From Schmidtea nova (Eukaryota): DNA of 64,000 nucleotides. The stretch is taken from positions 20,646,001 to 20,710,000 of the forward strand of contig CM097882.1 in the NCBI GenBank assembly GCA_044892505.1. The letters run 5' to 3'. Below are positions 1 through 64,000 of the stretch, in pieces (the stretch's first letter is position 1; every line of letters starts with the position of its first letter). The position numbers were made by a program, and so were the translations under genes. The notes below the pieces were generated by a model. That model was not told where the DNA came from. It made no database searches and saw nothing but the letters and a program-made list of their open reading frames with translations.

Positions 1-170
1 TGAGAACGTACAATCGGCCCTCTTCAGGGCCACAATTTTGCATTGTATATAAATTCAGAAAAGAATTAAAAATATGAATTTAGAATTTTATATTTTAAGT
101 TTTTTATTATTTTTTTACGTGTATTATATTTAAGTTTATTTTTGTTTTAAGTTTTAAGTTTATTATAATT

Positions 171-755
171 NNNNNNNNNNNNNNNNNNNNNNNNNNNNNN
201 NNNNNNNNNNNNNNNNNNNNNNNNNNNNNNNNNNNNNNNNNNNNNNNNNNNNNNNNNNNNNNNNNNNNNNNNNNNNNNNNNNNNNNNNNNNNNNNNNNNN
301 NNNNNNNNNNNNNNNNNNNNNNNNNNNNNNNNNNNNNNNNNNNNNNNNNNNNNNNNNNNNNNNNNNNNNNNNNNNNNNNNNNNNNNNNNNNNNNNNNNNN
401 NNNNNNNNNNNNNNNNNNNNNNNNNNNNNNNNNNNNNNNNNNNNNNNNNNNNNNNNNNNNNNNNNNNNNNNNNNNNNNNNNNNNNNNNNNNNNNNNNNNN
501 NNNNNNNNNNNNNNNNNNNNNNNNNNNNNNNNNNNNNNNNNNNNNNNNNNNNNNNNNNNNNNNNNNNNNNNNNNNNNNNNNNNNNNNNNNNNNNNNNNNN
601 NNNNNNNNNNNNNNNNNNNNNNNNNNNNNNNNNNNNNNNNNNNNNNNNNNNNNNNNNNNNNNNNNNNNNNNNNNNNNNNNNNNNNNNNNNNNNNNNNNNN
701 NNNNNNNNNNNNNNNNNNNNNNNNNNNNNNNNNNNNNNNNNNNNNNNNNNNNNNN
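171..755. other. assembly gap (N run)
   Basis: Continuous Ns. Confidence 0.99.
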
Positions 756-901
756 ATTTGGATTTTTTCCGATCATTTTGGAATTAAATTAATTAATTTA
801 TTAATTGATTTAATATTTTTCAATCAATTTCGATATTTTATCAATCATTTTGGAATATTAAAAATTAATTTAATTCCAAAATGATCGGAAAAAATCCAAA
901 T
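756..901. repeat. inverted repeat / foldback, left arm cut by the gap
   Basis: 756-794 ATTTGGATTTTTTCCGATCATTTTGGAATTAAATTAATT is the exact reverse complement of 863-901 (39 bp). Confidence 0.8.
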
Positions 902-2873
902 AGATCGAAAAACCCTATATTACCACGTGGTACTTTTAAAAATCAAATTTTGGAACATTAAAATTGATTCAAATATTCCTTATGCAAATTATAAAAGTCG
1001 CTATAAGAAGAAAGACTGATCAATTTTACACATAGGGCAAATCAGGTATGTGATGGAGGTATGGATGTTGGAATAGTAACTTTTCATCGAATCGTGTCAG
1101 ATTTTATCATGAATCAATGCATTACAGTATTTCGAATATAATCTACCTATTAAAAGATTTTGCATAAATAATTAATTATCATATATTAAAATAAAGTGTG
1201 TATCTGCACACATAAATATCGATAAATTAAAAAATATTAAAATGTTAAACGAAATCTGATTGGTTAATTTTAAATTATGAAAACATATATAAATGATTAA
1301 TAATATACAGATATCATTAAAAATGTATCAACTTAAAAGTAAGTTTAATTAATTTTAAATGATTATTTTTAATATTTTATTTTAGAATATTCGAACAAAA
1401 AGATGTTGAAACAAGAAGTATTGGAAATTATTTTTGAAGAAAATTCGATTTCGGCAGTGAATTTGGTTAGGAATCCAGCAGTTTTTTTTCTGCAATACTC
1501 GATGGAATATTTGAAATTTCCAATCATTTATTCATTTAAAGTATACATTTATTTAATAAAAAACAAAATTTATAATAATTTCTTTATAGTAACCTGTTAC
1601 ATTGAAACAATGCATGTACAATCTTCAAGTGGGAAAAATTGGAGATAATAACAGTAAAAATATTTCAGAAATTTTGTTAGCAATCAACAAAGAAATAAAA
1701 ATTTAATGAAGCTTTTACCTATATGAATTGCAATAAAGATTGTAATTTAAAAAATCCTAATGAAAATTCGATTTATCAAATTGAGATAATCATTCAAGGC
1801 TTCAAAGAATTTCAATGTGTAGTCAGACCTGTTTGGAAAATTATCGAAACAAATTTATGTGAATAAAATTTATTTATCAAATCTTGTCTTTTCATTATAA
1901 TCTTTTGTTTTGGTTAATTAAAATTTTTAATAACAAGTATTTAATGTGATAAATTTATTACCAAGTACTTAAAATCAATTAGTTTTTTTATTAAAAAATA
2001 ATTAATTTTTATTATCATAATTTTTCTAAATTGATTTTGTTTTAATAATTGATTATACGTTTAAAATTAAAATTAATTTTCTTGAATTATTCCCCGGCAA
2101 CAGTAATTATTTCGGAATATGGTATATATTCGAATGCTACATCCTTAGATTATTTGAAGCGTTGAATCATTTATTCAGGTATGCAATCAATCATGTAATT
2201 ATTAAGTATTGCACAATATTATCTTTATGTTATGATTACATAATCATATAATGTTATGTAACTATTTATATAGCCTCAAAACCCAGGGGGTTTTACGAAA
2301 TTTATACAGTTTAGGGATAAATGGCTTGTGTGAGAGCGCTCACTTCCCTCTACTTGCTAGAAACTAAAAAATTGATGATTTGGTGCACATAGTCAATATT
2401 ATAGTACTGAAATATTAAAACAATCCAGATCCGACTGATGTTTAATGTCAGTAACAATAGTAGGAACTGTGCGCACTGGAGACAAAAGAAATGAGTCATC
2501 GCAAAGACTTTACCCCTCTAAGGGGGTAAAAAATTTTAATATTCTTTTCAATGTTTTTTATGACTCATTGATGACTTATCGATGACTTATTTCAAATTCA
2601 AATTTTAAATTTTAATTTTAATTTGAAGGTCAACTCTTCAAACAAGGGTATCATTCGAAAAGTATTAAATAGGTCTTTACAAAGGTCATCCCACGAAGGT
2701 TTACGCAGGGTCCTGAACTTTCAAAAGATCAATAACCTTCAAACCCTATAATACATACATAATTCGAAAGGTAAATGAAGAATGAGTATGCTGGTCATAA
2801 AAGGTCAAAAGGTTCAAGGTTAAAAATTTAAAAAAATGTATAATATATGTATCAAACAAAAGGTAATTGAGAG

Positions 2874-3223
2874 NNNNNNNNNNNNNNNNNNNNNNNNNNN
2901 NNNNNNNNNNNNNNNNNNNNNNNNNNNNNNNNNNNNNNNNNNNNNNNNNNNNNNNNNNNNNNNNNNNNNNNNNNNNNNNNNNNNNNNNNNNNNNNNNNNN
3001 NNNNNNNNNNNNNNNNNNNNNNNNNNNNNNNNNNNNNNNNNNNNNNNNNNNNNNNNNNNNNNNNNNNNNNNNNNNNNNNNNNNNNNNNNNNNNNNNNNNN
3101 NNNNNNNNNNNNNNNNNNNNNNNNNNNNNNNNNNNNNNNNNNNNNNNNNNNNNNNNNNNNNNNNNNNNNNNNNNNNNNNNNNNNNNNNNNNNNNNNNNNN
3201 NNNNNNNNNNNNNNNNNNNNNNN
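2874..3223. other. assembly gap (N run)
   Basis: Continuous Ns. Confidence 0.99.
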
Positions 3224-4112
3224 TTACAACAAGTAAACTTTGATCAAGAAATAACTAAAATTTTACTATTCAAATTTATTAAACTACAATTATGCATAGC
3301 GTGCACTGTTAATTCTCCAAATTGGAGTAAAAACATCCTTTTTATCGATTTATATCCTTGAATAATAATAATGAACCAGAGTTCTTGATTCTGTATTCGA
3401 CTAATTGGTAAGCATCATGAAAACGAGTTTTTCTGTTATTGATAAAAATATTTTCTTTGCTACTTGAATTATTATTGATTTTTAATAAAACTTTATTTAG
3501 AGCAACAATATCTTCTTTATTAATAATTGCAGCTAAACTGTCATACAAAGACTTTGTTAATTTCAGTAGATACGACAAACGAAACGGAATTTCTTCTACC
3601 AAGAAAAACATTTTGTAATCATAATACATTTAAACTGGTTTAACTTCAGTCTTGATTTTTCTTTCTTCACTGGTATCATAAGTTGATTTGCGTGACTACA
3701 TTTAATAAATTGTAACAATATCCTAAAATTATAGTGATTACTATATTTCTTTATCCAATCAGAATCATGCATTTGTATTGTACATATTATGTCTGTCTTT
3801 GTTATGTGTAATGTCTTTGTTGTATGTGTGAAATTACTGCATCTCTGTTTATATTCATGTTTTATTATTTCTTTATTTATTAAACTTATTTTTCACATCT
3901 GACTTAATAAAATCATTTAAATCTTTAATAAAATCTTTTTAAATATGAATAACAAATTAATAATAAAAAACAACTCTATAAATTATTAAAAATTTATTAA
4001 ACTCATTTTTTAAAATAACTTAATAAAAATAATTTCAAAATTACTTATTAAAAACACTATAATAAACCAAATTAACTAAAAAACAAAGTAAATATGAAAA
4101 CATTTAATAAAA

Positions 4113-4114
<2 letters not shown>

Positions 4115-4197
<83 letters not shown>
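4115..4197. repeat. (AAT)n microsatellite
   Basis: About 27 perfect AAT units. Confidence 0.97.
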
Positions 4198-4200
<3 letters not shown>

Positions 4201-4464
4201 TGATAATAATAATAACATATTTTTAAATAATTAAGATCTTTATTTAAAATATCTAATTTACTTATAAAAAATTATTTTAAACTTATTTCATTTACTTAAA
4301 AAACAAATTATTTAAAAAACTTAAAGTAAAAAAAATAACAAAAATAAGATAATAAATTTATTCAATATTAATACATAAAATTATAACTACATAAAATGAT
4401 AACTACATTGAAAACCACAATGATAAAAAAGACATAAAATAACAATACATTTATAAAATATTGT

Positions 4465-5007
4465 TCAATCAGTGGATTGACTGCAAACTCTGAATTGTGA
4501 ATGGTCGGAATCAGGAACATCTGGGACAGCATTGTCATCATTGTTATCAGGAACATCATCAATCTTACGATGACATTCATCGCAATCGGGAGATTGGGGT
4601 GATTCAATTGGACATTCATTGCAATTTAACGGATCCTGACAGTCGTGCAATTCATCTCAATTTTTTGGCTTGTTGCAATCTATCAATTCATAGGAAGTGC
4701 AGTTTTTCCATTCTTCTTTTCCTTCGTTTTCTTTTTCAATAGCTGAATCCAACTCGAATTTTTGAAGGGCTTTCTCAATATCCAAATCCGATATTTTTCT
4801 ATCCGACCATGACAACCCCCGCATATTTATGCACAAAAAATATGCTCTCCTAGTCTTAAAATATATCGGATATTTACCACTTCTATCAATAATTTGCTGT
4901 GGTTTCTCCTTTGGAAAATTCGTGTGCGATACATAAGTCTTACCTTTATAATTTATGTTACTAATCATTAATAAAAATATTTTTAAATATGACAATAATG
5001 AAAACAA
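4465..5007 (-). pseudogene. hypothetical ORF fragments (116 aa + 61 aa Cys/Asp-rich), possibly a Polinton accessory gene
   Basis: Two adjacent minus-strand ORFs with less AT-skewed composition, head-to-head with the ATPase remnant. No recognised domain. Confidence 0.3.
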
Positions 5008-5060
5008 CTATTATTTAAAACACACATAAACAATATTAATAAGTTAATAAAATTAGAAAT

Positions 5061-5630
5061 ATGGAATTAAGAAATGACGTAGTGTTTCAAATTATTGGCT
5101 TGAGCGGGAGTGGAAAAACTTTATTTGTTTGTAAATTATTAAGTTTAATAAAATTTATTGGCATAGGGGGGCGGATGATGAACATGGAATGACTCAAGAT
5201 CAATTTTGTAAAATAAAAATGACAATCATAAAAAGTTTCAATAAAAATTGGTCATCTAGATTACGACAAGGTGATGTGATTATTATTGATGACCTGTATC
5301 AAGAAGCAAAAAAAGAAAATGGTTTTAATAATTTATTTACAAAATTTGCTAGACACAAGGGTGTTGCAATTGCTTTTATTACTAAAGTTTTATTTTATCG
5401 GAATTTAAATGTTCAATATCTTGTTGTTTTTAAAAATCCTAGAGATGCAACAGTTTTTGATTTTCTGGCAAGACAAGCTTAACCTTCTAATCGTAACTTC
5501 TTGATTGGTGCATTCCAAGATGCTACAAAAGGTCCTCATGGATATGTTTTTCTTGATTTAACACAACAATGATTTGAGTTAGGCCAGATATTTTTAACAA
5601 GAAAGGAGCCATGGTTTATAAACAAAGTTA
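5061..5630 (+). pseudogene. Polinton packaging ATPase (A32/FtsK-like), frameshifted
   Basis: MELRNDVVFQIIGLSGSGKT (Walker A) from 5061; VIIIDDL (Walker B), FTKFARHK and YLVVFKNPRD in ORF 5189-5482; GYVFLDL downstream; stops and frameshifts present. Confidence 0.85.
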
Positions 5631-6081
5631 ATTTGATGTATATTATCAATCATGTTAATGAAATCTCGTGTAAGGTTTTCGCGTTTAATAAATGCTAGAA
5701 AAACAAAGTAATTAACAAAAACAAAGAAAATCGGAAAAACAAAGACAACAAAGAAACAAGTTTCAAAAACCAGTTATACGCAACCGACACAATTACTTAT
5801 TGATAATATTCCAAAGAGTAATTGTATTCAAAATACTTTAAAAATAAAGCCGAAGCAAATATAATATCGTAGTTTCCCATTTTTAATGCATTACTTGAAG
5901 TCCTAGTATTAGAAAAATAATTATTTTACAATCTTAACCCAATTACTTTATTGACAATTTACTAACGATTTTAATTAAAGTCGTTTAAGGTAAAATCAAT
6001 AAAAGTGAATCTAATAGAAGGGTTTTGAATAAACACAAGAAACCTTTATTATCACTTGTAAAAACAAAAATTAAAACTTTA

Positions 6082-6170
6082 ATGCGTAAAATAATATATA
6101 AACAACAAGGTAGATTTATTGCAGCATTGTTACCATTAGCATTATCACTATTGGGAGGTGTTGTTTTATT
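6082..6170 (+). pseudogene. small Polinton ORF end with adenovirus pX/mu-like hydrophobic motif
   Basis: Translates RKIIYKQQGRFIAALLPLALSLLGGV, resembling the GG(F/I)LPLL motif of adenoviral core-protein precursors. Confidence 0.4.
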
Positions 6171-6241
6171 AGGAAAACGGTTATAAACAATGAGACACTC
6201 TTTGCCTTATTTTAATTTAATCTTTAAATCTTCTAGTTGCA

Positions 6242-7101
6242 ATGAAGAAGATATGGACTAGCTCAAAGTACGAAGCTGGTTTTGGCGGATTCGAAAAGCT
6301 AAAAGAATCGAATTCGAAAAAACAGACTCAAAGTTGGTTATTGAAACAACTTGCATACGGTCTAAACAAACCGATGCTGTAACGCTTTCCGACTCGAGCA
6401 TATAAAACATATAGAATTAATGATTTGTGTCAAATGGATTTGATGGAAATGATTCAGTATTCAAAATTTAACAAATGATACAAATATATTTTAACATGTA
6501 TTGATGTTTACAGTCGTTTGCTTGTGCTAAAGGGAATTAATCATTACTCGGTATTCTCTCAATTCAAAGCAGCACATGTTGAAAGATTTAATCGTACCTT
6601 GAGAGATGGTCTCAAAAAATATTTTGTACATCAAGAAAATAAAACATGGATAAATGTTTGACCACAAATGATTCATAGTTATAATCATTCTGCTCATCGA
6701 GGTATAATGGAAAGAAACCTGTTGAAGTAATTATTAGTGAAAATATTTTAAAGGATACAAAAATAACGAAACCAAAATATAAAAAAGATATTCATGTTCG
6801 AATTAGTAAAATTAGTGCATCACAATTCATTAAAGATTTTGATAGTAATTGGAGCGATGAGGTATTTAAAATATCGAAAATCAACACAGTCCAGAATCTT
6901 GACATTCATACTATCTCTGACTCTGATTACAATATAGTCAGTGGAAAATGCTATGAACAAGAAATACAAGTTACTCCCCCTCCCAAAATATTAAAAATTC
7001 AAAATATATTGAAAACTAAAATAGTCGGAAAAGATAAATAATACTTTGTCAAATGGCATAGATATAAAGAAGCATCATGGATATCATCAAAAACCTCGTG
7101 A
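6242..7101 (+). pseudogene. retroviral-type (rve) integrase with C-terminal chromodomain, Polinton type
   Basis: Fragments GFGGFEKL, QMDLMEM, YILTCIDVYSR, AAHVERFNRTL, SYNHSAHRGI, YFVKWHRYKEASWI; several in-frame stops. Confidence 0.9.
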
Positions 7102-7120
7102 AATAAATATATTATTTTAC

Positions 7121-8150
7121 CATTTATATATATACGATTTTACCAAGTAATAGTTATTTCGATATACATCCAGATAATACTGCCAGTAAATTCATGATCA
7201 ATCTACAAAATCAGATTTATTTAGACTATTTGGGAAGTCGCTCTCTTGGACTTTACATTTGTGTAAAATCAATTTCCATTTTATAGTAAAGTCAAAACTG
7301 AAGACAAAAAGAAAACGTTGCAGTCAAAATATAAAAATAATGTAATTAACAATGAACTATTTGAAGTTTATATATCTAATCCTGTCGATGATATTGCTCA
7401 AATATCAAGCGAGAAGCAATTTCTTTATTTCACTAGTGATTATTATCCCTTCACTATAACATTTGATACTTTGGCAATGGCAAAAAGATTGGAATTTCCG
7501 AAACAGAGTTATCAAGTACTGCAGATACATACAAGATGTGGTTACCTGGATATTCCAAAGTTGGAGAAAAATTGGAAAATATTAGAATAAGGATAGAGTA
7601 TAAGGCTGATACTACATTTACATATACTTTAAACGATAACTTATACATATCGAAATTGGATGAAATGCAATAATATTTGATTCAAAATTGTGATAGTATT
7701 TTTAAATCATTGGAATAAGTAGATGATACTTACATCAAATTCAGTTTGAATCCGCGTATAAATGAAATTAATTTTGACAGAAACCCCGTAAAAACACTAG
7801 GATTAGCAAAAGCAACATATGCTCTAGATGGAAATTTCAATGTAGGAATAAATAAACAGAAAATAAATAAACTTCATCAACAAATGTTCATTTACAGTAA
7901 TATATTCAATCCTATAATTGTTGGCGATTCATTAGTTCCCATGTTAAAATCAGTATGGATTGAAAAACATGAACAGACTGAAGTTGTTCAAATACAAGTA
8001 GAAAATCCAATGTATATAACGGTTTCAACTTCTGTATAAACAATATAGAAATAAATATCAGAGATGATAGAAGTGATTTAATAAACTTTCCAAAAGATTC
8101 AAAAGCTCATTTGACTCAACAGTATCGAAAAAGAGATGAGTAATCCCGAT
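7121..8150 (+). pseudogene. Polinton minor capsid (penton)-like gene
   Basis: N-terminal ILPSNSYFDIHPDNTASKF and WEVALLD; C-terminal MFIYSNIFNPIIVGDSLVPML, NPMYITV, NIEINIRDD; broken by stops and frameshifts. Confidence 0.7.
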
Positions 8151-8508
8151 ATAATTTCATGGTACAGTAATAGTCAAACTGGTGATGAAACAATCAATAT
8201 TTAAAAAACATTAATTTTTGAGAAATTTCAAAAGGTTGTAAAGCTTGTCATCAAAATTAAAAGATGAGTTTTTGTTTGTTTGAATAATTTTTTATGAGAA
8301 TATCGTGAAATATTTGTTTTTTTCAAAGACGTAAAAATTTGAATGATATTTAAAAATGCACAACTAGACGTGAAAGATAGAAATGATTGAGTTTGAAGGA
8401 TTTGGAATTTCAAAATGATTCATGTGTTTTATTGTGTAATATCTTATAAATTAAAAAATTTCATTGTTTGCTTTATTGATGATTCAAAACTGATTTTAAG
8501 AAAATATA

Positions 8509-8580
8509 TGCCCCCAGAGAGAATTGAACTCTCGACCCCTGGTTTACGAGACCAGTGCTCTACCTCTGAGCTATAGGGGC
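8509..8580 (-). tRNA. tRNA-Thr(CGT), type X
   Basis: GCCCCTATAGCTCAGAGGTAGAGCACTGGTCTCGTAAACCAGGGGTCGAGAGTTCAATTCTCTCTGGGGGCA; full cloverleaf, anticodon CGT. Confidence 0.96.
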
Positions 8581-8740
8581 TTAATATTTGAAACTTTGAA
8601 ACTTATTTTTAAACAATCAATCTTTGAAAACATTAATTTTTGACATATTTCGAAAGGTTGTAAAGCTTGTCAAATAAAATTGAAATTAATTCAAGGTATT
8701 TTGACTTTATTCTAAATCTTTTAAATCAAAAAAAATAAAA

Positions 8741-8783
8741 TGCCCCCAGAGAGATTTGAACTCTCGACCCCTGGTTTACAAGA
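8741..8783 (-). pseudogene. 3' half of tRNA-Thr(TGT), type Y, interrupted by element A1
   Basis: tRNA nt 30-72 joined to the element 3' end; 5' half absent. Confidence 0.95.
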
Positions 8784-9304
8784 TTAAACATTTATTATGA
8801 TAACAAATTTTAGATTGTACACAAATGAGTCGGTTCAACTTGGAACCTGCCATTCAAATCAATAATGTTTTAATGAGACAATTTTAAGTTTTTGTAATAT
8901 CATATTGCGAAAATATCTGTCTCAAGAAATCAAATCTCTTTGAATCTTCTCTGGCATTCTCTAATTTTCATCGGGTTATCATTCCGGCTTTGCGATTTCA
9001 AGTGGAGAATAGTATCAAAATTGAAGTTCTCGCAGCTGCATTTTCTTAGCATTTAATAATCAATCAGCAGAAATATTGAATTCTCTGATTTGCAGGACAG
9101 TTGAATACAATATGATCTCGATGATAGATATTATTTCAAATGCTTTTTTTTCTAAATTAAAAATAGAGCAATTCTCTGAATAAAGATTAGGATAATAAAC
9201 TTTAATGACTTTCAAGGCAGTCAAGAAATGACTAACGGAAAAAATGAATTACACAAAACAGAAAAATAATGATAATGCTCATAATTTCGCAATAGAAATA
9301 ATTT

Positions 9305-12300
9305 TTATGTGGTTGGAAGAAAACCAGTAGCATGAAAATGCCATGTTTTGGCAGAGTGCGAGATGTTACTAAGTGCACATGCTTTCAATAGATCGGATAT
9401 TTTCGAAATCTTTACACCCATTTTTTCAAGAACATCATTAGTTGCTGGTGGAACAGATCCTAAAGAACCAATTATACAAGTGTACAAGTCAACTGTAAAG
9501 TTTGGTTTAGCTGATTTAATTTTCAATTTTAGAGATTCATATTTTTCTATATTTCTTTTATTGACATCATCAAAATTTGCTATTGTGTCAAAGGGACACT
9601 TTACGTCAACCATGAGAATTGTCTTTTTGTCATTGTTGGTAATAATTAAATCAACTCGTTCTTTAGAGTCGCGAACTAACGAACATGCATGGTCCACTAC
9701 AACAATCAATTTAGGGTCTTTTAAATGTTGAGTAATCTGTTCGAGACAGTCGTTGTGACGCGAAAGTGCAAGAATTTGATGAACTTTACAATTTTGTAGG
9801 ACATGTCCACAAGTTTCTTCATCTTTATGACAACGTCGACAAATCCTCTCATCAGGTTTTCTATATGGTTTTGCGAAATTAGCTAGAGTATTTGTTCTGG
9901 CACGATGGATGAATTTCCAAGAACCTTCACGCAATTTCCCTCTAAATATCGCTTTGTTTATGTCGGGAGATAAGCTAGATGCTGATGAGCCACTTATGTT
10001 ACTATTTTTCAATTTAGTAAAATAAGAGTCATAGAGAGCAAGGTGCAAAATCTTTGAGATGGCTTTTCGGTTTAAGCACTTCAATATAATTGTGCCATTT
10101 GTAATTGTTGTGAGACGAATGATGGGTTCGTTTTCCAACACTTCAAACGATATTGTTATTTTGTGTGTCTTTTCAAAATATTGAATTGCTGTGCGTGGTC
10201 GGTAAAATCGGGTTTTCTTTCCCGAATGTTGTTTAATCATGTTGGCTCCATTAATCCAACTGAAGCTTTCTTGTAGCGATGGGTTGTTAATTCCAAGTCG
10301 AGGCCCAGTTACAAACTTTAGTGAATCTATATTTATCTTTTTTGCCAAAGGACAGATTGAAGTAAAAAGTCTAAAGAAATGACTGATGGTTTGTGTGTGA
10401 TATTCGTCGAGTAGATCAATACAAGAAGCACCTCCATTTTCAATAGAGTTGTAAAAGTAGCTGATTTCAGAATGATCAGACAAATTCATCATTTTTCTTA
10501 AATACTTCCTAAGCTTTGTTGTACTATTACCGATATTAGCAGAAAGAGCACTAATTTTAATTTCTCTTGTTCTAAATGGGAAAATTAGACGAGAGTGTAT
10601 GAAAATCTTGTAAGCTTTCAGCTTTTGCCAGCCGTACAAGTCTGAGTCGGCAAGTTTCTTGGTATCACTAACCACCTTATCAAGGATGTCATAAGGACTT
10701 TGGTCAGGGTCTTCACCAATCGGTACTCCAAGATATTCATAAAATTCTTTATTTAATAATTTCTTAATGATTGTATTGTCGACAGTTATCTCACTTGTTG
10801 TATTGAAACTTGGAAGTTGAATAAATGCACATTTTTCTGGTCGATACTCAAAGCCTATTTCAGATGCAGTGTCGTGTGCAATGTTTATTATCATTTGCAA
10901 GTCCTTAGCATTATTAGCAATAAGAGCAATATCGTCAGCATATGCAAGAACTTGGATTGAAGATTCACCAAGTTTAAAAGGTTTGACACTTGAAAGACTA
11001 ACAGATTGAAGAACAGGATTGATTGCTATTGCAAACAAGACCATTGAAAGAGGACATCCTTGTTTAACTCCTTGTTTTATTGCAATGTTTGGTGTTACAA
11101 TCGGACCACAGGTATAGAAGGAGCTAGTTTCAGTGTACAAAAGTTTCAAAATCTTAGTAAATTTCTCACTCATTCCAATATGACGCAAAATCGCCCACAT
11201 GTAATCATGGGGTACACTACCAAAAGCGTCCTTAATGTCAAGAAATGCAATAGCAACAGGTGTATTTTTACTGTATTTCGAGTGTTCAAGACAAGATGAA
11301 AGTATGGAATTGTGTTCAACACATCCATCATGAATAGAACCTCCTTTTTGTCCAACATGAAGAACATTATTTAGATTCACCCACAGTGTCAAACGTCTAG
11401 CTAATATTGATGAGAATAATTTGTAAACAACAGATAACAAAGCAATTGGACGCCAAGATGAGATTAAAGTGTATTTATCACCCTTGTCGTGTTTAGGAAT
11501 CATTAACGTTTTGAAGGATTTCCAAACGTCTGGAATTGTATTTTCCCTAATGATTTTATTAAATAAAAAGGTCAACAATTTACCCTCTGGATCAAGAATT
11601 GCAATGTCTTTATATTGAATTCCATCAAGCCCAGGAGAAGTATTATCAGCGTTTTTCAACTCATAGAGTACCTCTTTTTCACTGATCAAATTCAGATTTA
11701 GAATATTTAAAGATTTAATTGCAAATTTAAAAACTTTGTCATGATTCTTTAAAATAGGATCTCGATGACTAAAATTATCTATGTGATCTTTATTTGTTGG
11801 TCTATCCTTTATGTCGTCACTCATAAATATTTTATTTATTGTCTTTTTCATATTTTTATTAAAAGATGACGCCAAGTTAGTATTAGATGGTTTGTCTTTA
11901 TTTGTTTTGTTTCCTAAATATGGCCTACGTAATTTAGTTAAATTGACTTCTTCTTTACTTTTGGCAATAGTAGTAATAATAAATTCCGTTATTTCGTTAA
12001 CATTTGAATTTTGTAGATTTAACAAATGCTCATTTATCAAAGTTATACGTTGATTTATTTTAAGTTTAACATGTTGCTTTTCAATTTGTAAAGGCGTTAA
12101 TGGAATTTCCATACATTCTTTTACAGGTGGTAGGAGAGAATTTACAACATAACCAATGTCATGCAAATTAATGTTTTCAAGAGACAAGTCTAGAGCGTAG
12201 TTCTTGATGAAAGCACAGGTGAGAACCCTGCTTACAAGACCAGAACCTCGAACATCATGTGGACAATTACCAGTTTTGCTACAAAGACCAGGAGATTCTC

Positions 12301-13867
12301 TTATTTCATTGACTTTAGTTATTAAAGCTTTAGCAGTAGATAGATAAGGAGCATTATTCTCTAAAGTTGTTGGGTTTAATAAATAATGTTCATTATTGTT
12401 GTAGTCGATGACAAGCAGGATTTGTTGAGCTTGTGGTGGAGCAATAATTGAAAAAACAACTTGTGCTTTAGTTAGACGATCAATATTTAAAAAATCATTC
12501 AAATATTGAGTGCAGTCATCTAATATTGCAGTGCAAATGGTATTGTTTAAAAATATGAAATTTTCACACAGATTTAAATTATTAAAATAAATTGTTAAAA
12601 TATTATTCGTAATTTTAAAATTTAAAAAGTTTAGATTTAATGCCACTTCACCAAGTATTTTAGAATGAATAGTGTCGAGCTTTTCAATTACTCTATCTCT
12701 ATTGCAAATAGATCCTGAAATATATTGCTCCAAAAACATTATGAAAGTCGTGGCATGTTCTATTGGATCATCAGAAAACATTGAAGTTCGAAAAAGAGTA
12801 TGACGATGTTGTTGAAATTTTATTGAATTTTCTAAGATAAATTTATTTAAATAAACTGTCATATTTTCTCCAATTCCCAGCAGTCATTCAGTTATATTCA
12901 TAGAACGAACGTCAAAAATATAACTGCAGCCAAGACTAATAGAACAAAGAAAGAGACACCAATAGTTATCATTTGGAACAATACTGATAATAATGCGAAT
13001 ATCCTTAAATTGTTTAAAAGTAATATTGTCTCTTATATAAATATTATTTTGATTAATCAAATTTATTGTTAGTTCAGGAGAAAACACAAGCACACTTGGA
13101 TCATTTTGAAACCACTTATTTAAGAGTGTAGAAACACAAGCTTTCTCGTTGTTAAGTTTTATTGGTTTAACAATGTTGTTATTTTGGTGAATATTCTTTT
13201 TAAGCGCCATTGCTTTATTTAAATTAATTTTATTAAGAAAGTGATTCTTTGGCAATCCACCACCCGATAATTTGACATTGTAATTTGATTGACCTTTTTT
13301 ATAATCATGGATCTGTTTTCTAATGTTCAAGATAAAATCATCAGGTAAACATTCCCATTCTCCACTAACAATCATTGCGTATGCACAAATAAAAGGTCCA
13401 CAATCAAAATCATTATTTTGATATTTGAGATTTTTAATTGGATTGTCAGTTATTTGGTTGTGACGTTTGAATTTATTATTTAATACTGAGTTTATTTTTA
13501 GAGCATTAACTTTGCTGTCTAATCTATTCCTATAATTAAAGATTGGATCAATAAAATAAGAAGTCAAAGAAGTCTTGCAATAAACAAACAAGACCCAATG
13601 GCAATTATTAATATTGAGAGGACACAATATTACTTGGGATTCAAAAATTGTTTGAGGTATCGGAAAAATATCATCGGTCATATTTGAGCATAAAATACTT
13701 ACAACAAAACATTTAATGAAAGCAAAACTAGGGTTGCTGATGTGACTTTCAAAGAAATAGTCAATGTCATCATCAGTGAACCAACATTTTAAATCATGAA
13801 TGTCAAGAGTGCATTCTGCATCAGTCTCGTCAGACAATGCAGTACATGTAGAGGCTGATGCAGGCAC
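9305..13867 (-). pseudogene. A1 ORF2 (Ulp1x3-RT-CCHC-RLE) with a premature TGA at ~12884
   Basis: ORFs 12884-13867 and 9305-12862 are in frame. AGA>TGA relative to intact copies. YADD, CRRCH..HVLQNC, ERVDL, DVKCP. Confidence 0.93.
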
Positions 13868-13873
13868 ATCCCA

Positions 13874-16221
13874 TCATTTGGTGATCGCCTTTGATAGTTT
13901 ATGGTCTTTTCTAGTAGTCATTTTTCTAATGTCTGTATTTTGAGGTGGTAAACAAGATGTAGATTGCGCATCAATATCAGTTTCTAAGAGAGCCGATTAA
14001 TTAATGCCAGTATTATTTGAATCTACGACATTGGAGCTATGCTAACATCTTTACAAGTGTCTTTAGAAATTTCAATAACATCAACAGATTCACTACTAGT
14101 CAGAAGATTTTCAAGAGAGTCAACAAGATCAAAGATAACTGAAGTCATTTCAGCATTACAAATTTTACGACATTTAATTGGAACCTGAAAATAATCTATG
14201 TTCTTATTCAAAAATCTTTTCTTGTCTCTTATTATAAAGTATATCAGTCGTTTAGCCTTGATTATGTTAATGTCATCACACTCAGAACGGAATTCATTTA
14301 TGTGTGAAAAGACAGAGTCTATTGCATTCAGTTGGTCACTTTTTAGGGGAAAAAAGTTATTAATTAATTTTAAAAATTTATTAATTCTTTTAATTGTATC
14401 TTGTGAAATTATATTTTTTAATTTATCAATCTCACAGGTCAGCATCCATTGTTTGAATTTTATAAGTTTTTCCTGACAACTAATTCTAAAGTATGAAGAC
14501 GAAGGTATTTTATCAACAAATTCAGAGCCCCACACTTCAAAAGAGTCAATAGTCAAGGAATCGCATTTAGCACAGTCTATAACTGAATGAATAAGTAAGG
14601 AATTACGGAAATAATTGACAACATAATTATCATAATTTATATTTCTTGAAGATTTAATATTACCTTTTAAGTTTAAATAATTAAGATAGTAAATTAATTC
14701 CACAATCTTAATAGGAGAAGCGGGTAATGATAAAAGTTGATCTAAATGCTTATCAGTTCTACACATTTCATGCAAATCAAATAACCCAATATTAAACATT
14801 ATATCAGAGGCATTGATAGAATCAGCTTCTTTCATCACAGATTTACAATCAACAGTAAATTTACCATCTATAAATGAAATGTTCTTTGGAAAATCCCTAT
14901 TTAATTTTAAACTATTAATTAAATTAATTAATTTATCAGGATTCTTTGAAATATTTTCAATAAAAATCATTTCTTTTAGTTCAGGGTAATCGAGATAGAG
15001 TTTATTTATTTGTGATCTTGTAAGATTATTTGAAATTAATTCAAAACCAGCATTATGACAATTATCAGAAGTGGAAAAGTCTTTCATTATAAAGTCACCG
15101 TCAACATACCTTATTTCTGATTTAACAAGAAAGTCTGGCAATTGTTTTTGCAATTTTAACAAATCTAAGGCTTTATTAATAACGCTTCCCTTTTTAATAG
15201 AGACAGTTTCTGCCAATTTGCTTGAGAGAGCAAATAAAAATTTTTTTATTTCTAAAGGTGCAGGAATGAGGTTATATGTAAAATTATCGGTAGCAATAAT
15301 ATCCGAAATAAATGTTTTTTTCTTATTTAGAATATTAAGGTTTTGAGGAAGTTGATTAGAGTTAGCCATTTTATTACTATTTAATTTAATCGAAGCACAA
15401 AAATTATTGTTTCGATAAAATATGTGATCAAAATCCTCAACAAACTTAAAATTTGAATTATTTATTAAAGAAAGTTCATAATTTATACGATGATATTTAT
15501 TTAGGGATTTCTTTAATTTTAATAGTTCTTTTAAACGTGGAAAATTATTAATTAAATTGGTACGCTCATTTTTAGTTAAAATCCGGGGTAAAAAATCAAA
15601 TTTAAATTCATCAATTTTAACATTTCTTTTCCCCTTATTTAGTGAAATTTTAACAGATTTTTTAATTAAAGTTTTACTAAAACTATCATCAGAAACTAGG
15701 TCTAAATTTTGACCGTCTGCTTCAGCGTAAGATTTATCAGAAGGTTTTGGTATATCATTTATATCATTAGAATTATTATTTAATTTTATATTACTATTTA
15801 ATTTAGAAATATGATTATTTTTATTATTATTAAAATTATGAAAATTAGGAGCATTATCAAAATTATTAACGTTTAAAGAATTCAAGATTCCAACAATCAA
15901 ATCAAGTTTACCCTGAAAATCAACAAAGTTCTTCTCCAGAGCAACCATTCGTTGGAAAAGTCCATCATCAGAAGTTGAAGGAAAAGAAATTCCATCTGAT
16001 TTTTCAGGGAAAATATCCATTTTAGATTGTCGGCAAGGTTCATATTTAAGCATAGAGATTTCTTTCGATCTTTTCTTTAAAATATCCATAAGAGATTGAG
16101 AAGATTGAATTTGTCTTCTCAGAAAATCAACGATTAGCATATTTTCATTTAGATTGGACTGATTACACAATAAATCATCAGAGTGACTCTGATTGGCCGA
16201 TTGCATAATTCCAGTGTGCAT
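13874..16221 (-). pseudogene. A1 ORF1 with internal deletions and a frameshift at ~14035
   Basis: Lacks 20 aa and 4 aa relative to the 806-aa copies; a 1-bp loss diverts the C-terminus. Confidence 0.9.
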
Positions 16222-16573
16222 GATTGAGTAGGATTATTTTCTTTTTTCAACGATTATACCAAACACAACAAATTTACTAGAAAATATATTATCTTTTATT
16301 CTTCTGTTTATTTCATCAAAATTAAAAGATTAGTTTTTGTTGGTTTGAATAATTTTTTATGAGAATATCGTGAAATATTTGTTTTTTTCATAGACGTAAA
16401 AATTTGAATGATATTTAAAAATGCACAACTAGACGTGAAAGATAGAAATGATTGAGTTTGAAGGATTTGGAATTTCAAAATGATTCATGTGTTTTATTGT
16501 GTAATATCTTATAAATTAAAAAATTTCATTGTTTGCTTTATTGATGATTCAAAACTGATTTTAAGAAAATATA

Positions 16574-16630
16574 TGCCCCCAGAGAGAATTGAACTCTCGA
16601 CCCCTGGTTTACGAGACCAGTGCTCTACCT
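16574..16630 (-). pseudogene. tRNA-Thr(CGT) lacking first ~15 nt, interrupted by element C in the D-loop
   Basis: Plus strand ...CCAGTGCTCTACCT|TTTAAAATTTTATT. Confidence 0.93.
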
Positions 16631-17128
16631 TTTAAAATTTTATTAATACAACAAGTTTTTTAATCTTTCTTTTTGAGAGGGCTCAGCTTGGAACCCGCCG
16701 TTCATTGAGTTTCTGCTCTAGAGAGACAAATTTCTTGTTTTTCGTAATTGAATTGTTGGAAGAAATATTGTCGTAACAGGCATCAATCTTTGAATGCTCT
16801 CTGGCTTCTCTGATGTTCTTCGGATAACAGTCCGGCTTTGCGCTTTCAGGTTTTTCAGGCTTATCTCTTGAAATTGGCAGATTTATTTAGATTGAATAAT
16901 TTTAAGTATGTCATTTTGGTTTGTAGTTCCATAGACATTATATTCTTCATCAATCAGTTTTCGGTAATTCATTTCTCTGGAATAAAACAAAGTATTTCCT
17001 GACCAGGTTGACAGGTGTAGAATATATTTAATTATCAAAGTAATAATGATAAGATCATAAGCAAATAAACATTTATCTAATCTAAAAACAACAATGATAA
17101 CGAAAATATCTACAGTTTCTTTAAATAA

Positions 17129-20100
17129 TTAAACACTCGGAAGAATTCCTGTTGCATGAAAGTGCCATGTCTTTGCAGAATGTGAGATATTACTCAAAGC
17201 ACATGCTTTCAAAAGACCATCTATTTTTCCGACAGGAACTCCCATTTTAGTAAGCAAATCATACGTGGCAGGTGGAACAGATCCTATTGAACCGATAATA
17301 CAAGTGTATAGTTCTACAGAAAAATTTGGTTTCGCCACTTGTATTTTCTTTTTCAAGCTTTCGTACTTGGTCAAATTATCTTTATCTGCATTTTCAAAAT
17401 TAACCAAAGAGTCAAAAGGACATTTTATATCAACCATAAGAATGATCTTTTTATCATTGTTTGTTATTATTAAATCAACTCGTTCATTAGAATCAGATAC
17501 ATAAGAACAAGTGTGATCTACAACTACAATCAGTGAAGGATCTTTCAAATGATTTACAATCTGTTGAAGGCATTCATTGTGTCGCCTAAGTGCTAAGGTT
17601 TGATGAACTTTACACATTTGCAGAACATGAGGTAAAGTTTCCTCTGCGCTATGACAACGTCTACATAACCTATCCTCAAGCTTCCTATAAGACTTTGAAA
17701 AATTGGCCAACGTGTTTGTTCGAGCACGATGAATGAATCTCCAGGAACTTTCACGCAATTCCCCTCTAAATATTGCTTTATTAATTTTAGGCGATAAACT
17801 AAATGTTATAGAGCCACTAGTATTACTATTTTTCCATTTAGTAAAGTAAGAGTCAGAAAGAGCAAGGTGAAAGATTTTAGATATTGAGCGTCTGTCTAAG
17901 CAGGTTAATATGATTGTTCCTTTTTCAATTGTTGTCAGACGAATAATAGGCTCATTCTTCAATACTTCAAACGATATTGAAATGTTGTGCATTTTTTCAA
18001 AAAATTGAATGGCTGTTCTTGGCCGATAGAATCTTGTTTTCTTACCATAATGTAGTCTAACATTATCAGCTCCATTAAGCCAGTTAAAGCTATCCTGGAG
18101 TGATGGGTTATTCTTTCCAAGTCGAGGTCCAGTTACGTATTTTAAGGAATCCAAATTAATCTTTTTGGTAAAAGGACAGTTTGATGTAAAAAGGCGGAAG
18201 AAATGACTTAATGTTTGTGTATGATATTCATCGAGAAGATCAGTACAAGATGCTCCTCCATTTTCAATTGAGTTATAAAAATAACTGATTTCAGAATGAC
18301 CAGACAAACTCATCATCTTTCTCAAATGACTACGAAGTTTTGTTGTACTGTTTCCAACATTAGCTGAAAGAGCACTAATTTTAATTTCTCTTGTTCTAAA
18401 AGGAAATATTAGACGCGAGTGTAGAAAAACCTTGTAAGCTTTCAGCTTTTGCCAACCATACAAGTCTGAGTCGGCAAGCTTTTTTGCATCACTGACTACC
18501 TTATCAAGTATTTCATAAGGACTTTGGTCAGCATCTTCACCTACTGGTACTCCAAGATATTGATAAAATTCTTTAGTTAATAATTTCTTGATGTTTATTT
18601 TATCAATAGTAATTTCACTCACCGTGTCCACACTCGGCAGTTGAATGTAGGCACATTTTTCAGGTCGATATTCAAAGCCTATTTCAGATGCAGTGTCGTA
18701 CGCAATATTTATAATCGTTTGCAAGTCCTTAGCATTATTAGCAATAAGAGCAATATCGTCAGCATATGCAAGAACTTGAATTGAAGATTCACCAATTTTA
18801 AAAGGACTGACATTTGAAAGACTAACCGCTTGAAGAACAGGATTGATTGCTATAGCAAACAAGACCATTGAAAGAGGACATCCTTGTTTGACTCCTTGTT
18901 TTATTGCAATGTTTGGTGTTACAATCGGACCACAAGTATAGAAAGAGCTAGTATCAGTGTACAAAAGTTTTAAAATCCTAGTAAATTTCTCACTCATTCC
19001 AATATGACGCAAAATTGCCCACATGTAATCATGAGGTACACTACCAAAGGCGTCCTTAATATCAAGAAATGCAATAGTTAAAGGTTTATTTTTACTGTAT
19101 TTCGAATGTTCAAGACAAGATGAAAGTATGGAATTGTGTTCAACACATCCATCATGAACAGAACCTCCTTTTTGTCCAACATGAAGAACATTATTTAGAT
19201 TTACCCACACTGTCAAACGTCTAGCTAAAATTGATGAGAATATTTTGTAGACAACAGATAAAAGAGCAATCGGACGCCAAGAAGAGATTAAAGTATATTT
19301 GTCACCCTTGTCAGGTTTAGGAATCATTAACGTTTTGAAGGATTTCCAAACGTCTGGAATTGTATTTTCCCTAATGATTTTATTAAATAAAAAGGTCAAC
19401 AATTTACCCTCTGGATCAAGAATTTCAATGTCCTTATATTCAATTCCATCAAGCCCAGGAGAAGTATTATCAGCGTTTTTCAACTCATAGAGTACCTCCT
19501 TTTCATTGATCAAATTCAAATTTAGAATATTTAAAGATTTAATTGCAAATTTAAAAATATTGTCATAATTCTTTAAAGTTGGATCTCTATGACTAAAATT
19601 ATCTATGTGATCTTTAATTGTTGGCCTATCCTTTATGTCGTCATTCATAAATATTTTATTTATTGTCTTTTTCATATTTTTATTAAAAGATGACGTCAAA
19701 TTAATTTTAGATGGCTTATCGTTATTTGTTTTGTTTCCCAAGTATGGCCTACGTAATTTAGTTAAATTGGCTACTTCTTTACTTTTTGCAATAGTACTAA
19801 TAATAAATTCCGCTATTTCGTTAACATTTGAATTTTGTAATGTTAACAAATGCTCATTTATTAAAATTATACGTTGATTTATTTTAAGTTTAACATGTTG
19901 TTTTTCAATTTGTAAAGTCGTTAATGGAATTTCCATACATTCTTTTACAGGTGGTAAGAGAGAATTCACAACATTTCCAATGTCATGTAAATTAATGTTT
20001 TCAAGAGACAAGTCTAGAGCATAGTTCTTGATGAAAGCACAGGTGAGAACCCTGCTTACAAGACCAGAACCTCGAACATCATGTGGACAATTACCAGTTT

Positions 20101-21691
20101 TGCTACAAAGACCAGGAGATTCTCGTATCTCATTGACTTTAGTTATTAAAGCTTTAGCAGTAGATAGATAAGGAGCATTATTCTGTAAAGTTGTTGGGTT
20201 TAATAAATAATGTTCATTATTGTTGCAGTCGATGACAAGCAGAATATGTTGAGCTTGTGGTGGAGCAATAATTGAAAAAACAACTTGTGCTTTAGTTAGA
20301 AGATCAATATTTAAAAAATCATTCAAATATTGAGTGCAGTCATCTAATATTGCAGTGCAAATTGTATTATTTAAAAATATGAAATTTTCACACAAATTTA
20401 AATTATTAAAATAATGTGTTAAAATATTATTTGTTATTTTAAAATTTAAAAAGTTTAGATTTATTGCCACTTCACCAAGTATTTTAGAATGAATAGTGTC
20501 GAGCTTTTCAATTACTCTATCTCTATTGCAAATAGATCCTGAAATATACTGCTCCAAAAACAGTATGAAGGTCGTAGCATGTTCTATTGGATCATCAGAA
20601 AACATTGAAGTTCGAAAAAGAGTATGACGATGTTGTTGAAATTTTATTGAATTTTCTAAGATAAATTTATTTAAATAATCAGTTATATTTTCTCCAATTC
20701 CTAACAATCTTTCAGTTATATTCGTAGAACGAACGTCAAAAACATAACTGCAGCCAAGACTAATAGAACAAAGAAAAAGACACCAATAATTATCATTTGG
20801 AATAATACTAATGATAATGCGAATATCCTTAAATTGTTTAAAAGTCACATTCTCTCTTATATAAATATTATTTTGATTAATCAAATTAATTGTTAGTTCA
20901 GGAGAAAATACAAGCACGCTTAAATCGTTTTGAAACCATTTATTTAAGAGTGTAGAAACACAAGCTTTCTCGTTTGTAAGTTTTATTGGTTTAGCAATGT
21001 TGTTATTTTGCTGAGTATTCTTTTTAAAAGTCATTGCTTTTTTTAAATTAATTTTATTAAGGAAATGATTCTTTGGCAATCCACCACCCGATAATTTGAC
21101 ATTGTGATTTGATTGACCTTTTTTATAATCATGGATCTGTTTTCTAATGTTCAAGATAAAATCATCAGGTAAACATTCCCATTCTCCACTAACAATCATT
21201 GCGTATGCACAAATAAAAGGTCCACAATCAAAATCATTATTTTGATATTTGAGATTTTTAATTGGATTGTCAGTTATTTGGTTGTGACGTTTGAATTTAT
21301 TATTTAATACTGAGTTTATTTTTAGAGCATTAACTTTGCTGTCTAATCTATTCCTATAATTAAAGATTGGATCAATAAAATAAGACGTCAAAGAAGTCTT
21401 GCAATAAACAAACAAGACCCAATGGCAATTATTAATATTGAGAGGACACAATATGACTTGGGATTCAAAAATTGTTTGAGGTATCGGAAAAATATCATCG
21501 GTCATGTTTGAGCATAAAATACTTACAACAAAACATTTAATGAAAGCAAAACTAGGGTTGCTGATGTGACTTTCAAAGAAATAGTCAATGTCATCACCAG
21601 TGAACCAACATTTTAAATCATGAATGTCAAGAGTGCATTCTGCATCAGTCTCGTCAGACAATGCAGTACATGTAGAGGCTGATGCAGGCAC
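17129..21691 (-). CDS. C ORF2 polyprotein: Ulp1-like protease x3, RT, CCHC knuckle, RLE (1520 aa, no AUG start)
   Basis: HW..D..Q..DCG; FLDIKDAFGSVPH, GVKQGCPLS, AYADD, YLGVP; CRRCHSAEETLPHVLQMC; ERVDL, DIKCP, KY. Confidence 0.95.
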   Translation of the reverse strand: MPASASTCTALSDETDAECTLDIHDLKCWFTGDDIDYFFESHISNPSFAFIKCFVVSILCSNMTDDIFPIPQTIFESQVILCPLNINNCHWVLFVYCKTSLTSYFIDPIFNYRNRLDSKVNALKINSVLNNKFKRHNQITDNPIKNLKYQNNDFDCGPFICAYAMIVSGEWECLPDDFILNIRKQIHDYKKGQSNHNVKLSGGGLPKNHFLNKINLKKAMTFKKNTQQNNNIAKPIKLTNEKACVSTLLNKWFQNDLSVLVFSPELTINLINQNNIYIRENVTFKQFKDIRIIISIIPNDNYWCLFLCSISLGCSYVFDVRSTNITERLLGIGENITDYLNKFILENSIKFQQHRHTLFRTSMFSDDPIEHATTFILFLEQYISGSICNRDRVIEKLDTIHSKILGEVAINLNFLNFKITNNILTHYFNNLNLCENFIFLNNTICTAILDDCTQYLNDFLNIDLLTKAQVVFSIIAPPQAQHILLVIDCNNNEHYLLNPTTLQNNAPYLSTAKALITKVNEIRESPGLCSKTGNCPHDVRGSGLVSRVLTCAFIKNYALDLSLENINLHDIGNVVNSLLPPVKECMEIPLTTLQIEKQHVKLKINQRIILINEHLLTLQNSNVNEIAEFIISTIAKSKEVANLTKLRRPYLGNKTNNDKPSKINLTSSFNKNMKKTINKIFMNDDIKDRPTIKDHIDNFSHRDPTLKNYDNIFKFAIKSLNILNLNLINEKEVLYELKNADNTSPGLDGIEYKDIEILDPEGKLLTFLFNKIIRENTIPDVWKSFKTLMIPKPDKGDKYTLISSWRPIALLSVVYKIFSSILARRLTVWVNLNNVLHVGQKGGSVHDGCVEHNSILSSCLEHSKYSKNKPLTIAFLDIKDAFGSVPHDYMWAILRHIGMSEKFTRILKLLYTDTSSFYTCGPIVTPNIAIKQGVKQGCPLSMVLFAIAINPVLQAVSLSNVSPFKIGESSIQVLAYADDIALIANNAKDLQTIINIAYDTASEIGFEYRPEKCAYIQLPSVDTVSEITIDKINIKKLLTKEFYQYLGVPVGEDADQSPYEILDKVVSDAKKLADSDLYGWQKLKAYKVFLHSRLIFPFRTREIKISALSANVGNSTTKLRSHLRKMMSLSGHSEISYFYNSIENGGASCTDLLDEYHTQTLSHFFRLFTSNCPFTKKINLDSLKYVTGPRLGKNNPSLQDSFNWLNGADNVRLHYGKKTRFYRPRTAIQFFEKMHNISISFEVLKNEPIIRLTTIEKGTIILTCLDRRSISKIFHLALSDSYFTKWKNSNTSGSITFSLSPKINKAIFRGELRESSWRFIHRARTNTLANFSKSYRKLEDRLCRRCHSAEETLPHVLQMCKVHQTLALRRHNECLQQIVNHLKDPSLIVVVDHTCSYVSDSNERVDLIITNNDKKIILMVDIKCPFDSLVNFENADKDNLTKYESLKKKIQVAKPNFSVELYTCIIGSIGSVPPATYDLLTKMGVPVGKIDGLLKACALSNISHSAKTWHFHATGILPSV

Positions 21692-21697
21692 ATCCCA

Positions 21698-24109
21698 TCA
21701 TTTGGTGATCGCCTTTGATAGTTTATGGTCTTTTCTATTAGTCATTTTTCTAATGTCTGTATTTTTAGGTGGTAAACAAGATGTAGATTGCGCATCAATA
21801 TCAGTTTCTAAGAGAGCCGATTTAATGACACCAGTATTATTTGAATCTACGACATTGGAGCTAACGCTAACATCTTTACAAGTGTCTTTAGAAATTTCAA
21901 TAACATCAACAGATTCACTACTAGTCAGAAGATTTTCAAGAGAGTCAACAAGATCAAAGATAACTGAAGTCATTTCAGCATTACAAATTTTACGACATTT
22001 AATTGGAACCTGAAAATAATCTATGTTCTTATTCAAAAATCTTTTCTTGTCTCTTATTATAAAGTATATCAGTCGTTTAGCCTTGATTATGTTAATGTCA
22101 TCACACTCAGAACGGAATTCATTTATGTGTGAAAAGACAGAGTCTAACGCATTCAGTTGATCACTTTTTAGGGAAAACAAGTTATTAATTAATTTTAAAT
22201 ATTTATTAATTCTTTTAATTGTATCTTGTGAAATTATATTTTTTAATTTATCAATCTCACAGGTCAGCATTCATTGTTTGAGTTTTATAAGTTTTTCCTG
22301 ACAACTAATTCTAAAGTATGAAGACGAAGGTATTTTATCAACAAATTCAGAGCCCCACACTTCAAAAGAGTCAATAGTCAAGGAATCGCATTTAACACAG
22401 TCTATAACTGAATGAATAAGTAAGGAATTACGGAAATAATGGACAACATAATTATCATAATTTATATTTCTTGAAGATTTAATATTACCTTTTAAGTTTA
22501 AATAATTAAGATAGTAAATTAATTCCACAATCTTAATAGGAGAAGCGGGTAATGATAAAAGTTGATCTAAATGCTTATCAGTTCTACACATTTCATGCAA
22601 ATCAAATAACCCAATATTAAACATTATATCAGAGGCATTGCTAGAATCAGCTTCTTTCATCACAGATTTACAATCAACAGTAAATTTACCATCTATAAAT
22701 GAAATGTTCTTTGGAAAATCCTTATTTAATTTTAAACTATTAATTAAATTAATTAATTTATCAGGATTCTTTGAAATATTTTCAATAAAAATCATTTCTT
22801 TCAGTTCAGGGTAATCGAGATAGAGTTTATTTATTTGTGATCTTGTAAGATTATTTGAAATTAATTCAAAACCAGCATTATGACAATTATCAGAAGTGGA
22901 AAAGTCTTTCATTATAAAGTCACCGTCAACATACCTTATTTCTGATTTAACAAGAAAGTCTGGCAATTGTTTTTGCAATTTTAACAAATCTAAGGCTTTA
23001 TTAATAACGCTTCCCTTTTGAATTTCATTTTTAATAGAGACAGTTTCTGCCAATTTGCTTGAGAGAGCAAATAAAAATTTTTTTATTTCTAAAGGTGCAG
23101 GAATGAGGTTAGATGTAAAATTATCGGTAGCAATAATATCCGTAATAAATGTTTTTTTCTTATTAAGAATATTAGGGTTTTGAGGAAGTTGATTAGAGTT
23201 AGCCATTTTATTACTATTTAATTTAATCGAAGCACAAAAATTATTGTTTCGATAAAATATATGATCAAAATCCTCAACAAACTTAAAATTTGAATTATTT
23301 ATTAAAGAAAGTTCATAATTTATACGATCATATTTATTTACGGATTTCTTTAATTTTAATAGTTCTTTTAAACGTGGAAAATTATTAATTAAATTGGTAC
23401 GCTCATTTTTAGTTAAAATCCGGGGTAAAAAATCAAATTTAAATTCATCAATTTTAACATTTCTTTTCCCCTTATTTAGTGAAATTTTAACAAATTTTTT
23501 AATTAAAGTTTTACTAAAACTATCATCAGAAACTAGGTCTAAATTTTGACCGTCTGCTTCAGCGTAAGATTTATCAGAAGGTTTTGGTATATCATTTATA
23601 TCATTAGAATTATTATTTAATTTTATATTACTATTTAATTTAGAAATATGATTATTTTTATTATTATTAAAATTATGAGCAATATCAAAATTATTAACGT
23701 TTAAAGAATTCAAGATTCCAACAATCAAATCAAGTTTACCCTGAAAATCAACAAAGTTCTTCTCCAGAGCAACCATTCGTTGGAAAAGTCCATCATCAGA
23801 AGTTGGAGGAAAAGAAATTCCATCTGATTTTTCAGGCAAAATATCCATTTTAGATTGTGTCTTGGGTAAATCATTTGCCTGAAAAGCATTGACGTTTCTC
23901 TCAAGTATCTCCAATCGTCGGCAAGGTTCATCTTTAAGCATAGAGATTTCTTCTGATCTTTTCATTAAAATATCCATAAGAGATTGAGAAGATTGAATTT
24001 GTCTTCTCAAAAAGTCAACGATTACCATATTTTCATTTAGATTTGACTGATTACACAATAAATCATCAGAGTGACTCTGATTGGCCGATTGCATAATTCC
24101 AGTGTGCAT
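21698..24109 (-). pseudogene. C ORF1 with a premature TGA (Trp>stop) at 22271-22273
   Basis: ORFs 22271-24109 and 21698-22270 are in frame; KQ*ML versus KQWML in other copies. Confidence 0.9.
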
Positions 24110-24461
24110 GATTGAGTAGGGTTATTTTCTATTTTCAACGATTATACCAAACACAACAAATTTACTAGAAAATATATTATCTTTTATTCTTCTGTTTATT
24201 TCTTCAAAATTAAAAGATTAGTTTTTGTTGGTTTGAATAATTTTTTATGAGAATATCGTGAAATATTTGTTTTTTTCATAGACGTAAAAATTTGAATGAT
24301 ATTTAAAAATGCACAACTAGACGTGAAAGATAGAAATGATTGAGTTTGAAGGATTTGGAATTTCAAAATGATTCATGTGTTTTATTGTGTAATATCTTAT
24401 AAATTAAAAAATTTCATTGTTTGCTTTATTGATGATTCAAAACTGATTTTAAGAAAATATA

Positions 24462-24533
24462 TGCCCCCAGAGAGAATTGAACTCTCGACCCCTGGTTTAC
24501 GAGACCAGTGCTCTACCTCTGAGCTATAGGGGC
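24462..24533 (-). tRNA. tRNA-Thr(CGT), type X
   Basis: Identical to 8509-8580. Confidence 0.96.
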
Positions 24534-24694
24534 TTAATATTTGAAACTTTGAAACTTATTTTTAAACAATCAATCTTTGAAAACATTAATTGTTGACAAA
24601 TTTCGAAAGGTTGTAAAGCTTGTCAAATAAAATTGAAATTAATTCAAGGTATTTTGACTTTATTCTAAATCTTTTAAATCAAAAAAAAATAAAA

Positions 24695-24766
24695 TGCCCC
24701 CAGAGAGATTTGAACTCTCGACCCCTGGTTTACAAGACCAGTGCTCTACCCCTGAGCTATAGGGGC
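24695..24766 (-). tRNA. tRNA-Thr(TGT), type Y
   Basis: GCCCCTATAGCTCAGGGGTAGAGCACTGGTCTTGTAAACCAGGGGTCGAGAGTTCAAATCTCTCTGGGGGCA. Confidence 0.96.
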
Positions 24767-24932
24767 TCGAAATTATTCTTGATTTGTGAAATCTTCTCAA
24801 TTCTTTTGGAGTTTCTAAATTCAAATTTTAAAATTTCTTAAATTTTCAGACACTAATTTTCGAAAAATTGTTGTCAAAGTTGTCTCAAAAAATTGCAAAA
24901 TGTCGACAAGACGATTTTCAATTTGGTAATTG

Positions 24933-24976
24933 ATTGTAAAAATTATTGCCCCCAGAGAGATTTGAACTCTCGACCC
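24933..24976. repeat. 44-bp direct repeat (candidate TSD) at the 3' end of element B; includes tRNA nt 43-72
   Basis: ATTGTAAAAATTATTGCCCCCAGAGAGATTTGAACTCTCGACCC also occurs at 32613-32656. Confidence 0.85.
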
Positions 24977-25687
24977 GAAAAAGTTTTATTTAATAATAAA
25001 ATTTGAAAATTTACAAGAGGACAATGCTCAACATGGAGCACGCCAAACAGGCAATATACAAGAACAAAAGAGTCAGAAAGAAATCAATCAAATCAATGTA
25101 ATTGTCGAGATATTTTCGACTCAATTGTCATTTGCAACTGCCGGAATTGTCTCAGGCATTGGATGTGGTTTTCCTTCGGATAATAGCTCCGGCTTAATTC
25201 GATATAGCTTTTGATGCATCTGCCAGGTACACGAATGAGATCAGATCGATAACATCAACACAAGAGAGAAGTGTCACGTGTAAGTCGGAAAACGGGCTTC
25301 TCGAGCTGTAGCGACAAGTCATCACAGTTAGAGATTAGGCAATTCCCGGCTAACGCAATATTTACAGGCATCTTTCTGATCTCAGCTAAATCTCATCAAT
25401 TCTATCTAAATATTTGCAAGAAAGGGAAATATATATATATATATATAAATATAAAGGGTAATAATTATATATAATAAATCCGGACCTTGGAGAAGGGAAT
25501 ATCTAAAACATAAAATATACTACTTTTATACATCAACGTAAATGTAACAATGATAAACCTCAATTGAATAAAAACAAAGAATATTTAAATTAATTTTGAT
25601 CTTTAATAAAGAGATTATCATCATCAAAGGTGGGTAGGATACCATTCTTGTGGAAGTACAAAGTGGAAGTAACAAAGAATATTTAAA

Positions 25688-28600
25688 TTAATTTTGATCT
25701 TTAATAAAGAGATTATCATCATCAAAGGTGGGTAGGATACCATTCTTATGGAAGTACCATCGCTTGGCAGAGTGTGCGATGTTACTTATGGCACATTTCT
25801 TTAGAAGTCCATCCACCTGGCCTTTCTTTACACCAATCTTTTGAAGGACTTACGAAGTTTCTGGAGGAAAAGAGCCAAGAGCACCAATAATACAAGTGTC
25901 AAGCTCAACTTTAAAGTCGGGTTTAGCAGCTTGTATATCAGTTTTCAAAGAGTTATATTTTGCCAGATTCAATGAATTTACTCGATCAAAGTGGGTCAAT
26001 GAATCACTAGGGCATTTCAAATCAACCAGGAAAATTCTTTTACGAGACACGTCCGTTATAAGCAAATCAACTCGTTCTTTGGAAAGCGGAACAAGTGAGC
26101 ATGCGTGATCAACTACAACAATCAAGTTTTTATTAGATTGAAGTTGTTTCGCGATGTTTAAGACAAGCGTCATGCCGCTCAGAACCCAGTGTCAGATGTA
26201 CCTTGCATGATTGGAGTACATGAGAAGAGGTCTCATCATCTTCATGACACCGACGACATAGTCTTTTCTCACCTCTGTTATAAGGCTTCGCAAGAGTGGA
26301 AAGAGTGTTTGTGCGAGCTCTGTGAATGAAATTCCAGCTAAATTCGGACAATTCACTTCGATAGATTGCTTTGTTCACTATCGGTGAAAGTTTTACTGCT
26401 GAAGCGATGATGTTGGAAATACAGCTTTTTTCCCATTTGGCCAAGTATGAATCACAGAGCATCATGTGTAGTATTTTTGATGTTGTCTGACGAGTGTCAG
26501 GAGTTACAATGCAAGTACCACGCTCTGCAGTGGTGATGTAGAGCCATGGTTCTCGATTCGTGACTGTGAATGTAATGCTAATGTCATGAGTCTTTTCAAA
26601 GAAAGCAACCGCAATCCTAGCTCTTTGAAATCGAGTTTTCTTTCCGGAATGGGGAGAAAGAGACTCTTTACCATTGAGCCAATCAAGACTTTCTTGAAGA
26701 GTTGGATTTTTTATCCCAAGACGTGGACTAGTGACAAAAGCCAAAGAGTCAAGATTAACTTTCCTCGCAAAGTCACATTTTGACGTGATGAGTCGGAAAA
26801 AGTGTGTAATAGTCTGCGTGTGATACTCATCAAGGAGATCAACACAATTTGCTCCACCATTTTCTGTAGAGTTGTAAAAATAACTCACTTCAGAATGACT
26901 TGGTAAAAGCAGCATTTTTCTCAAGTGATTTCTCATTTGGCTGGTGATATTTACCGAGAGATTACTATTACCACAAGATTTTGAGAGAGCACTAGTTTTA
27001 ATCTCTCTGGTTCTGAAAGGAAAGATCAAGCGAGAGTGGATGAAGATCTTGTAGGCTTTCAGTTTTTGCCAACCAAGCAAATCAGAATCGGCAAGTTTTT
27101 TGGTGTCAATTAAAGCTTGTTCAAGAATGTCATATGGACTCTGATCAGTTTCCTCCCCTACTGGCACACCAAGGTACTGGTAGAATTCATTAGACAAGAG
27201 CTTTTGAATTTTGACATTATTGATGGAAATTTCGCTGTCAATGTGGACATTTGGCAGTTGTAAATAGCCACATTTTTCCGGGCGATATTCGAAGCCTATT
27301 TCGGTGGCAGTTGTAACAGCAATGTTGACGAGTTTTTGTAAGTCATCTACAGATTTAGCAACAATGGCAATGTCGTCAGCGTATGCGAGAATCTTGATAG
27401 ATGATTCTCCAATAGTAAAAGCATCACAAACTGTACTGGAAACAGCTTCCAGTACAGGGTTTATTGCCAAAGCAAACAGAATCATGGAGATGGGACATCC
27501 CTGCTTGACACCCTTTTTAATCAGGATGTTAGGAGTTACGATAGGCCCACAACTATAGAAGGAGCTAGTGTCAGAGTATAACATTTGCAAGATGGAAGCA
27601 AATTCTTCACCAACTCCAATGTACCGGAGTAAGGACCACATGTAATCATGTGGGACACTACCAAATGCATCCTTAATATCAAGCCAGGCGATAGATAGAG
27701 GACAGCGCTTACTATACTTGGAATGCTCAAGCGCAGCAGACAGAATTGAATTGTGCTCAACACAACCATCATGTTCAGAACCACCTTTCTGCCCAACATG
27801 CAAAAGATTGTTCAAGGTTATCCAGCGTGTAAGGCGAGAGGCAAGGCAGGAAGCGAATACTTTGTAGATGACAGAGAGTAAGGCAATTGGACGCCAAGAC
27901 GATACGTCTGCATATTTATTATTTTTGTTAGGCTTAGGAGTTAAAAGGGTTTTAAAGGCCTTACAACTGTCAGGTATGGACTTTTCAGTAATGATCTTGT
28001 TGAATAAAAAGGCAAGTATATGACCCCCAGGATCTAGACGCAACAAGTCACGATATTGCAATCCATCAATACCAGGACTAGTGTTGTCAGCCTTCCTAAG
28101 TTCATACACTACCTCCTTACTCGAGATGCATTGCAGAGGAAGTACTCGTTCAGAACGTTTACAGAATACGAATAATTTCTCCCACTGGCCACGGATTGGA
28201 GTTTCATGAGAAAAATATTTGACGATATTCTGGAATGTTGGTCGGGTAGGTACATCAAAGTTATTGATGACCATGTTGACCGCCGATTTCATGTCCGTGG
28301 TAAATTTTTTAATAAGTTTATTTTTGCTGATTTTAGAGGCTCTCGGTCTGGTTCCCAAGTAAGGTTTTGACAAAGGCTTAAGTTTCTCAGGAAACTGTTC
28401 ATTAATTGCATAAATAATTTCATTGGTGCTAAAATTTGCCCATTTAATAACAAGTAATTCAGCATTAGTTATACGCTGTTTGATAGAGATATTTGTAGCA
28501 AAGTTATTATCAAGTTTAGCTTTACCTAGACTTTCAAATTTATCATGTTCTTTTACGTGAAAGACCAAAGAACTAACTATATTTCCAATCTCACGCAGGT

Positions 28601-30311
28601 TTAAGTTTATGAGGGGTAAATCCTTTGAGTAATTGTTAATAAAAGAACATAAAAGCACTTTACTTATTAGACCTGAGCCGCGGATGTCATGAGGACATTC
28701 ACAAAAATTTAAAACGCGGCCTGGTGTTTCTTTAATTTCATTTATTTTATTTCTGAGTATTCGACAGGTTGACATGTAATTGTCGTTATCAGTCAAAGAT
28801 GTTGGATTGATAAGATAACAAGTATCAACACTATAGTCGAGAATAAGTAAAATTTCTCGATGTTTCGGAGGTGCAACAATAGCAAAGATGACTTGTGACT
28901 TGATGATCCACTCAAAGTTTAAAAATTCGTTTAGGTGCTGAGTGCAATCATCAAGAATCGCCAAGCACATTGTAGAATTTAGAAGCAAGAATCGATTAGG
29001 TAAATTTAAATTATTAAAAAATTTTGTGACGATTTTATCAGTGATTTTAGAATTTAGTAAATTTAAATTCTGAGAGATCTCATTCCCTTCCCTTAATTTT
29101 AATAAATTTAGGGACTCACTGATCTTCGAAATGGATACCTCTTTATTGAAGAATAATCTTTCAAGCAACTCAATAAAGACAGATGCAAAGAGAATTGGGT
29201 CATCAGAGACGATAGGCCAAAGCTCAATGTTGTGATTAGGTTTGAAGCTAATGTCCGATGATAGAAAAAACTTATTTAGATAGTCAGTCATATTATCGCT
29301 AATACCAAGCAGACGTTCCGAAAGAAGTTTTTCTTGATTGTTGAAGATGTGGCTAGCACCGTATGCAGTAGAAAAGAGATAAAGGCACCAGTAATTCTCA
29401 TTTGGGATAACACTTATAACATGGTTAATTCCAAGAAAATGTTTGAAAGTGACATTTTCTCTAATGAATGACTCGTTTTGAGCAATTATATTTAATGTCA
29501 ATTCGTGTGACAGAACCAAGATGTTCTTGTGGTCCTTGAACCATTCCGCAATAAGGGAGGAGACACACGAGTTTCTTTTGAGAAGAAAAATGTGATTGTG
29601 TTTATTCACAACTGTTACCTTTTTAGATTGTTTTTTGTCAGTAATCTTTGGTATCCCACCCCCAGATGATTTAGGTAATTCACTCATCATGGACAATTGA
29701 AATTGGTGGACATCCTTTCTAATGGACTCGATAAAGTCAACAGGAAACCTCTGCCATTCGCCACTTATCATCATAGCATACGCGCAGATGAAAGGACCAA
29801 AGTCGTAGTTGTTGTCTTGAAAGACAAAGGATTTGTGTGGATGAAAGAAAACCGCAGATTTCAGATTAAACAAACGATTCAAAGCAATGTTGGTTTGAAG
29901 CGCAGTCGCTTTATTACTAAGTGAGTGGCGGTTGTCAAAAATTGGATCAACAAAGTAAGAAGTCAACGAGGACTTGCAATACACAAACAAGATCCAGTGA
30001 GATTGGTCAATGTTAAGGGGGCACAATAATATTTGCGCTGACAAAACTCTTTCCGGCATTGGAAAAATATCATCCGAAAGGTTTGCCCTTAAAATCTCTA
30101 TTTGGAAACATTTTACAGGCGCAAATTTAGGGTTACTGATGTGACTTTCTAAATAGTTATCAATGTCATCATCAGTGAACCAGACTTTAGGGTTACGTAT
30201 TATGCTTTGGTTTTTGAAAAGATTAACTATATTATTAGGGATAATATTATCTGTGCTGTCTGCAACAGTCTCGTTGGAGATTGGAACAGATATTGAGACT
30301 GGTGCAGGCAC
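25688..30311 (-). pseudogene. B ORF2 (Ulp1x3-RT-CCHC-RLE) with a frameshift at ~26140 and a premature stop at ~25850
   Basis: AYADD, CRRCHEDDETSSHVLQSC, ERVDL, DLKCP; ends SAKRWYFHKNGILPTF...QN*. Confidence 0.9.
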
Positions 30312-30317
30312 GCACCT

Positions 30318-32532
30318 TCATTTACTTTTTGTTGTCGTACATTTGGGTTTTTTGATCTGTCTAGGTGGCAGATCTTGAACTGTGCTTTTGCAAAGTTCTA
30401 CGGCAGAAGACGGATCATCATCAATATCCGTTGGTAGTTTACGCTTAGGATTCACTGTTTCTGGTGTAGAAGCAATGGGAACAGATTCATCAGTAACTTC
30501 AGCGCTTTGGCCAGGGTTAACAGCCTTGCTGGCAGTATCAGGGTTCAGAAGTGGACTTATCGACTCAAGAAGCCTGGTAATGCACTTACCAACACCTATA
30601 GAACAGATCTTTCGGCAAGACTTTGGTACACGGAAGGAAAATTTATTTTTCAGCAAAAAGCTTTTCTTGTCCCTTACAACAAAGAACAGGAGCCTTTTTG
30701 CTTTGCTGGTATCAGGAATACTCGAGTCAGATTCAAAATCGTTAATTCCATTGGCTATTCTATCAAGAGCCTTTAGTTGTTGAGCTTTTCTTGGATGGGA
30801 TTTCTCAATCTCAACAAGAAAATTGTTAATTACAGAAATGGTCTCCGGAGAAATTATACTGTTTACCCTGTCAATCTCCTGGGCCAGATGAGATTGCTGA
30901 AGCTTAAGAACTCGTTCCTGGCAGCTAGTACTATAATAAGAGTCTATTGGAATTCCCTTGATCAAAGCCGGAGCCCAGGAGACCAAATCACTACAGCGTA
31001 AGGAATCAATATTTTCAATGCACATAATGGAGTGCATTAGAAAGCAGTTGCGAAGGTAGTTAAACACATATTTATCGAACGACGTTTCAGATTTATATTT
31101 TAGGGATCCCTGTAAGTTTAAAAGATTTAAATAAAAAATTATATTTATTAGTTTTTCAGGAGATTGTGGCTGATTCAACAAATGTCCAAATTCAGTGTCC
31201 GAATTTGACATTTCAGTAAAGTCCAGCAGCCCTAGGTTAAAGATTATGTCAGCCGCACCTTCATCCTGCAGTCTGACAGAGCTCTGGCAATTTTTGGGCA
31301 ATTTTATGAATTTACCCCCCCCCAAATGAGATCTCTGCAGGAAAGTTTTTAGAAAATTTTAATTCATTTATTAATTTAATTAATAAATTAGGATTTTTAT
31401 TTATATTTTCAACAAAATAAAGTTGAGGAATCTCAGGAAAAGATTTCGTCAGCTCTTCCAGCTGAGTACGGGAAAGTTCAGTTGGGTTTTGACTAGTGCT
31501 GACATTGGCAGAGACACCAGTATTAAAAAGATCCAGCAAAAGGAACTCTCCATCACAAAATTTCACCTGCGAATTTATCAAAAAGTTTGGGATTTCACCC
31601 TGTTGCTTGAGATCGTGCAGGATGTTGTTAATTCGGATTTCCCTATCCTTAGCATTTTTAATCACAATAGTTTCAGCAAACTTATTTGTGAGAGCAAATA
31701 AAAATTTTTTAATATAGAGGGAAGCAGGAACAAATTTGTATTCGTTACAGGTAGGCACTATAACGTTAGATCCAATTAAAAAGATGCCATTATTTGGCTT
31801 TTTTATTGCTGGGATAGATGGTTTTGAATCAGCTTTCGAAAGATCAACAAGCACACATATAAGGCGATTTCTATAAAATAGCCTTTCAAAACCTGATATC
31901 CCCAACGGATTATCTGATTTTGATATTTGGCAAAGAATATTATTAATTTTATTAAATTTATCTTTACTTTCTTTTGATTTTAATAGTTTTTCTATATTTA
32001 TATTAGTTTTTAAATAATTTAATTTTTCCCTTTTAGTCAAATGGCGTGGAAAAATAGTTGAAAATACTGAGCCATCTTTTTTATTTTTACTATTGGGGTC
32101 TGATTTTTTATTTAAAGATTTTTCAACAGGACCAGACCGAGGCTGAAAATTCTTTTCAATTATTGGATTTTGATTTAAATTGGAAATTGGATTATTATCA
32201 ATTGTAATTTTAAAATTTACTAATTTACAATCATTAAAATTTGTATCTTTATTTTCCTTATTTAAAATTATTTTTATTTTAGAAGGGTCAAACTCATCAC
32301 GGCCCAAACTCTCATCAAGAATAATCTGCCTAGCAGAAAAAAAATCATTTAATTTATTTTCATTATTATCTTTATTATACAAATTATTAATATTCAAAAA
32401 AGGTTTATCATTAATACATTTAGTAGCATTTGAATATTTCAAACTACTTTCAGATTTAACATTTACAAAATATTCATCTGAAATATTCAAATGCTCCAAA
32501 AGAAAATTTAACTTACTGTTAATTTCTTCCAT
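30318..32532 (-). pseudogene. B ORF1, split by a G9 homopolymer frameshift at 31315-31323
   Basis: Homologous to A ORF1 (IKKFLFAL, IFNLGLLD, KAKRLLFF). First ATG at 32532. Confidence 0.85.
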
Positions 32533-32612
32533 CAACAGAGCAGCCAAATCTAAACAAATCTGAAAATCTAAATTTATAAATATATATCCTAAAAATTTAT
32601 TATTTAAATAAA

Positions 32613-32656
32613 ATTGTAAAAATTATTGCCCCCAGAGAGATTTGAACTCTCGACCC
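32613..32656. repeat. 44-bp direct repeat (candidate TSD) at the 5' end of element B
   Basis: Identical to 24933-24976. Confidence 0.85.
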
Positions 32657-32669
32657 CTGGTTTACAAGA
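32627..32669 (-). pseudogene. 3' half of tRNA-Thr(TGT), type Z, interrupted by A2
   Basis: ...GGTTTACAAGA|TTAAACATTT. Confidence 0.95.
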
Positions 32670-33149
32670 TTAAACATTTATTATGATAACAAATTTTAGA
32701 TTTTACACAAATGAGACGGTTCAACTTGGAACCTGCCATTCAAATCAATAATGTTTTAATGAGACAATTTTCAGTTTTTGTAATATCACATTGCGAAAAT
32801 ATCTGTCTCAAGAAATCAAATCTCTTTGAATCTTCTCTGGCATTCTCTGATTTTCATCGGGATATCATTCCGGCTTTGCGATTTCAAGTTGAGAATAGTA
32901 TCAAAATTGAAGTTCTCGCAGCTGCATTTTTCTGATTTACAGGACAGTTGAATACAATATGATCTCGATGCTAGATATTATTTCAAATGCTTTTTTTCTA
33001 AATTAAAAATAGAGCAATTCTCTGAATAAAGATTAGGATAATAAACTTTAATGACTTTCAAGGTAGTCAAGAAATGACTAACGGAAAAATGAATTACACA
33101 AAACAGAAAAATAATGGTAATGCTCCTAATTTCGCAATAAAAATAATTT

Positions 33150-36100
33150 TTATGTGGTTGGAAGAAAACCAGTAGCATGAAAATGCCATGTTTTGGCAGA
33201 GTGCGAGATGTTACTAAGCGCACATGCTTTCAATAGATCGGGTATTTTCGAAATCTTTACACCCATTTTTTCAAGAACATCATTAGTTGCTGGTGGAACA
33301 GATCCTAAAGAACCAATTATACAAGTGTACAAGTCAACTGTAAAGTTTGGTTTAGCTGATTTGATTTTCAATTTTAGAGATTCATATTTTTCTATATTTC
33401 TTTTATTGACATCATCAAAATTTGCTATTGTGTCAAAGGGACACTTTACGTCAACCATGAGAATTGTCTTTTTGTCATTGTTGGTAATAATTAAATCAAC
33501 TCGTTCTTTAGAGTCGCGAACTAACGAACATGCATGGTCCACTACAACAATCAATTTAGGGTCTTTTAAATGTTGAGTAATCTGTTCGAGACAGTCGTTG
33601 TGACGCGAAAGTGCAAGAATTTGATGAACTTTACAATTTTGTAGGACATGTAACAAAGTTTCTTCATCTTTATGACAACGTCGACAAATCCTCTCATCAG
33701 GTTTTCTATATGGTTTTGCGAAATTAGCTAGAGTATTTGTTCTTGCACGATGGATGAATTTCCAAGAACCTTCACGCAATTTCCCTCTAAATATCGCTTT
33801 GTTTATGTCGGGAGATAAGCTATATGCTGATGACCCACTTATGTTACTATTTTTCCATTTAGTAAAATAAGAGTCATAGAGAGCAAGGTGCAAAATCTTT
33901 GAGATGGCTTTTCGGTTTAAGCACTTCAATATAATTGTGCCATTTGTAATTGTTGTGAGACGAATGATGGGTTCGTTTTCCAACACTTCAAACGATATTG
34001 TTATTTTGTGTGTCTTTTCAAAATATTGAATTGCTGTGCGTGGTCGGTAAAATCGGGTTTTCTTTCCCGAATGTTGTTTAATCGTGTTGGCTCCATTAAT
34101 CCAACTGAAGCTTTCTTGTAGCGATGGGTTGTTAATTCCAAGTCGAGGCCCAGTTACAAACTTTAGTGAATCTATATTTATCTTTTTTGCCAAGGGACAG
34201 ATTGAAGTAAAAAGTCTAAAGAAATGACTGATGGTTTGTGTGTGATATTCGTCGAGTAGATCAATACAAGAAGCACCTCCATTTTCAATAGAGTTGTAAA
34301 AGTAGCTGATTTCAGAATGATCAGACAAATTCATCATTTTTCTTAAATACTTCCTAAGCTTTGTTGTACTATTACCGATATTAGCAGAAAGAGCACTAAT
34401 TTTAATTTCTCTTGTTCTAAATGGGAAAATTAGACGAGAGTGTATGAAAATCTTGTAAGCTTTCAGCTTTTGCCAGCCGTACAAGTCTGAGTCGGCAAGT
34501 TTCTTGGTATCACTAACCACCTTATCAAGGATGTCATAAGGACTTTGGTCAGGGTCTTCACCTATTGGTACTCCAAGATATTCATAAAATTCTTTATTTA
34601 ATAATTTCTTAATGATTGTATTGTCGACAGTTATCTCACTTGTTGTATTGACACTTGGAAGTTGAATAAATGCACATTTTTCTGGTCGATACTCAAAGCC
34701 TATTTCAGATGCAGTGTCATGTGCAATGTTTATTATCATTTGCAAGTCCTTAGCATTATTAGCAATAAGAGCAATATCGTCAGCATATGCAAGAACTTGG
34801 ATTGAAGATTCACCAAGTTTAAAAGGATTGACACTTGAAAGACTAACAGCTTGAAGAACAGGATTGATTGCTATTGCAAACAAGACCATTGAAAGAGGAC
34901 ATCCTTGTTTAACTCCTTGTTTTATTGCAATGTTTGGTGTTACAATCGGACCACAGGTATAGAAGGAGCTAGTTTCAGTGTACAAAAGTTTCAAAATCTT
35001 AGTAAATTTCTCACTCATTCCAATATGACGCAAAATCGCCCACATGTAATCATGAGGTACACTACCAAAAGCGTCCTTAATGTCAAGAAATGCAATAGCA
35101 ACAGGTGTATTTTTACTGTATTTCGAGTGTTCAAGACAAGATGAAAGTATGGAATTGTGTTCAACACATCCATCATGAATAGAACCTCCTTTTTGTCCAA
35201 CATGAAGAACATTATTTAGATTCACCCACAGTGTCAAACGTCTAGCTAAAATTGATGAGAATAATTTGTAAACAACAGATAACAAAGCAATTGGACGCCA
35301 AGATGAGATTAAAGTGTATTTATCACCCTTGTCGTGTTTAGGAATCATTAACGTTTTGAAGGTTTTCCAAACGTCTGGAATTGTATTTTCCCTAATGATT
35401 TTATTAAATAAAAAGGTCAACAATTTACCCTCTGGATCAAGAATTGCAATGTCTTTATATTGAATTCCATCAAGCCCAGGAGAAGTATTATCAGCGTTTT
35501 TCAACTCATAGAGTACCTCTTTTTCACTGATCAAATTCAGATTTAGAGTATTTAAAGATTTAATTGCAAATTTAAAAACTTTGTCATGATTCTTTAAAAT
35601 AGGATCTCGATGACTAAAATTATCTATGTGATCTTTAATTGTTGGTCTATCCTTTATGTCGTCACTCATAAATATTTTATTTATTGTCTTTTTCATATTT
35701 TTATTAAAAGATGACGCCAAGTTAGTATTAGATGGTTTGTCTTTATTTGTTTTGTTTCCTAAATATGGCCTACGTAATTTAGTTAAATTGACTTCTTCTT
35801 TACTTTTGGCAATAGTAGTAATAATAAATTCCGTTATTTCGTTAACATTTGAATTTTGTAGATTTAACAAATGCTCATTTATCAAAGTTATACGTTGATT
35901 TATTTTAAGTTTAACATGTTGCTTTTCAATTTGTAAAGGCGTTAATGGAATTTCCATACATTCTTTTTCAGGTGGTAGGAGAGAATTTACAACATTACCA
36001 ATGTCATGCAAATTAATGTTTTCAAGAGACAAGTCTAGAGCGTAATTCTTGATGAAAGCACAGATGAGAACCCTGCTTACAAGACCAGAACCTCGAACAT

Positions 36101-37712
36101 CATGTGGACAATTACCAGTTTTGCTACAAAGACCAGGAGATTCTCGTATTTCATTGACTTTAGTTATTAAAGCTTTAGCAGTAGATAGGTAAGGAGCATT
36201 ATTCTCTAAAGTTGTTGGGTTTAATAAATAATGTTCATTATTGTTGTAGTCAATGACAAGCAGGATTTGTTGAGCTTGTGGTGGAGCAATAATTGAAAAA
36301 ACAACTTGTGCTTTAGTTAGACGATCAATATTTAAAAAATCATTCAAATATTGAGTGCAGTCATCTAATATTGCAGTGCAAATGGTATTGTTTAAAAATA
36401 TGAAACTTTCACACAGATTTAAATTATTAAAATAATTTGTTAAAATATTATTCGTAATTTTAAAATTTAAAAAGTTTAGATTTAATGCCACTTGACCAAG
36501 TATTTTGGAATGAATAGTGTCGAGCTTTTCAATTACTCTATCTCTATTGCAAATAGATCCTGAAATATATTGCTCCAAAAACATTATGAAAGTCGTGGCA
36601 TGTTCTATTGGATCATCAGAAAACATTGAAGTTCGAAAAAGAGTATGACGATGTTGTTGAAATTTTATTGAATTTTCTAAGATAAATTTATTTAAATAAT
36701 CTGTCATATTTTCTCCAATTCCCAGCAGTCTTTCAGTTATATTCGTAGAGCGAACGTCAAAAATATAACTGCAGCCAAGACTAATTGAACAAAGAAAGAG
36801 ACACCAATAGTTATCATTTGGAACAATACTGATAATAATGCGAATATCCTTAAATTGTTTAAAAGTAACATTGTCTCTTATATAAATATTATTTTGATTA
36901 ATCAAATTAATTGTTAGTTCAGGAGAAAACACAAGCACACTTGGATCATTTTGAAACCACTTATTTAAGAGTGTAGAAACACAAGCTTTCTCGTTGTTAA
37001 GTTTTATTGGTTTAACAATGTTGTTATTTTGGTGAATATTCTTTTTAAGCGCCATTGCTTTATTTAAATTAATTTTATTAAGAAAATGATTCTTTGGCAA
37101 TCCACCACCCGATAATTTGACATTGTGATTTGATTGACCTTTTTTAAAATCGTGGATCTGTTTTCTAATGTTCAAGATAAAATCATCAGGTAAACATTCC
37201 CATTCTCCACTAACAATCATTGCGTATGCACAAATAAAAGGTCCACAATCAAAATCATTATTTTGATATTTGAGATTTTTAATTGGATTGTCAGTTATTT
37301 GGTTGTGACGTTTGAATTTATTATTTAATACTGAGTTTATTTTTAGAGCATTAACTTTGCTGTCTAATCTATTCCTATAATTAAAGATTGGATCAATAAA
37401 ATAAGACGTCAAAGAAGTCTTGCAATAAACAAACAAGACCCAATGGCAATTATTAATATTGAGAGGACACAATATTACTTGGGATTCAAAAATTGTTTGA
37501 GGTATCGGAAAAATATCATCGGTCATATTTGAGCATAAAATACTTACAACAAAACATTTAATGAAAGCAAAACTAGGGTTGCTGATGTGACTTTCAAAGA
37601 AATAGTCAATGTCATCATCAGTGAACCAACATTTCAAATCATGAATGTCAAGAGTGCATTCTGCATCAGTCTCGTCAGACAATGCAGTACATGTAGAGGC
37701 TGATGCAGGCAC
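33150..37712 (-). CDS. A2 ORF2 polyprotein: Ulp1-like x3, RT, CCHC, RLE
   Basis: H90/D107/Q150/C156 Ulp1 residues; RT motifs; CRRCHKDEETLLHVLQNC; RHN, ERVDL, DVKCPFD, KY. Confidence 0.97.
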   Translation of the reverse strand: MPASASTCTALSDETDAECTLDIHDLKCWFTDDDIDYFFESHISNPSFAFIKCFVVSILCSNMTDDIFPIPQTIFESQVILCPLNINNCHWVLFVYCKTSLTSYFIDPIFNYRNRLDSKVNALKINSVLNNKFKRHNQITDNPIKNLKYQNNDFDCGPFICAYAMIVSGEWECLPDDFILNIRKQIHDFKKGQSNHNVKLSGGGLPKNHFLNKINLNKAMALKKNIHQNNNIVKPIKLNNEKACVSTLLNKWFQNDPSVLVFSPELTINLINQNNIYIRDNVTFKQFKDIRIIISIVPNDNYWCLFLCSISLGCSYIFDVRSTNITERLLGIGENMTDYLNKFILENSIKFQQHRHTLFRTSMFSDDPIEHATTFIMFLEQYISGSICNRDRVIEKLDTIHSKILGQVALNLNFLNFKITNNILTNYFNNLNLCESFIFLNNTICTAILDDCTQYLNDFLNIDRLTKAQVVFSIIAPPQAQQILLVIDYNNNEHYLLNPTTLENNAPYLSTAKALITKVNEIRESPGLCSKTGNCPHDVRGSGLVSRVLICAFIKNYALDLSLENINLHDIGNVVNSLLPPEKECMEIPLTPLQIEKQHVKLKINQRITLINEHLLNLQNSNVNEITEFIITTIAKSKEEVNLTKLRRPYLGNKTNKDKPSNTNLASSFNKNMKKTINKIFMSDDIKDRPTIKDHIDNFSHRDPILKNHDKVFKFAIKSLNTLNLNLISEKEVLYELKNADNTSPGLDGIQYKDIAILDPEGKLLTFLFNKIIRENTIPDVWKTFKTLMIPKHDKGDKYTLISSWRPIALLSVVYKLFSSILARRLTLWVNLNNVLHVGQKGGSIHDGCVEHNSILSSCLEHSKYSKNTPVAIAFLDIKDAFGSVPHDYMWAILRHIGMSEKFTKILKLLYTETSSFYTCGPIVTPNIAIKQGVKQGCPLSMVLFAIAINPVLQAVSLSSVNPFKLGESSIQVLAYADDIALIANNAKDLQMIINIAHDTASEIGFEYRPEKCAFIQLPSVNTTSEITVDNTIIKKLLNKEFYEYLGVPIGEDPDQSPYDILDKVVSDTKKLADSDLYGWQKLKAYKIFIHSRLIFPFRTREIKISALSANIGNSTTKLRKYLRKMMNLSDHSEISYFYNSIENGGASCIDLLDEYHTQTISHFFRLFTSICPLAKKINIDSLKFVTGPRLGINNPSLQESFSWINGANTIKQHSGKKTRFYRPRTAIQYFEKTHKITISFEVLENEPIIRLTTITNGTIILKCLNRKAISKILHLALYDSYFTKWKNSNISGSSAYSLSPDINKAIFRGKLREGSWKFIHRARTNTLANFAKPYRKPDERICRRCHKDEETLLHVLQNCKVHQILALSRHNDCLEQITQHLKDPKLIVVVDHACSLVRDSKERVDLIITNNDKKTILMVDVKCPFDTIANFDDVNKRNIEKYESLKLKIKSAKPNFTVDLYTCIIGSLGSVPPATNDVLEKMGVKISKIPDLLKACALSNISHSAKTWHFHATGFLPTT

Positions 37713-37721
37713 ATCCCATCA
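37661..37721 (-). promoter_or_regulatory. in-frame UGA + 10 nt + 13-bp stem-loop (candidate read-through signal); equivalents at 13816-13876, 21640-21700, 30260-30320, 46050-46110, 54819-54879
   Basis: CTGCATCAGCCTC pairs with GAGACTGATGCAG (12/13) around a 22-nt loop. Same geometry in B. Confidence 0.65.
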
Positions 37722-40139
37722 TTTGGTGATCGCCTTTGATAGTTTATGGTCTTTCCTAGTAGTCATTTTTCTAATGTCTGTATTTTTAGGTGGTAAACAA
37801 GATGTAGATTGCGCATCAATATCAGTTTCTAAGAGAGCCGATTTAATGATACCTGTATTATTTGAATCTACGACATTGGAGCTAACGCTAACATCTTTAC
37901 AAGTGTCTTTAGAAATTTCAATAACATCAACAGATTCACTACTAGTCAGAAGATTTTCAAGAGAGTCAACAAGATCAAAGATAACTGAAGTCATTTCAGC
38001 ATTACAAATTTTACGACATTTAATTGGAACCTGAAAATAATCTATGTTCTTATTCAAAAATCTTTTCTTGTCTCTTATTATAAAGTATATCAGTCGTTTA
38101 GCCTTGATTATGTTAATGTCATCACACTCAGAACGGAATTCATTTATGTGTGAAAAGACAGAGTCTATTGCATTCAGTTGGTCACTTTTTAGGGGAAACA
38201 AGTTATTAATTAATTTTAAAAATTTATTAATTCTTTTAATTGTATCTTGTGAAATTATATTTTTTAATTTATCAATCTCACAGGTCAGCATCCATTGTTT
38301 GAATTTTATAAGTTTTTCCTGACAACTAATTCTAAAGTATGAAGACGAAGGTATTTTATCAACAAATTCAGAGCCCCACACTTCAAAAGAGTCAATAGTC
38401 AAGGAATCGCATTTAACACAGTCTATAACTGAATGAATAAGTAAGGAATTTCGGAAATAATTGACAACATAATTATCATAATTTATATTTCTTGAATATT
38501 TAATATTACCTTTTAAGTTTAAATAATTAAGGTAGTAAATTAATTCCACAATCTTAATAGGAGAAGCGGGTAATGATAAAAGTTGATCTAAATGCTTATC
38601 AGTTCTACACATTTCATGCAAATCAAATAACCCAATATTAAACATTATATCAGAGGCATTGATAGAATCAGCTTCTTTCATCGCAGATTTACAATCAACA
38701 GTAAATTTACCATCTATAAATGAAATGTTCTTTGGAAAATCCCTATTTAATTTTAAACTATTAATTAAATTAATTAAATTATCAGGATTCTTTGAAATAT
38801 TTTCAATAAAAATCATTTCTTTTAGTTCAGGGTAATCCAGATAGAGTTTATTTATTTGTGATCTTGTAAGATTATTTGAAATTAATTCAAAACCAGCATT
38901 ATGACAATTATCAGAAGTGGAAAAGTCTTTCATTATAAAGTCACCGTCAACATACCTTATTTCTGATTTAACAAGAAAGTCTGGCAATTGTTTTTGCAAT
39001 TTTAACAAATCTAAGGCTTTATTAATAACGCTTCCCTTTTGAATTTCATTTTTAATAGAGACAGTTTCTGCCAATTTGCTTGAGAGAGCAAATAAAAATT
39101 TTTTTATTTCTAAAGGTGCAGGAATGAGGTTAGATGTAAAATTATCGGTAGCAATAATATCCGAAATAAATGTTTTTTTCTTATTAAGAATATTAGGGTT
39201 TTGAGGAAGTTGATTAGAGTTAGCCATTTTATTACTATTTAATTTAATCGAAGCACAAAAATTATTGTTTCGATAAAATATATGATCAAAATCCTCAACA
39301 AACTTAAAATTTGAATTATTTATTAAAGAAAGTTCATAATTTATACGATCATATTTATTTACGGATTTCTTTAATTTTAATAGTTCTTTTAAACGTGGAA
39401 AATTATTAATTAAATTGGTACGCTCATTTTTAGTTAAAATCCGGGGTAAAAAATCAAATTTAAATTCATCAATTTTAACATTTCTTTTCCCCTTATTTAG
39501 TGAAATTTTAACAAATTTTTTAATTAAAGTTTTACTAAAACTATCATCAGAAACTAGGTCTAAATTTTGACCGTCTGCTTCAGCGTAAGATTTATCAGAA
39601 GGTTTTGGTATATCATTTATATCATTAGAATTATTATTTAATTTTATATTACTATTTAATTTAGAAATATGATTATTTTTATTATTATTAAAATTATGAA
39701 AATTAGGAGCATTATCAAAATTATTAACGTTTAAAGAATTCAAGATTCCAACAATCAAATCAAGTTTACCCTGAAAATCAACAAAGTTCTTCTCCAGAGC
39801 CACCATTCGTTGGAAAAGTCCATCATCAGAAGTTGGAGGAAATGAAATTCCATCTGATTTTTCAGGCAAAACATCCATTTTAGATTGTGTCTTGGGTAAA
39901 TAATTTGCCTGAAAAGCATTGAAATTTCTCTCAGGAATCTCCACTCGTCGGCCAGGTTCATCTTTAAGCATAGAGATTTCTTCTGATCTTTTCTTTAAAA
40001 TATCCATAAGAGATTGAGAAGATTGAATTTGTCTTCTCAGAAAATCAACGATTAGCATATTTTCATTTAGATTTGACTGATTACACAATAAATCATCAGA
40101 GTGACTCTGATTGGCCGATTGCATAATACCAGTGTGCAT
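37719..40139 (-). CDS. A2 ORF1, 806-aa protein of unknown function
   Basis: Long open frame conserved in all copies; homolog in B; no zinc finger seen. Confidence 0.9.
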   Translation of the reverse strand: MHTGIMQSANQSHSDDLLCNQSNLNENMLIVDFLRRQIQSSQSLMDILKKRSEEISMLKDEPGRRVEIPERNFNAFQANYLPKTQSKMDVLPEKSDGISFPPTSDDGLFQRMVALEKNFVDFQGKLDLIVGILNSLNVNNFDNAPNFHNFNNNKNNHISKLNSNIKLNNNSNDINDIPKPSDKSYAEADGQNLDLVSDDSFSKTLIKKFVKISLNKGKRNVKIDEFKFDFLPRILTKNERTNLINNFPRLKELLKLKKSVNKYDRINYELSLINNSNFKFVEDFDHIFYRNNNFCASIKLNSNKMANSNQLPQNPNILNKKKTFISDIIATDNFTSNLIPAPLEIKKFLFALSSKLAETVSIKNEIQKGSVINKALDLLKLQKQLPDFLVKSEIRYVDGDFIMKDFSTSDNCHNAGFELISNNLTRSQINKLYLDYPELKEMIFIENISKNPDNLINLINSLKLNRDFPKNISFIDGKFTVDCKSAMKEADSINASDIMFNIGLFDLHEMCRTDKHLDQLLSLPASPIKIVELIYYLNYLNLKGNIKYSRNINYDNYVVNYFRNSLLIHSVIDCVKCDSLTIDSFEVWGSEFVDKIPSSSYFRISCQEKLIKFKQWMLTCEIDKLKNIISQDTIKRINKFLKLINNLFPLKSDQLNAIDSVFSHINEFRSECDDINIIKAKRLIYFIIRDKKRFLNKNIDYFQVPIKCRKICNAEMTSVIFDLVDSLENLLTSSESVDVIEISKDTCKDVSVSSNVVDSNNTGIIKSALLETDIDAQSTSCLPPKNTDIRKMTTRKDHKLSKAITK

Positions 40140-40491
40140 GATTGAGTAGGATTATTTTCTTTTTTCAACGATTATACCAAACACAACAAATTTACTAGAA
40201 AATATATTATCTTTTATTCTTCTGTTTATTTCATCAAAATTAAAAGATTAGTTTTTGTTGGTTTGAATAATTTTTTATGAGAATATCGTGAAATATTTGT
40301 TTTTTTCATAGACGTAAAAATTTGAATGATATTTAAAAATGCACAACTAGACGTGAAAGATAGAAATGATTGAGTTTGAAGGATTTGGAATTTCAAAATG
40401 ATTCATGTGTTTTATTGTGTAATATCTTATAAATTAAAAAATTTCATTGTTTGCTTTATTGATGATTCAAAACTGATTTTAAGAAAATATA

Positions 40492-40563
40492 TGCCCCCAG
40501 AGAGAATTGAACTCTCGACCCCTGGTTTACGAGACCAGTGCTCTACCTCTGAGCTATAGGGGC
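40492..40563 (-). tRNA. tRNA-Thr(CGT), type X
   Basis: Full cloverleaf. Confidence 0.96.
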
Positions 40564-40723
40564 TTAATATTTGAAACTTTGAAACTTACTTTTAAACAAT
40601 CAATCTTTGAAAACATTAATTGTTGACAAATTTCGAAAGGTTGTAAAGCTTGTCAAATAAAATTGAAATTAATTCAAGGTATTTTGACTTTATTCTAAAT
40701 CTTTTAAATCAAAAAAAATAAAA

Positions 40724-40795
40724 TGCCCCCAGAGAGATTTGAACTCTCGACCCCTGGTTTACAAGACCAGTGCTCTACCCCTGAGCTATAGGGGC
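40724..40795 (-). tRNA. tRNA-Thr(TGT), type Y
   Basis: Full cloverleaf. Confidence 0.96.
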
Positions 40796-40975
40796 TCGAA
40801 ATTATTCTTGATTTGTGAAATCTTCTCAATTCTTTTGGAGTTTCTAAATTCAAATTTTAAAATTTCTTAAATTTTCAGACACTAATTTTCGAAAAATTGT
40901 TGTCAAAGTTGTCTCAAAAAATTGCAAAATGTCGACAAGACGATTTTCAATTTGGTAATTGATTGTAAAAATTAT

Positions 40976-41018
40976 TGCCCCCAGAGAGATTTGAACTCTC
41001 GACCCCTGGTTTACAAGA
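40976..41018 (-). pseudogene. 3' half of tRNA-Thr(TGT), type Z, interrupted by A3
   Basis: Same junction as A1 and A2. Confidence 0.95.
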
Positions 41019-41538
41019 TTAAACATTTATTATGATAACAAATTTTAGATTTTACACAAATGAGACGGTTCAACTTGGAACCTGCCATTCAAATCAATAA
41101 TGTTTTAATGAGACAATTTTCAGTTTTTGTAATATCACATTGCGAAAATATCTGTCTCAAGAAATCAAATCTCTTTGAATCTTCTCTGGCATTCTCTGAT
41201 TTTCATCGGGATATCATTCCGGCTTTGCGATTTCAAGTTGAGAATAGTATCAAAATTGAAGTTCTCGCAGCTGCATTTTCTTAGCATTTAATAATCAATC
41301 AGCAGAAATATTGAATTCTCTGATTTACAGGACAGTTGAATACAATATGATCTCGATGCTAGATATTATTTCAAATGCTTTTTTTTCTAAATTAAAAATA
41401 GAGCAATTCTCTGAATAAAGATTAGGATAATAAACTTTAATGACTTTCAAGGTAGTCAAGAAATGACTAACGGAAAAATGAATTACACAAAACAGAAAAA
41501 TAATGATAATGCTCCCAATTTCGCAATAGAAATAATTT

Positions 41539-44500
41539 TTATGTGGTTGGAAGAAAACCAGTAGCATGAAAATGCCATGATTTGGCAGAGTGCGAGATGT
41601 TACTAAGCGCACATGCTTTCAATAGATCGGGTATTTTCGAAATCTTTACACCCATTCTTTCAAGAACATCATTAGTTGCTGGTGGAACAGATCCTAAAGA
41701 ACCAATTATACAAGTGTACAAGTCGACTGTAAAGTTTGGTTTAGCTGATTTGATTTTCAATTTTAGAGATTCATATTTTTCTATATTTCTTTTATTGACA
41801 TCATCAAAATTTGCTATTGTGTCAAAGGGACACTTTACGTCAACCATGAGAATTGTCTTTTTGTCATTGTTGGTAATAATTAAATCAACTCGTTCTTTAG
41901 AGTCGCGAACTAACGAACATGCATGGTCCACTACAACAATCAATTTAGGGTCTTTTAAATGTTGAGTAATCTGTTCGAGACAGTCGTTGTGACGCGAAAG
42001 TGCAAGAATTTGATGAACTTTACAATTTTGTAGGACATGTAACAAAGTTTCTTCATCTTTATGACAACGTCGACAAATCCTCTCATCAGGTTTTCTATAT
42101 GGTTTTGCGAAATTAGCTAGAGTGTTTGTTCTGGCACGATGGATGAATTTCCAAGAACCTTCACGCAATTTCCCTCTAAATATCGCTTTGTTTATGTCGG
42201 GAGATAAGCTATATGCTGATGAGCCACTTATGTTACTATTTTTCCATTTAGTAAAATAAGAGTCATAGAGAGCAAGGTGCAGAATCTTTGAGATGGCTTT
42301 TCGGTTTAAGCACTTCAATATAATTGTGCCATTTGTAATTGTTGTGAGACGAATGATGGGTTCGTTTTCCAACACTTCAAACGATATTGTTATTTTGTGT
42401 GTCTTTTCAAAATGTTGAATTGCTGTGCGTGGTCGGTAAAATCGGGTTTTCTTTCCCGAATGTTGTTTAATCATGTTGGCTCCATTAATCCAACTGAAGC
42501 TTTCTTGTAGCGATGGGTTGTTAATTCCAAGTCGAGGCCCAGTTACAAACTTTAGGGAATCTATATTTATCTTTTTTGCCAAAGGACAGATTGAAGTAAA
42601 AAGTCTAAAGAAATGACTGATGGTTTGTGTGTGATATTCGTCGAGTAGATCAATACAAGAAGCACCTCCATTTTCAATAGAGTTGTAAAAGTAGCTGATT
42701 TCAGAATGATCAGACAAATTCATCATTTTTCTTAAATACTTCCTAAGCTTTGTTGTACTATTACCGATATTAGCAGAAAGAGCCCTAATTTTAATTTCTC
42801 TTGTTCTAAATGGGAAAATTAGACGAGAGTGTATGAAAATCTTGTAAGCTTTCAGCTTTTGCCAGCCGTACAAGTCTGAGTCGGCAAGTTTCTTGGTATC
42901 ACTAACCACCTTATCAAGGATGTCATAAGGACTTTGGTCAGGGTCTTCACCAATTGGTACTCCAAGATATTCATAAAATTCTTTATTTAATAATTTCTTA
43001 ATGATTGTATTATCGACAGTTATCTCACTTGTTGTATTGACACTTGGAAGTTGAATATATGCACATTTTTCTGGTCGATACTCAAAGCCTATTTCAGATG
43101 CAGTGTCGTGTGCAATGTTTATTATCATTTGCAAGTCCTTAGCATTATTAGCAATAAGAGCAATATCGTCAGCATATGCAAGAACTTGAATTGAAGATTC
43201 ACCAAGTTTAAAAGGATTGACACTTGAAAGACTAACAGCTTGAAGAACAGGATTGATTGCTATTGCAAACAAGACCATTGAAAGAGGACATCCTTGTTTA
43301 ACTCCTTGTTTTATTGCAATGTTTGGTGTTACAATCGGACCACAGGTATAGAAGGAGCTTGTTTCAGTGTACAAAAGTTTCAAAATCTTAGTAAATTTCT
43401 CACTCATTCCAATATGACGCAAAATCGCCCACATGTAATCATGGGGTACACTACCAAAAGCGTCCTTAATGTCAAGAAATGCAATAGCAACAGGTGTATT
43501 TTTACTGTATTTCGAGTGTTCAAGACAAGATGAAAGTATGGAATTGTGTTCAACACATCCATCATGAATAGAACCTCCTTTTAGTCCAACATGAAGAACA
43601 TTATTTAGATTCACCCACAGTGTCAAACGTCTAGCTAATATTGATGAGAATAATTTGTAAACAACAGATAACAAAGCAATTGGACGCCAAGAAGAGATTA
43701 AAGTGTATTTATCACCCTTGTCGTGTTTAGGAATCATTAACGTTTTGAAGGATTTCCAAACGTCTGGAATTGTATTTTCCCTAATGATTTTATTAAATAA
43801 AAAGGTCAACAATTTACCCTCTGGATCAAGAATTGCAATGTCTTTATATTGAATTCCATCAAGCCCAGGAGAAGTATTATCAGCGTTTTTCAACTCATAG
43901 AGTACCTCTTTTTCACTGATAAAATTCAGATTTAGAATATTTAAAGATTTAATTGCAAATTTAAAAACTTTGTCATGATTCTTTAAAATAGGATCTCGAT
44001 GACTAAAATTATCTATGTGATCTTTAATTGTTGGTCTATCCTTTATGTCGTCACTCATAAATATTTTATTTATTGTCTTTTTCATATTTTTATTAAAAGA
44101 TGACGCCAAGTTAGTATTAGATGGTTTGTCTTTATTTGTTTTGTTTCCTAAATATGGCCTACGTAATTTAGTTAAATTGACTTCTTCTTTACTTTTGGCA
44201 ATAGTAGTAATAATAAATTCCGTTATTTCGTTAACATTTGAATTTTGTAGATTTAACAAATGCTCATTTATCAAAGTTATACGTTGATTTATTTTAAGTT
44301 TAACATGTTGCTTTTCAATTTGTAAAGGCGTTAATGGAATTTCCATACATTCTTTTACAGGTGGTAGGAGAGAATTTACAACATTACCAATGTCATGCAA
44401 ATTAATGTTTTCAAGAGACAAGTCTAGAGCGTAGTTCTTGATGAAAGCACAGGTGAGAACCCTGCTTACAAGACCAGAACCTCGAACATCATGTGGACAA

Positions 44501-46101
44501 TTACCAGTTTTGCTACAAAGACCAGGAGATTCTCGTATTTCATTGACTTTAGTTATTAAAGCTTTAGCAGTAGATAGGTAAGGAGCATTATTCTCTAAAG
44601 TTGTTGGGTTTAATAAATAATGTTCATTATTGTTGTAGTCAATGACAAGCAGGATTTGTTGAGCTTGTGGTGGAGCAATAATTGAAAAAACAACTTGTGC
44701 TTTAGTTAGACGATCAATATTTAAAAAATCATTCAAATATTGAGTGCAGTCATCTAATATTGCAGTGCAAATGGTATTGTTTAAAAATATGAAACTTTCA
44801 CACAGATTTAAATTATTAAAATAATTTGTTAAAATATTATTCGTAATTTTAAAATTTAAAAAGTTTAGATTTAATGCCACTTGACCAAGTATTTTGGAAT
44901 GAATAGTGTCGAGCTTTTCAATTACTCTATCTCTATTGCAAATAGATCCTGAAATATATTGCTCCAAAAACATTATGAAAGTCGTGGCATGTTCTATTGG
45001 ATCATCAGAAAACATTGAAGTTCGAAAAAGAGTATGACGATGTTGTTGAAATTTTATTGAATTTTCTAAGATAAATTTATTTAAATAATCTGTCATATTT
45101 TCTCCAATTCCCAGCAGTCTTTCAGTTATATTCGTAGAGCGAACGTCAAAAATATAACTGCAGCCAAGACTAATTGAACAAAGAAAGAGACACCAATAGT
45201 TATCATTTGGAACAATACTGATAATAATGCGAATATCCTTAAATTGTTTAAAAGTAACATTGTCTCTTATATAAATATTATTTTGATTAATCAAATTAAT
45301 TGTTAGTTCAGGAGAAAACACAAGCACACTTGGATCATTTTGAAACCACTTATTTAAGAGTGTAGAAACACAAGCTTTCTCGTTGTTAAGTTTTATTGGT
45401 TTAACAATGTTGTTATTTTGGTGAATATTCTTTTTAAGCGCCATTGCTTTATTTAAATTAATTTTATTAAGAAAATGATTCTTTGGCAATCCACCACCCG
45501 ATAATTTGACATTGTGATTTGATTGACCTTTTTTAAAATCGTGGATCTGTTTTCTAATGTTCAAGATAAAATCATCAGGTAAACATTCCCATTCTCCACT
45601 AACAATCATTGCGTATGCACAAATAAAAGGTCCACAATCAAAATCATTATTTTGATATTTGAGATTTTTAATTGGATTGTCAGTTATTTGGTTGTGACGT
45701 TTGAATTTATTATTTAATACTGAGTTTATTTTTAGAGCATTAACTTTGCTGTCTAATCTATTCCTATAATTAAAGATTGGATCAATAAAATAAGAAGTCA
45801 AAGAAGTCTTGCAATAAACAAACAAGACCCAATGGCAATTATTAATATTGAGAGGACACAATATTACTTGGGATTCAAAAATTGTTTGAGGTATCGGAAA
45901 AATATCATCGGTCATATTTGAGCATAAAATACTTACAACAAAACATTTAATGAAAGCAAAACTAGGGTTGCTGATGTGACTTTCAAAGAAATAGTCAATG
46001 TCATCATCAGTGAACCAACATTTCAAATCATGAATGTCAAGAGTGCATTCTGCATCAGTCTCGTCAGACAATGCAGTACATGTAGAGGCTGATGCAGGCA
46101 C
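41539..46101 (-). CDS. A3 ORF2 polyprotein (1520 aa)
   Basis: Same motifs as A2; GQKGG>GLKGG substitution. Confidence 0.95.
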   Translation of the reverse strand: MPASASTCTALSDETDAECTLDIHDLKCWFTDDDIDYFFESHISNPSFAFIKCFVVSILCSNMTDDIFPIPQTIFESQVILCPLNINNCHWVLFVYCKTSLTSYFIDPIFNYRNRLDSKVNALKINSVLNNKFKRHNQITDNPIKNLKYQNNDFDCGPFICAYAMIVSGEWECLPDDFILNIRKQIHDFKKGQSNHNVKLSGGGLPKNHFLNKINLNKAMALKKNIHQNNNIVKPIKLNNEKACVSTLLNKWFQNDPSVLVFSPELTINLINQNNIYIRDNVTFKQFKDIRIIISIVPNDNYWCLFLCSISLGCSYIFDVRSTNITERLLGIGENMTDYLNKFILENSIKFQQHRHTLFRTSMFSDDPIEHATTFIMFLEQYISGSICNRDRVIEKLDTIHSKILGQVALNLNFLNFKITNNILTNYFNNLNLCESFIFLNNTICTAILDDCTQYLNDFLNIDRLTKAQVVFSIIAPPQAQQILLVIDYNNNEHYLLNPTTLENNAPYLSTAKALITKVNEIRESPGLCSKTGNCPHDVRGSGLVSRVLTCAFIKNYALDLSLENINLHDIGNVVNSLLPPVKECMEIPLTPLQIEKQHVKLKINQRITLINEHLLNLQNSNVNEITEFIITTIAKSKEEVNLTKLRRPYLGNKTNKDKPSNTNLASSFNKNMKKTINKIFMSDDIKDRPTIKDHIDNFSHRDPILKNHDKVFKFAIKSLNILNLNFISEKEVLYELKNADNTSPGLDGIQYKDIAILDPEGKLLTFLFNKIIRENTIPDVWKSFKTLMIPKHDKGDKYTLISSWRPIALLSVVYKLFSSILARRLTLWVNLNNVLHVGLKGGSIHDGCVEHNSILSSCLEHSKYSKNTPVAIAFLDIKDAFGSVPHDYMWAILRHIGMSEKFTKILKLLYTETSSFYTCGPIVTPNIAIKQGVKQGCPLSMVLFAIAINPVLQAVSLSSVNPFKLGESSIQVLAYADDIALIANNAKDLQMIINIAHDTASEIGFEYRPEKCAYIQLPSVNTTSEITVDNTIIKKLLNKEFYEYLGVPIGEDPDQSPYDILDKVVSDTKKLADSDLYGWQKLKAYKIFIHSRLIFPFRTREIKIRALSANIGNSTTKLRKYLRKMMNLSDHSEISYFYNSIENGGASCIDLLDEYHTQTISHFFRLFTSICPLAKKINIDSLKFVTGPRLGINNPSLQESFSWINGANMIKQHSGKKTRFYRPRTAIQHFEKTHKITISFEVLENEPIIRLTTITNGTIILKCLNRKAISKILHLALYDSYFTKWKNSNISGSSAYSLSPDINKAIFRGKLREGSWKFIHRARTNTLANFAKPYRKPDERICRRCHKDEETLLHVLQNCKVHQILALSRHNDCLEQITQHLKDPKLIVVVDHACSLVRDSKERVDLIITNNDKKTILMVDVKCPFDTIANFDDVNKRNIEKYESLKLKIKSAKPNFTVDLYTCIIGSLGSVPPATNDVLERMGVKISKIPDLLKACALSNISHSAKSWHFHATGFLPTT

Positions 46102-46107
46102 ATCCCA

Positions 46108-48529
46108 TCATTTGGTGATCGCCTTTGATAGTTTATGGTCTTTTCTAGTAGTCATTTTTCTAATGTCTGTATTTTTAGGTGGTAAACAAGATGTAGATTG
46201 CGCATCAATATCAGTTTCTAAGAGAGCCGATTTAATGATACCTGTATTATTTGAATCTACGACATTGGAGCTAACGCTAACATCTTTACAAGTGTCTTTA
46301 GAAATTTCAATAACATCAACAGATTCACTACTAGTCAGAAGATTTTCAAGAGAGTCAACAAGATCAAAGATAACTGAAGTCATTTCAGCATTACAAATTT
46401 TACGACATTTAATTGGAACCTGAAAATAATCTATGTTCTTATTCAAAAATCTTTTCTTGTCTCTTATTATAAAGTATATCAGTCGTTTAGCCTTGATTAT
46501 GTTAATGTCATCACACTCAGAACGGAATTCATTTATGTGTGAAAAGACAGAGTCTATTGTATTCAGTTGGTCACTTTTTAGGGGAAACAAGTTATTAATT
46601 AATTTTAAAAATTTATTAATTCTTTTAATTGTATCTTGTGAAATTATATTTTTTAATTTATCAATCTCACAGGTCAGCATCCATTGTTTGAATTTTATAA
46701 GTTTTTCCTGACAACTAATTCTAAAGTATGAAGACGAAGGTATTTTATCAACAAATTCAGAGCCCCACACTTCAAAAGAGTCAATAGTCAAGGAATCGCA
46801 TTTAACACAGTCTATAACTGAATGAATAAGTAAGGAATTTCGGAAATAATTGACAACATAATTATCATAATTTATATTTCTTGAATATTTAATATTACCT
46901 TTTAAGTTTAAATAATTAAGATAGTAAATTAATTCCACAATCTTAATAGGAGAAGCGGGTAATGATAAAAGTTGATCTAAATGCTTATCAGTTCTACACA
47001 TTTCATGCAAATCAAATAACCCAATATTAAACATTATATCAGAGGCATTGATAGAATCAGCTTCTTTCATCACAGATTTACAATCAACAGTAAATTTACC
47101 ATCTATAAATGAAATGTTCTTTGGAAAATCCCTATTTAATTTTAAACTATTAATTAAATTAATTAATTTATCAGGATTCTTTGAAATATTTTCAATAAAA
47201 ATCATTTCTTTTAGTTCAGGGTAATCCAGATAGAGTTTATTTATTTGTGATCTTGTAAGATTATTTGAAATTAATTCAAAACCAGCATTATGACAATTAT
47301 CAGAAGTGGAAAAGTCTTTCATTATAAAGTCACCGTCAACATACCTTATTTCTGATTTAACAAGAAAGTCTGGCAATTGTTTTTGCAATTTTAACAAATC
47401 TAAGGCTTTATTAATAACGCTTCCCTTTTGAATTTCATTTTTAATAGAGACAGTTTTTGCCAATTTGCTTGAGAGAGCAAATAAAAATTTTTTTTATTTC
47501 TAAAGGTGCAGGAATGAGGTTAGATGTAAAATTATCGGTAGCAATAATATCCGAAATAAATGTTTTTTTCTTATTAAGAATATTAGGGTTTTGAGGAAGT
47601 TGATTAGAGTTAGCCATTTTATTACTATTTAATTTAATCGAAGCACAAAAATTATTGTTTCGATAAAATATATGATCAAAATCCTCAACAAACTTAAAAT
47701 TTGAATTATTTATTAAAGAAAGTTCATAATTTATACGATCATATTTATTTACGGATTTCTTTAATTTTAATAGTTCTTTTAAACGTGGAAAATTATTAAT
47801 TAAATTGGTACGCTCATTTTTAGTTAAAATCCGGGGTAAAAAATCAAATTTAAATTCATCAATTTTAACATTTCTTTTCCCCTTATTTAGTGAAATTTTA
47901 ACAAATTTTTTAATTAAAGTTTTACTAAAACTATCATCAGAAACTAGGTCTAAATTTTGACCGTCTGCTTCAGCGTAAGATTTATCAGAAGGTTTTGGTA
48001 TATCATTTATATCATTAGAATTATTATTTAATTTTATATTACTATTTAATTTAGAAATATGATTATTTTTATTATTATTAAAATTATGAAAATTAGGAGC
48101 ATTATCAAAATTATTAACGTTTAAAGAATTCAAGATTCCAACAATCAAATCAAGTTTACCCTGAAAATCAACAAAGTTCTTCTCCAGAGCCACCATTCGT
48201 TGGAAAAGTCCATCATCAGAAGTTGGAGGAAATGAAATTCCATCTGATTTTTCAGGCAAAACATCCATTTTAGATTGTGTCTTGGGTAAATAATTTGCCT
48301 GAAAAGCATTGAAATTTCTCTCAGGAATCTCCACTCGTCGGCCAGGTTCATCTTTAAGCATAGAGATTTCTTCTGATCTTTTCTTTAAAATATCCATAAG
48401 AGATTGAGAAGATTGAATTTGTCTTCTCAGAAAATCAACGATTAGCATATTTTCATTTAGATTTGACTGATTACACAATAAATCATCAGAGTGACTCTGA
48501 TTGGCCGATTGCATAATACCAGTGTGCAT
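46108..48529 (-). pseudogene. A3 ORF1, +1 frameshift in a T8 run (T7 elsewhere) at ~47490
   Basis: ORFs 47441-48529 and 46108-47463 overlap in different frames. Confidence 0.85.
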
Positions 48530-48881
48530 GATTGAGTAGGATTATTTTCTTTTTTCAACGATTATACCAAACACAACAAATTTACTAGAAAATATATTAT
48601 CTTTTATTCTTCTGTTTATTTCATCAAAATTAAAAGATTAGTTTTTGTTGGTTTGAATAATTTTTTATGAGAATATCGTGAAATATTTGTTTTTTTCATA
48701 GACGTAAAAATTTGAATGATATTTAAAAATGCACAACTAGACGTGAAAGATAGAAATAATTGAGTTTGAAGGATTTAGAATTTCAAAATGATTCATGTGT
48801 TTTATTGTGTAATATCTTATAAATTAAAAAATTTCATTGTTTGCTTTATTGATGATTCAAAACTGATTTTAAGAAAATATA

Positions 48882-48953
48882 TGCCCCCAGAGAGAATTGA
48901 ACTCTCGACCCCTGGTTTACGAGACCAGTGCTCTACCTCTGAGCTATAGGGGC
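48882..48953 (-). tRNA. tRNA-Thr(CGT), type X
   Basis: Full cloverleaf. Confidence 0.96.
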
Positions 48954-49113
48954 TTAATATTTGAAACTTTGAAACTTATTTTTAAACAATCAATCTTTGA
49001 AAACATTAATTGTTGACAAATTTCGAAAGGTTGTAAAGCTTGTCAAATAAAATTGAAATTAATTCAAGGTATTTTGACTTTATTCTAAATCTTTTAAATC
49101 AAAAAAAATAAAA

Positions 49114-49185
49114 TGCCCCCAGAGAGATTTGAACTCTCGACCCCTGGTTTACAAGACCAGTGCTCTACCCCTGAGCTATAGGGGC
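49114..49185 (-). tRNA. tRNA-Thr(TGT), type Y
   Basis: Full cloverleaf. Confidence 0.96.
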
Positions 49186-49365
49186 TCGAAATTATTCTTG
49201 ATTTGTGAAATCTTCTCAATTCTTTTGGAGTTTCTAAATTCAAATTTTAAAATTTCTTAAATTTTCAGACACTAATTTTCGAAAAATTGTTGTCAAAGTT
49301 GTCTCAAAAAATTGCAAAATGTCGACAAGACGATTTTCAATTTGGTAATTGATTGTAAAAATTAT

Positions 49366-49437
49366 TGCCCCCAGAGAGATTTGAACTCTCGACCCCTGGT
49401 TTACAAGACCAGTGCTCTACCCCTGAGCTATAGGGGC
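49366..49437 (-). tRNA. tRNA-Thr(TGT), type Z
   Basis: Full cloverleaf. Confidence 0.96.
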
Positions 49438-49783
49438 CATGACAAATTTTCTTTTTTCAACGATTATACCAAACACAACAAATTTACTAGAAAATATATT
49501 ATCTTTTATTCTTCTGTTTATTTCATCAAAATTAAAAGATTAGTTTTTGTTGGTTTGAATAATTTTTTATGAGAATATCGTGAAATATTTGTTTTTTTCA
49601 TAGACGTAAAAATTTGAATAATATTTAAAAATGCACAACTAGACGTGAAAGATAGAAATAATTGAGTTTGAAGGATTTGGAATTTCAAAATGATTCATGT
49701 GTTTTATTGTGTAATATCTTATAAATTAAAAAATTTCATTGTTTGCTTTATTGATGATTCAAAACTGATTTTAAGAAAATATA

Positions 49784-49826
49784 TGCCCCCAGAGAGAATT
49801 GAACTCTCGACCCCTGGTTTACGAGA
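49784..49826 (-). pseudogene. 3' half of tRNA-Thr(CGT) interrupted by A4
   Basis: ...GGTTTACGAGA|TTAAACATTT. Confidence 0.95.
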
Positions 49827-50307
49827 TTAAACATTTATTATGATAACAAATTTTAGATTTTACACAAATGAGACGGTTCAACTTGGAACCTGCCATTCAA
49901 ATCAATAATGTTTTAATGAGACAATTTTCAGTTTTTGTAATATCACATTGCGAAAATATCTGTCTCAAGAAATCAAATCTCTTTGAATCTTCTCTGGCAT
50001 TCTCTGATTTTCATCGGGATATCATTCCGGCTTTGCGATTTCAAGTTGAGAATAGTATCAAAATTGAAGTTCTCGCAGCTGCATTTTTCTGATTTACAGG
50101 ACAGTTGAATACAATATGATCTCGATGCTAGATATTATTTCAAATGCTTTTTTTCTAAATTAAAAATAGAGCAATTCTCTGAATAAAGATTAGGATAATA
50201 AACTTTAATGACTTTCAAGGTAGTCAAGAAATGACTAACGGAAAAAATGAATTACACAAAACAGAAAAATAATGATAATGCTCCTAATTTCGCAATAAAA
50301 ATAATTT

Positions 50308-53300
50308 TTATGTGGTTGGAAGAAAACCAGTAGCATGAAAATGCCATGATTTGGCAGAGTGCGAGATGTTACTAAGCGCACATGCTTTCAATAGATCGGG
50401 TATTTTCGAAATCTTTACACCCATTTTTTCAAGAACATCATTAGTTGCTGGTGGAACAGATCCTAAAGAACCAATTATACAAGTGTACAAGTCAACTGTA
50501 AAGTTTGGTTTAGCTGATTTGATTTTCAATTTTAGAGATTCATATTTTTCTATATTTCTTTTATTGACATCATCAAAATTTGCTATTGTGTCAAAGGGAC
50601 ACTTTACGTCAACCATGAGAATTGTCTTTTTGTCATTGTTGGTAATAATTAAATCAACTCGTTCTTTAGAGTCGCGAACTAACGAACATGCATGGTCCAC
50701 TACAACAATCAATTTAGGGTCTTTTAAATGTTGAGTAATCTGTTCGAGACAGTCGTTGTGACGCGAAAGTGCAAGAATTTGATGAACTTTACAATTTTGT
50801 AGGACATGTAACAAAGTTTCTTCATCTTTATGACAACGTCGACAAATCCTCTCATCAGGTTTTCTATTTGGTTTTGCGAAATTAGCTAGAGTATTTGTTC
50901 TTGCACGATGGATGAATTTCCAAGAACCTTCACGCAATTTCCCTCTAAATATCGCTTTGTTTATGTCGGGAGATAAGCTATATGCTGATGACCCACTTAT
51001 GTTACTATTTTTCCATTTAGTAAAATAAGAGTCATAGAGAGCAAGGTGCAAAATCTTTGAGATGGCTTTTCGGTTTAAGCACTTCAATATAATTGTGCCA
51101 TTTGTAATTGTTGTGAGACGAATGATGGGTTCGTTTTCCAACACTTCAAACGATATTGTTATTTTGTGTGTCTTTTCAAAATATTGAATTGCTGTGCGTG
51201 GTCGGTAAAATCGGGTTTTCTTTCCCGAATGTTGTTTAATCGTGTTGGCTCCATTAATCCAACTGAAGCTTTCTTGTAGCGATGGGTTGTTAATTCCAAG
51301 TCGAGGCCCAGTTACAAACTTTAGTGAATCTATATTTATCTTTTTTGCCAAGGGACAGATTGAAGTAAAAAGTCTAAAGAAATGACTGATGGTTTGTGTG
51401 TGATATTCGTCGAGTAGATCAATACAAGAAGCACCTCCATTTTCAATAGAGTTGTAAAAGTAGCTGATTTCAGAATGATCAGACAAATTCATCATTTTTC
51501 TTAAATACTTCCTAAGCTTTGTTGTACTATTACCGATATTAGCAGAAAGAGCACTAATTTTAATTTCTCTTGTTCTAAATGGGAAAATTAGACGAGAGTG
51601 TATGAAAATCTTGTAAGCTTTCAGCTTTTGCCAGCCGTACAAGTCTGAGTCGGCAAGTTTCTTGGTATCACTAACCACCTTATCAAGGATGTCATAAGGA
51701 CTTTGGTCAGGGTCTTCACCTATTGGTACTCCAAGATATTCATAAAATTCTTTATTTAATAATTTCTTAATGATTGTATTGTCGACAGTTATCTCACTTG
51801 TTGTATTGACACTTGGAAGTTGAATAAATGCACATTTTTCTGGTCGATACTCAAAGCCTATTTCAGATGCAGTGTCATGTGCAATGTTTATTATCATTTG
51901 CAAGTCCTTAGCATTATTAGCAATAAGAGCAATATCGTCAGCATATGCAAGAACTTGGATTGAAGATTCACCAAGTTTAAAAGGATTGACACTTGAAAGA
52001 CTAACAGCTTGAAGAACAGGATTGATTGCTATTGCAAACAAGACCATTGAAAGAGGACATCCTTGTTTAACTCCTTGTTTTATTGCAATGTTTGGTGTTA
52101 CAATCGGACCACAGGTATAGAAGGAGCTAGTTTCAGTGTACAAAAGTTTCAAAATCTTAGTAAATTTCTCACTCATTCCAATATGACGCAAAATCGCCCA
52201 CATGTAATCATGAGGTACACTACCAAAAGCGTCCTTAATGTCAAGAAATGCAATAGCAACAGGTGTATTTTTACTGTATTTCGAGTGTTCAAGACAAGAT
52301 GAAAGTATGGAATTGTGTTCAACACATCCATCATGAATAGAACCTCCTTTTTGTCCAACATGAAGAACATTATTTAGATTCACCCACAGTGTCAAACGTC
52401 TAGCTAAAATTGATGAGAATAATTTGTAAACAACAGATAACAAAGCAATTGGACGCCAAGATGAGATTAAAGTGTATTTATCACCCTTGTCGTGTTTAGG
52501 AATCATTAACGTTTTGAAGGTTTTCCAAACGTCTGGAATTGTATTTTCCCTAATGATTTTATTAAATAAAAAGGTCAACAATTTACCCTCTGGATCAAGA
52601 ATTGCAATGTCTTTATATTGAATTCCATCAAGCCCAGGAGAAGTATTATCAGCGTTTTTCAACTCATAGAGTACCTCTTTTTCACTGATCAAATTCAGAT
52701 TTAGAGTATTTAAAGATTTAATTGCAAATTTAAAAACTTTGTCATGATTCTTTAAAATAGGATCTCGATGACTAAAATTATCTATGTGATCTTTAATTGT
52801 TGGTCTATCCTTTATGTCGTCACTCATAAATATTTTATTTATTGTCTTTTTCATATTTTTATTAAAAGATGACGCCAAGTTAGTATTAGATGGTTTGTCT
52901 TTATTTGTTTTGTTTCCTAAATATGGCCTACGTAATTTAGTTAAATTGACTTCTTCTTTACTTTTGGCAATAGTAGTAATAATAAATTCCGTTATTTCGT
53001 TAACATTTGAATTTTGTAGATTTAACAAATGCTCATTTATCAAAGTTATACGTTGATTTATTTTAAGTTTAACATGTTGCTTTTCAATTTGTAAAGGCGT
53101 TAATGGAATTTCCATACATTCTTTTACAGGTGGTAGGAGAGAATTTACAACATTACCAATGTCATGCAAATTAATGTTTTCAAGAGACAAGTCTAGAGCG
53201 TAATTCTTGATGAAAGCACAGATGAGAACCCTGCTTACAAGACCAGAACCTCGAACATCATGTGGACAATTACCAGTTTTGCTACAAAGACCAGGAGATT

Positions 53301-54870
53301 CTCGTATTTCATTGACTTTAGTTATTAAAGCTTTAGCAGTAGATAGGTAAGGAGCATTATTCTCTAAAGTTGTTGGGTTTAATAAATAATGTTCATTATT
53401 GTTGTAGTCAATGACAAGCAGGATTTGTTGAGCTTGTGGTGGAGCAATAATTGAAAAAACAACTTGTGCTTTAGTTAGACGATCAATATTTAAAAAATCA
53501 TTCAAATATTGAGTGCAGTCATCTAATATTGCAGTGCAAATGGTATTGTTTAAAAATATGAAACTTTCACACAGATTTAAATTATTAAAATAATTTGTTA
53601 AAATATTATTCGTAATTTTAAAATTTAAAAAGTTTAGATTTAATGCCACTTGACCAAGTATTTTGGAATGAATAGTGTCGAGCTTTTCAATTACTCTATC
53701 TCTATTGCAAATAGATCCTGAAATATATTGCTCCAAAAACATTATGAAAGTCGTGGCATGTTCTATTGGATCATCAGAAAACATTGAAGTTCGAAAAAGA
53801 GTATGACGATGTTGTTGAAATTTTATTGAATTTTCTAAGATAAATTTATTTAAATAATCTGTCATATTTTCTCCAATTCCCAGCAGTCTTTCAGTTATAT
53901 TCGTAGAGCGAACGTCAAAAATATAACTGCAGCCAAGACTAATTGAACAAAGAAAGAGACACCAATAGTTATCATTTGGAACAATACTGATAATAATGCG
54001 AATATCCTTAAATTGTTTAAAAGTAACATTGTCTCTTATATAAATATTATTTTGATTAATCAAATTAATTGTTAGTTCAGGAGAAAACACAAGCACACTT
54101 GGATCATTTTGAAACCACTTATTTAAGAGTGTAGAAACACAAGCTTTCTCGTTGTTAAGTTTTATTGGTTTAACAATGTTGTTATTTTGGTGAATATTCT
54201 TTTTAAGCGCCATTGCTTTATTTAAATTAATTTTATTAAGAAAATGATTCTTTGGCAATCCACCACCCGATAATTTGACATTGTGATTTGATTGACCTTT
54301 TTTAAAATCGTGGATCTGTTTTCTAATGTTCAAGATAAAATCATCAGGTAAACATTCCCATTCTCCACTAACAATCATTGCGTATGCACAAATAAAAGGT
54401 CCACAATCAAAATCATTATTTTGATATTTGAGATTTTTAATTGGATTGTCAGTTATTTGGTTGTGACGTTTGAATTTATTATTTAATACTGAGTTTATTT
54501 TTAGAGCATTAACTTTGCTGTCTAATCTATTCCTATAATTAAAGATTGGATCAATAAAATAAGACGTCAAAGAAGTCTTGCAATAAACAAACAAGACCCA
54601 ATGGCAATTATTAATATTGAGAGGACACAATATTACTTGGGATTCAAAAATTGTTTGAGGTATCGGAAAAATATCATCGGTCATATTTGAGCATAAAATA
54701 CTTACAACAAAACATTTAATGAAAGCAAAACTAGGGTTGCTGATGTGACTTTCAAAGAAATAGTCAATGTCATCATCAGTGAACCAACATTTCAAATCAT
54801 GAATGTCAAGAGTGCATTCTGCATCAGTCTCGTCAGACAATGCAGTACATGTAGAGGCTGATGCAGGCAC
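50308..54870 (-). CDS. A4 ORF2 polyprotein (1520 aa)
   Basis: Same motifs as A2. Confidence 0.97.
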   Translation of the reverse strand: MPASASTCTALSDETDAECTLDIHDLKCWFTDDDIDYFFESHISNPSFAFIKCFVVSILCSNMTDDIFPIPQTIFESQVILCPLNINNCHWVLFVYCKTSLTSYFIDPIFNYRNRLDSKVNALKINSVLNNKFKRHNQITDNPIKNLKYQNNDFDCGPFICAYAMIVSGEWECLPDDFILNIRKQIHDFKKGQSNHNVKLSGGGLPKNHFLNKINLNKAMALKKNIHQNNNIVKPIKLNNEKACVSTLLNKWFQNDPSVLVFSPELTINLINQNNIYIRDNVTFKQFKDIRIIISIVPNDNYWCLFLCSISLGCSYIFDVRSTNITERLLGIGENMTDYLNKFILENSIKFQQHRHTLFRTSMFSDDPIEHATTFIMFLEQYISGSICNRDRVIEKLDTIHSKILGQVALNLNFLNFKITNNILTNYFNNLNLCESFIFLNNTICTAILDDCTQYLNDFLNIDRLTKAQVVFSIIAPPQAQQILLVIDYNNNEHYLLNPTTLENNAPYLSTAKALITKVNEIRESPGLCSKTGNCPHDVRGSGLVSRVLICAFIKNYALDLSLENINLHDIGNVVNSLLPPVKECMEIPLTPLQIEKQHVKLKINQRITLINEHLLNLQNSNVNEITEFIITTIAKSKEEVNLTKLRRPYLGNKTNKDKPSNTNLASSFNKNMKKTINKIFMSDDIKDRPTIKDHIDNFSHRDPILKNHDKVFKFAIKSLNTLNLNLISEKEVLYELKNADNTSPGLDGIQYKDIAILDPEGKLLTFLFNKIIRENTIPDVWKTFKTLMIPKHDKGDKYTLISSWRPIALLSVVYKLFSSILARRLTLWVNLNNVLHVGQKGGSIHDGCVEHNSILSSCLEHSKYSKNTPVAIAFLDIKDAFGSVPHDYMWAILRHIGMSEKFTKILKLLYTETSSFYTCGPIVTPNIAIKQGVKQGCPLSMVLFAIAINPVLQAVSLSSVNPFKLGESSIQVLAYADDIALIANNAKDLQMIINIAHDTASEIGFEYRPEKCAFIQLPSVNTTSEITVDNTIIKKLLNKEFYEYLGVPIGEDPDQSPYDILDKVVSDTKKLADSDLYGWQKLKAYKIFIHSRLIFPFRTREIKISALSANIGNSTTKLRKYLRKMMNLSDHSEISYFYNSIENGGASCIDLLDEYHTQTISHFFRLFTSICPLAKKINIDSLKFVTGPRLGINNPSLQESFSWINGANTIKQHSGKKTRFYRPRTAIQYFEKTHKITISFEVLENEPIIRLTTITNGTIILKCLNRKAISKILHLALYDSYFTKWKNSNISGSSAYSLSPDINKAIFRGKLREGSWKFIHRARTNTLANFAKPNRKPDERICRRCHKDEETLLHVLQNCKVHQILALSRHNDCLEQITQHLKDPKLIVVVDHACSLVRDSKERVDLIITNNDKKTILMVDVKCPFDTIANFDDVNKRNIEKYESLKLKIKSAKPNFTVDLYTCIIGSLGSVPPATNDVLEKMGVKISKIPDLLKACALSNISHSAKSWHFHATGFLPTT

Positions 54871-54876
54871 ATCCCA

Positions 54877-57297
54877 TCATTTGGTGATCGCCTTTGATAG
54901 TTTATGGTCTTTCCTAGTAGTCATTTTTCTAATGTCTGTATTTTTAGGTGGTAAACAAGATGTAGATTGCGCATCAATATCAGTTTCTAAGAGAGCCGAT
55001 TTAATGATACCTGTATTATTTGAATCTACGACATTGGAGCTAACGCTAACATCTTTACAAGTGTCTTTAGAAATTTCAATAACATCAACAGATTCACTAC
55101 TAGTCAGAAGATTTTCAAGAGAGTCAACAAGATCAAAGATAACTGAAGTCATTTCAGCATTACAAATTTTACGACATTTAATTGGAACCTGAAAATAATC
55201 TATGTTCTTATTCAAAAATCTTTTCTTGTCTCTTATTATAAAGTATATCAGTCGTTTAGCCTTGATTATGTTAATGTCATCACACTCAGAACGGAATTCA
55301 TTTATGTGTGAAAAGACAGAGTCTATTGCATTCAGTTGGTCACTTTTTAGGGGAAACAAGTTATTAATTAATTTTAAAAATTTATTAATTCTTTTAATTG
55401 TATCTTGTGAAATTATATTTTTTAATTTATCAATCTCACAGGTCAGCATCCATTGTTTGAATTTTATAAGTTTTTCCTGACAACTAATTCTAAAGTATGA
55501 AGACGAAGGTATTTTATCAACAAATTCAGAGCCCCACACTTCAAAAGAGTCAATAGTCAAGGAATCGCATTTAACACAGTCTATAACTGAATGAATAAGT
55601 AAGGAATTTCGGAAATAATTGACAACATAATTATCATAATTTATATTTCTTGAATATTTAATATTACCTTTTAAGTTTAAATAATTAAGATAGTAAATTA
55701 ATTCCACAATCTTAATAGGAGAAGCGGGTAATGATAAAAGTTGATCTAAATGCTTATCAGTTCTACACATTTCATGCAAATCAAATAACCCAATATTAAA
55801 CATTATATCAGAGGCATTGATAGAATCAGCTTCTTTCATCGCAGATTTACAATCAACAGTAAATTTACCATCTATAAATGAAATGTTCTTTGGAAAATCC
55901 CTATTTAATTTTAAACTATTAATTAAATTAATTAATTTATCAGGATTCTTTGAAATATTTTCAATAAAAATCATTTCTTTTAGTTCAGGGTAATCCAGAT
56001 AGAGTTTATTTATTTGTGATCTTGTAAGATTATTTGAAATTAATTCAAAACCAGCATTATGACAATTATCAGAAGTGGAAAAGTCTTTCATTATAAAGTC
56101 ACCGTCAACATACCTTATTTCTGATTTAACAAGAAAGTCTGGCAATTGTTTTTGCAATTTTAACAAATCTAAGGCTTTATTAATAACGCTTCCCTTTTGA
56201 ATTTCATTTTTAATAGAGACAGTTTCTGCCAATTTGCTTGAGAGAGCAAATAAAAATTTTTTTATTTCTAAAGGTGCAGGAATGAGGTTAGATGTAAAAT
56301 TATCGGTAGCAATAATATCCGAAATAAATGTTTTTTTCTTATTAAGAATATTAGGGTTTTGAGGAAGTTGATTAGAGTTAGCCATTTTATTACTATTTAA
56401 TTTAATCGAAGCACAAAAATTATTGTTTCGATAAAATATATGATCAAAATCCTCAACAAACTTAAAATTTGAATTATTTATTAAAGAAAGTTCATAATTT
56501 ATACGATCATATTTATTTACGGATTTCTTTAATTTTAATAGTTCTTTTAAACGTGGAAAATTATTAATTAAATTGGTACGCTCATTTTTAGTTAAAATCC
56601 GGGGTAAAAAATCAAATTTAAATTCATCAATTTTAACATTTCTTTTCCCCTTATTTAGTGAAATTTTAACAAATTTTTTAATTAAAGTTTTACTAAAACT
56701 ATCATCAGAAACTAGGTCTAAATTTTGACCGTCTGCTTCAGCGTAAGATTTATCAGAAGGTTTTGGTATATCATTTATATCATTAGAATTATTATTTAAT
56801 TTTATATTACTATTTAATTTAGAAATATGATTATTTTTATTATTATTAAAATTATGAAAATTAGGAGCATTATCAAAATTATTAACGTTTAAAGAATTCA
56901 AGATTCCAACAATCAAATCAAGTTTACCCTGAAAATCAACAAAGTTCTTCTCCAGAGCCACCATTCGTTGGAAAAGTCCATCATCAGAAGTTGGAGGAAA
57001 TGAAATTCCATCTGATTTTTCAGGCAAAACATCCATTTTAGATTGTGTCTTGGGTAAATAATTTGCCTGAAAAGCATTGAAATTTCTCTCAGGAATCTCC
57101 ACTCGTCGGCCAGGTTCATCTTTAAGCATAGAGATTTCTTCTGATCTTTTCTTTAAAATATCCATAAGAGATTGAGAAGATTGAATTTGTCTTCTCAGAA
57201 AATCAACGATTAGCATATTTTCATTTAGATTTGACTGATTACACAATAAATCATCAGAGTGACTCTGATTGGCCGATTGCATAATACCAGTGTGCAT
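54877..57297 (-). CDS. A4 ORF1 (806 aa), unknown function
   Basis: Open frame; differs from A2 ORF1 at one residue I could see. Confidence 0.9.
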   Translation of the reverse strand: MHTGIMQSANQSHSDDLLCNQSNLNENMLIVDFLRRQIQSSQSLMDILKKRSEEISMLKDEPGRRVEIPERNFNAFQANYLPKTQSKMDVLPEKSDGISFPPTSDDGLFQRMVALEKNFVDFQGKLDLIVGILNSLNVNNFDNAPNFHNFNNNKNNHISKLNSNIKLNNNSNDINDIPKPSDKSYAEADGQNLDLVSDDSFSKTLIKKFVKISLNKGKRNVKIDEFKFDFLPRILTKNERTNLINNFPRLKELLKLKKSVNKYDRINYELSLINNSNFKFVEDFDHIFYRNNNFCASIKLNSNKMANSNQLPQNPNILNKKKTFISDIIATDNFTSNLIPAPLEIKKFLFALSSKLAETVSIKNEIQKGSVINKALDLLKLQKQLPDFLVKSEIRYVDGDFIMKDFSTSDNCHNAGFELISNNLTRSQINKLYLDYPELKEMIFIENISKNPDKLINLINSLKLNRDFPKNISFIDGKFTVDCKSAMKEADSINASDIMFNIGLFDLHEMCRTDKHLDQLLSLPASPIKIVELIYYLNYLNLKGNIKYSRNINYDNYVVNYFRNSLLIHSVIDCVKCDSLTIDSFEVWGSEFVDKIPSSSYFRISCQEKLIKFKQWMLTCEIDKLKNIISQDTIKRINKFLKLINNLFPLKSDQLNAIDSVFSHINEFRSECDDINIIKAKRLIYFIIRDKKRFLNKNIDYFQVPIKCRKICNAEMTSVIFDLVDSLENLLTSSESVDVIEISKDTCKDVSVSSNVVDSNNTGIIKSALLETDIDAQSTSCLPPKNTDIRKMTTRKDHKLSKAITK

Positions 57298-57649
57298 GAT
57301 TGAGTAGGATTATTTTCTTTTTTCAACGATTATACCAAACACAACAAATTTACTAGAAAATATATTATCTTTTATTCTTCTGTTTATTTCATCAAAATTA
57401 AAAGATTAGTTTTTGTTGGTTTGAATAATTTTTTATGAGAATATCGTGAAATATTTGTTTTTTTCATAGACGTAAAAATTTGAATGATATTTAAAAATGC
57501 ACAACTAGACGTGAAAGATAGAAATAATTGAGTTTGAAGGATTTAGAATTTCAAAATGATTCATGTGTTTTATTGTGTAATATCTTATAAATTAAAAAAT
57601 TTCATTGTTTGCTTTATTGATGATTCAAAACTGATTTTAAGAAAATATA

Positions 57650-57721
57650 TGCCCCCAGAGAGAATTGAACTCTCGACCCCTGGTTTACGAGACCAGTGCT
57701 CTACCTCTGAGCTATAGGGGC
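57650..57721 (-). tRNA. tRNA-Thr(CGT), type X
   Basis: Full cloverleaf. Confidence 0.96.
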
Positions 57722-57881
57722 TTAATATTTGAAACTTTGAAACTTATTTTTAAACAATCAATCTTTGAAAACATTAATTGTTGACAAATTTCGAAAGGTT
57801 GTAAAGCTTGTCAAATAAAATTGAACTTAATTCAAGGTATTTTGACTTTATTCTAAATCTTTTAAATCAAAAAAAATAAAA

Positions 57882-57953
57882 TGCCCCCAGAGAGATTTGA
57901 ACTCTCGACCCCTGGTTTACAAGACCAGTGCTCTACCCCTGAGCTATAGGGGC
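57882..57953 (-). tRNA. tRNA-Thr(TGT), type Y
   Basis: Full cloverleaf. Confidence 0.96.
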
Positions 57954-58133
57954 TCGAAATTATTCTTGATTTGTGAAATCTTCTCAATTCTTTTGGAGTT
58001 TCTAAATTCAAATTTTAAAATTTCTTAAATTTTCAGACACTAATTTTCGAAAAATTGTTGTCAAAGTTGTCTCAAAAAATTGCAAAATGTCGACAAGACG
58101 ATTTTCAATTTGGTAATTGATTGTAAAAATTAT

Positions 58134-58205
58134 TGCCCCCAGAGAGATTTGAACTCTCGACCCCTGGTTTACAAGACCAGTGCTCTACCCCTGAGCTATA
58201 GGGGC
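58134..58205 (-). tRNA. tRNA-Thr(TGT), type Z
   Basis: Full cloverleaf. Confidence 0.96.
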
Positions 58206-58551
58206 CATGACAAATTTTCTTTTTTCAACGATTATACCAAACACAACAAATTTACTAGAAAATATATTATCTTTTATTCTTCTGTTTATTTCATCAAAAT
58301 TAAAAGATTAGTTTTTGTTGGTTTGAATAATTTTTTATGAGAATATCGTGAAATATTTGTTTTTTTCATAGACGTAAAAATTTGAATAATATTTAAAAAT
58401 GCACAACTAGACGTGAAAGATAGAAATAATTGAGTTTGAAGGATTTGGAATTTCAAAATGATTCATGTGTTTTATTGTGTAATATCTTATAAATTAAAAA
58501 ATTTCATTGTTTGCTTTATTGATGATTCAAAACTGATTTTAAGAAAATATA

Positions 58552-58623
58552 TGCCCCCAGAGAGAATTGAACTCTCGACCCCTGGTTTACGAGACCAGTG
58601 CTCTACCCCTGAGCTATAGGGGC
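58552..58623 (-). tRNA. tRNA-Thr(CGT), type X' (G16)
   Basis: Full cloverleaf. Confidence 0.96.
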
Positions 58624-58969
58624 CATGACAAATTTTCTTTTTTCAACGATTATACCAAACACAACAAATTTACTAGAAAATATATTATCTTTTATTCTTC
58701 TGTTTATTTCATCAAAATTAAAAGATTAGTTTTTGTTGGTTTGAATAATTTTTTATGAGAATATCGTGAAATATTTGTTTTTTTCATAGACGTAAAAATT
58801 TGAATGATATTTAAAAATGCACAACTAGACGTGAAAGATAGAAATGATTGAGTTTGAAGGATTTGGAATTTCAAAATGATTCATGTGTTTTATTGTGTAA
58901 TATCTTATAAATTAAAAAATTTCATTGTTTGCTTTATTGATGATTCAAAACTGATTTTAAGAAAATATA

Positions 58970-59041
58970 TGCCCCCAGAGAGAATTGAACTCTCGACCCC
59001 TGGTTTACGAGACCAGTGCTCTACCTCTGAGCTATAGGGGC
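58970..59041 (-). tRNA. tRNA-Thr(CGT), type X
   Basis: Full cloverleaf. Confidence 0.96.
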
Positions 59042-59201
59042 TTAATATTTGAAACTTTGAAACTTATTTTTAAACAATCAATCTTTGAAAACATTAATTG
59101 TTGACAAATTTCGAAAGGTTGTAAAGCTTGTCAAATAAAATTGAAATTAATTCAAGGTATTTTGACTTTATTCTAAATCTTTTAAATCAAAAAAAATAAA
59201 A

Positions 59202-59273
59202 TGCCCCCAGAGAGATTTGAACTCTCGACCCCTGGTTTACAAGACCAGTGCTCTACCCCTGAGCTATAGGGGC
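59202..59273 (-). tRNA. tRNA-Thr(TGT), type Y
   Basis: Full cloverleaf. Confidence 0.96.
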
Positions 59274-59453
59274 TCGAAATTATTCTTGATTTGTGAAATC
59301 TTCTCAATTCTTTTGGAGTTTCTAAATTCAAATTATAAAATTTCTTAAATTTTCAGACACTAATTTTCGAAAAATTGTTGTCAAAGTTGTCTCAAAAAAT
59401 TGCAAAATGTCGACAAGACGATTTTCAATTTGGTAATTGATTGTAAAAATTAT

Positions 59454-59525
59454 TGCCCCCAGAGAGATTTGAACTCTCGACCCCTGGTTTACAAGACCAG
59501 TGCTCTACCCCTGAGCTATAGGGGC
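59454..59525 (-). tRNA. tRNA-Thr(TGT), type Z
   Basis: Full cloverleaf. Confidence 0.96.
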
Positions 59526-59871
59526 CATGACAAATTTTCTTTTTTCAACGATTATACCAAACACAACAAATTTACTAGAAAATATATTATCTTTTATTCT
59601 TCTGTTTATTTCATCAAAATTAAAAGATTAGTTTTTGTTGGTTTGAATAATTTTTTATGAGAATATCGTGAAATATTTGTTTTTTTCATAGACGTAAAAA
59701 TTTGAATAATATTTAAAAATGCACAACTAGACGTGAAAGATAGAAATAATTGAGTTTGAAGGATTTGGAATTTCAAAATGATTCATGTGTTTTATTGTGT
59801 AATATCTTATAAATTAAAAAATTTCATTGTTTGCTTTATTGATGATTCAAAACTGATTTTAAGAAAATATA

Positions 59872-59943
59872 TGCCCCCAGAGAGAATTGAACTCTCGACC
59901 CCTGGTTTACGAGACCAGTGCTCTACCCCTGAGCTATAGGGGC
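59872..59943 (-). tRNA. tRNA-Thr(CGT), type X'
   Basis: Full cloverleaf. Confidence 0.96.
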
Positions 59944-60289
59944 CATGACAAATTTTCTTTTTTCAACGATTATACCAAACACAACAAATTTACTAGAAAA
60001 TATATTATCTTTTATTCTTCTGTTTATTTCATCAAAATTAAAAGATTAGTTTTTGTTGGTTTGAATAATTTTTTATGAGAATATCGTGAAATATTTGTTT
60101 TTTTCATAGACTTAAAAATTTGAATGATATTTAAAAATGCACAACTAGACGTGAAAGATAGAAATGATTGAGTTTGAAGGATTTGGAATTTCAAAATGAT
60201 TCATGTGTTTTATTGTGTAATATCTTATAAATTAAAAAATTTCATTGTTTGCTTTATTGATGATTCAAAACTGATTTTAAGAAAATATA

Positions 60290-60361
60290 TGCCCCCAGAG
60301 AGAATTGAACTCTCGACCCCTGGTTTACGAGACCAGTGCTCTACCTCTGAGCTATAGGGGC
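60290..60361 (-). tRNA. tRNA-Thr(CGT), type X
   Basis: Full cloverleaf. Confidence 0.96.
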
Positions 60362-60521
60362 TTAATATTTGAAACTTTGAAACTTATTTTTAAACAATCA
60401 ATCTTTGAAAACATTAATTGTTGACAAATTTCGAAAGGTTGTAAAGCTTGTCAAATAAAATTGAAATTAATTCAAGGTATTTTGACTTTATTCTAAATCT
60501 TTTAAATCAAAAAAAATAAAA

Positions 60522-60593
60522 TGCCCCCAGAGAGATTTGAACTCTCGACCCCTGGTTTACAAGACCAGTGCTCTACCCCTGAGCTATAGGGGC
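60522..60593 (-). tRNA. tRNA-Thr(TGT), type Y
   Basis: Full cloverleaf. Confidence 0.96.
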
Positions 60594-60773
60594 TCGAAAT
60601 TATTCTTGATTTGTGAAATCTTCTCAATTCTTTTGGAGTTTCTAAATTCAAATTATAAAATTTCTTAAATTTTCAGACACTAATTTTCGAAAAATTGTTG
60701 TCAAAGTTGTCTCAAAAAATTGCAAAATGTCGACAAGACGATTTTCAATTTGGTAATTGATTGTAAAAATTAT

Positions 60774-60845
60774 TGCCCCCAGAGAGATTTGAACTCTCGA
60801 CCCCTGGTTTACAAGACCAGTGCTCTACCCCTGAGCTATAGGGGC
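60774..60845 (-). tRNA. tRNA-Thr(TGT), type Z
   Basis: Full cloverleaf. Confidence 0.96.
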
Positions 60846-61191
60846 CATGACAAATTTTCTTTTTTCAACGATTATACCAAACACAACAAATTTACTAGAA
60901 AATATATTATCTTTTATTCTTCTGTTTATTTCATCAAAATTAAAAGATTAGTTTTTGTTGGTTTGAATAATTTTTTATGAGAATATCGTGAAATATTTGT
61001 TTTTTTCATAGACGTAAAAATTTGAATAATATTTAAAAATGCACAACTAGACGTGAAAGATAGAAATAATTGAGTTTGAAGGATTTGGAATTTCAAAATG
61101 ATTCATGTGTTTTATTGTGTAATATCTTATAAATTAAAAAATTTCATTGTTTGCTTTATTGATGATTCAAAACTGATTTTAAGAAAATATA

Positions 61192-61263
61192 TGCCCCCAG
61201 AGAGAATTGAACTCTCGACCCCTGGTTTACGAGACCAGTGCTCTACCCCTGAGCTATAGGGGC
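61192..61263 (-). tRNA. tRNA-Thr(CGT), type X'
   Basis: Full cloverleaf. Confidence 0.96.
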
Positions 61264-61609
61264 CATGACAAATTTTCTTTTTTCAACGATTATACCAAAC
61301 ACAACAAATTTACTAGAAAATATATTATCTTTTATTCTTCTGTTTATTTCATCAAAATTAAAAGATTAGTTTTTGTTGGTTTGAATAATTTTTTATGAGA
61401 ATATCGTGAAATATTTGTTTTTTTCATAGACTTAAAAATTTGAATGATATTTAAAAATGCACAACTAGACGTGAAAGATAGAAATGATTGAGTTTGAAGG
61501 ATTTGGAATTTCAAAATGATTCATGTGTTTTATTGTGTAATATCTTATAAATTAAAAAATTTCATTGTTTGCTTTATTGATGATTCAAAACTGATTTTAA
61601 GAAAATATA

Positions 61610-61681
61610 TGCCCCCAGAGAGAATTGAACTCTCGACCCCTGGTGTACGAGACCAGTGCTTTACCTCTGAGCTATAGGGGC
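61610..61681 (-). tRNA. tRNA-Thr(CGT), type X variant with two substitutions
   Basis: D-stem GCTC/AAGC mismatch; anticodon loop CTCGTAC. Confidence 0.85.
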
Positions 61682-61841
61682 TTAATATTTGAAACTTTGA
61701 AACTTATTTTTAAACAATCAATCTTTGAAAACATTAATTGTTGACAAATTTCGAAAGGTTGTAAAGCTTGTCAAATAAAATTGAAATTAATTCAAGGTAT
61801 TTTGACTTTATTCTAAATCTTTTAAATCAAAAAAAATAAAA

Positions 61842-61913
61842 TGCCCCCAGAGAGATTTGAACTCTCGACCCCTGGTTTACAAGACCAGTGCTCTACCCCT
61901 GAGCTATAGGGGC
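61842..61913 (-). tRNA. tRNA-Thr(TGT), type Y
   Basis: Full cloverleaf. Confidence 0.96.
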
Positions 61914-62092
61914 TCGAAATTATTCTTGATTTGTGAAATCTTCTCAATTCTTTTAGAGTTTCTAAATTCAAATTTTAAAATTTCTTAAATTTTCAGACAC
62001 TAATTTTCGAAAAATTGTTGTCAAAGTTGTCTCAAAAAATTGCAAAATGTCGACAAGACGATTTTCAATTTGGTAATTGATTGAAAAAATTT

Positions 62093-62164
62093 TGCCCCCA
62101 GAGAGATTTGAACTCTCGACCCCTGGTTTACAAGACCAGTGCTCTACCCCTGAGCTATAGGGGC
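62093..62164 (-). tRNA. tRNA-Thr(TGT), type Z
   Basis: Full cloverleaf; variant 3' flank. Confidence 0.96.
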
Positions 62165-62510
62165 CATGACAAATTTTCTTTTTTCAACGATTATACCAAA
62201 CACAACAAATTTACTAGAAAATATATTATCTTTTATTCTTCTGTTTATTTCATCAAAATTAAAAGATTAGTTTTTGTTGGTTTGAATAATTTTTTATGAG
62301 AATATCGTGAAATATTTGTTTTTTTCATAGACGTAAAAATTTGAATAATATTTAAAAATGCACAACTAGACGTGAAAGATAGAAATAATTGAGTTTGAAG
62401 GATTTGGAATTTCAAAATGATTCATGTGTTTTATTGTGTAATATCTTATAAATTAAAAAATTTCATTGTTTGCTTTATTGATGATTCAAAACTGATTTTA
62501 AGAAAATATA

Positions 62511-62582
62511 TGCCCCCAGAGAGAATTGAACTCTCGACCCCTGGTTTACGAGACCAGTGCTCTACCCCTGAGCTATAGGGGC
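62511..62582 (-). tRNA. tRNA-Thr(CGT), type X'
   Basis: Full cloverleaf. Confidence 0.96.
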
Positions 62583-62928
62583 CATGACAAATTTTCTTTT
62601 TTCAACGATTATACCAAACACAACAAATTTACTAGAAAATATATTATCTTTTATTCTTCTGTTTATTTCATCAAAATTAAAAGATTAGTTTTTGTTGGTT
62701 TGAATAATTTTTTATGAGAATATCGTGAAATATTTGTTTTTTTCATAGACGTAAAAATTTGAATGATATTTAAAAATGCACAACTAGACGTGAAAGATAG
62801 AAATGATTGAGTTTGAAGGATTTGGAATTTCAAAATGATTCATGTGTTTTATTGTGTAATATCTTATAAATTAAAAAATTTCATTGTTTGCTTTATTGAT
62901 GATTCAAAACTGATTTTAAGAAAATATA

Positions 62929-63000
62929 TGCCCCCAGAGAGAATTGAACTCTCGACCCCTGGTTTACGAGACCAGTGCTCTACCTCTGAGCTATAGGGGC
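62929..63000 (-). tRNA. tRNA-Thr(CGT), type X
   Basis: Full cloverleaf. Confidence 0.96.
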
Positions 63001-63160
63001 TTAATATTTGAAACTTTGAAACTTATTTTTAAACAATCAATCTTTGAAAACATTAATTGTTGACAAATTTCGAAAGGTTGTAAAGCTTGTCAAATAAAAT
63101 TGAAATTAATTCAAGGTATTTTGACTTTATTCTAAATCTTTTAAATCAAAAAAAATAAAA

Positions 63161-63232
63161 TGCCCCCAGAGAGATTTGAACTCTCGACCCCTGGTTTACA
63201 AGACCAGTGCTCTACCCCTGAGCTATAGGGGC
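63161..63232 (-). tRNA. tRNA-Thr(TGT), type Y
   Basis: Full cloverleaf. Confidence 0.96.
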
Positions 63233-63412
63233 TCGAAATTATTCTTGATTTGTGAAATCTTCTCAATTCTTTTGGAGTTTCTAAATTCAAATTATAAAAT
63301 TTCTTAAATTTTCAGACACTAATTTTCGAAAAATTGTTGTCAAAGTTGTCTCAAAAAATTGCAAAATGTCGACAAGACGATTTTCAATTTGGTAATTGAT
63401 TGTAAAAATTAT

Positions 63413-63484
63413 TGCCCCCAGAGAGATTTGAACTCTCGACCCCTGGTTTACAAGACCAGTGCTCTACCCCTGAGCTATAGGGGC
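63413..63484 (-). tRNA. tRNA-Thr(TGT), type Z
   Basis: Full cloverleaf. Confidence 0.96.
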
Positions 63485-63830
63485 CATGACAAATTTTCTT
63501 TTTTCAACGATTATACCAAACACAACAAATTTACTAGAAAATATATTATCTTTTATTCTTCTGTTTATTTCATCAAAATTAAAAGATTAGTTTTTGTTGG
63601 TTTGAATAATTTTTTATGAGAATATCGTGAAATATTTGTTTTTTTCATAGACGTAAAAATTTGAATAATATTTAAAAATGCACAACTAGACGTGAAAGAT
63701 AGAAATAATTGAGTTTGAAGGATTTGGAATTTCAAAATGATTCATGTGTTTTATTGTGTAATATCTTATAAATTAAAAAATTTCATTGTTTGCTTTATTG
63801 ATGATTCAAAACTGATTTTAAGAAAATATA

Positions 63831-63902
63831 TGCCCCCAGAGAGAATTGAACTCTCGACCCCTGGTTTACGAGACCAGTGCTCTACCCCTGAGCTATAGGG
63901 GC
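63831..63902 (-). tRNA. tRNA-Thr(CGT), type X'
   Basis: Full cloverleaf. Confidence 0.96.
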
Positions 63903-64000
63903 CATGACAAATTTTCTTTTTTCAACGATTATACCAAACACAACAAATTTACTAGAAAATATATTATCTTTTATTCTTCTGTTTATTTCATCAAAATTAA

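What the first reader, a model, noticed from the sequence alone, without database searches (positions are those of the whole stretch)
8509..57311. Three related RLE retrotransposon lineages partition one 72-nt tRNA-Thr gene into three insertion sites
Seen: all six elements are full length and co-oriented with the tRNAs. A inserts after tRNA nt 29 (anticodon stem; 8783, 32669, 41018, 49826), C after nt ~15 (D-loop; 16630) and B after nt 42 (24976), so the sites are 13-14 nt apart. Established: RLE-clade LINEs (R2, R4, NeSL, Utopia) are sequence-specific for multicopy RNA genes. Inference: niche partitioning among sibling lineages inside one small target, each with different junction chemistry (deletion versus duplication). 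This is the main system in the window. tRNA-associated NeSL-like families may already be catalogued, but B and C each rest on one copy here.
Basis: partly seen in the sequence, partly recalled or inferred. Interest (0 to 1): 0.85.

Follow-up and report, generated by a model that had tools for sequence, protein, structure and literature searches.

The report
tRNA-Thr-targeting NeSL-like retrotransposons
A tandem array of threonine tRNA genes has been colonised by six 7.5-kb copies of a site-specific, R2/NeSL-type retrotransposon family that cuts the 72-nt gene at three exact positions; this is a new example of a known lifestyle, and it shows that the end of the element that travels with the cut site is a swappable module.

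Summary
Window 8188-64000 is a minus-strand tRNA-Thr array with a 1320-bp unit of four genes. It carries six co-oriented 7.45-7.64-kb elements. Their 3' ends abut tRNA nt 30 (A, four copies in three different gene copies), nt 16 (C) and nt 43 (B).

ORF2 is Ulp1 protease + RT + CCHC + restriction-like endonuclease. ORF1 is joined to it in frame through one UGA followed by a conserved stem-loop.

The interpretation needs correcting in several respects.
- C is not an independent sibling. Its first ~3 kb lies within A diversity, and only the last ~2 kb (RT C-terminal part, linker, CCHC-RLE, 3'UTR) is old (dS 1.4-1.9, dN/dS ~0.1).
- B is a truly diverged lineage, but it is broken.
- Only A2 and A4 are intact.
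- All five A/C copies share one 5' flank, 8 nt upstream of tRNA C'. Only A4 has contiguous flanks (37-bp deletion), so recombination has reshaped the 5' sides.
- B has an exact 44-bp duplication.
- The B and C sites occupy the same position in the tRNA's best internal repeat.

tRNA-gene-specific NeSL-related families (Pro, Arg, Glu) are already published. I therefore class this as a new member of a known kind. The site partition remains plausible, but B and C each rest on one copy.

The parts
8188..64000 (-). Tandem tRNA-Thr gene array. The canonical unit is 1320 bp, with genes in transcription order C'(CGT), T2(TGT), T1(TGT), C(CGT). The array runs off the window end and its edge lies at about 8188-8248.
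58552..59871 (-). Uninterrupted reference unit used for all flank mapping: C' 58552-58623, C 58970-59041, T1 59202-59273, T2 59454-59525.
8784..16235 (-). Element A1 (7452 bp). Its 3' end abuts nt 30 of a T1 gene (remnant 8741-8783).
13874..16221 (-). A1 ORF1, broken (1 frameshift and 1 stop).
9305..13873 (-). A1 ORF2, broken (1 stop).
16631..24123 (-). Element C (7493 bp). Its 3' end abuts nt 16 (or 17) of a C-type tRNA (remnant 16574-16630). It is a mosaic of A-family 5' sequence and a distinct 3' module.
16631..18730 (-). C-specific 3' module with approximate bounds: C-terminal part of RT, linker, CCHC, RLE and 3'UTR. It is 15-50% diverged from A at the nucleotide level, with dS 1.4-1.9 and dN/dS about 0.1.
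21698..24109 (-). C-element ORF1, broken (1 stop). It is A-type, 97% aa identical to A2.
17129..21697 (-). C-element ORF2, open over its whole length.
24977..32612 (-). Element B (7636 bp). Its 3' end abuts nt 43 of a T2 gene (remnant 24947-24976). It is a diverged lineage: ORF2 is 54% and ORF1 37% aa identical to A.
30318..32547 (-). B ORF1, broken (1 frameshift).
25724..30317 (-). B ORF2, broken (1 frameshift and 1 stop).
24933..24976 (-). Downstream copy of B's exact 44-bp target-site duplication (tRNA nt 43-72 plus 14 nt of trailer, including the T5 run).
32613..32656 (-). Upstream copy of B's 44-bp duplication. It is part of the T2 remnant 32627-32669, which is also the 3' flank of A2.
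32670..40153 (-). Element A2 (7484 bp), both ORFs open. Its 3' end abuts nt 30 of T2.
37719..40139 (-). A2 ORF1 (806 aa, ending in the in-frame TGA at 37719-37721). The ATG lies 15 nt from the element's 5' end. There is no Pfam or PDB match, and it is 20-31% identical to the ORF1 of relatives.
33150..37718 (-). A2 ORF2 (1522 codons after the TGA).
37654..37712 (-). Conserved 17-bp stem-loop starting 8 nt after the ORF1 TGA, the putative read-through signal.
37209..37499 (-). Ulp1/C48 protease domain of A2 ORF2. The His, Asp and Cys of the catalytic triad align to yeast Ulp1.
36033..36980 (-). Two further Ulp1-like (CE-clan) folds, seen only in the predicted structure (moderate confidence).
34275..35555 (-). 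Reverse transcriptase domain of A2 ORF2.
33258..33692 (-). CCHC zinc knuckle plus restriction-like endonuclease of A2 ORF2.
32719..32737 (-). Conserved 3'UTR hairpin of A2, 49 nt from the 3' end. The equivalent hairpins in B, C and relative L001 carry compensatory changes.
41019..48543 (-). Element A3 (7525 bp). Its 3' end abuts nt 30 of T2 (remnant 40976-41018).
46108..48529 (-). A3 ORF1, broken (1 frameshift).
41539..46107 (-). A3 ORF2, open.
49827..57311 (-). Element A4 (7485 bp), both ORFs open (ORF1 54877-57297, ORF2 50308-54876). Its 3' end abuts nt 30 of C' (remnant 49784-49826). It is the only copy with contiguous flanks, which show a 37-bp target deletion.

Best explanation

Each element encodes ORF1, then an in-frame UGA with a downstream stem-loop (inferred programmed read-through), then a polyprotein of Ulp1 protease(s), RT, CCHC and RLE.

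Shown: the 3' junctions are exact. A sits after nt 29 in three different gene copies, C after nt 15/16 and B after nt 42. There is no poly(A) and no microhomology, and a conserved 3'UTR hairpin lies at a fixed distance from the end.

Inferred: integration is by endonuclease nicking of the antisense strand and target-primed reverse transcription, started on the element's own 3'UTR.

Shown: A and C share their 5' 5.4 kb through recombination. Divergence rises in two steps, and synonymous divergence goes from 0.04 to 1.9 along ORF2. Only a 3' module stays lineage-specific and is under purifying selection: the RT C-terminal part, linker, CCHC-RLE and 3'UTR.

Inferred: that 3' module carries the choice of nick position.

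B is a separate, older and now broken lineage. Its site is the same position as C's in the tRNA's internal near-repeat (nt 13-24 versus nt 40-51).

Shown: all A/C copies have the same 5' flank, 8 nt upstream of tRNA C', whichever tRNA holds the 3' junction.

Inferred: the 5' sides were made or remade by homologous recombination between elements in the array, or by homology-guided 5' joining, with loss of 455-925 bp of array. They were not made by lineage-specific second-strand cuts.

The clean cases show a 37-bp target deletion (A4) and a 44-bp duplication (B). The duplication would have regenerated a whole tRNA gene upstream of B.
For: - Array and junctions.
- Domains: Pfam RVT_1 and Peptidase_C48; RT and CCHC+RLE align to R2 structures 9nl2, 9nl3 and 9dou; Ulp1 triad.
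- A2 and A4 are 99.9% identical and intact, yet sit in different tRNA genes.
- C mosaic: identity profile, within-A diversity of its first 3 kb, aa identity by domain, dS gradient with dN/dS 0.09-0.18.
- 3'UTR hairpin at 49-50 nt from the end in A, B, C and L001, with 4 of 6 pairs showing compensatory change.
- Relative L001 (49% aa identity) ends against a tRNA D-arm sequence, i.e. a C-like site.
- The B and C sites are 27 nt apart, which is the offset of the tRNA's best internal 12-mer match, 10/12.
- Common 5' flank: diagnostic spacer columns and tRNA order, sizes of missing array.
- Long duplications are a family trait: L003 has an exact 70-bp duplication that shares a private variant.
- Read-through context and stem-loop are conserved in 8 relatives.
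Against: - B and C are single copies here. B is broken in both ORFs, and C's ORF1 has a stop.
- No other copy of this genome could be retrieved, so fixed B and C sites are not demonstrated.
- The mosaic of C could have arisen after insertion. In that case it says less about which part sets the site. The intermediate step, with dS 0.17-0.30 under selection, argues that at least one older exchange happened in an active lineage.
- No DNA-binding domain was identified, so the link from module to site is correlative.
- Read-through and the activity of the proteins are inferred from sequence only.
- Clade placement (NeSL versus other R2-group clades) was not tested with named reference sequences.
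Confidence: 0.65

Rival explanations
1. One reading: three independently evolving sibling lineages, each with its own fixed insertion site in tRNA-Thr and its own second-strand cleavage offset (niche partitioning with lineage-specific junction chemistry).
For: Three exact sites are occupied. B is diverged over its whole length. C's 3' module is old and under selection. A4 shows a deletion and B a duplication.
Against: C's first ~3 kb lies within A-family diversity and the next ~2.4 kb is only ~6% diverged. The five A/C 5' junctions are identical and independent of the tRNA hit, so they are not lineage-specific chemistry. There is one copy each for B and C.
Confidence: 0.2
2. Only A is truly specific for its site. 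The B and C junctions are one-off events: relaxed or off-target nicking at a sequence resembling the real target, or elements whose usual target is another tRNA species and which strayed into the Thr array.
For: B and C are single copies, and B is degenerate. The B and C sites share a short motif that overlaps the generic tRNA D-arm/box A sequence. Relative L001 sits in the D-arm of an unidentified tRNA, so a D-arm-type site need not be Thr-specific.
Against: B and C each have a clean 3' end at the family's fixed distance from the hairpin. The two sites fall at exactly equivalent motif positions. C's nuclease module has been kept under purifying selection.
Confidence: 0.2
3. The copies were multiplied by unequal crossing-over of the array (segmental duplication of element plus unit). 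On this view they are not repeated retrotransposition, and site specificity is an illusion created by a single ancestral insertion.
For: A2 and A3 have the same kind of flanks and lie one 8.39-kb super-unit apart. All A/C 5' flanks are alike.
Against: The A 3' junctions lie in three different gene copies (T1, T2, C') with different downstream spacers. A2 is closest to A4 (6 substitutions), which sits in a different tRNA, and not to A3. Relatives in other organisms also end at specific targets.
Confidence: 0.05

Closest known systems
NeSL-related tRNA-gene-specific families: NeSL-1_TV (tRNA-Pro, Trichomonas), and LIN15_SM (tRNA-Arg) and LIN25_SM (tRNA-Glu) of the planarian R5/LIN lineage (Kojima & Jurka 2015, PMC4640811)
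   Same: These are RLE-type non-LTR retrotransposons that insert at a specific site inside multicopy tRNA genes. Target specificity has diversified within one lineage.
   Different: The target here is tRNA-Thr, and three positions within the one gene are occupied. The elements are 7.5 kb with two ORFs; the trichomonad NeSL averages 4.4 kb (PMC12289875). No sequence comparison with those families was possible, because no named reference was retrievable.
NeSL-1 of Caenorhabditis (spliced-leader gene specific) and Utopia-1_TSP
   Same: [quoted passage not shown] The target is a multicopy small-RNA gene (for the literature; for this element).
   Different: The targets are different RNA genes. Here a separate ORF1 is linked by a UGA and stem-loop, there are two extra protease-like folds, and no N-terminal zinc fingers were found.
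R2 (28S rDNA), and the several RLE/APE lineages that coexist at different sites of rDNA (R1, R2, R4, R5 and others; own knowledge)
   Same: The RT and CCHC-RLE are homologous to solved R2 proteins. Insertion is by TPRT with an exact 3' junction and no need for poly(A). Inserted units cluster within a tandem array. Several lineages share one multicopy gene at different sites.
   Different: There is no N-terminal ZF/Myb, a protease is present, and the target is a 72-bp Pol III gene rather than rDNA. The offsets are long (37-bp deletion, 44-70-bp duplication) against R2's few bp. A very long duplication is known for rotifer R9 (own knowledge).
Dada DNA transposons (PMC8869645)
   Same: They insert at specific sites in multicopy tRNA or snRNA genes.
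   Different: They are DNA transposons with a different enzyme and mechanism.

Membership tests
RLE-bearing non-LTR retrotransposons (R2 group) | Reverse transcriptase of the non-LTR type | tested here: met
   Pfam RVT_1 E=1.9e-28. Aligns to R2 proteins 9nl2, 9nl3, 9dou and 8gh6, E down to 3e-51.
RLE-bearing non-LTR retrotransposons (R2 group) | C-terminal CCHC zinc knuckle followed by a PD-(D/E)XK restriction-like endonuclease, with no APE endonuclease | tested here: met
   The second aligned stretch, ORF2 aa 1341-1485, matches the R2 CCHC+RLE. The CCHC motif is present in A, B and C. There is no Exo_endo_phos hit.
RLE-bearing non-LTR retrotransposons (R2 group) | No LTRs or TIRs, and an exact 3' junction at a specific target sequence | tested here: met
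R2 sensu stricto | N-terminal zinc-finger/Myb DNA-binding domains and insertion in 28S rDNA | tested here: not met
   There is no C2H2 or CCHH motif N-terminal of RT. The region instead folds as Ulp1-like domains. The target is tRNA-Thr.
NeSL clade (NeSL-1, R5/LIN, Utopia) | Ulp1-like cysteine protease N-terminal of RT (present in NeSL-1 and Utopia-1_TSP, not in all members) | tested here: met
   Pfam PF02902 E=5e-8 for A and 4e-9 for A1. The triad aligns to 1euv.
NeSL clade (NeSL-1, R5/LIN, Utopia) | RT phylogeny places the element with NeSL-1, R5 or Utopia rather than with R2, R4, HERO or CRE | not testable with these tools
   No named NeSL, R5 or LIN reference was returned by any search. 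The closest named hits are unclassified or auto-named arthropod and Plectus proteins at ~30% identity. Oomycete RNase H-RT proteins and PDB R2 both score about E=1e-51.
NeSL clade (NeSL-1, R5/LIN, Utopia) | Specific insertion into a multicopy small RNA gene | tested here: met
Published tRNA-specific families (NeSL-1_TV, LIN15_SM, LIN25_SM) | Same target tRNA species and site | tested here: not met
   Their published targets are tRNA-Pro, tRNA-Arg and tRNA-Glu. The target here is tRNA-Thr.

The most novel reading that the evidence does not exclude
Within one family, exchanging a 3' module (RT C-terminal part, linker, CCHC-RLE and 3'UTR) is what moves the nick by 14 bp inside a 72-bp target, while ORF1, the proteases and most of RT are freely shared by recombination. 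On this reading the B and C modules read the same short motif at its two occurrences in the tRNA. B-type integration, with its 44-bp duplication, would regenerate an intact tRNA gene, which makes it a host-sparing mode. Together these would be a natural series of re-targeted RLE retrotransposons. The family also has a retrovirus-like gag / read-through / protease / pol layout that I did not find described for this group.
Probability: 0.3. Interest if true: 0.7.

Novelty: new member of a known kind. Interest (0 to 1): 0.48.

Why it matters
Site-specific RLE retrotransposons are studied as models of how a mobile element picks a 'safe' multicopy target, and how target choice is encoded is an open question. 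The window shows two things in a very small target.
- One lineage (A) has high fidelity: the same nucleotide is used in three gene copies.
- In a close relative (C) only the nuclease-proximal module and the 3'UTR differ, and the site has shifted by 14 bp.

If a census confirms this, it locates the determinant of nick position by comparative sequence alone. It also documents how recombination inside a tandem array mixes element lineages and erases 5' junction history. That is a caution for anyone reading 'junction chemistry' from array-resident copies.

Tried and rejected
- Exact-protein look-ups of the A, B and C ORF2 found nothing on record, so no further copies from this genome were available.
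- A metagenome scan with a 19-nt pattern of the 3'UTR hairpin first failed on the specified-base rule. The narrowed scan returned 120 loci, none of which encodes a relative. These were chance matches and a dead end.
- Contigs of relatives P0002, P0004 and P0006 stop before the 3' junction.
- Rfam found nothing in the relatives' contigs, so the tRNA-like flank of L127 and the 201-bp repeat of L003 remain unnamed.
- Host organism: not identified. A trichomonad was considered because NeSL-1_TV targets tRNA-Pro, but trichomonad NeSL is 4.4 kb. Planarian or another metazoan was considered because the closest named hits are animal and AATAAA is conserved near the 3' end. Sample accessions were not found in papers.
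- Microhomology-primed choice of site was rejected: the element 3' ends share no bases with the target, beyond one ambiguous A at the C junction.
- A 12-nt match of ORF2 to tRNA nt 26-37 and a 10-nt antisense match in the A 3'UTR are at chance level (E 0.19 and 3).
- ORF1 has no Pfam or PDB match.
- The supplementary figures of PMC4640811 hold no searchable text for the published tRNA sites.
Full report
**1. What is in the window**

ARAGORN and Rfam find 28 intact 72-nt tRNA-Thr genes, all on the minus strand. There are three sequence types: CGT with A16 ('C'), CGT with G16 ("C'") and TGT ('T').

From 57312 to the window end they form a regular tandem array with a 1320-bp unit. In transcription order the unit is C', a 346-nt spacer, T2, a 180-nt spacer, T1, a 160-nt spacer, C, a 346-nt spacer.

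The array begins at about 8188-8248. Between 8784 and 57311 it is interrupted six times by 7.45-7.64-kb insertions, all on the minus strand. GC content is 15-41%, which looks eukaryotic. The N runs at 171-755 and 2874-3223 were left alone.

**2. The junctions**

BLAST of the tRNA against the window gives exactly six partial tRNAs. All are 3' parts lying directly downstream of an element:
- nt 30-72, four times (elements A1, A2, A3, A4);
- nt 16-72, once (element C);
- nt 43-72, once (element B).

The four A junctions lie in T1, T2, T2 and C', which are three different gene copies with different trailers. The element ends are identical in all four.

A 6-bp hairpin lies 49-50 nt before the 3' end in A, B and C. 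It lies 49 nt before a tRNA D-arm sequence in the unrelated metagenome relative L001. Four of its six pairs show compensatory changes. The last ~45 nt, including AATAAA 7-8 nt from the end, are conserved in all relatives. There is no poly(A) and no microhomology.

The 3' ends are therefore real, precise, protein-directed junctions. The C junction is ambiguous by one base.

**3. The elements**

ORF2 (1522 codons) carries these domains:
- a Ulp1/C48 protease (Pfam), whose His, Asp and Cys align to yeast Ulp1;
- an RT;
- a CCHC knuckle plus restriction-like endonuclease, which with the RT aligns to solved R2 proteins.

There is no APE domain and no zinc finger N-terminal of RT. A model of residues 171-720 (pLDDT 66) shows two more Ulp1-like folds by Foldseek, with 1euv at TMt 0.60.

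ORF1 (806 aa) has no database match but is conserved at 20-31% in relatives. It starts 15 nt from the element's 5' end.

ORF1 and ORF2 are in one frame, separated by a single TGA. A 17-bp stem-loop begins 8 nt after it and is conserved in eight elements that share only 31-49% protein identity. I read this as programmed read-through giving an ORF1-protease-RT-RLE polyprotein. That is an inference.

Integrity by copy:

| Copy | ORF1 | ORF2 |
|---|---|---|
| A2 | open | open |
| A4 | open | open |
| A1 | 2 breaks | 1 break |
| A3 | 1 break | open |
| C | 1 break | open |
| B | 1 break | 2 breaks |

A2 and A4 differ by 6 substitutions yet sit in different tRNA genes. This points to very recent insertion.

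**4. A, B and C are not three equal lineages**

B is diverged throughout: ORF2 is 54% and ORF1 37% aa identical to A.

C is a mosaic. Against A2 its divergence changes along the element:

| Region of C | Divergence from A2 |
|---|---|
| First ~3 kb | ~1.4%, no more than A1 differs from A2 |
| ~3.0 to ~5.4 kb | ~6% |
| ~5.4 kb to the end of ORF2 | 15-30% |
| 3'UTR | ~50% |

Along ORF2, synonymous divergence rises through 0.04, 0.17, 0.30, 1.43 and 1.92, while dN/dS stays at 0.09-0.18.

So C has an old, selected 3' module comprising the C-terminal part of RT, the linker, CCHC-RLE and the 3'UTR. This module has been grafted at least twice onto A-type 5' sequence. Its C-terminal module is still closest to A (75-79% aa), then to B (57-61%). 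What co-varies with the 14-nt site shift between A and C is this module. ORF1, the proteases and most of RT do not co-vary with it.

**5. The 5' junctions**

All five A/C copies start with the same bases and abut the same spot, the 9th nucleotide upstream of a tRNA in the 346-nt spacer. Two lines of evidence show it is the spacer upstream of C' in every case:
- the next upstream genes are C, T1, T2;
- the two diagnostic spacer columns read G,G for A1, C and A2, and G,A for A3 and A4.

Only A4, which is inserted in C', has contiguous flanks, and it shows a 37-bp deletion (8 nt of leader plus tRNA nt 1-29). For the other copies the flanks imply loss of array sequence:

| Copy | Array missing between the 5' and 3' flanks |
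|---|---|
| A2, A3 | 455 bp |
| A1 | 707 bp |
| C | 925 bp |

The simplest reading is homologous recombination between elements at different positions of the array. This also explains why C carries an A-type 5' half together with an A-type flank. An alternative is homology-guided 5' joining, using upstream array sequence carried on a co-transcript. The window cannot separate the two.

A TATAAT lies 20-25 nt upstream of the junction. Together with the 14-nt 5'UTR, this suggests the element may use the tRNA gene's upstream promoter element. That is speculation.

B is different. Its flanks carry an exact 44-bp duplication of tRNA nt 43-72 plus 14 nt of trailer, including the T5 run. The upstream copy would therefore have been a whole tRNA gene, and that gene now carries A2. 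Relative L003 has an exact 70-bp duplication that shares a private variant within a 201-bp tandem repeat. Long staggered cuts are thus a family trait.

**6. Relation between the sites**

The best internal 12-mer match of the tRNA is nt 13-24 against nt 40-51 (10/12 identical, offset 27). The C site (after nt 15) and the B site (after nt 42) are 27 nt apart, at the same position in that motif. L001's junction is within 1 nt of the C site in another tRNA's D-arm. The A site shows no such similarity.

This suggests that B and C read related sequence and that A's site is the derived one. That is an inference from few cases.

**7. Relatives and literature**

The protein search found no copy of this genome. 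The best hits are 38-49% identical, have the same protease-RT layout, and come from unnamed Logan and ENA contigs. Their contigs show the same ORF1-TGA-ORF2 arrangement.

Kojima & Jurka 2015 (PMC4640811) already report several relevant points:
- NeSL-related families are specific for tRNA-Pro (NeSL-1_TV), tRNA-Arg (LIN15_SM) and tRNA-Glu (LIN25_SM).
- A Ulp1-like protease is present in NeSL and Utopia-1_TSP.
- Target specificity has diversified in the R5/LIN lineage.

I found no paper on a tRNA-Thr-specific family or on several sites within one tRNA gene. Clade placement could not be tested, because no named NeSL, R5 or LIN sequence came back.

**8. Verdict**

The system is a tRNA-Thr-specific, recently active member of the known group of RLE retrotransposons that target multicopy small-RNA genes.

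'Three lineages partitioning the gene' is partly supported. There is one robust site (A), one sub-lineage that differs by a 3' module (C, one copy), and one old, broken lineage (B, one copy). The 'junction chemistry' contrast rests on one clean case each, and most 5' junctions have been overwritten by recombination.

The decisive functional experiment lies outside what this report may propose. A genome-wide census of junctions by 3'-module type is the best descriptive test.

Noticed in passing
window 37654-37721 (A2); equivalent places in A4, B and loci L001-L005, L127: ORF1 and ORF2 are in the same frame, separated by one TGA. A conserved 17-bp stem-loop starts 8 nt downstream, in eight elements of 31-49% protein identity. 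This is the architecture of programmed stop-codon read-through, placing a gag-like ORF1 upstream of a protease-RT-endonuclease polyprotein.
   Followed up: partly
window 36033-36980 (A2 ORF2 aa ~245-560): The predicted structure shows two further Ulp1/CE-clan-like folds after the canonical protease domain. No zinc-finger or Myb DNA-binding domain is found N-terminal of RT. Model confidence is moderate (pLDDT 66).
   Followed up: partly
window 57312-57340 and the equivalent 5' flanks of A1, A2, A3 and C: A TATAAT box lies 20-25 nt upstream of the element's first base, and the 5'UTR is only 14 nt. After insertion the element start sits about where the tRNA gene's own transcription would begin.
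   Followed up: no
window 3300-8187, e.g. 5189-5482 (+) and 7318-8039 (+): The left flank of the array holds only short, degenerate ORFs. One has a P-loop ATPase-like Walker B region (weak Pfam hit only). It reminded me of the packaging ATPase of Maverick/Polinton-like elements, but this was not tested and nothing was fetched.
   Followed up: no
window 1-2000: Extremely AT-rich sequence (15% GC). Two N runs (171-755 and 2874-3223) were left untouched.
   Followed up: no
L003 1-140 and 7517-8223: A relative at 38% identity sits in a 201-bp tandem repeat of unknown nature (no Rfam match). It has an exact 70-bp target duplication and an ORF1 ATG directly at the 5' junction.
   Followed up: partly
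L127 7375-7500: The 3' flank of a 31%-identity relative contains a tRNA T-arm-like GGTTCGAATC stretch. It is followed by CTGATGAG...GAAAC, which resembles a hammerhead-ribozyme core. Rfam reported neither.
   Followed up: partly
window 12232-12243, 20056-20067, 36077-36088, 44466-44477, 53235-53246: A 12-nt stretch inside ORF2 of A and C is identical to tRNA nt 26-37, which spans the A insertion site. It is chance level by BLAST (E 0.19).
   Followed up: no
window 8784-57311 versus 57312-64000: All six elements lie in consecutive, shortened units at the array's edge, while at least five following units are untouched. This clustering resembles that of inserted rDNA units.
   Followed up: no
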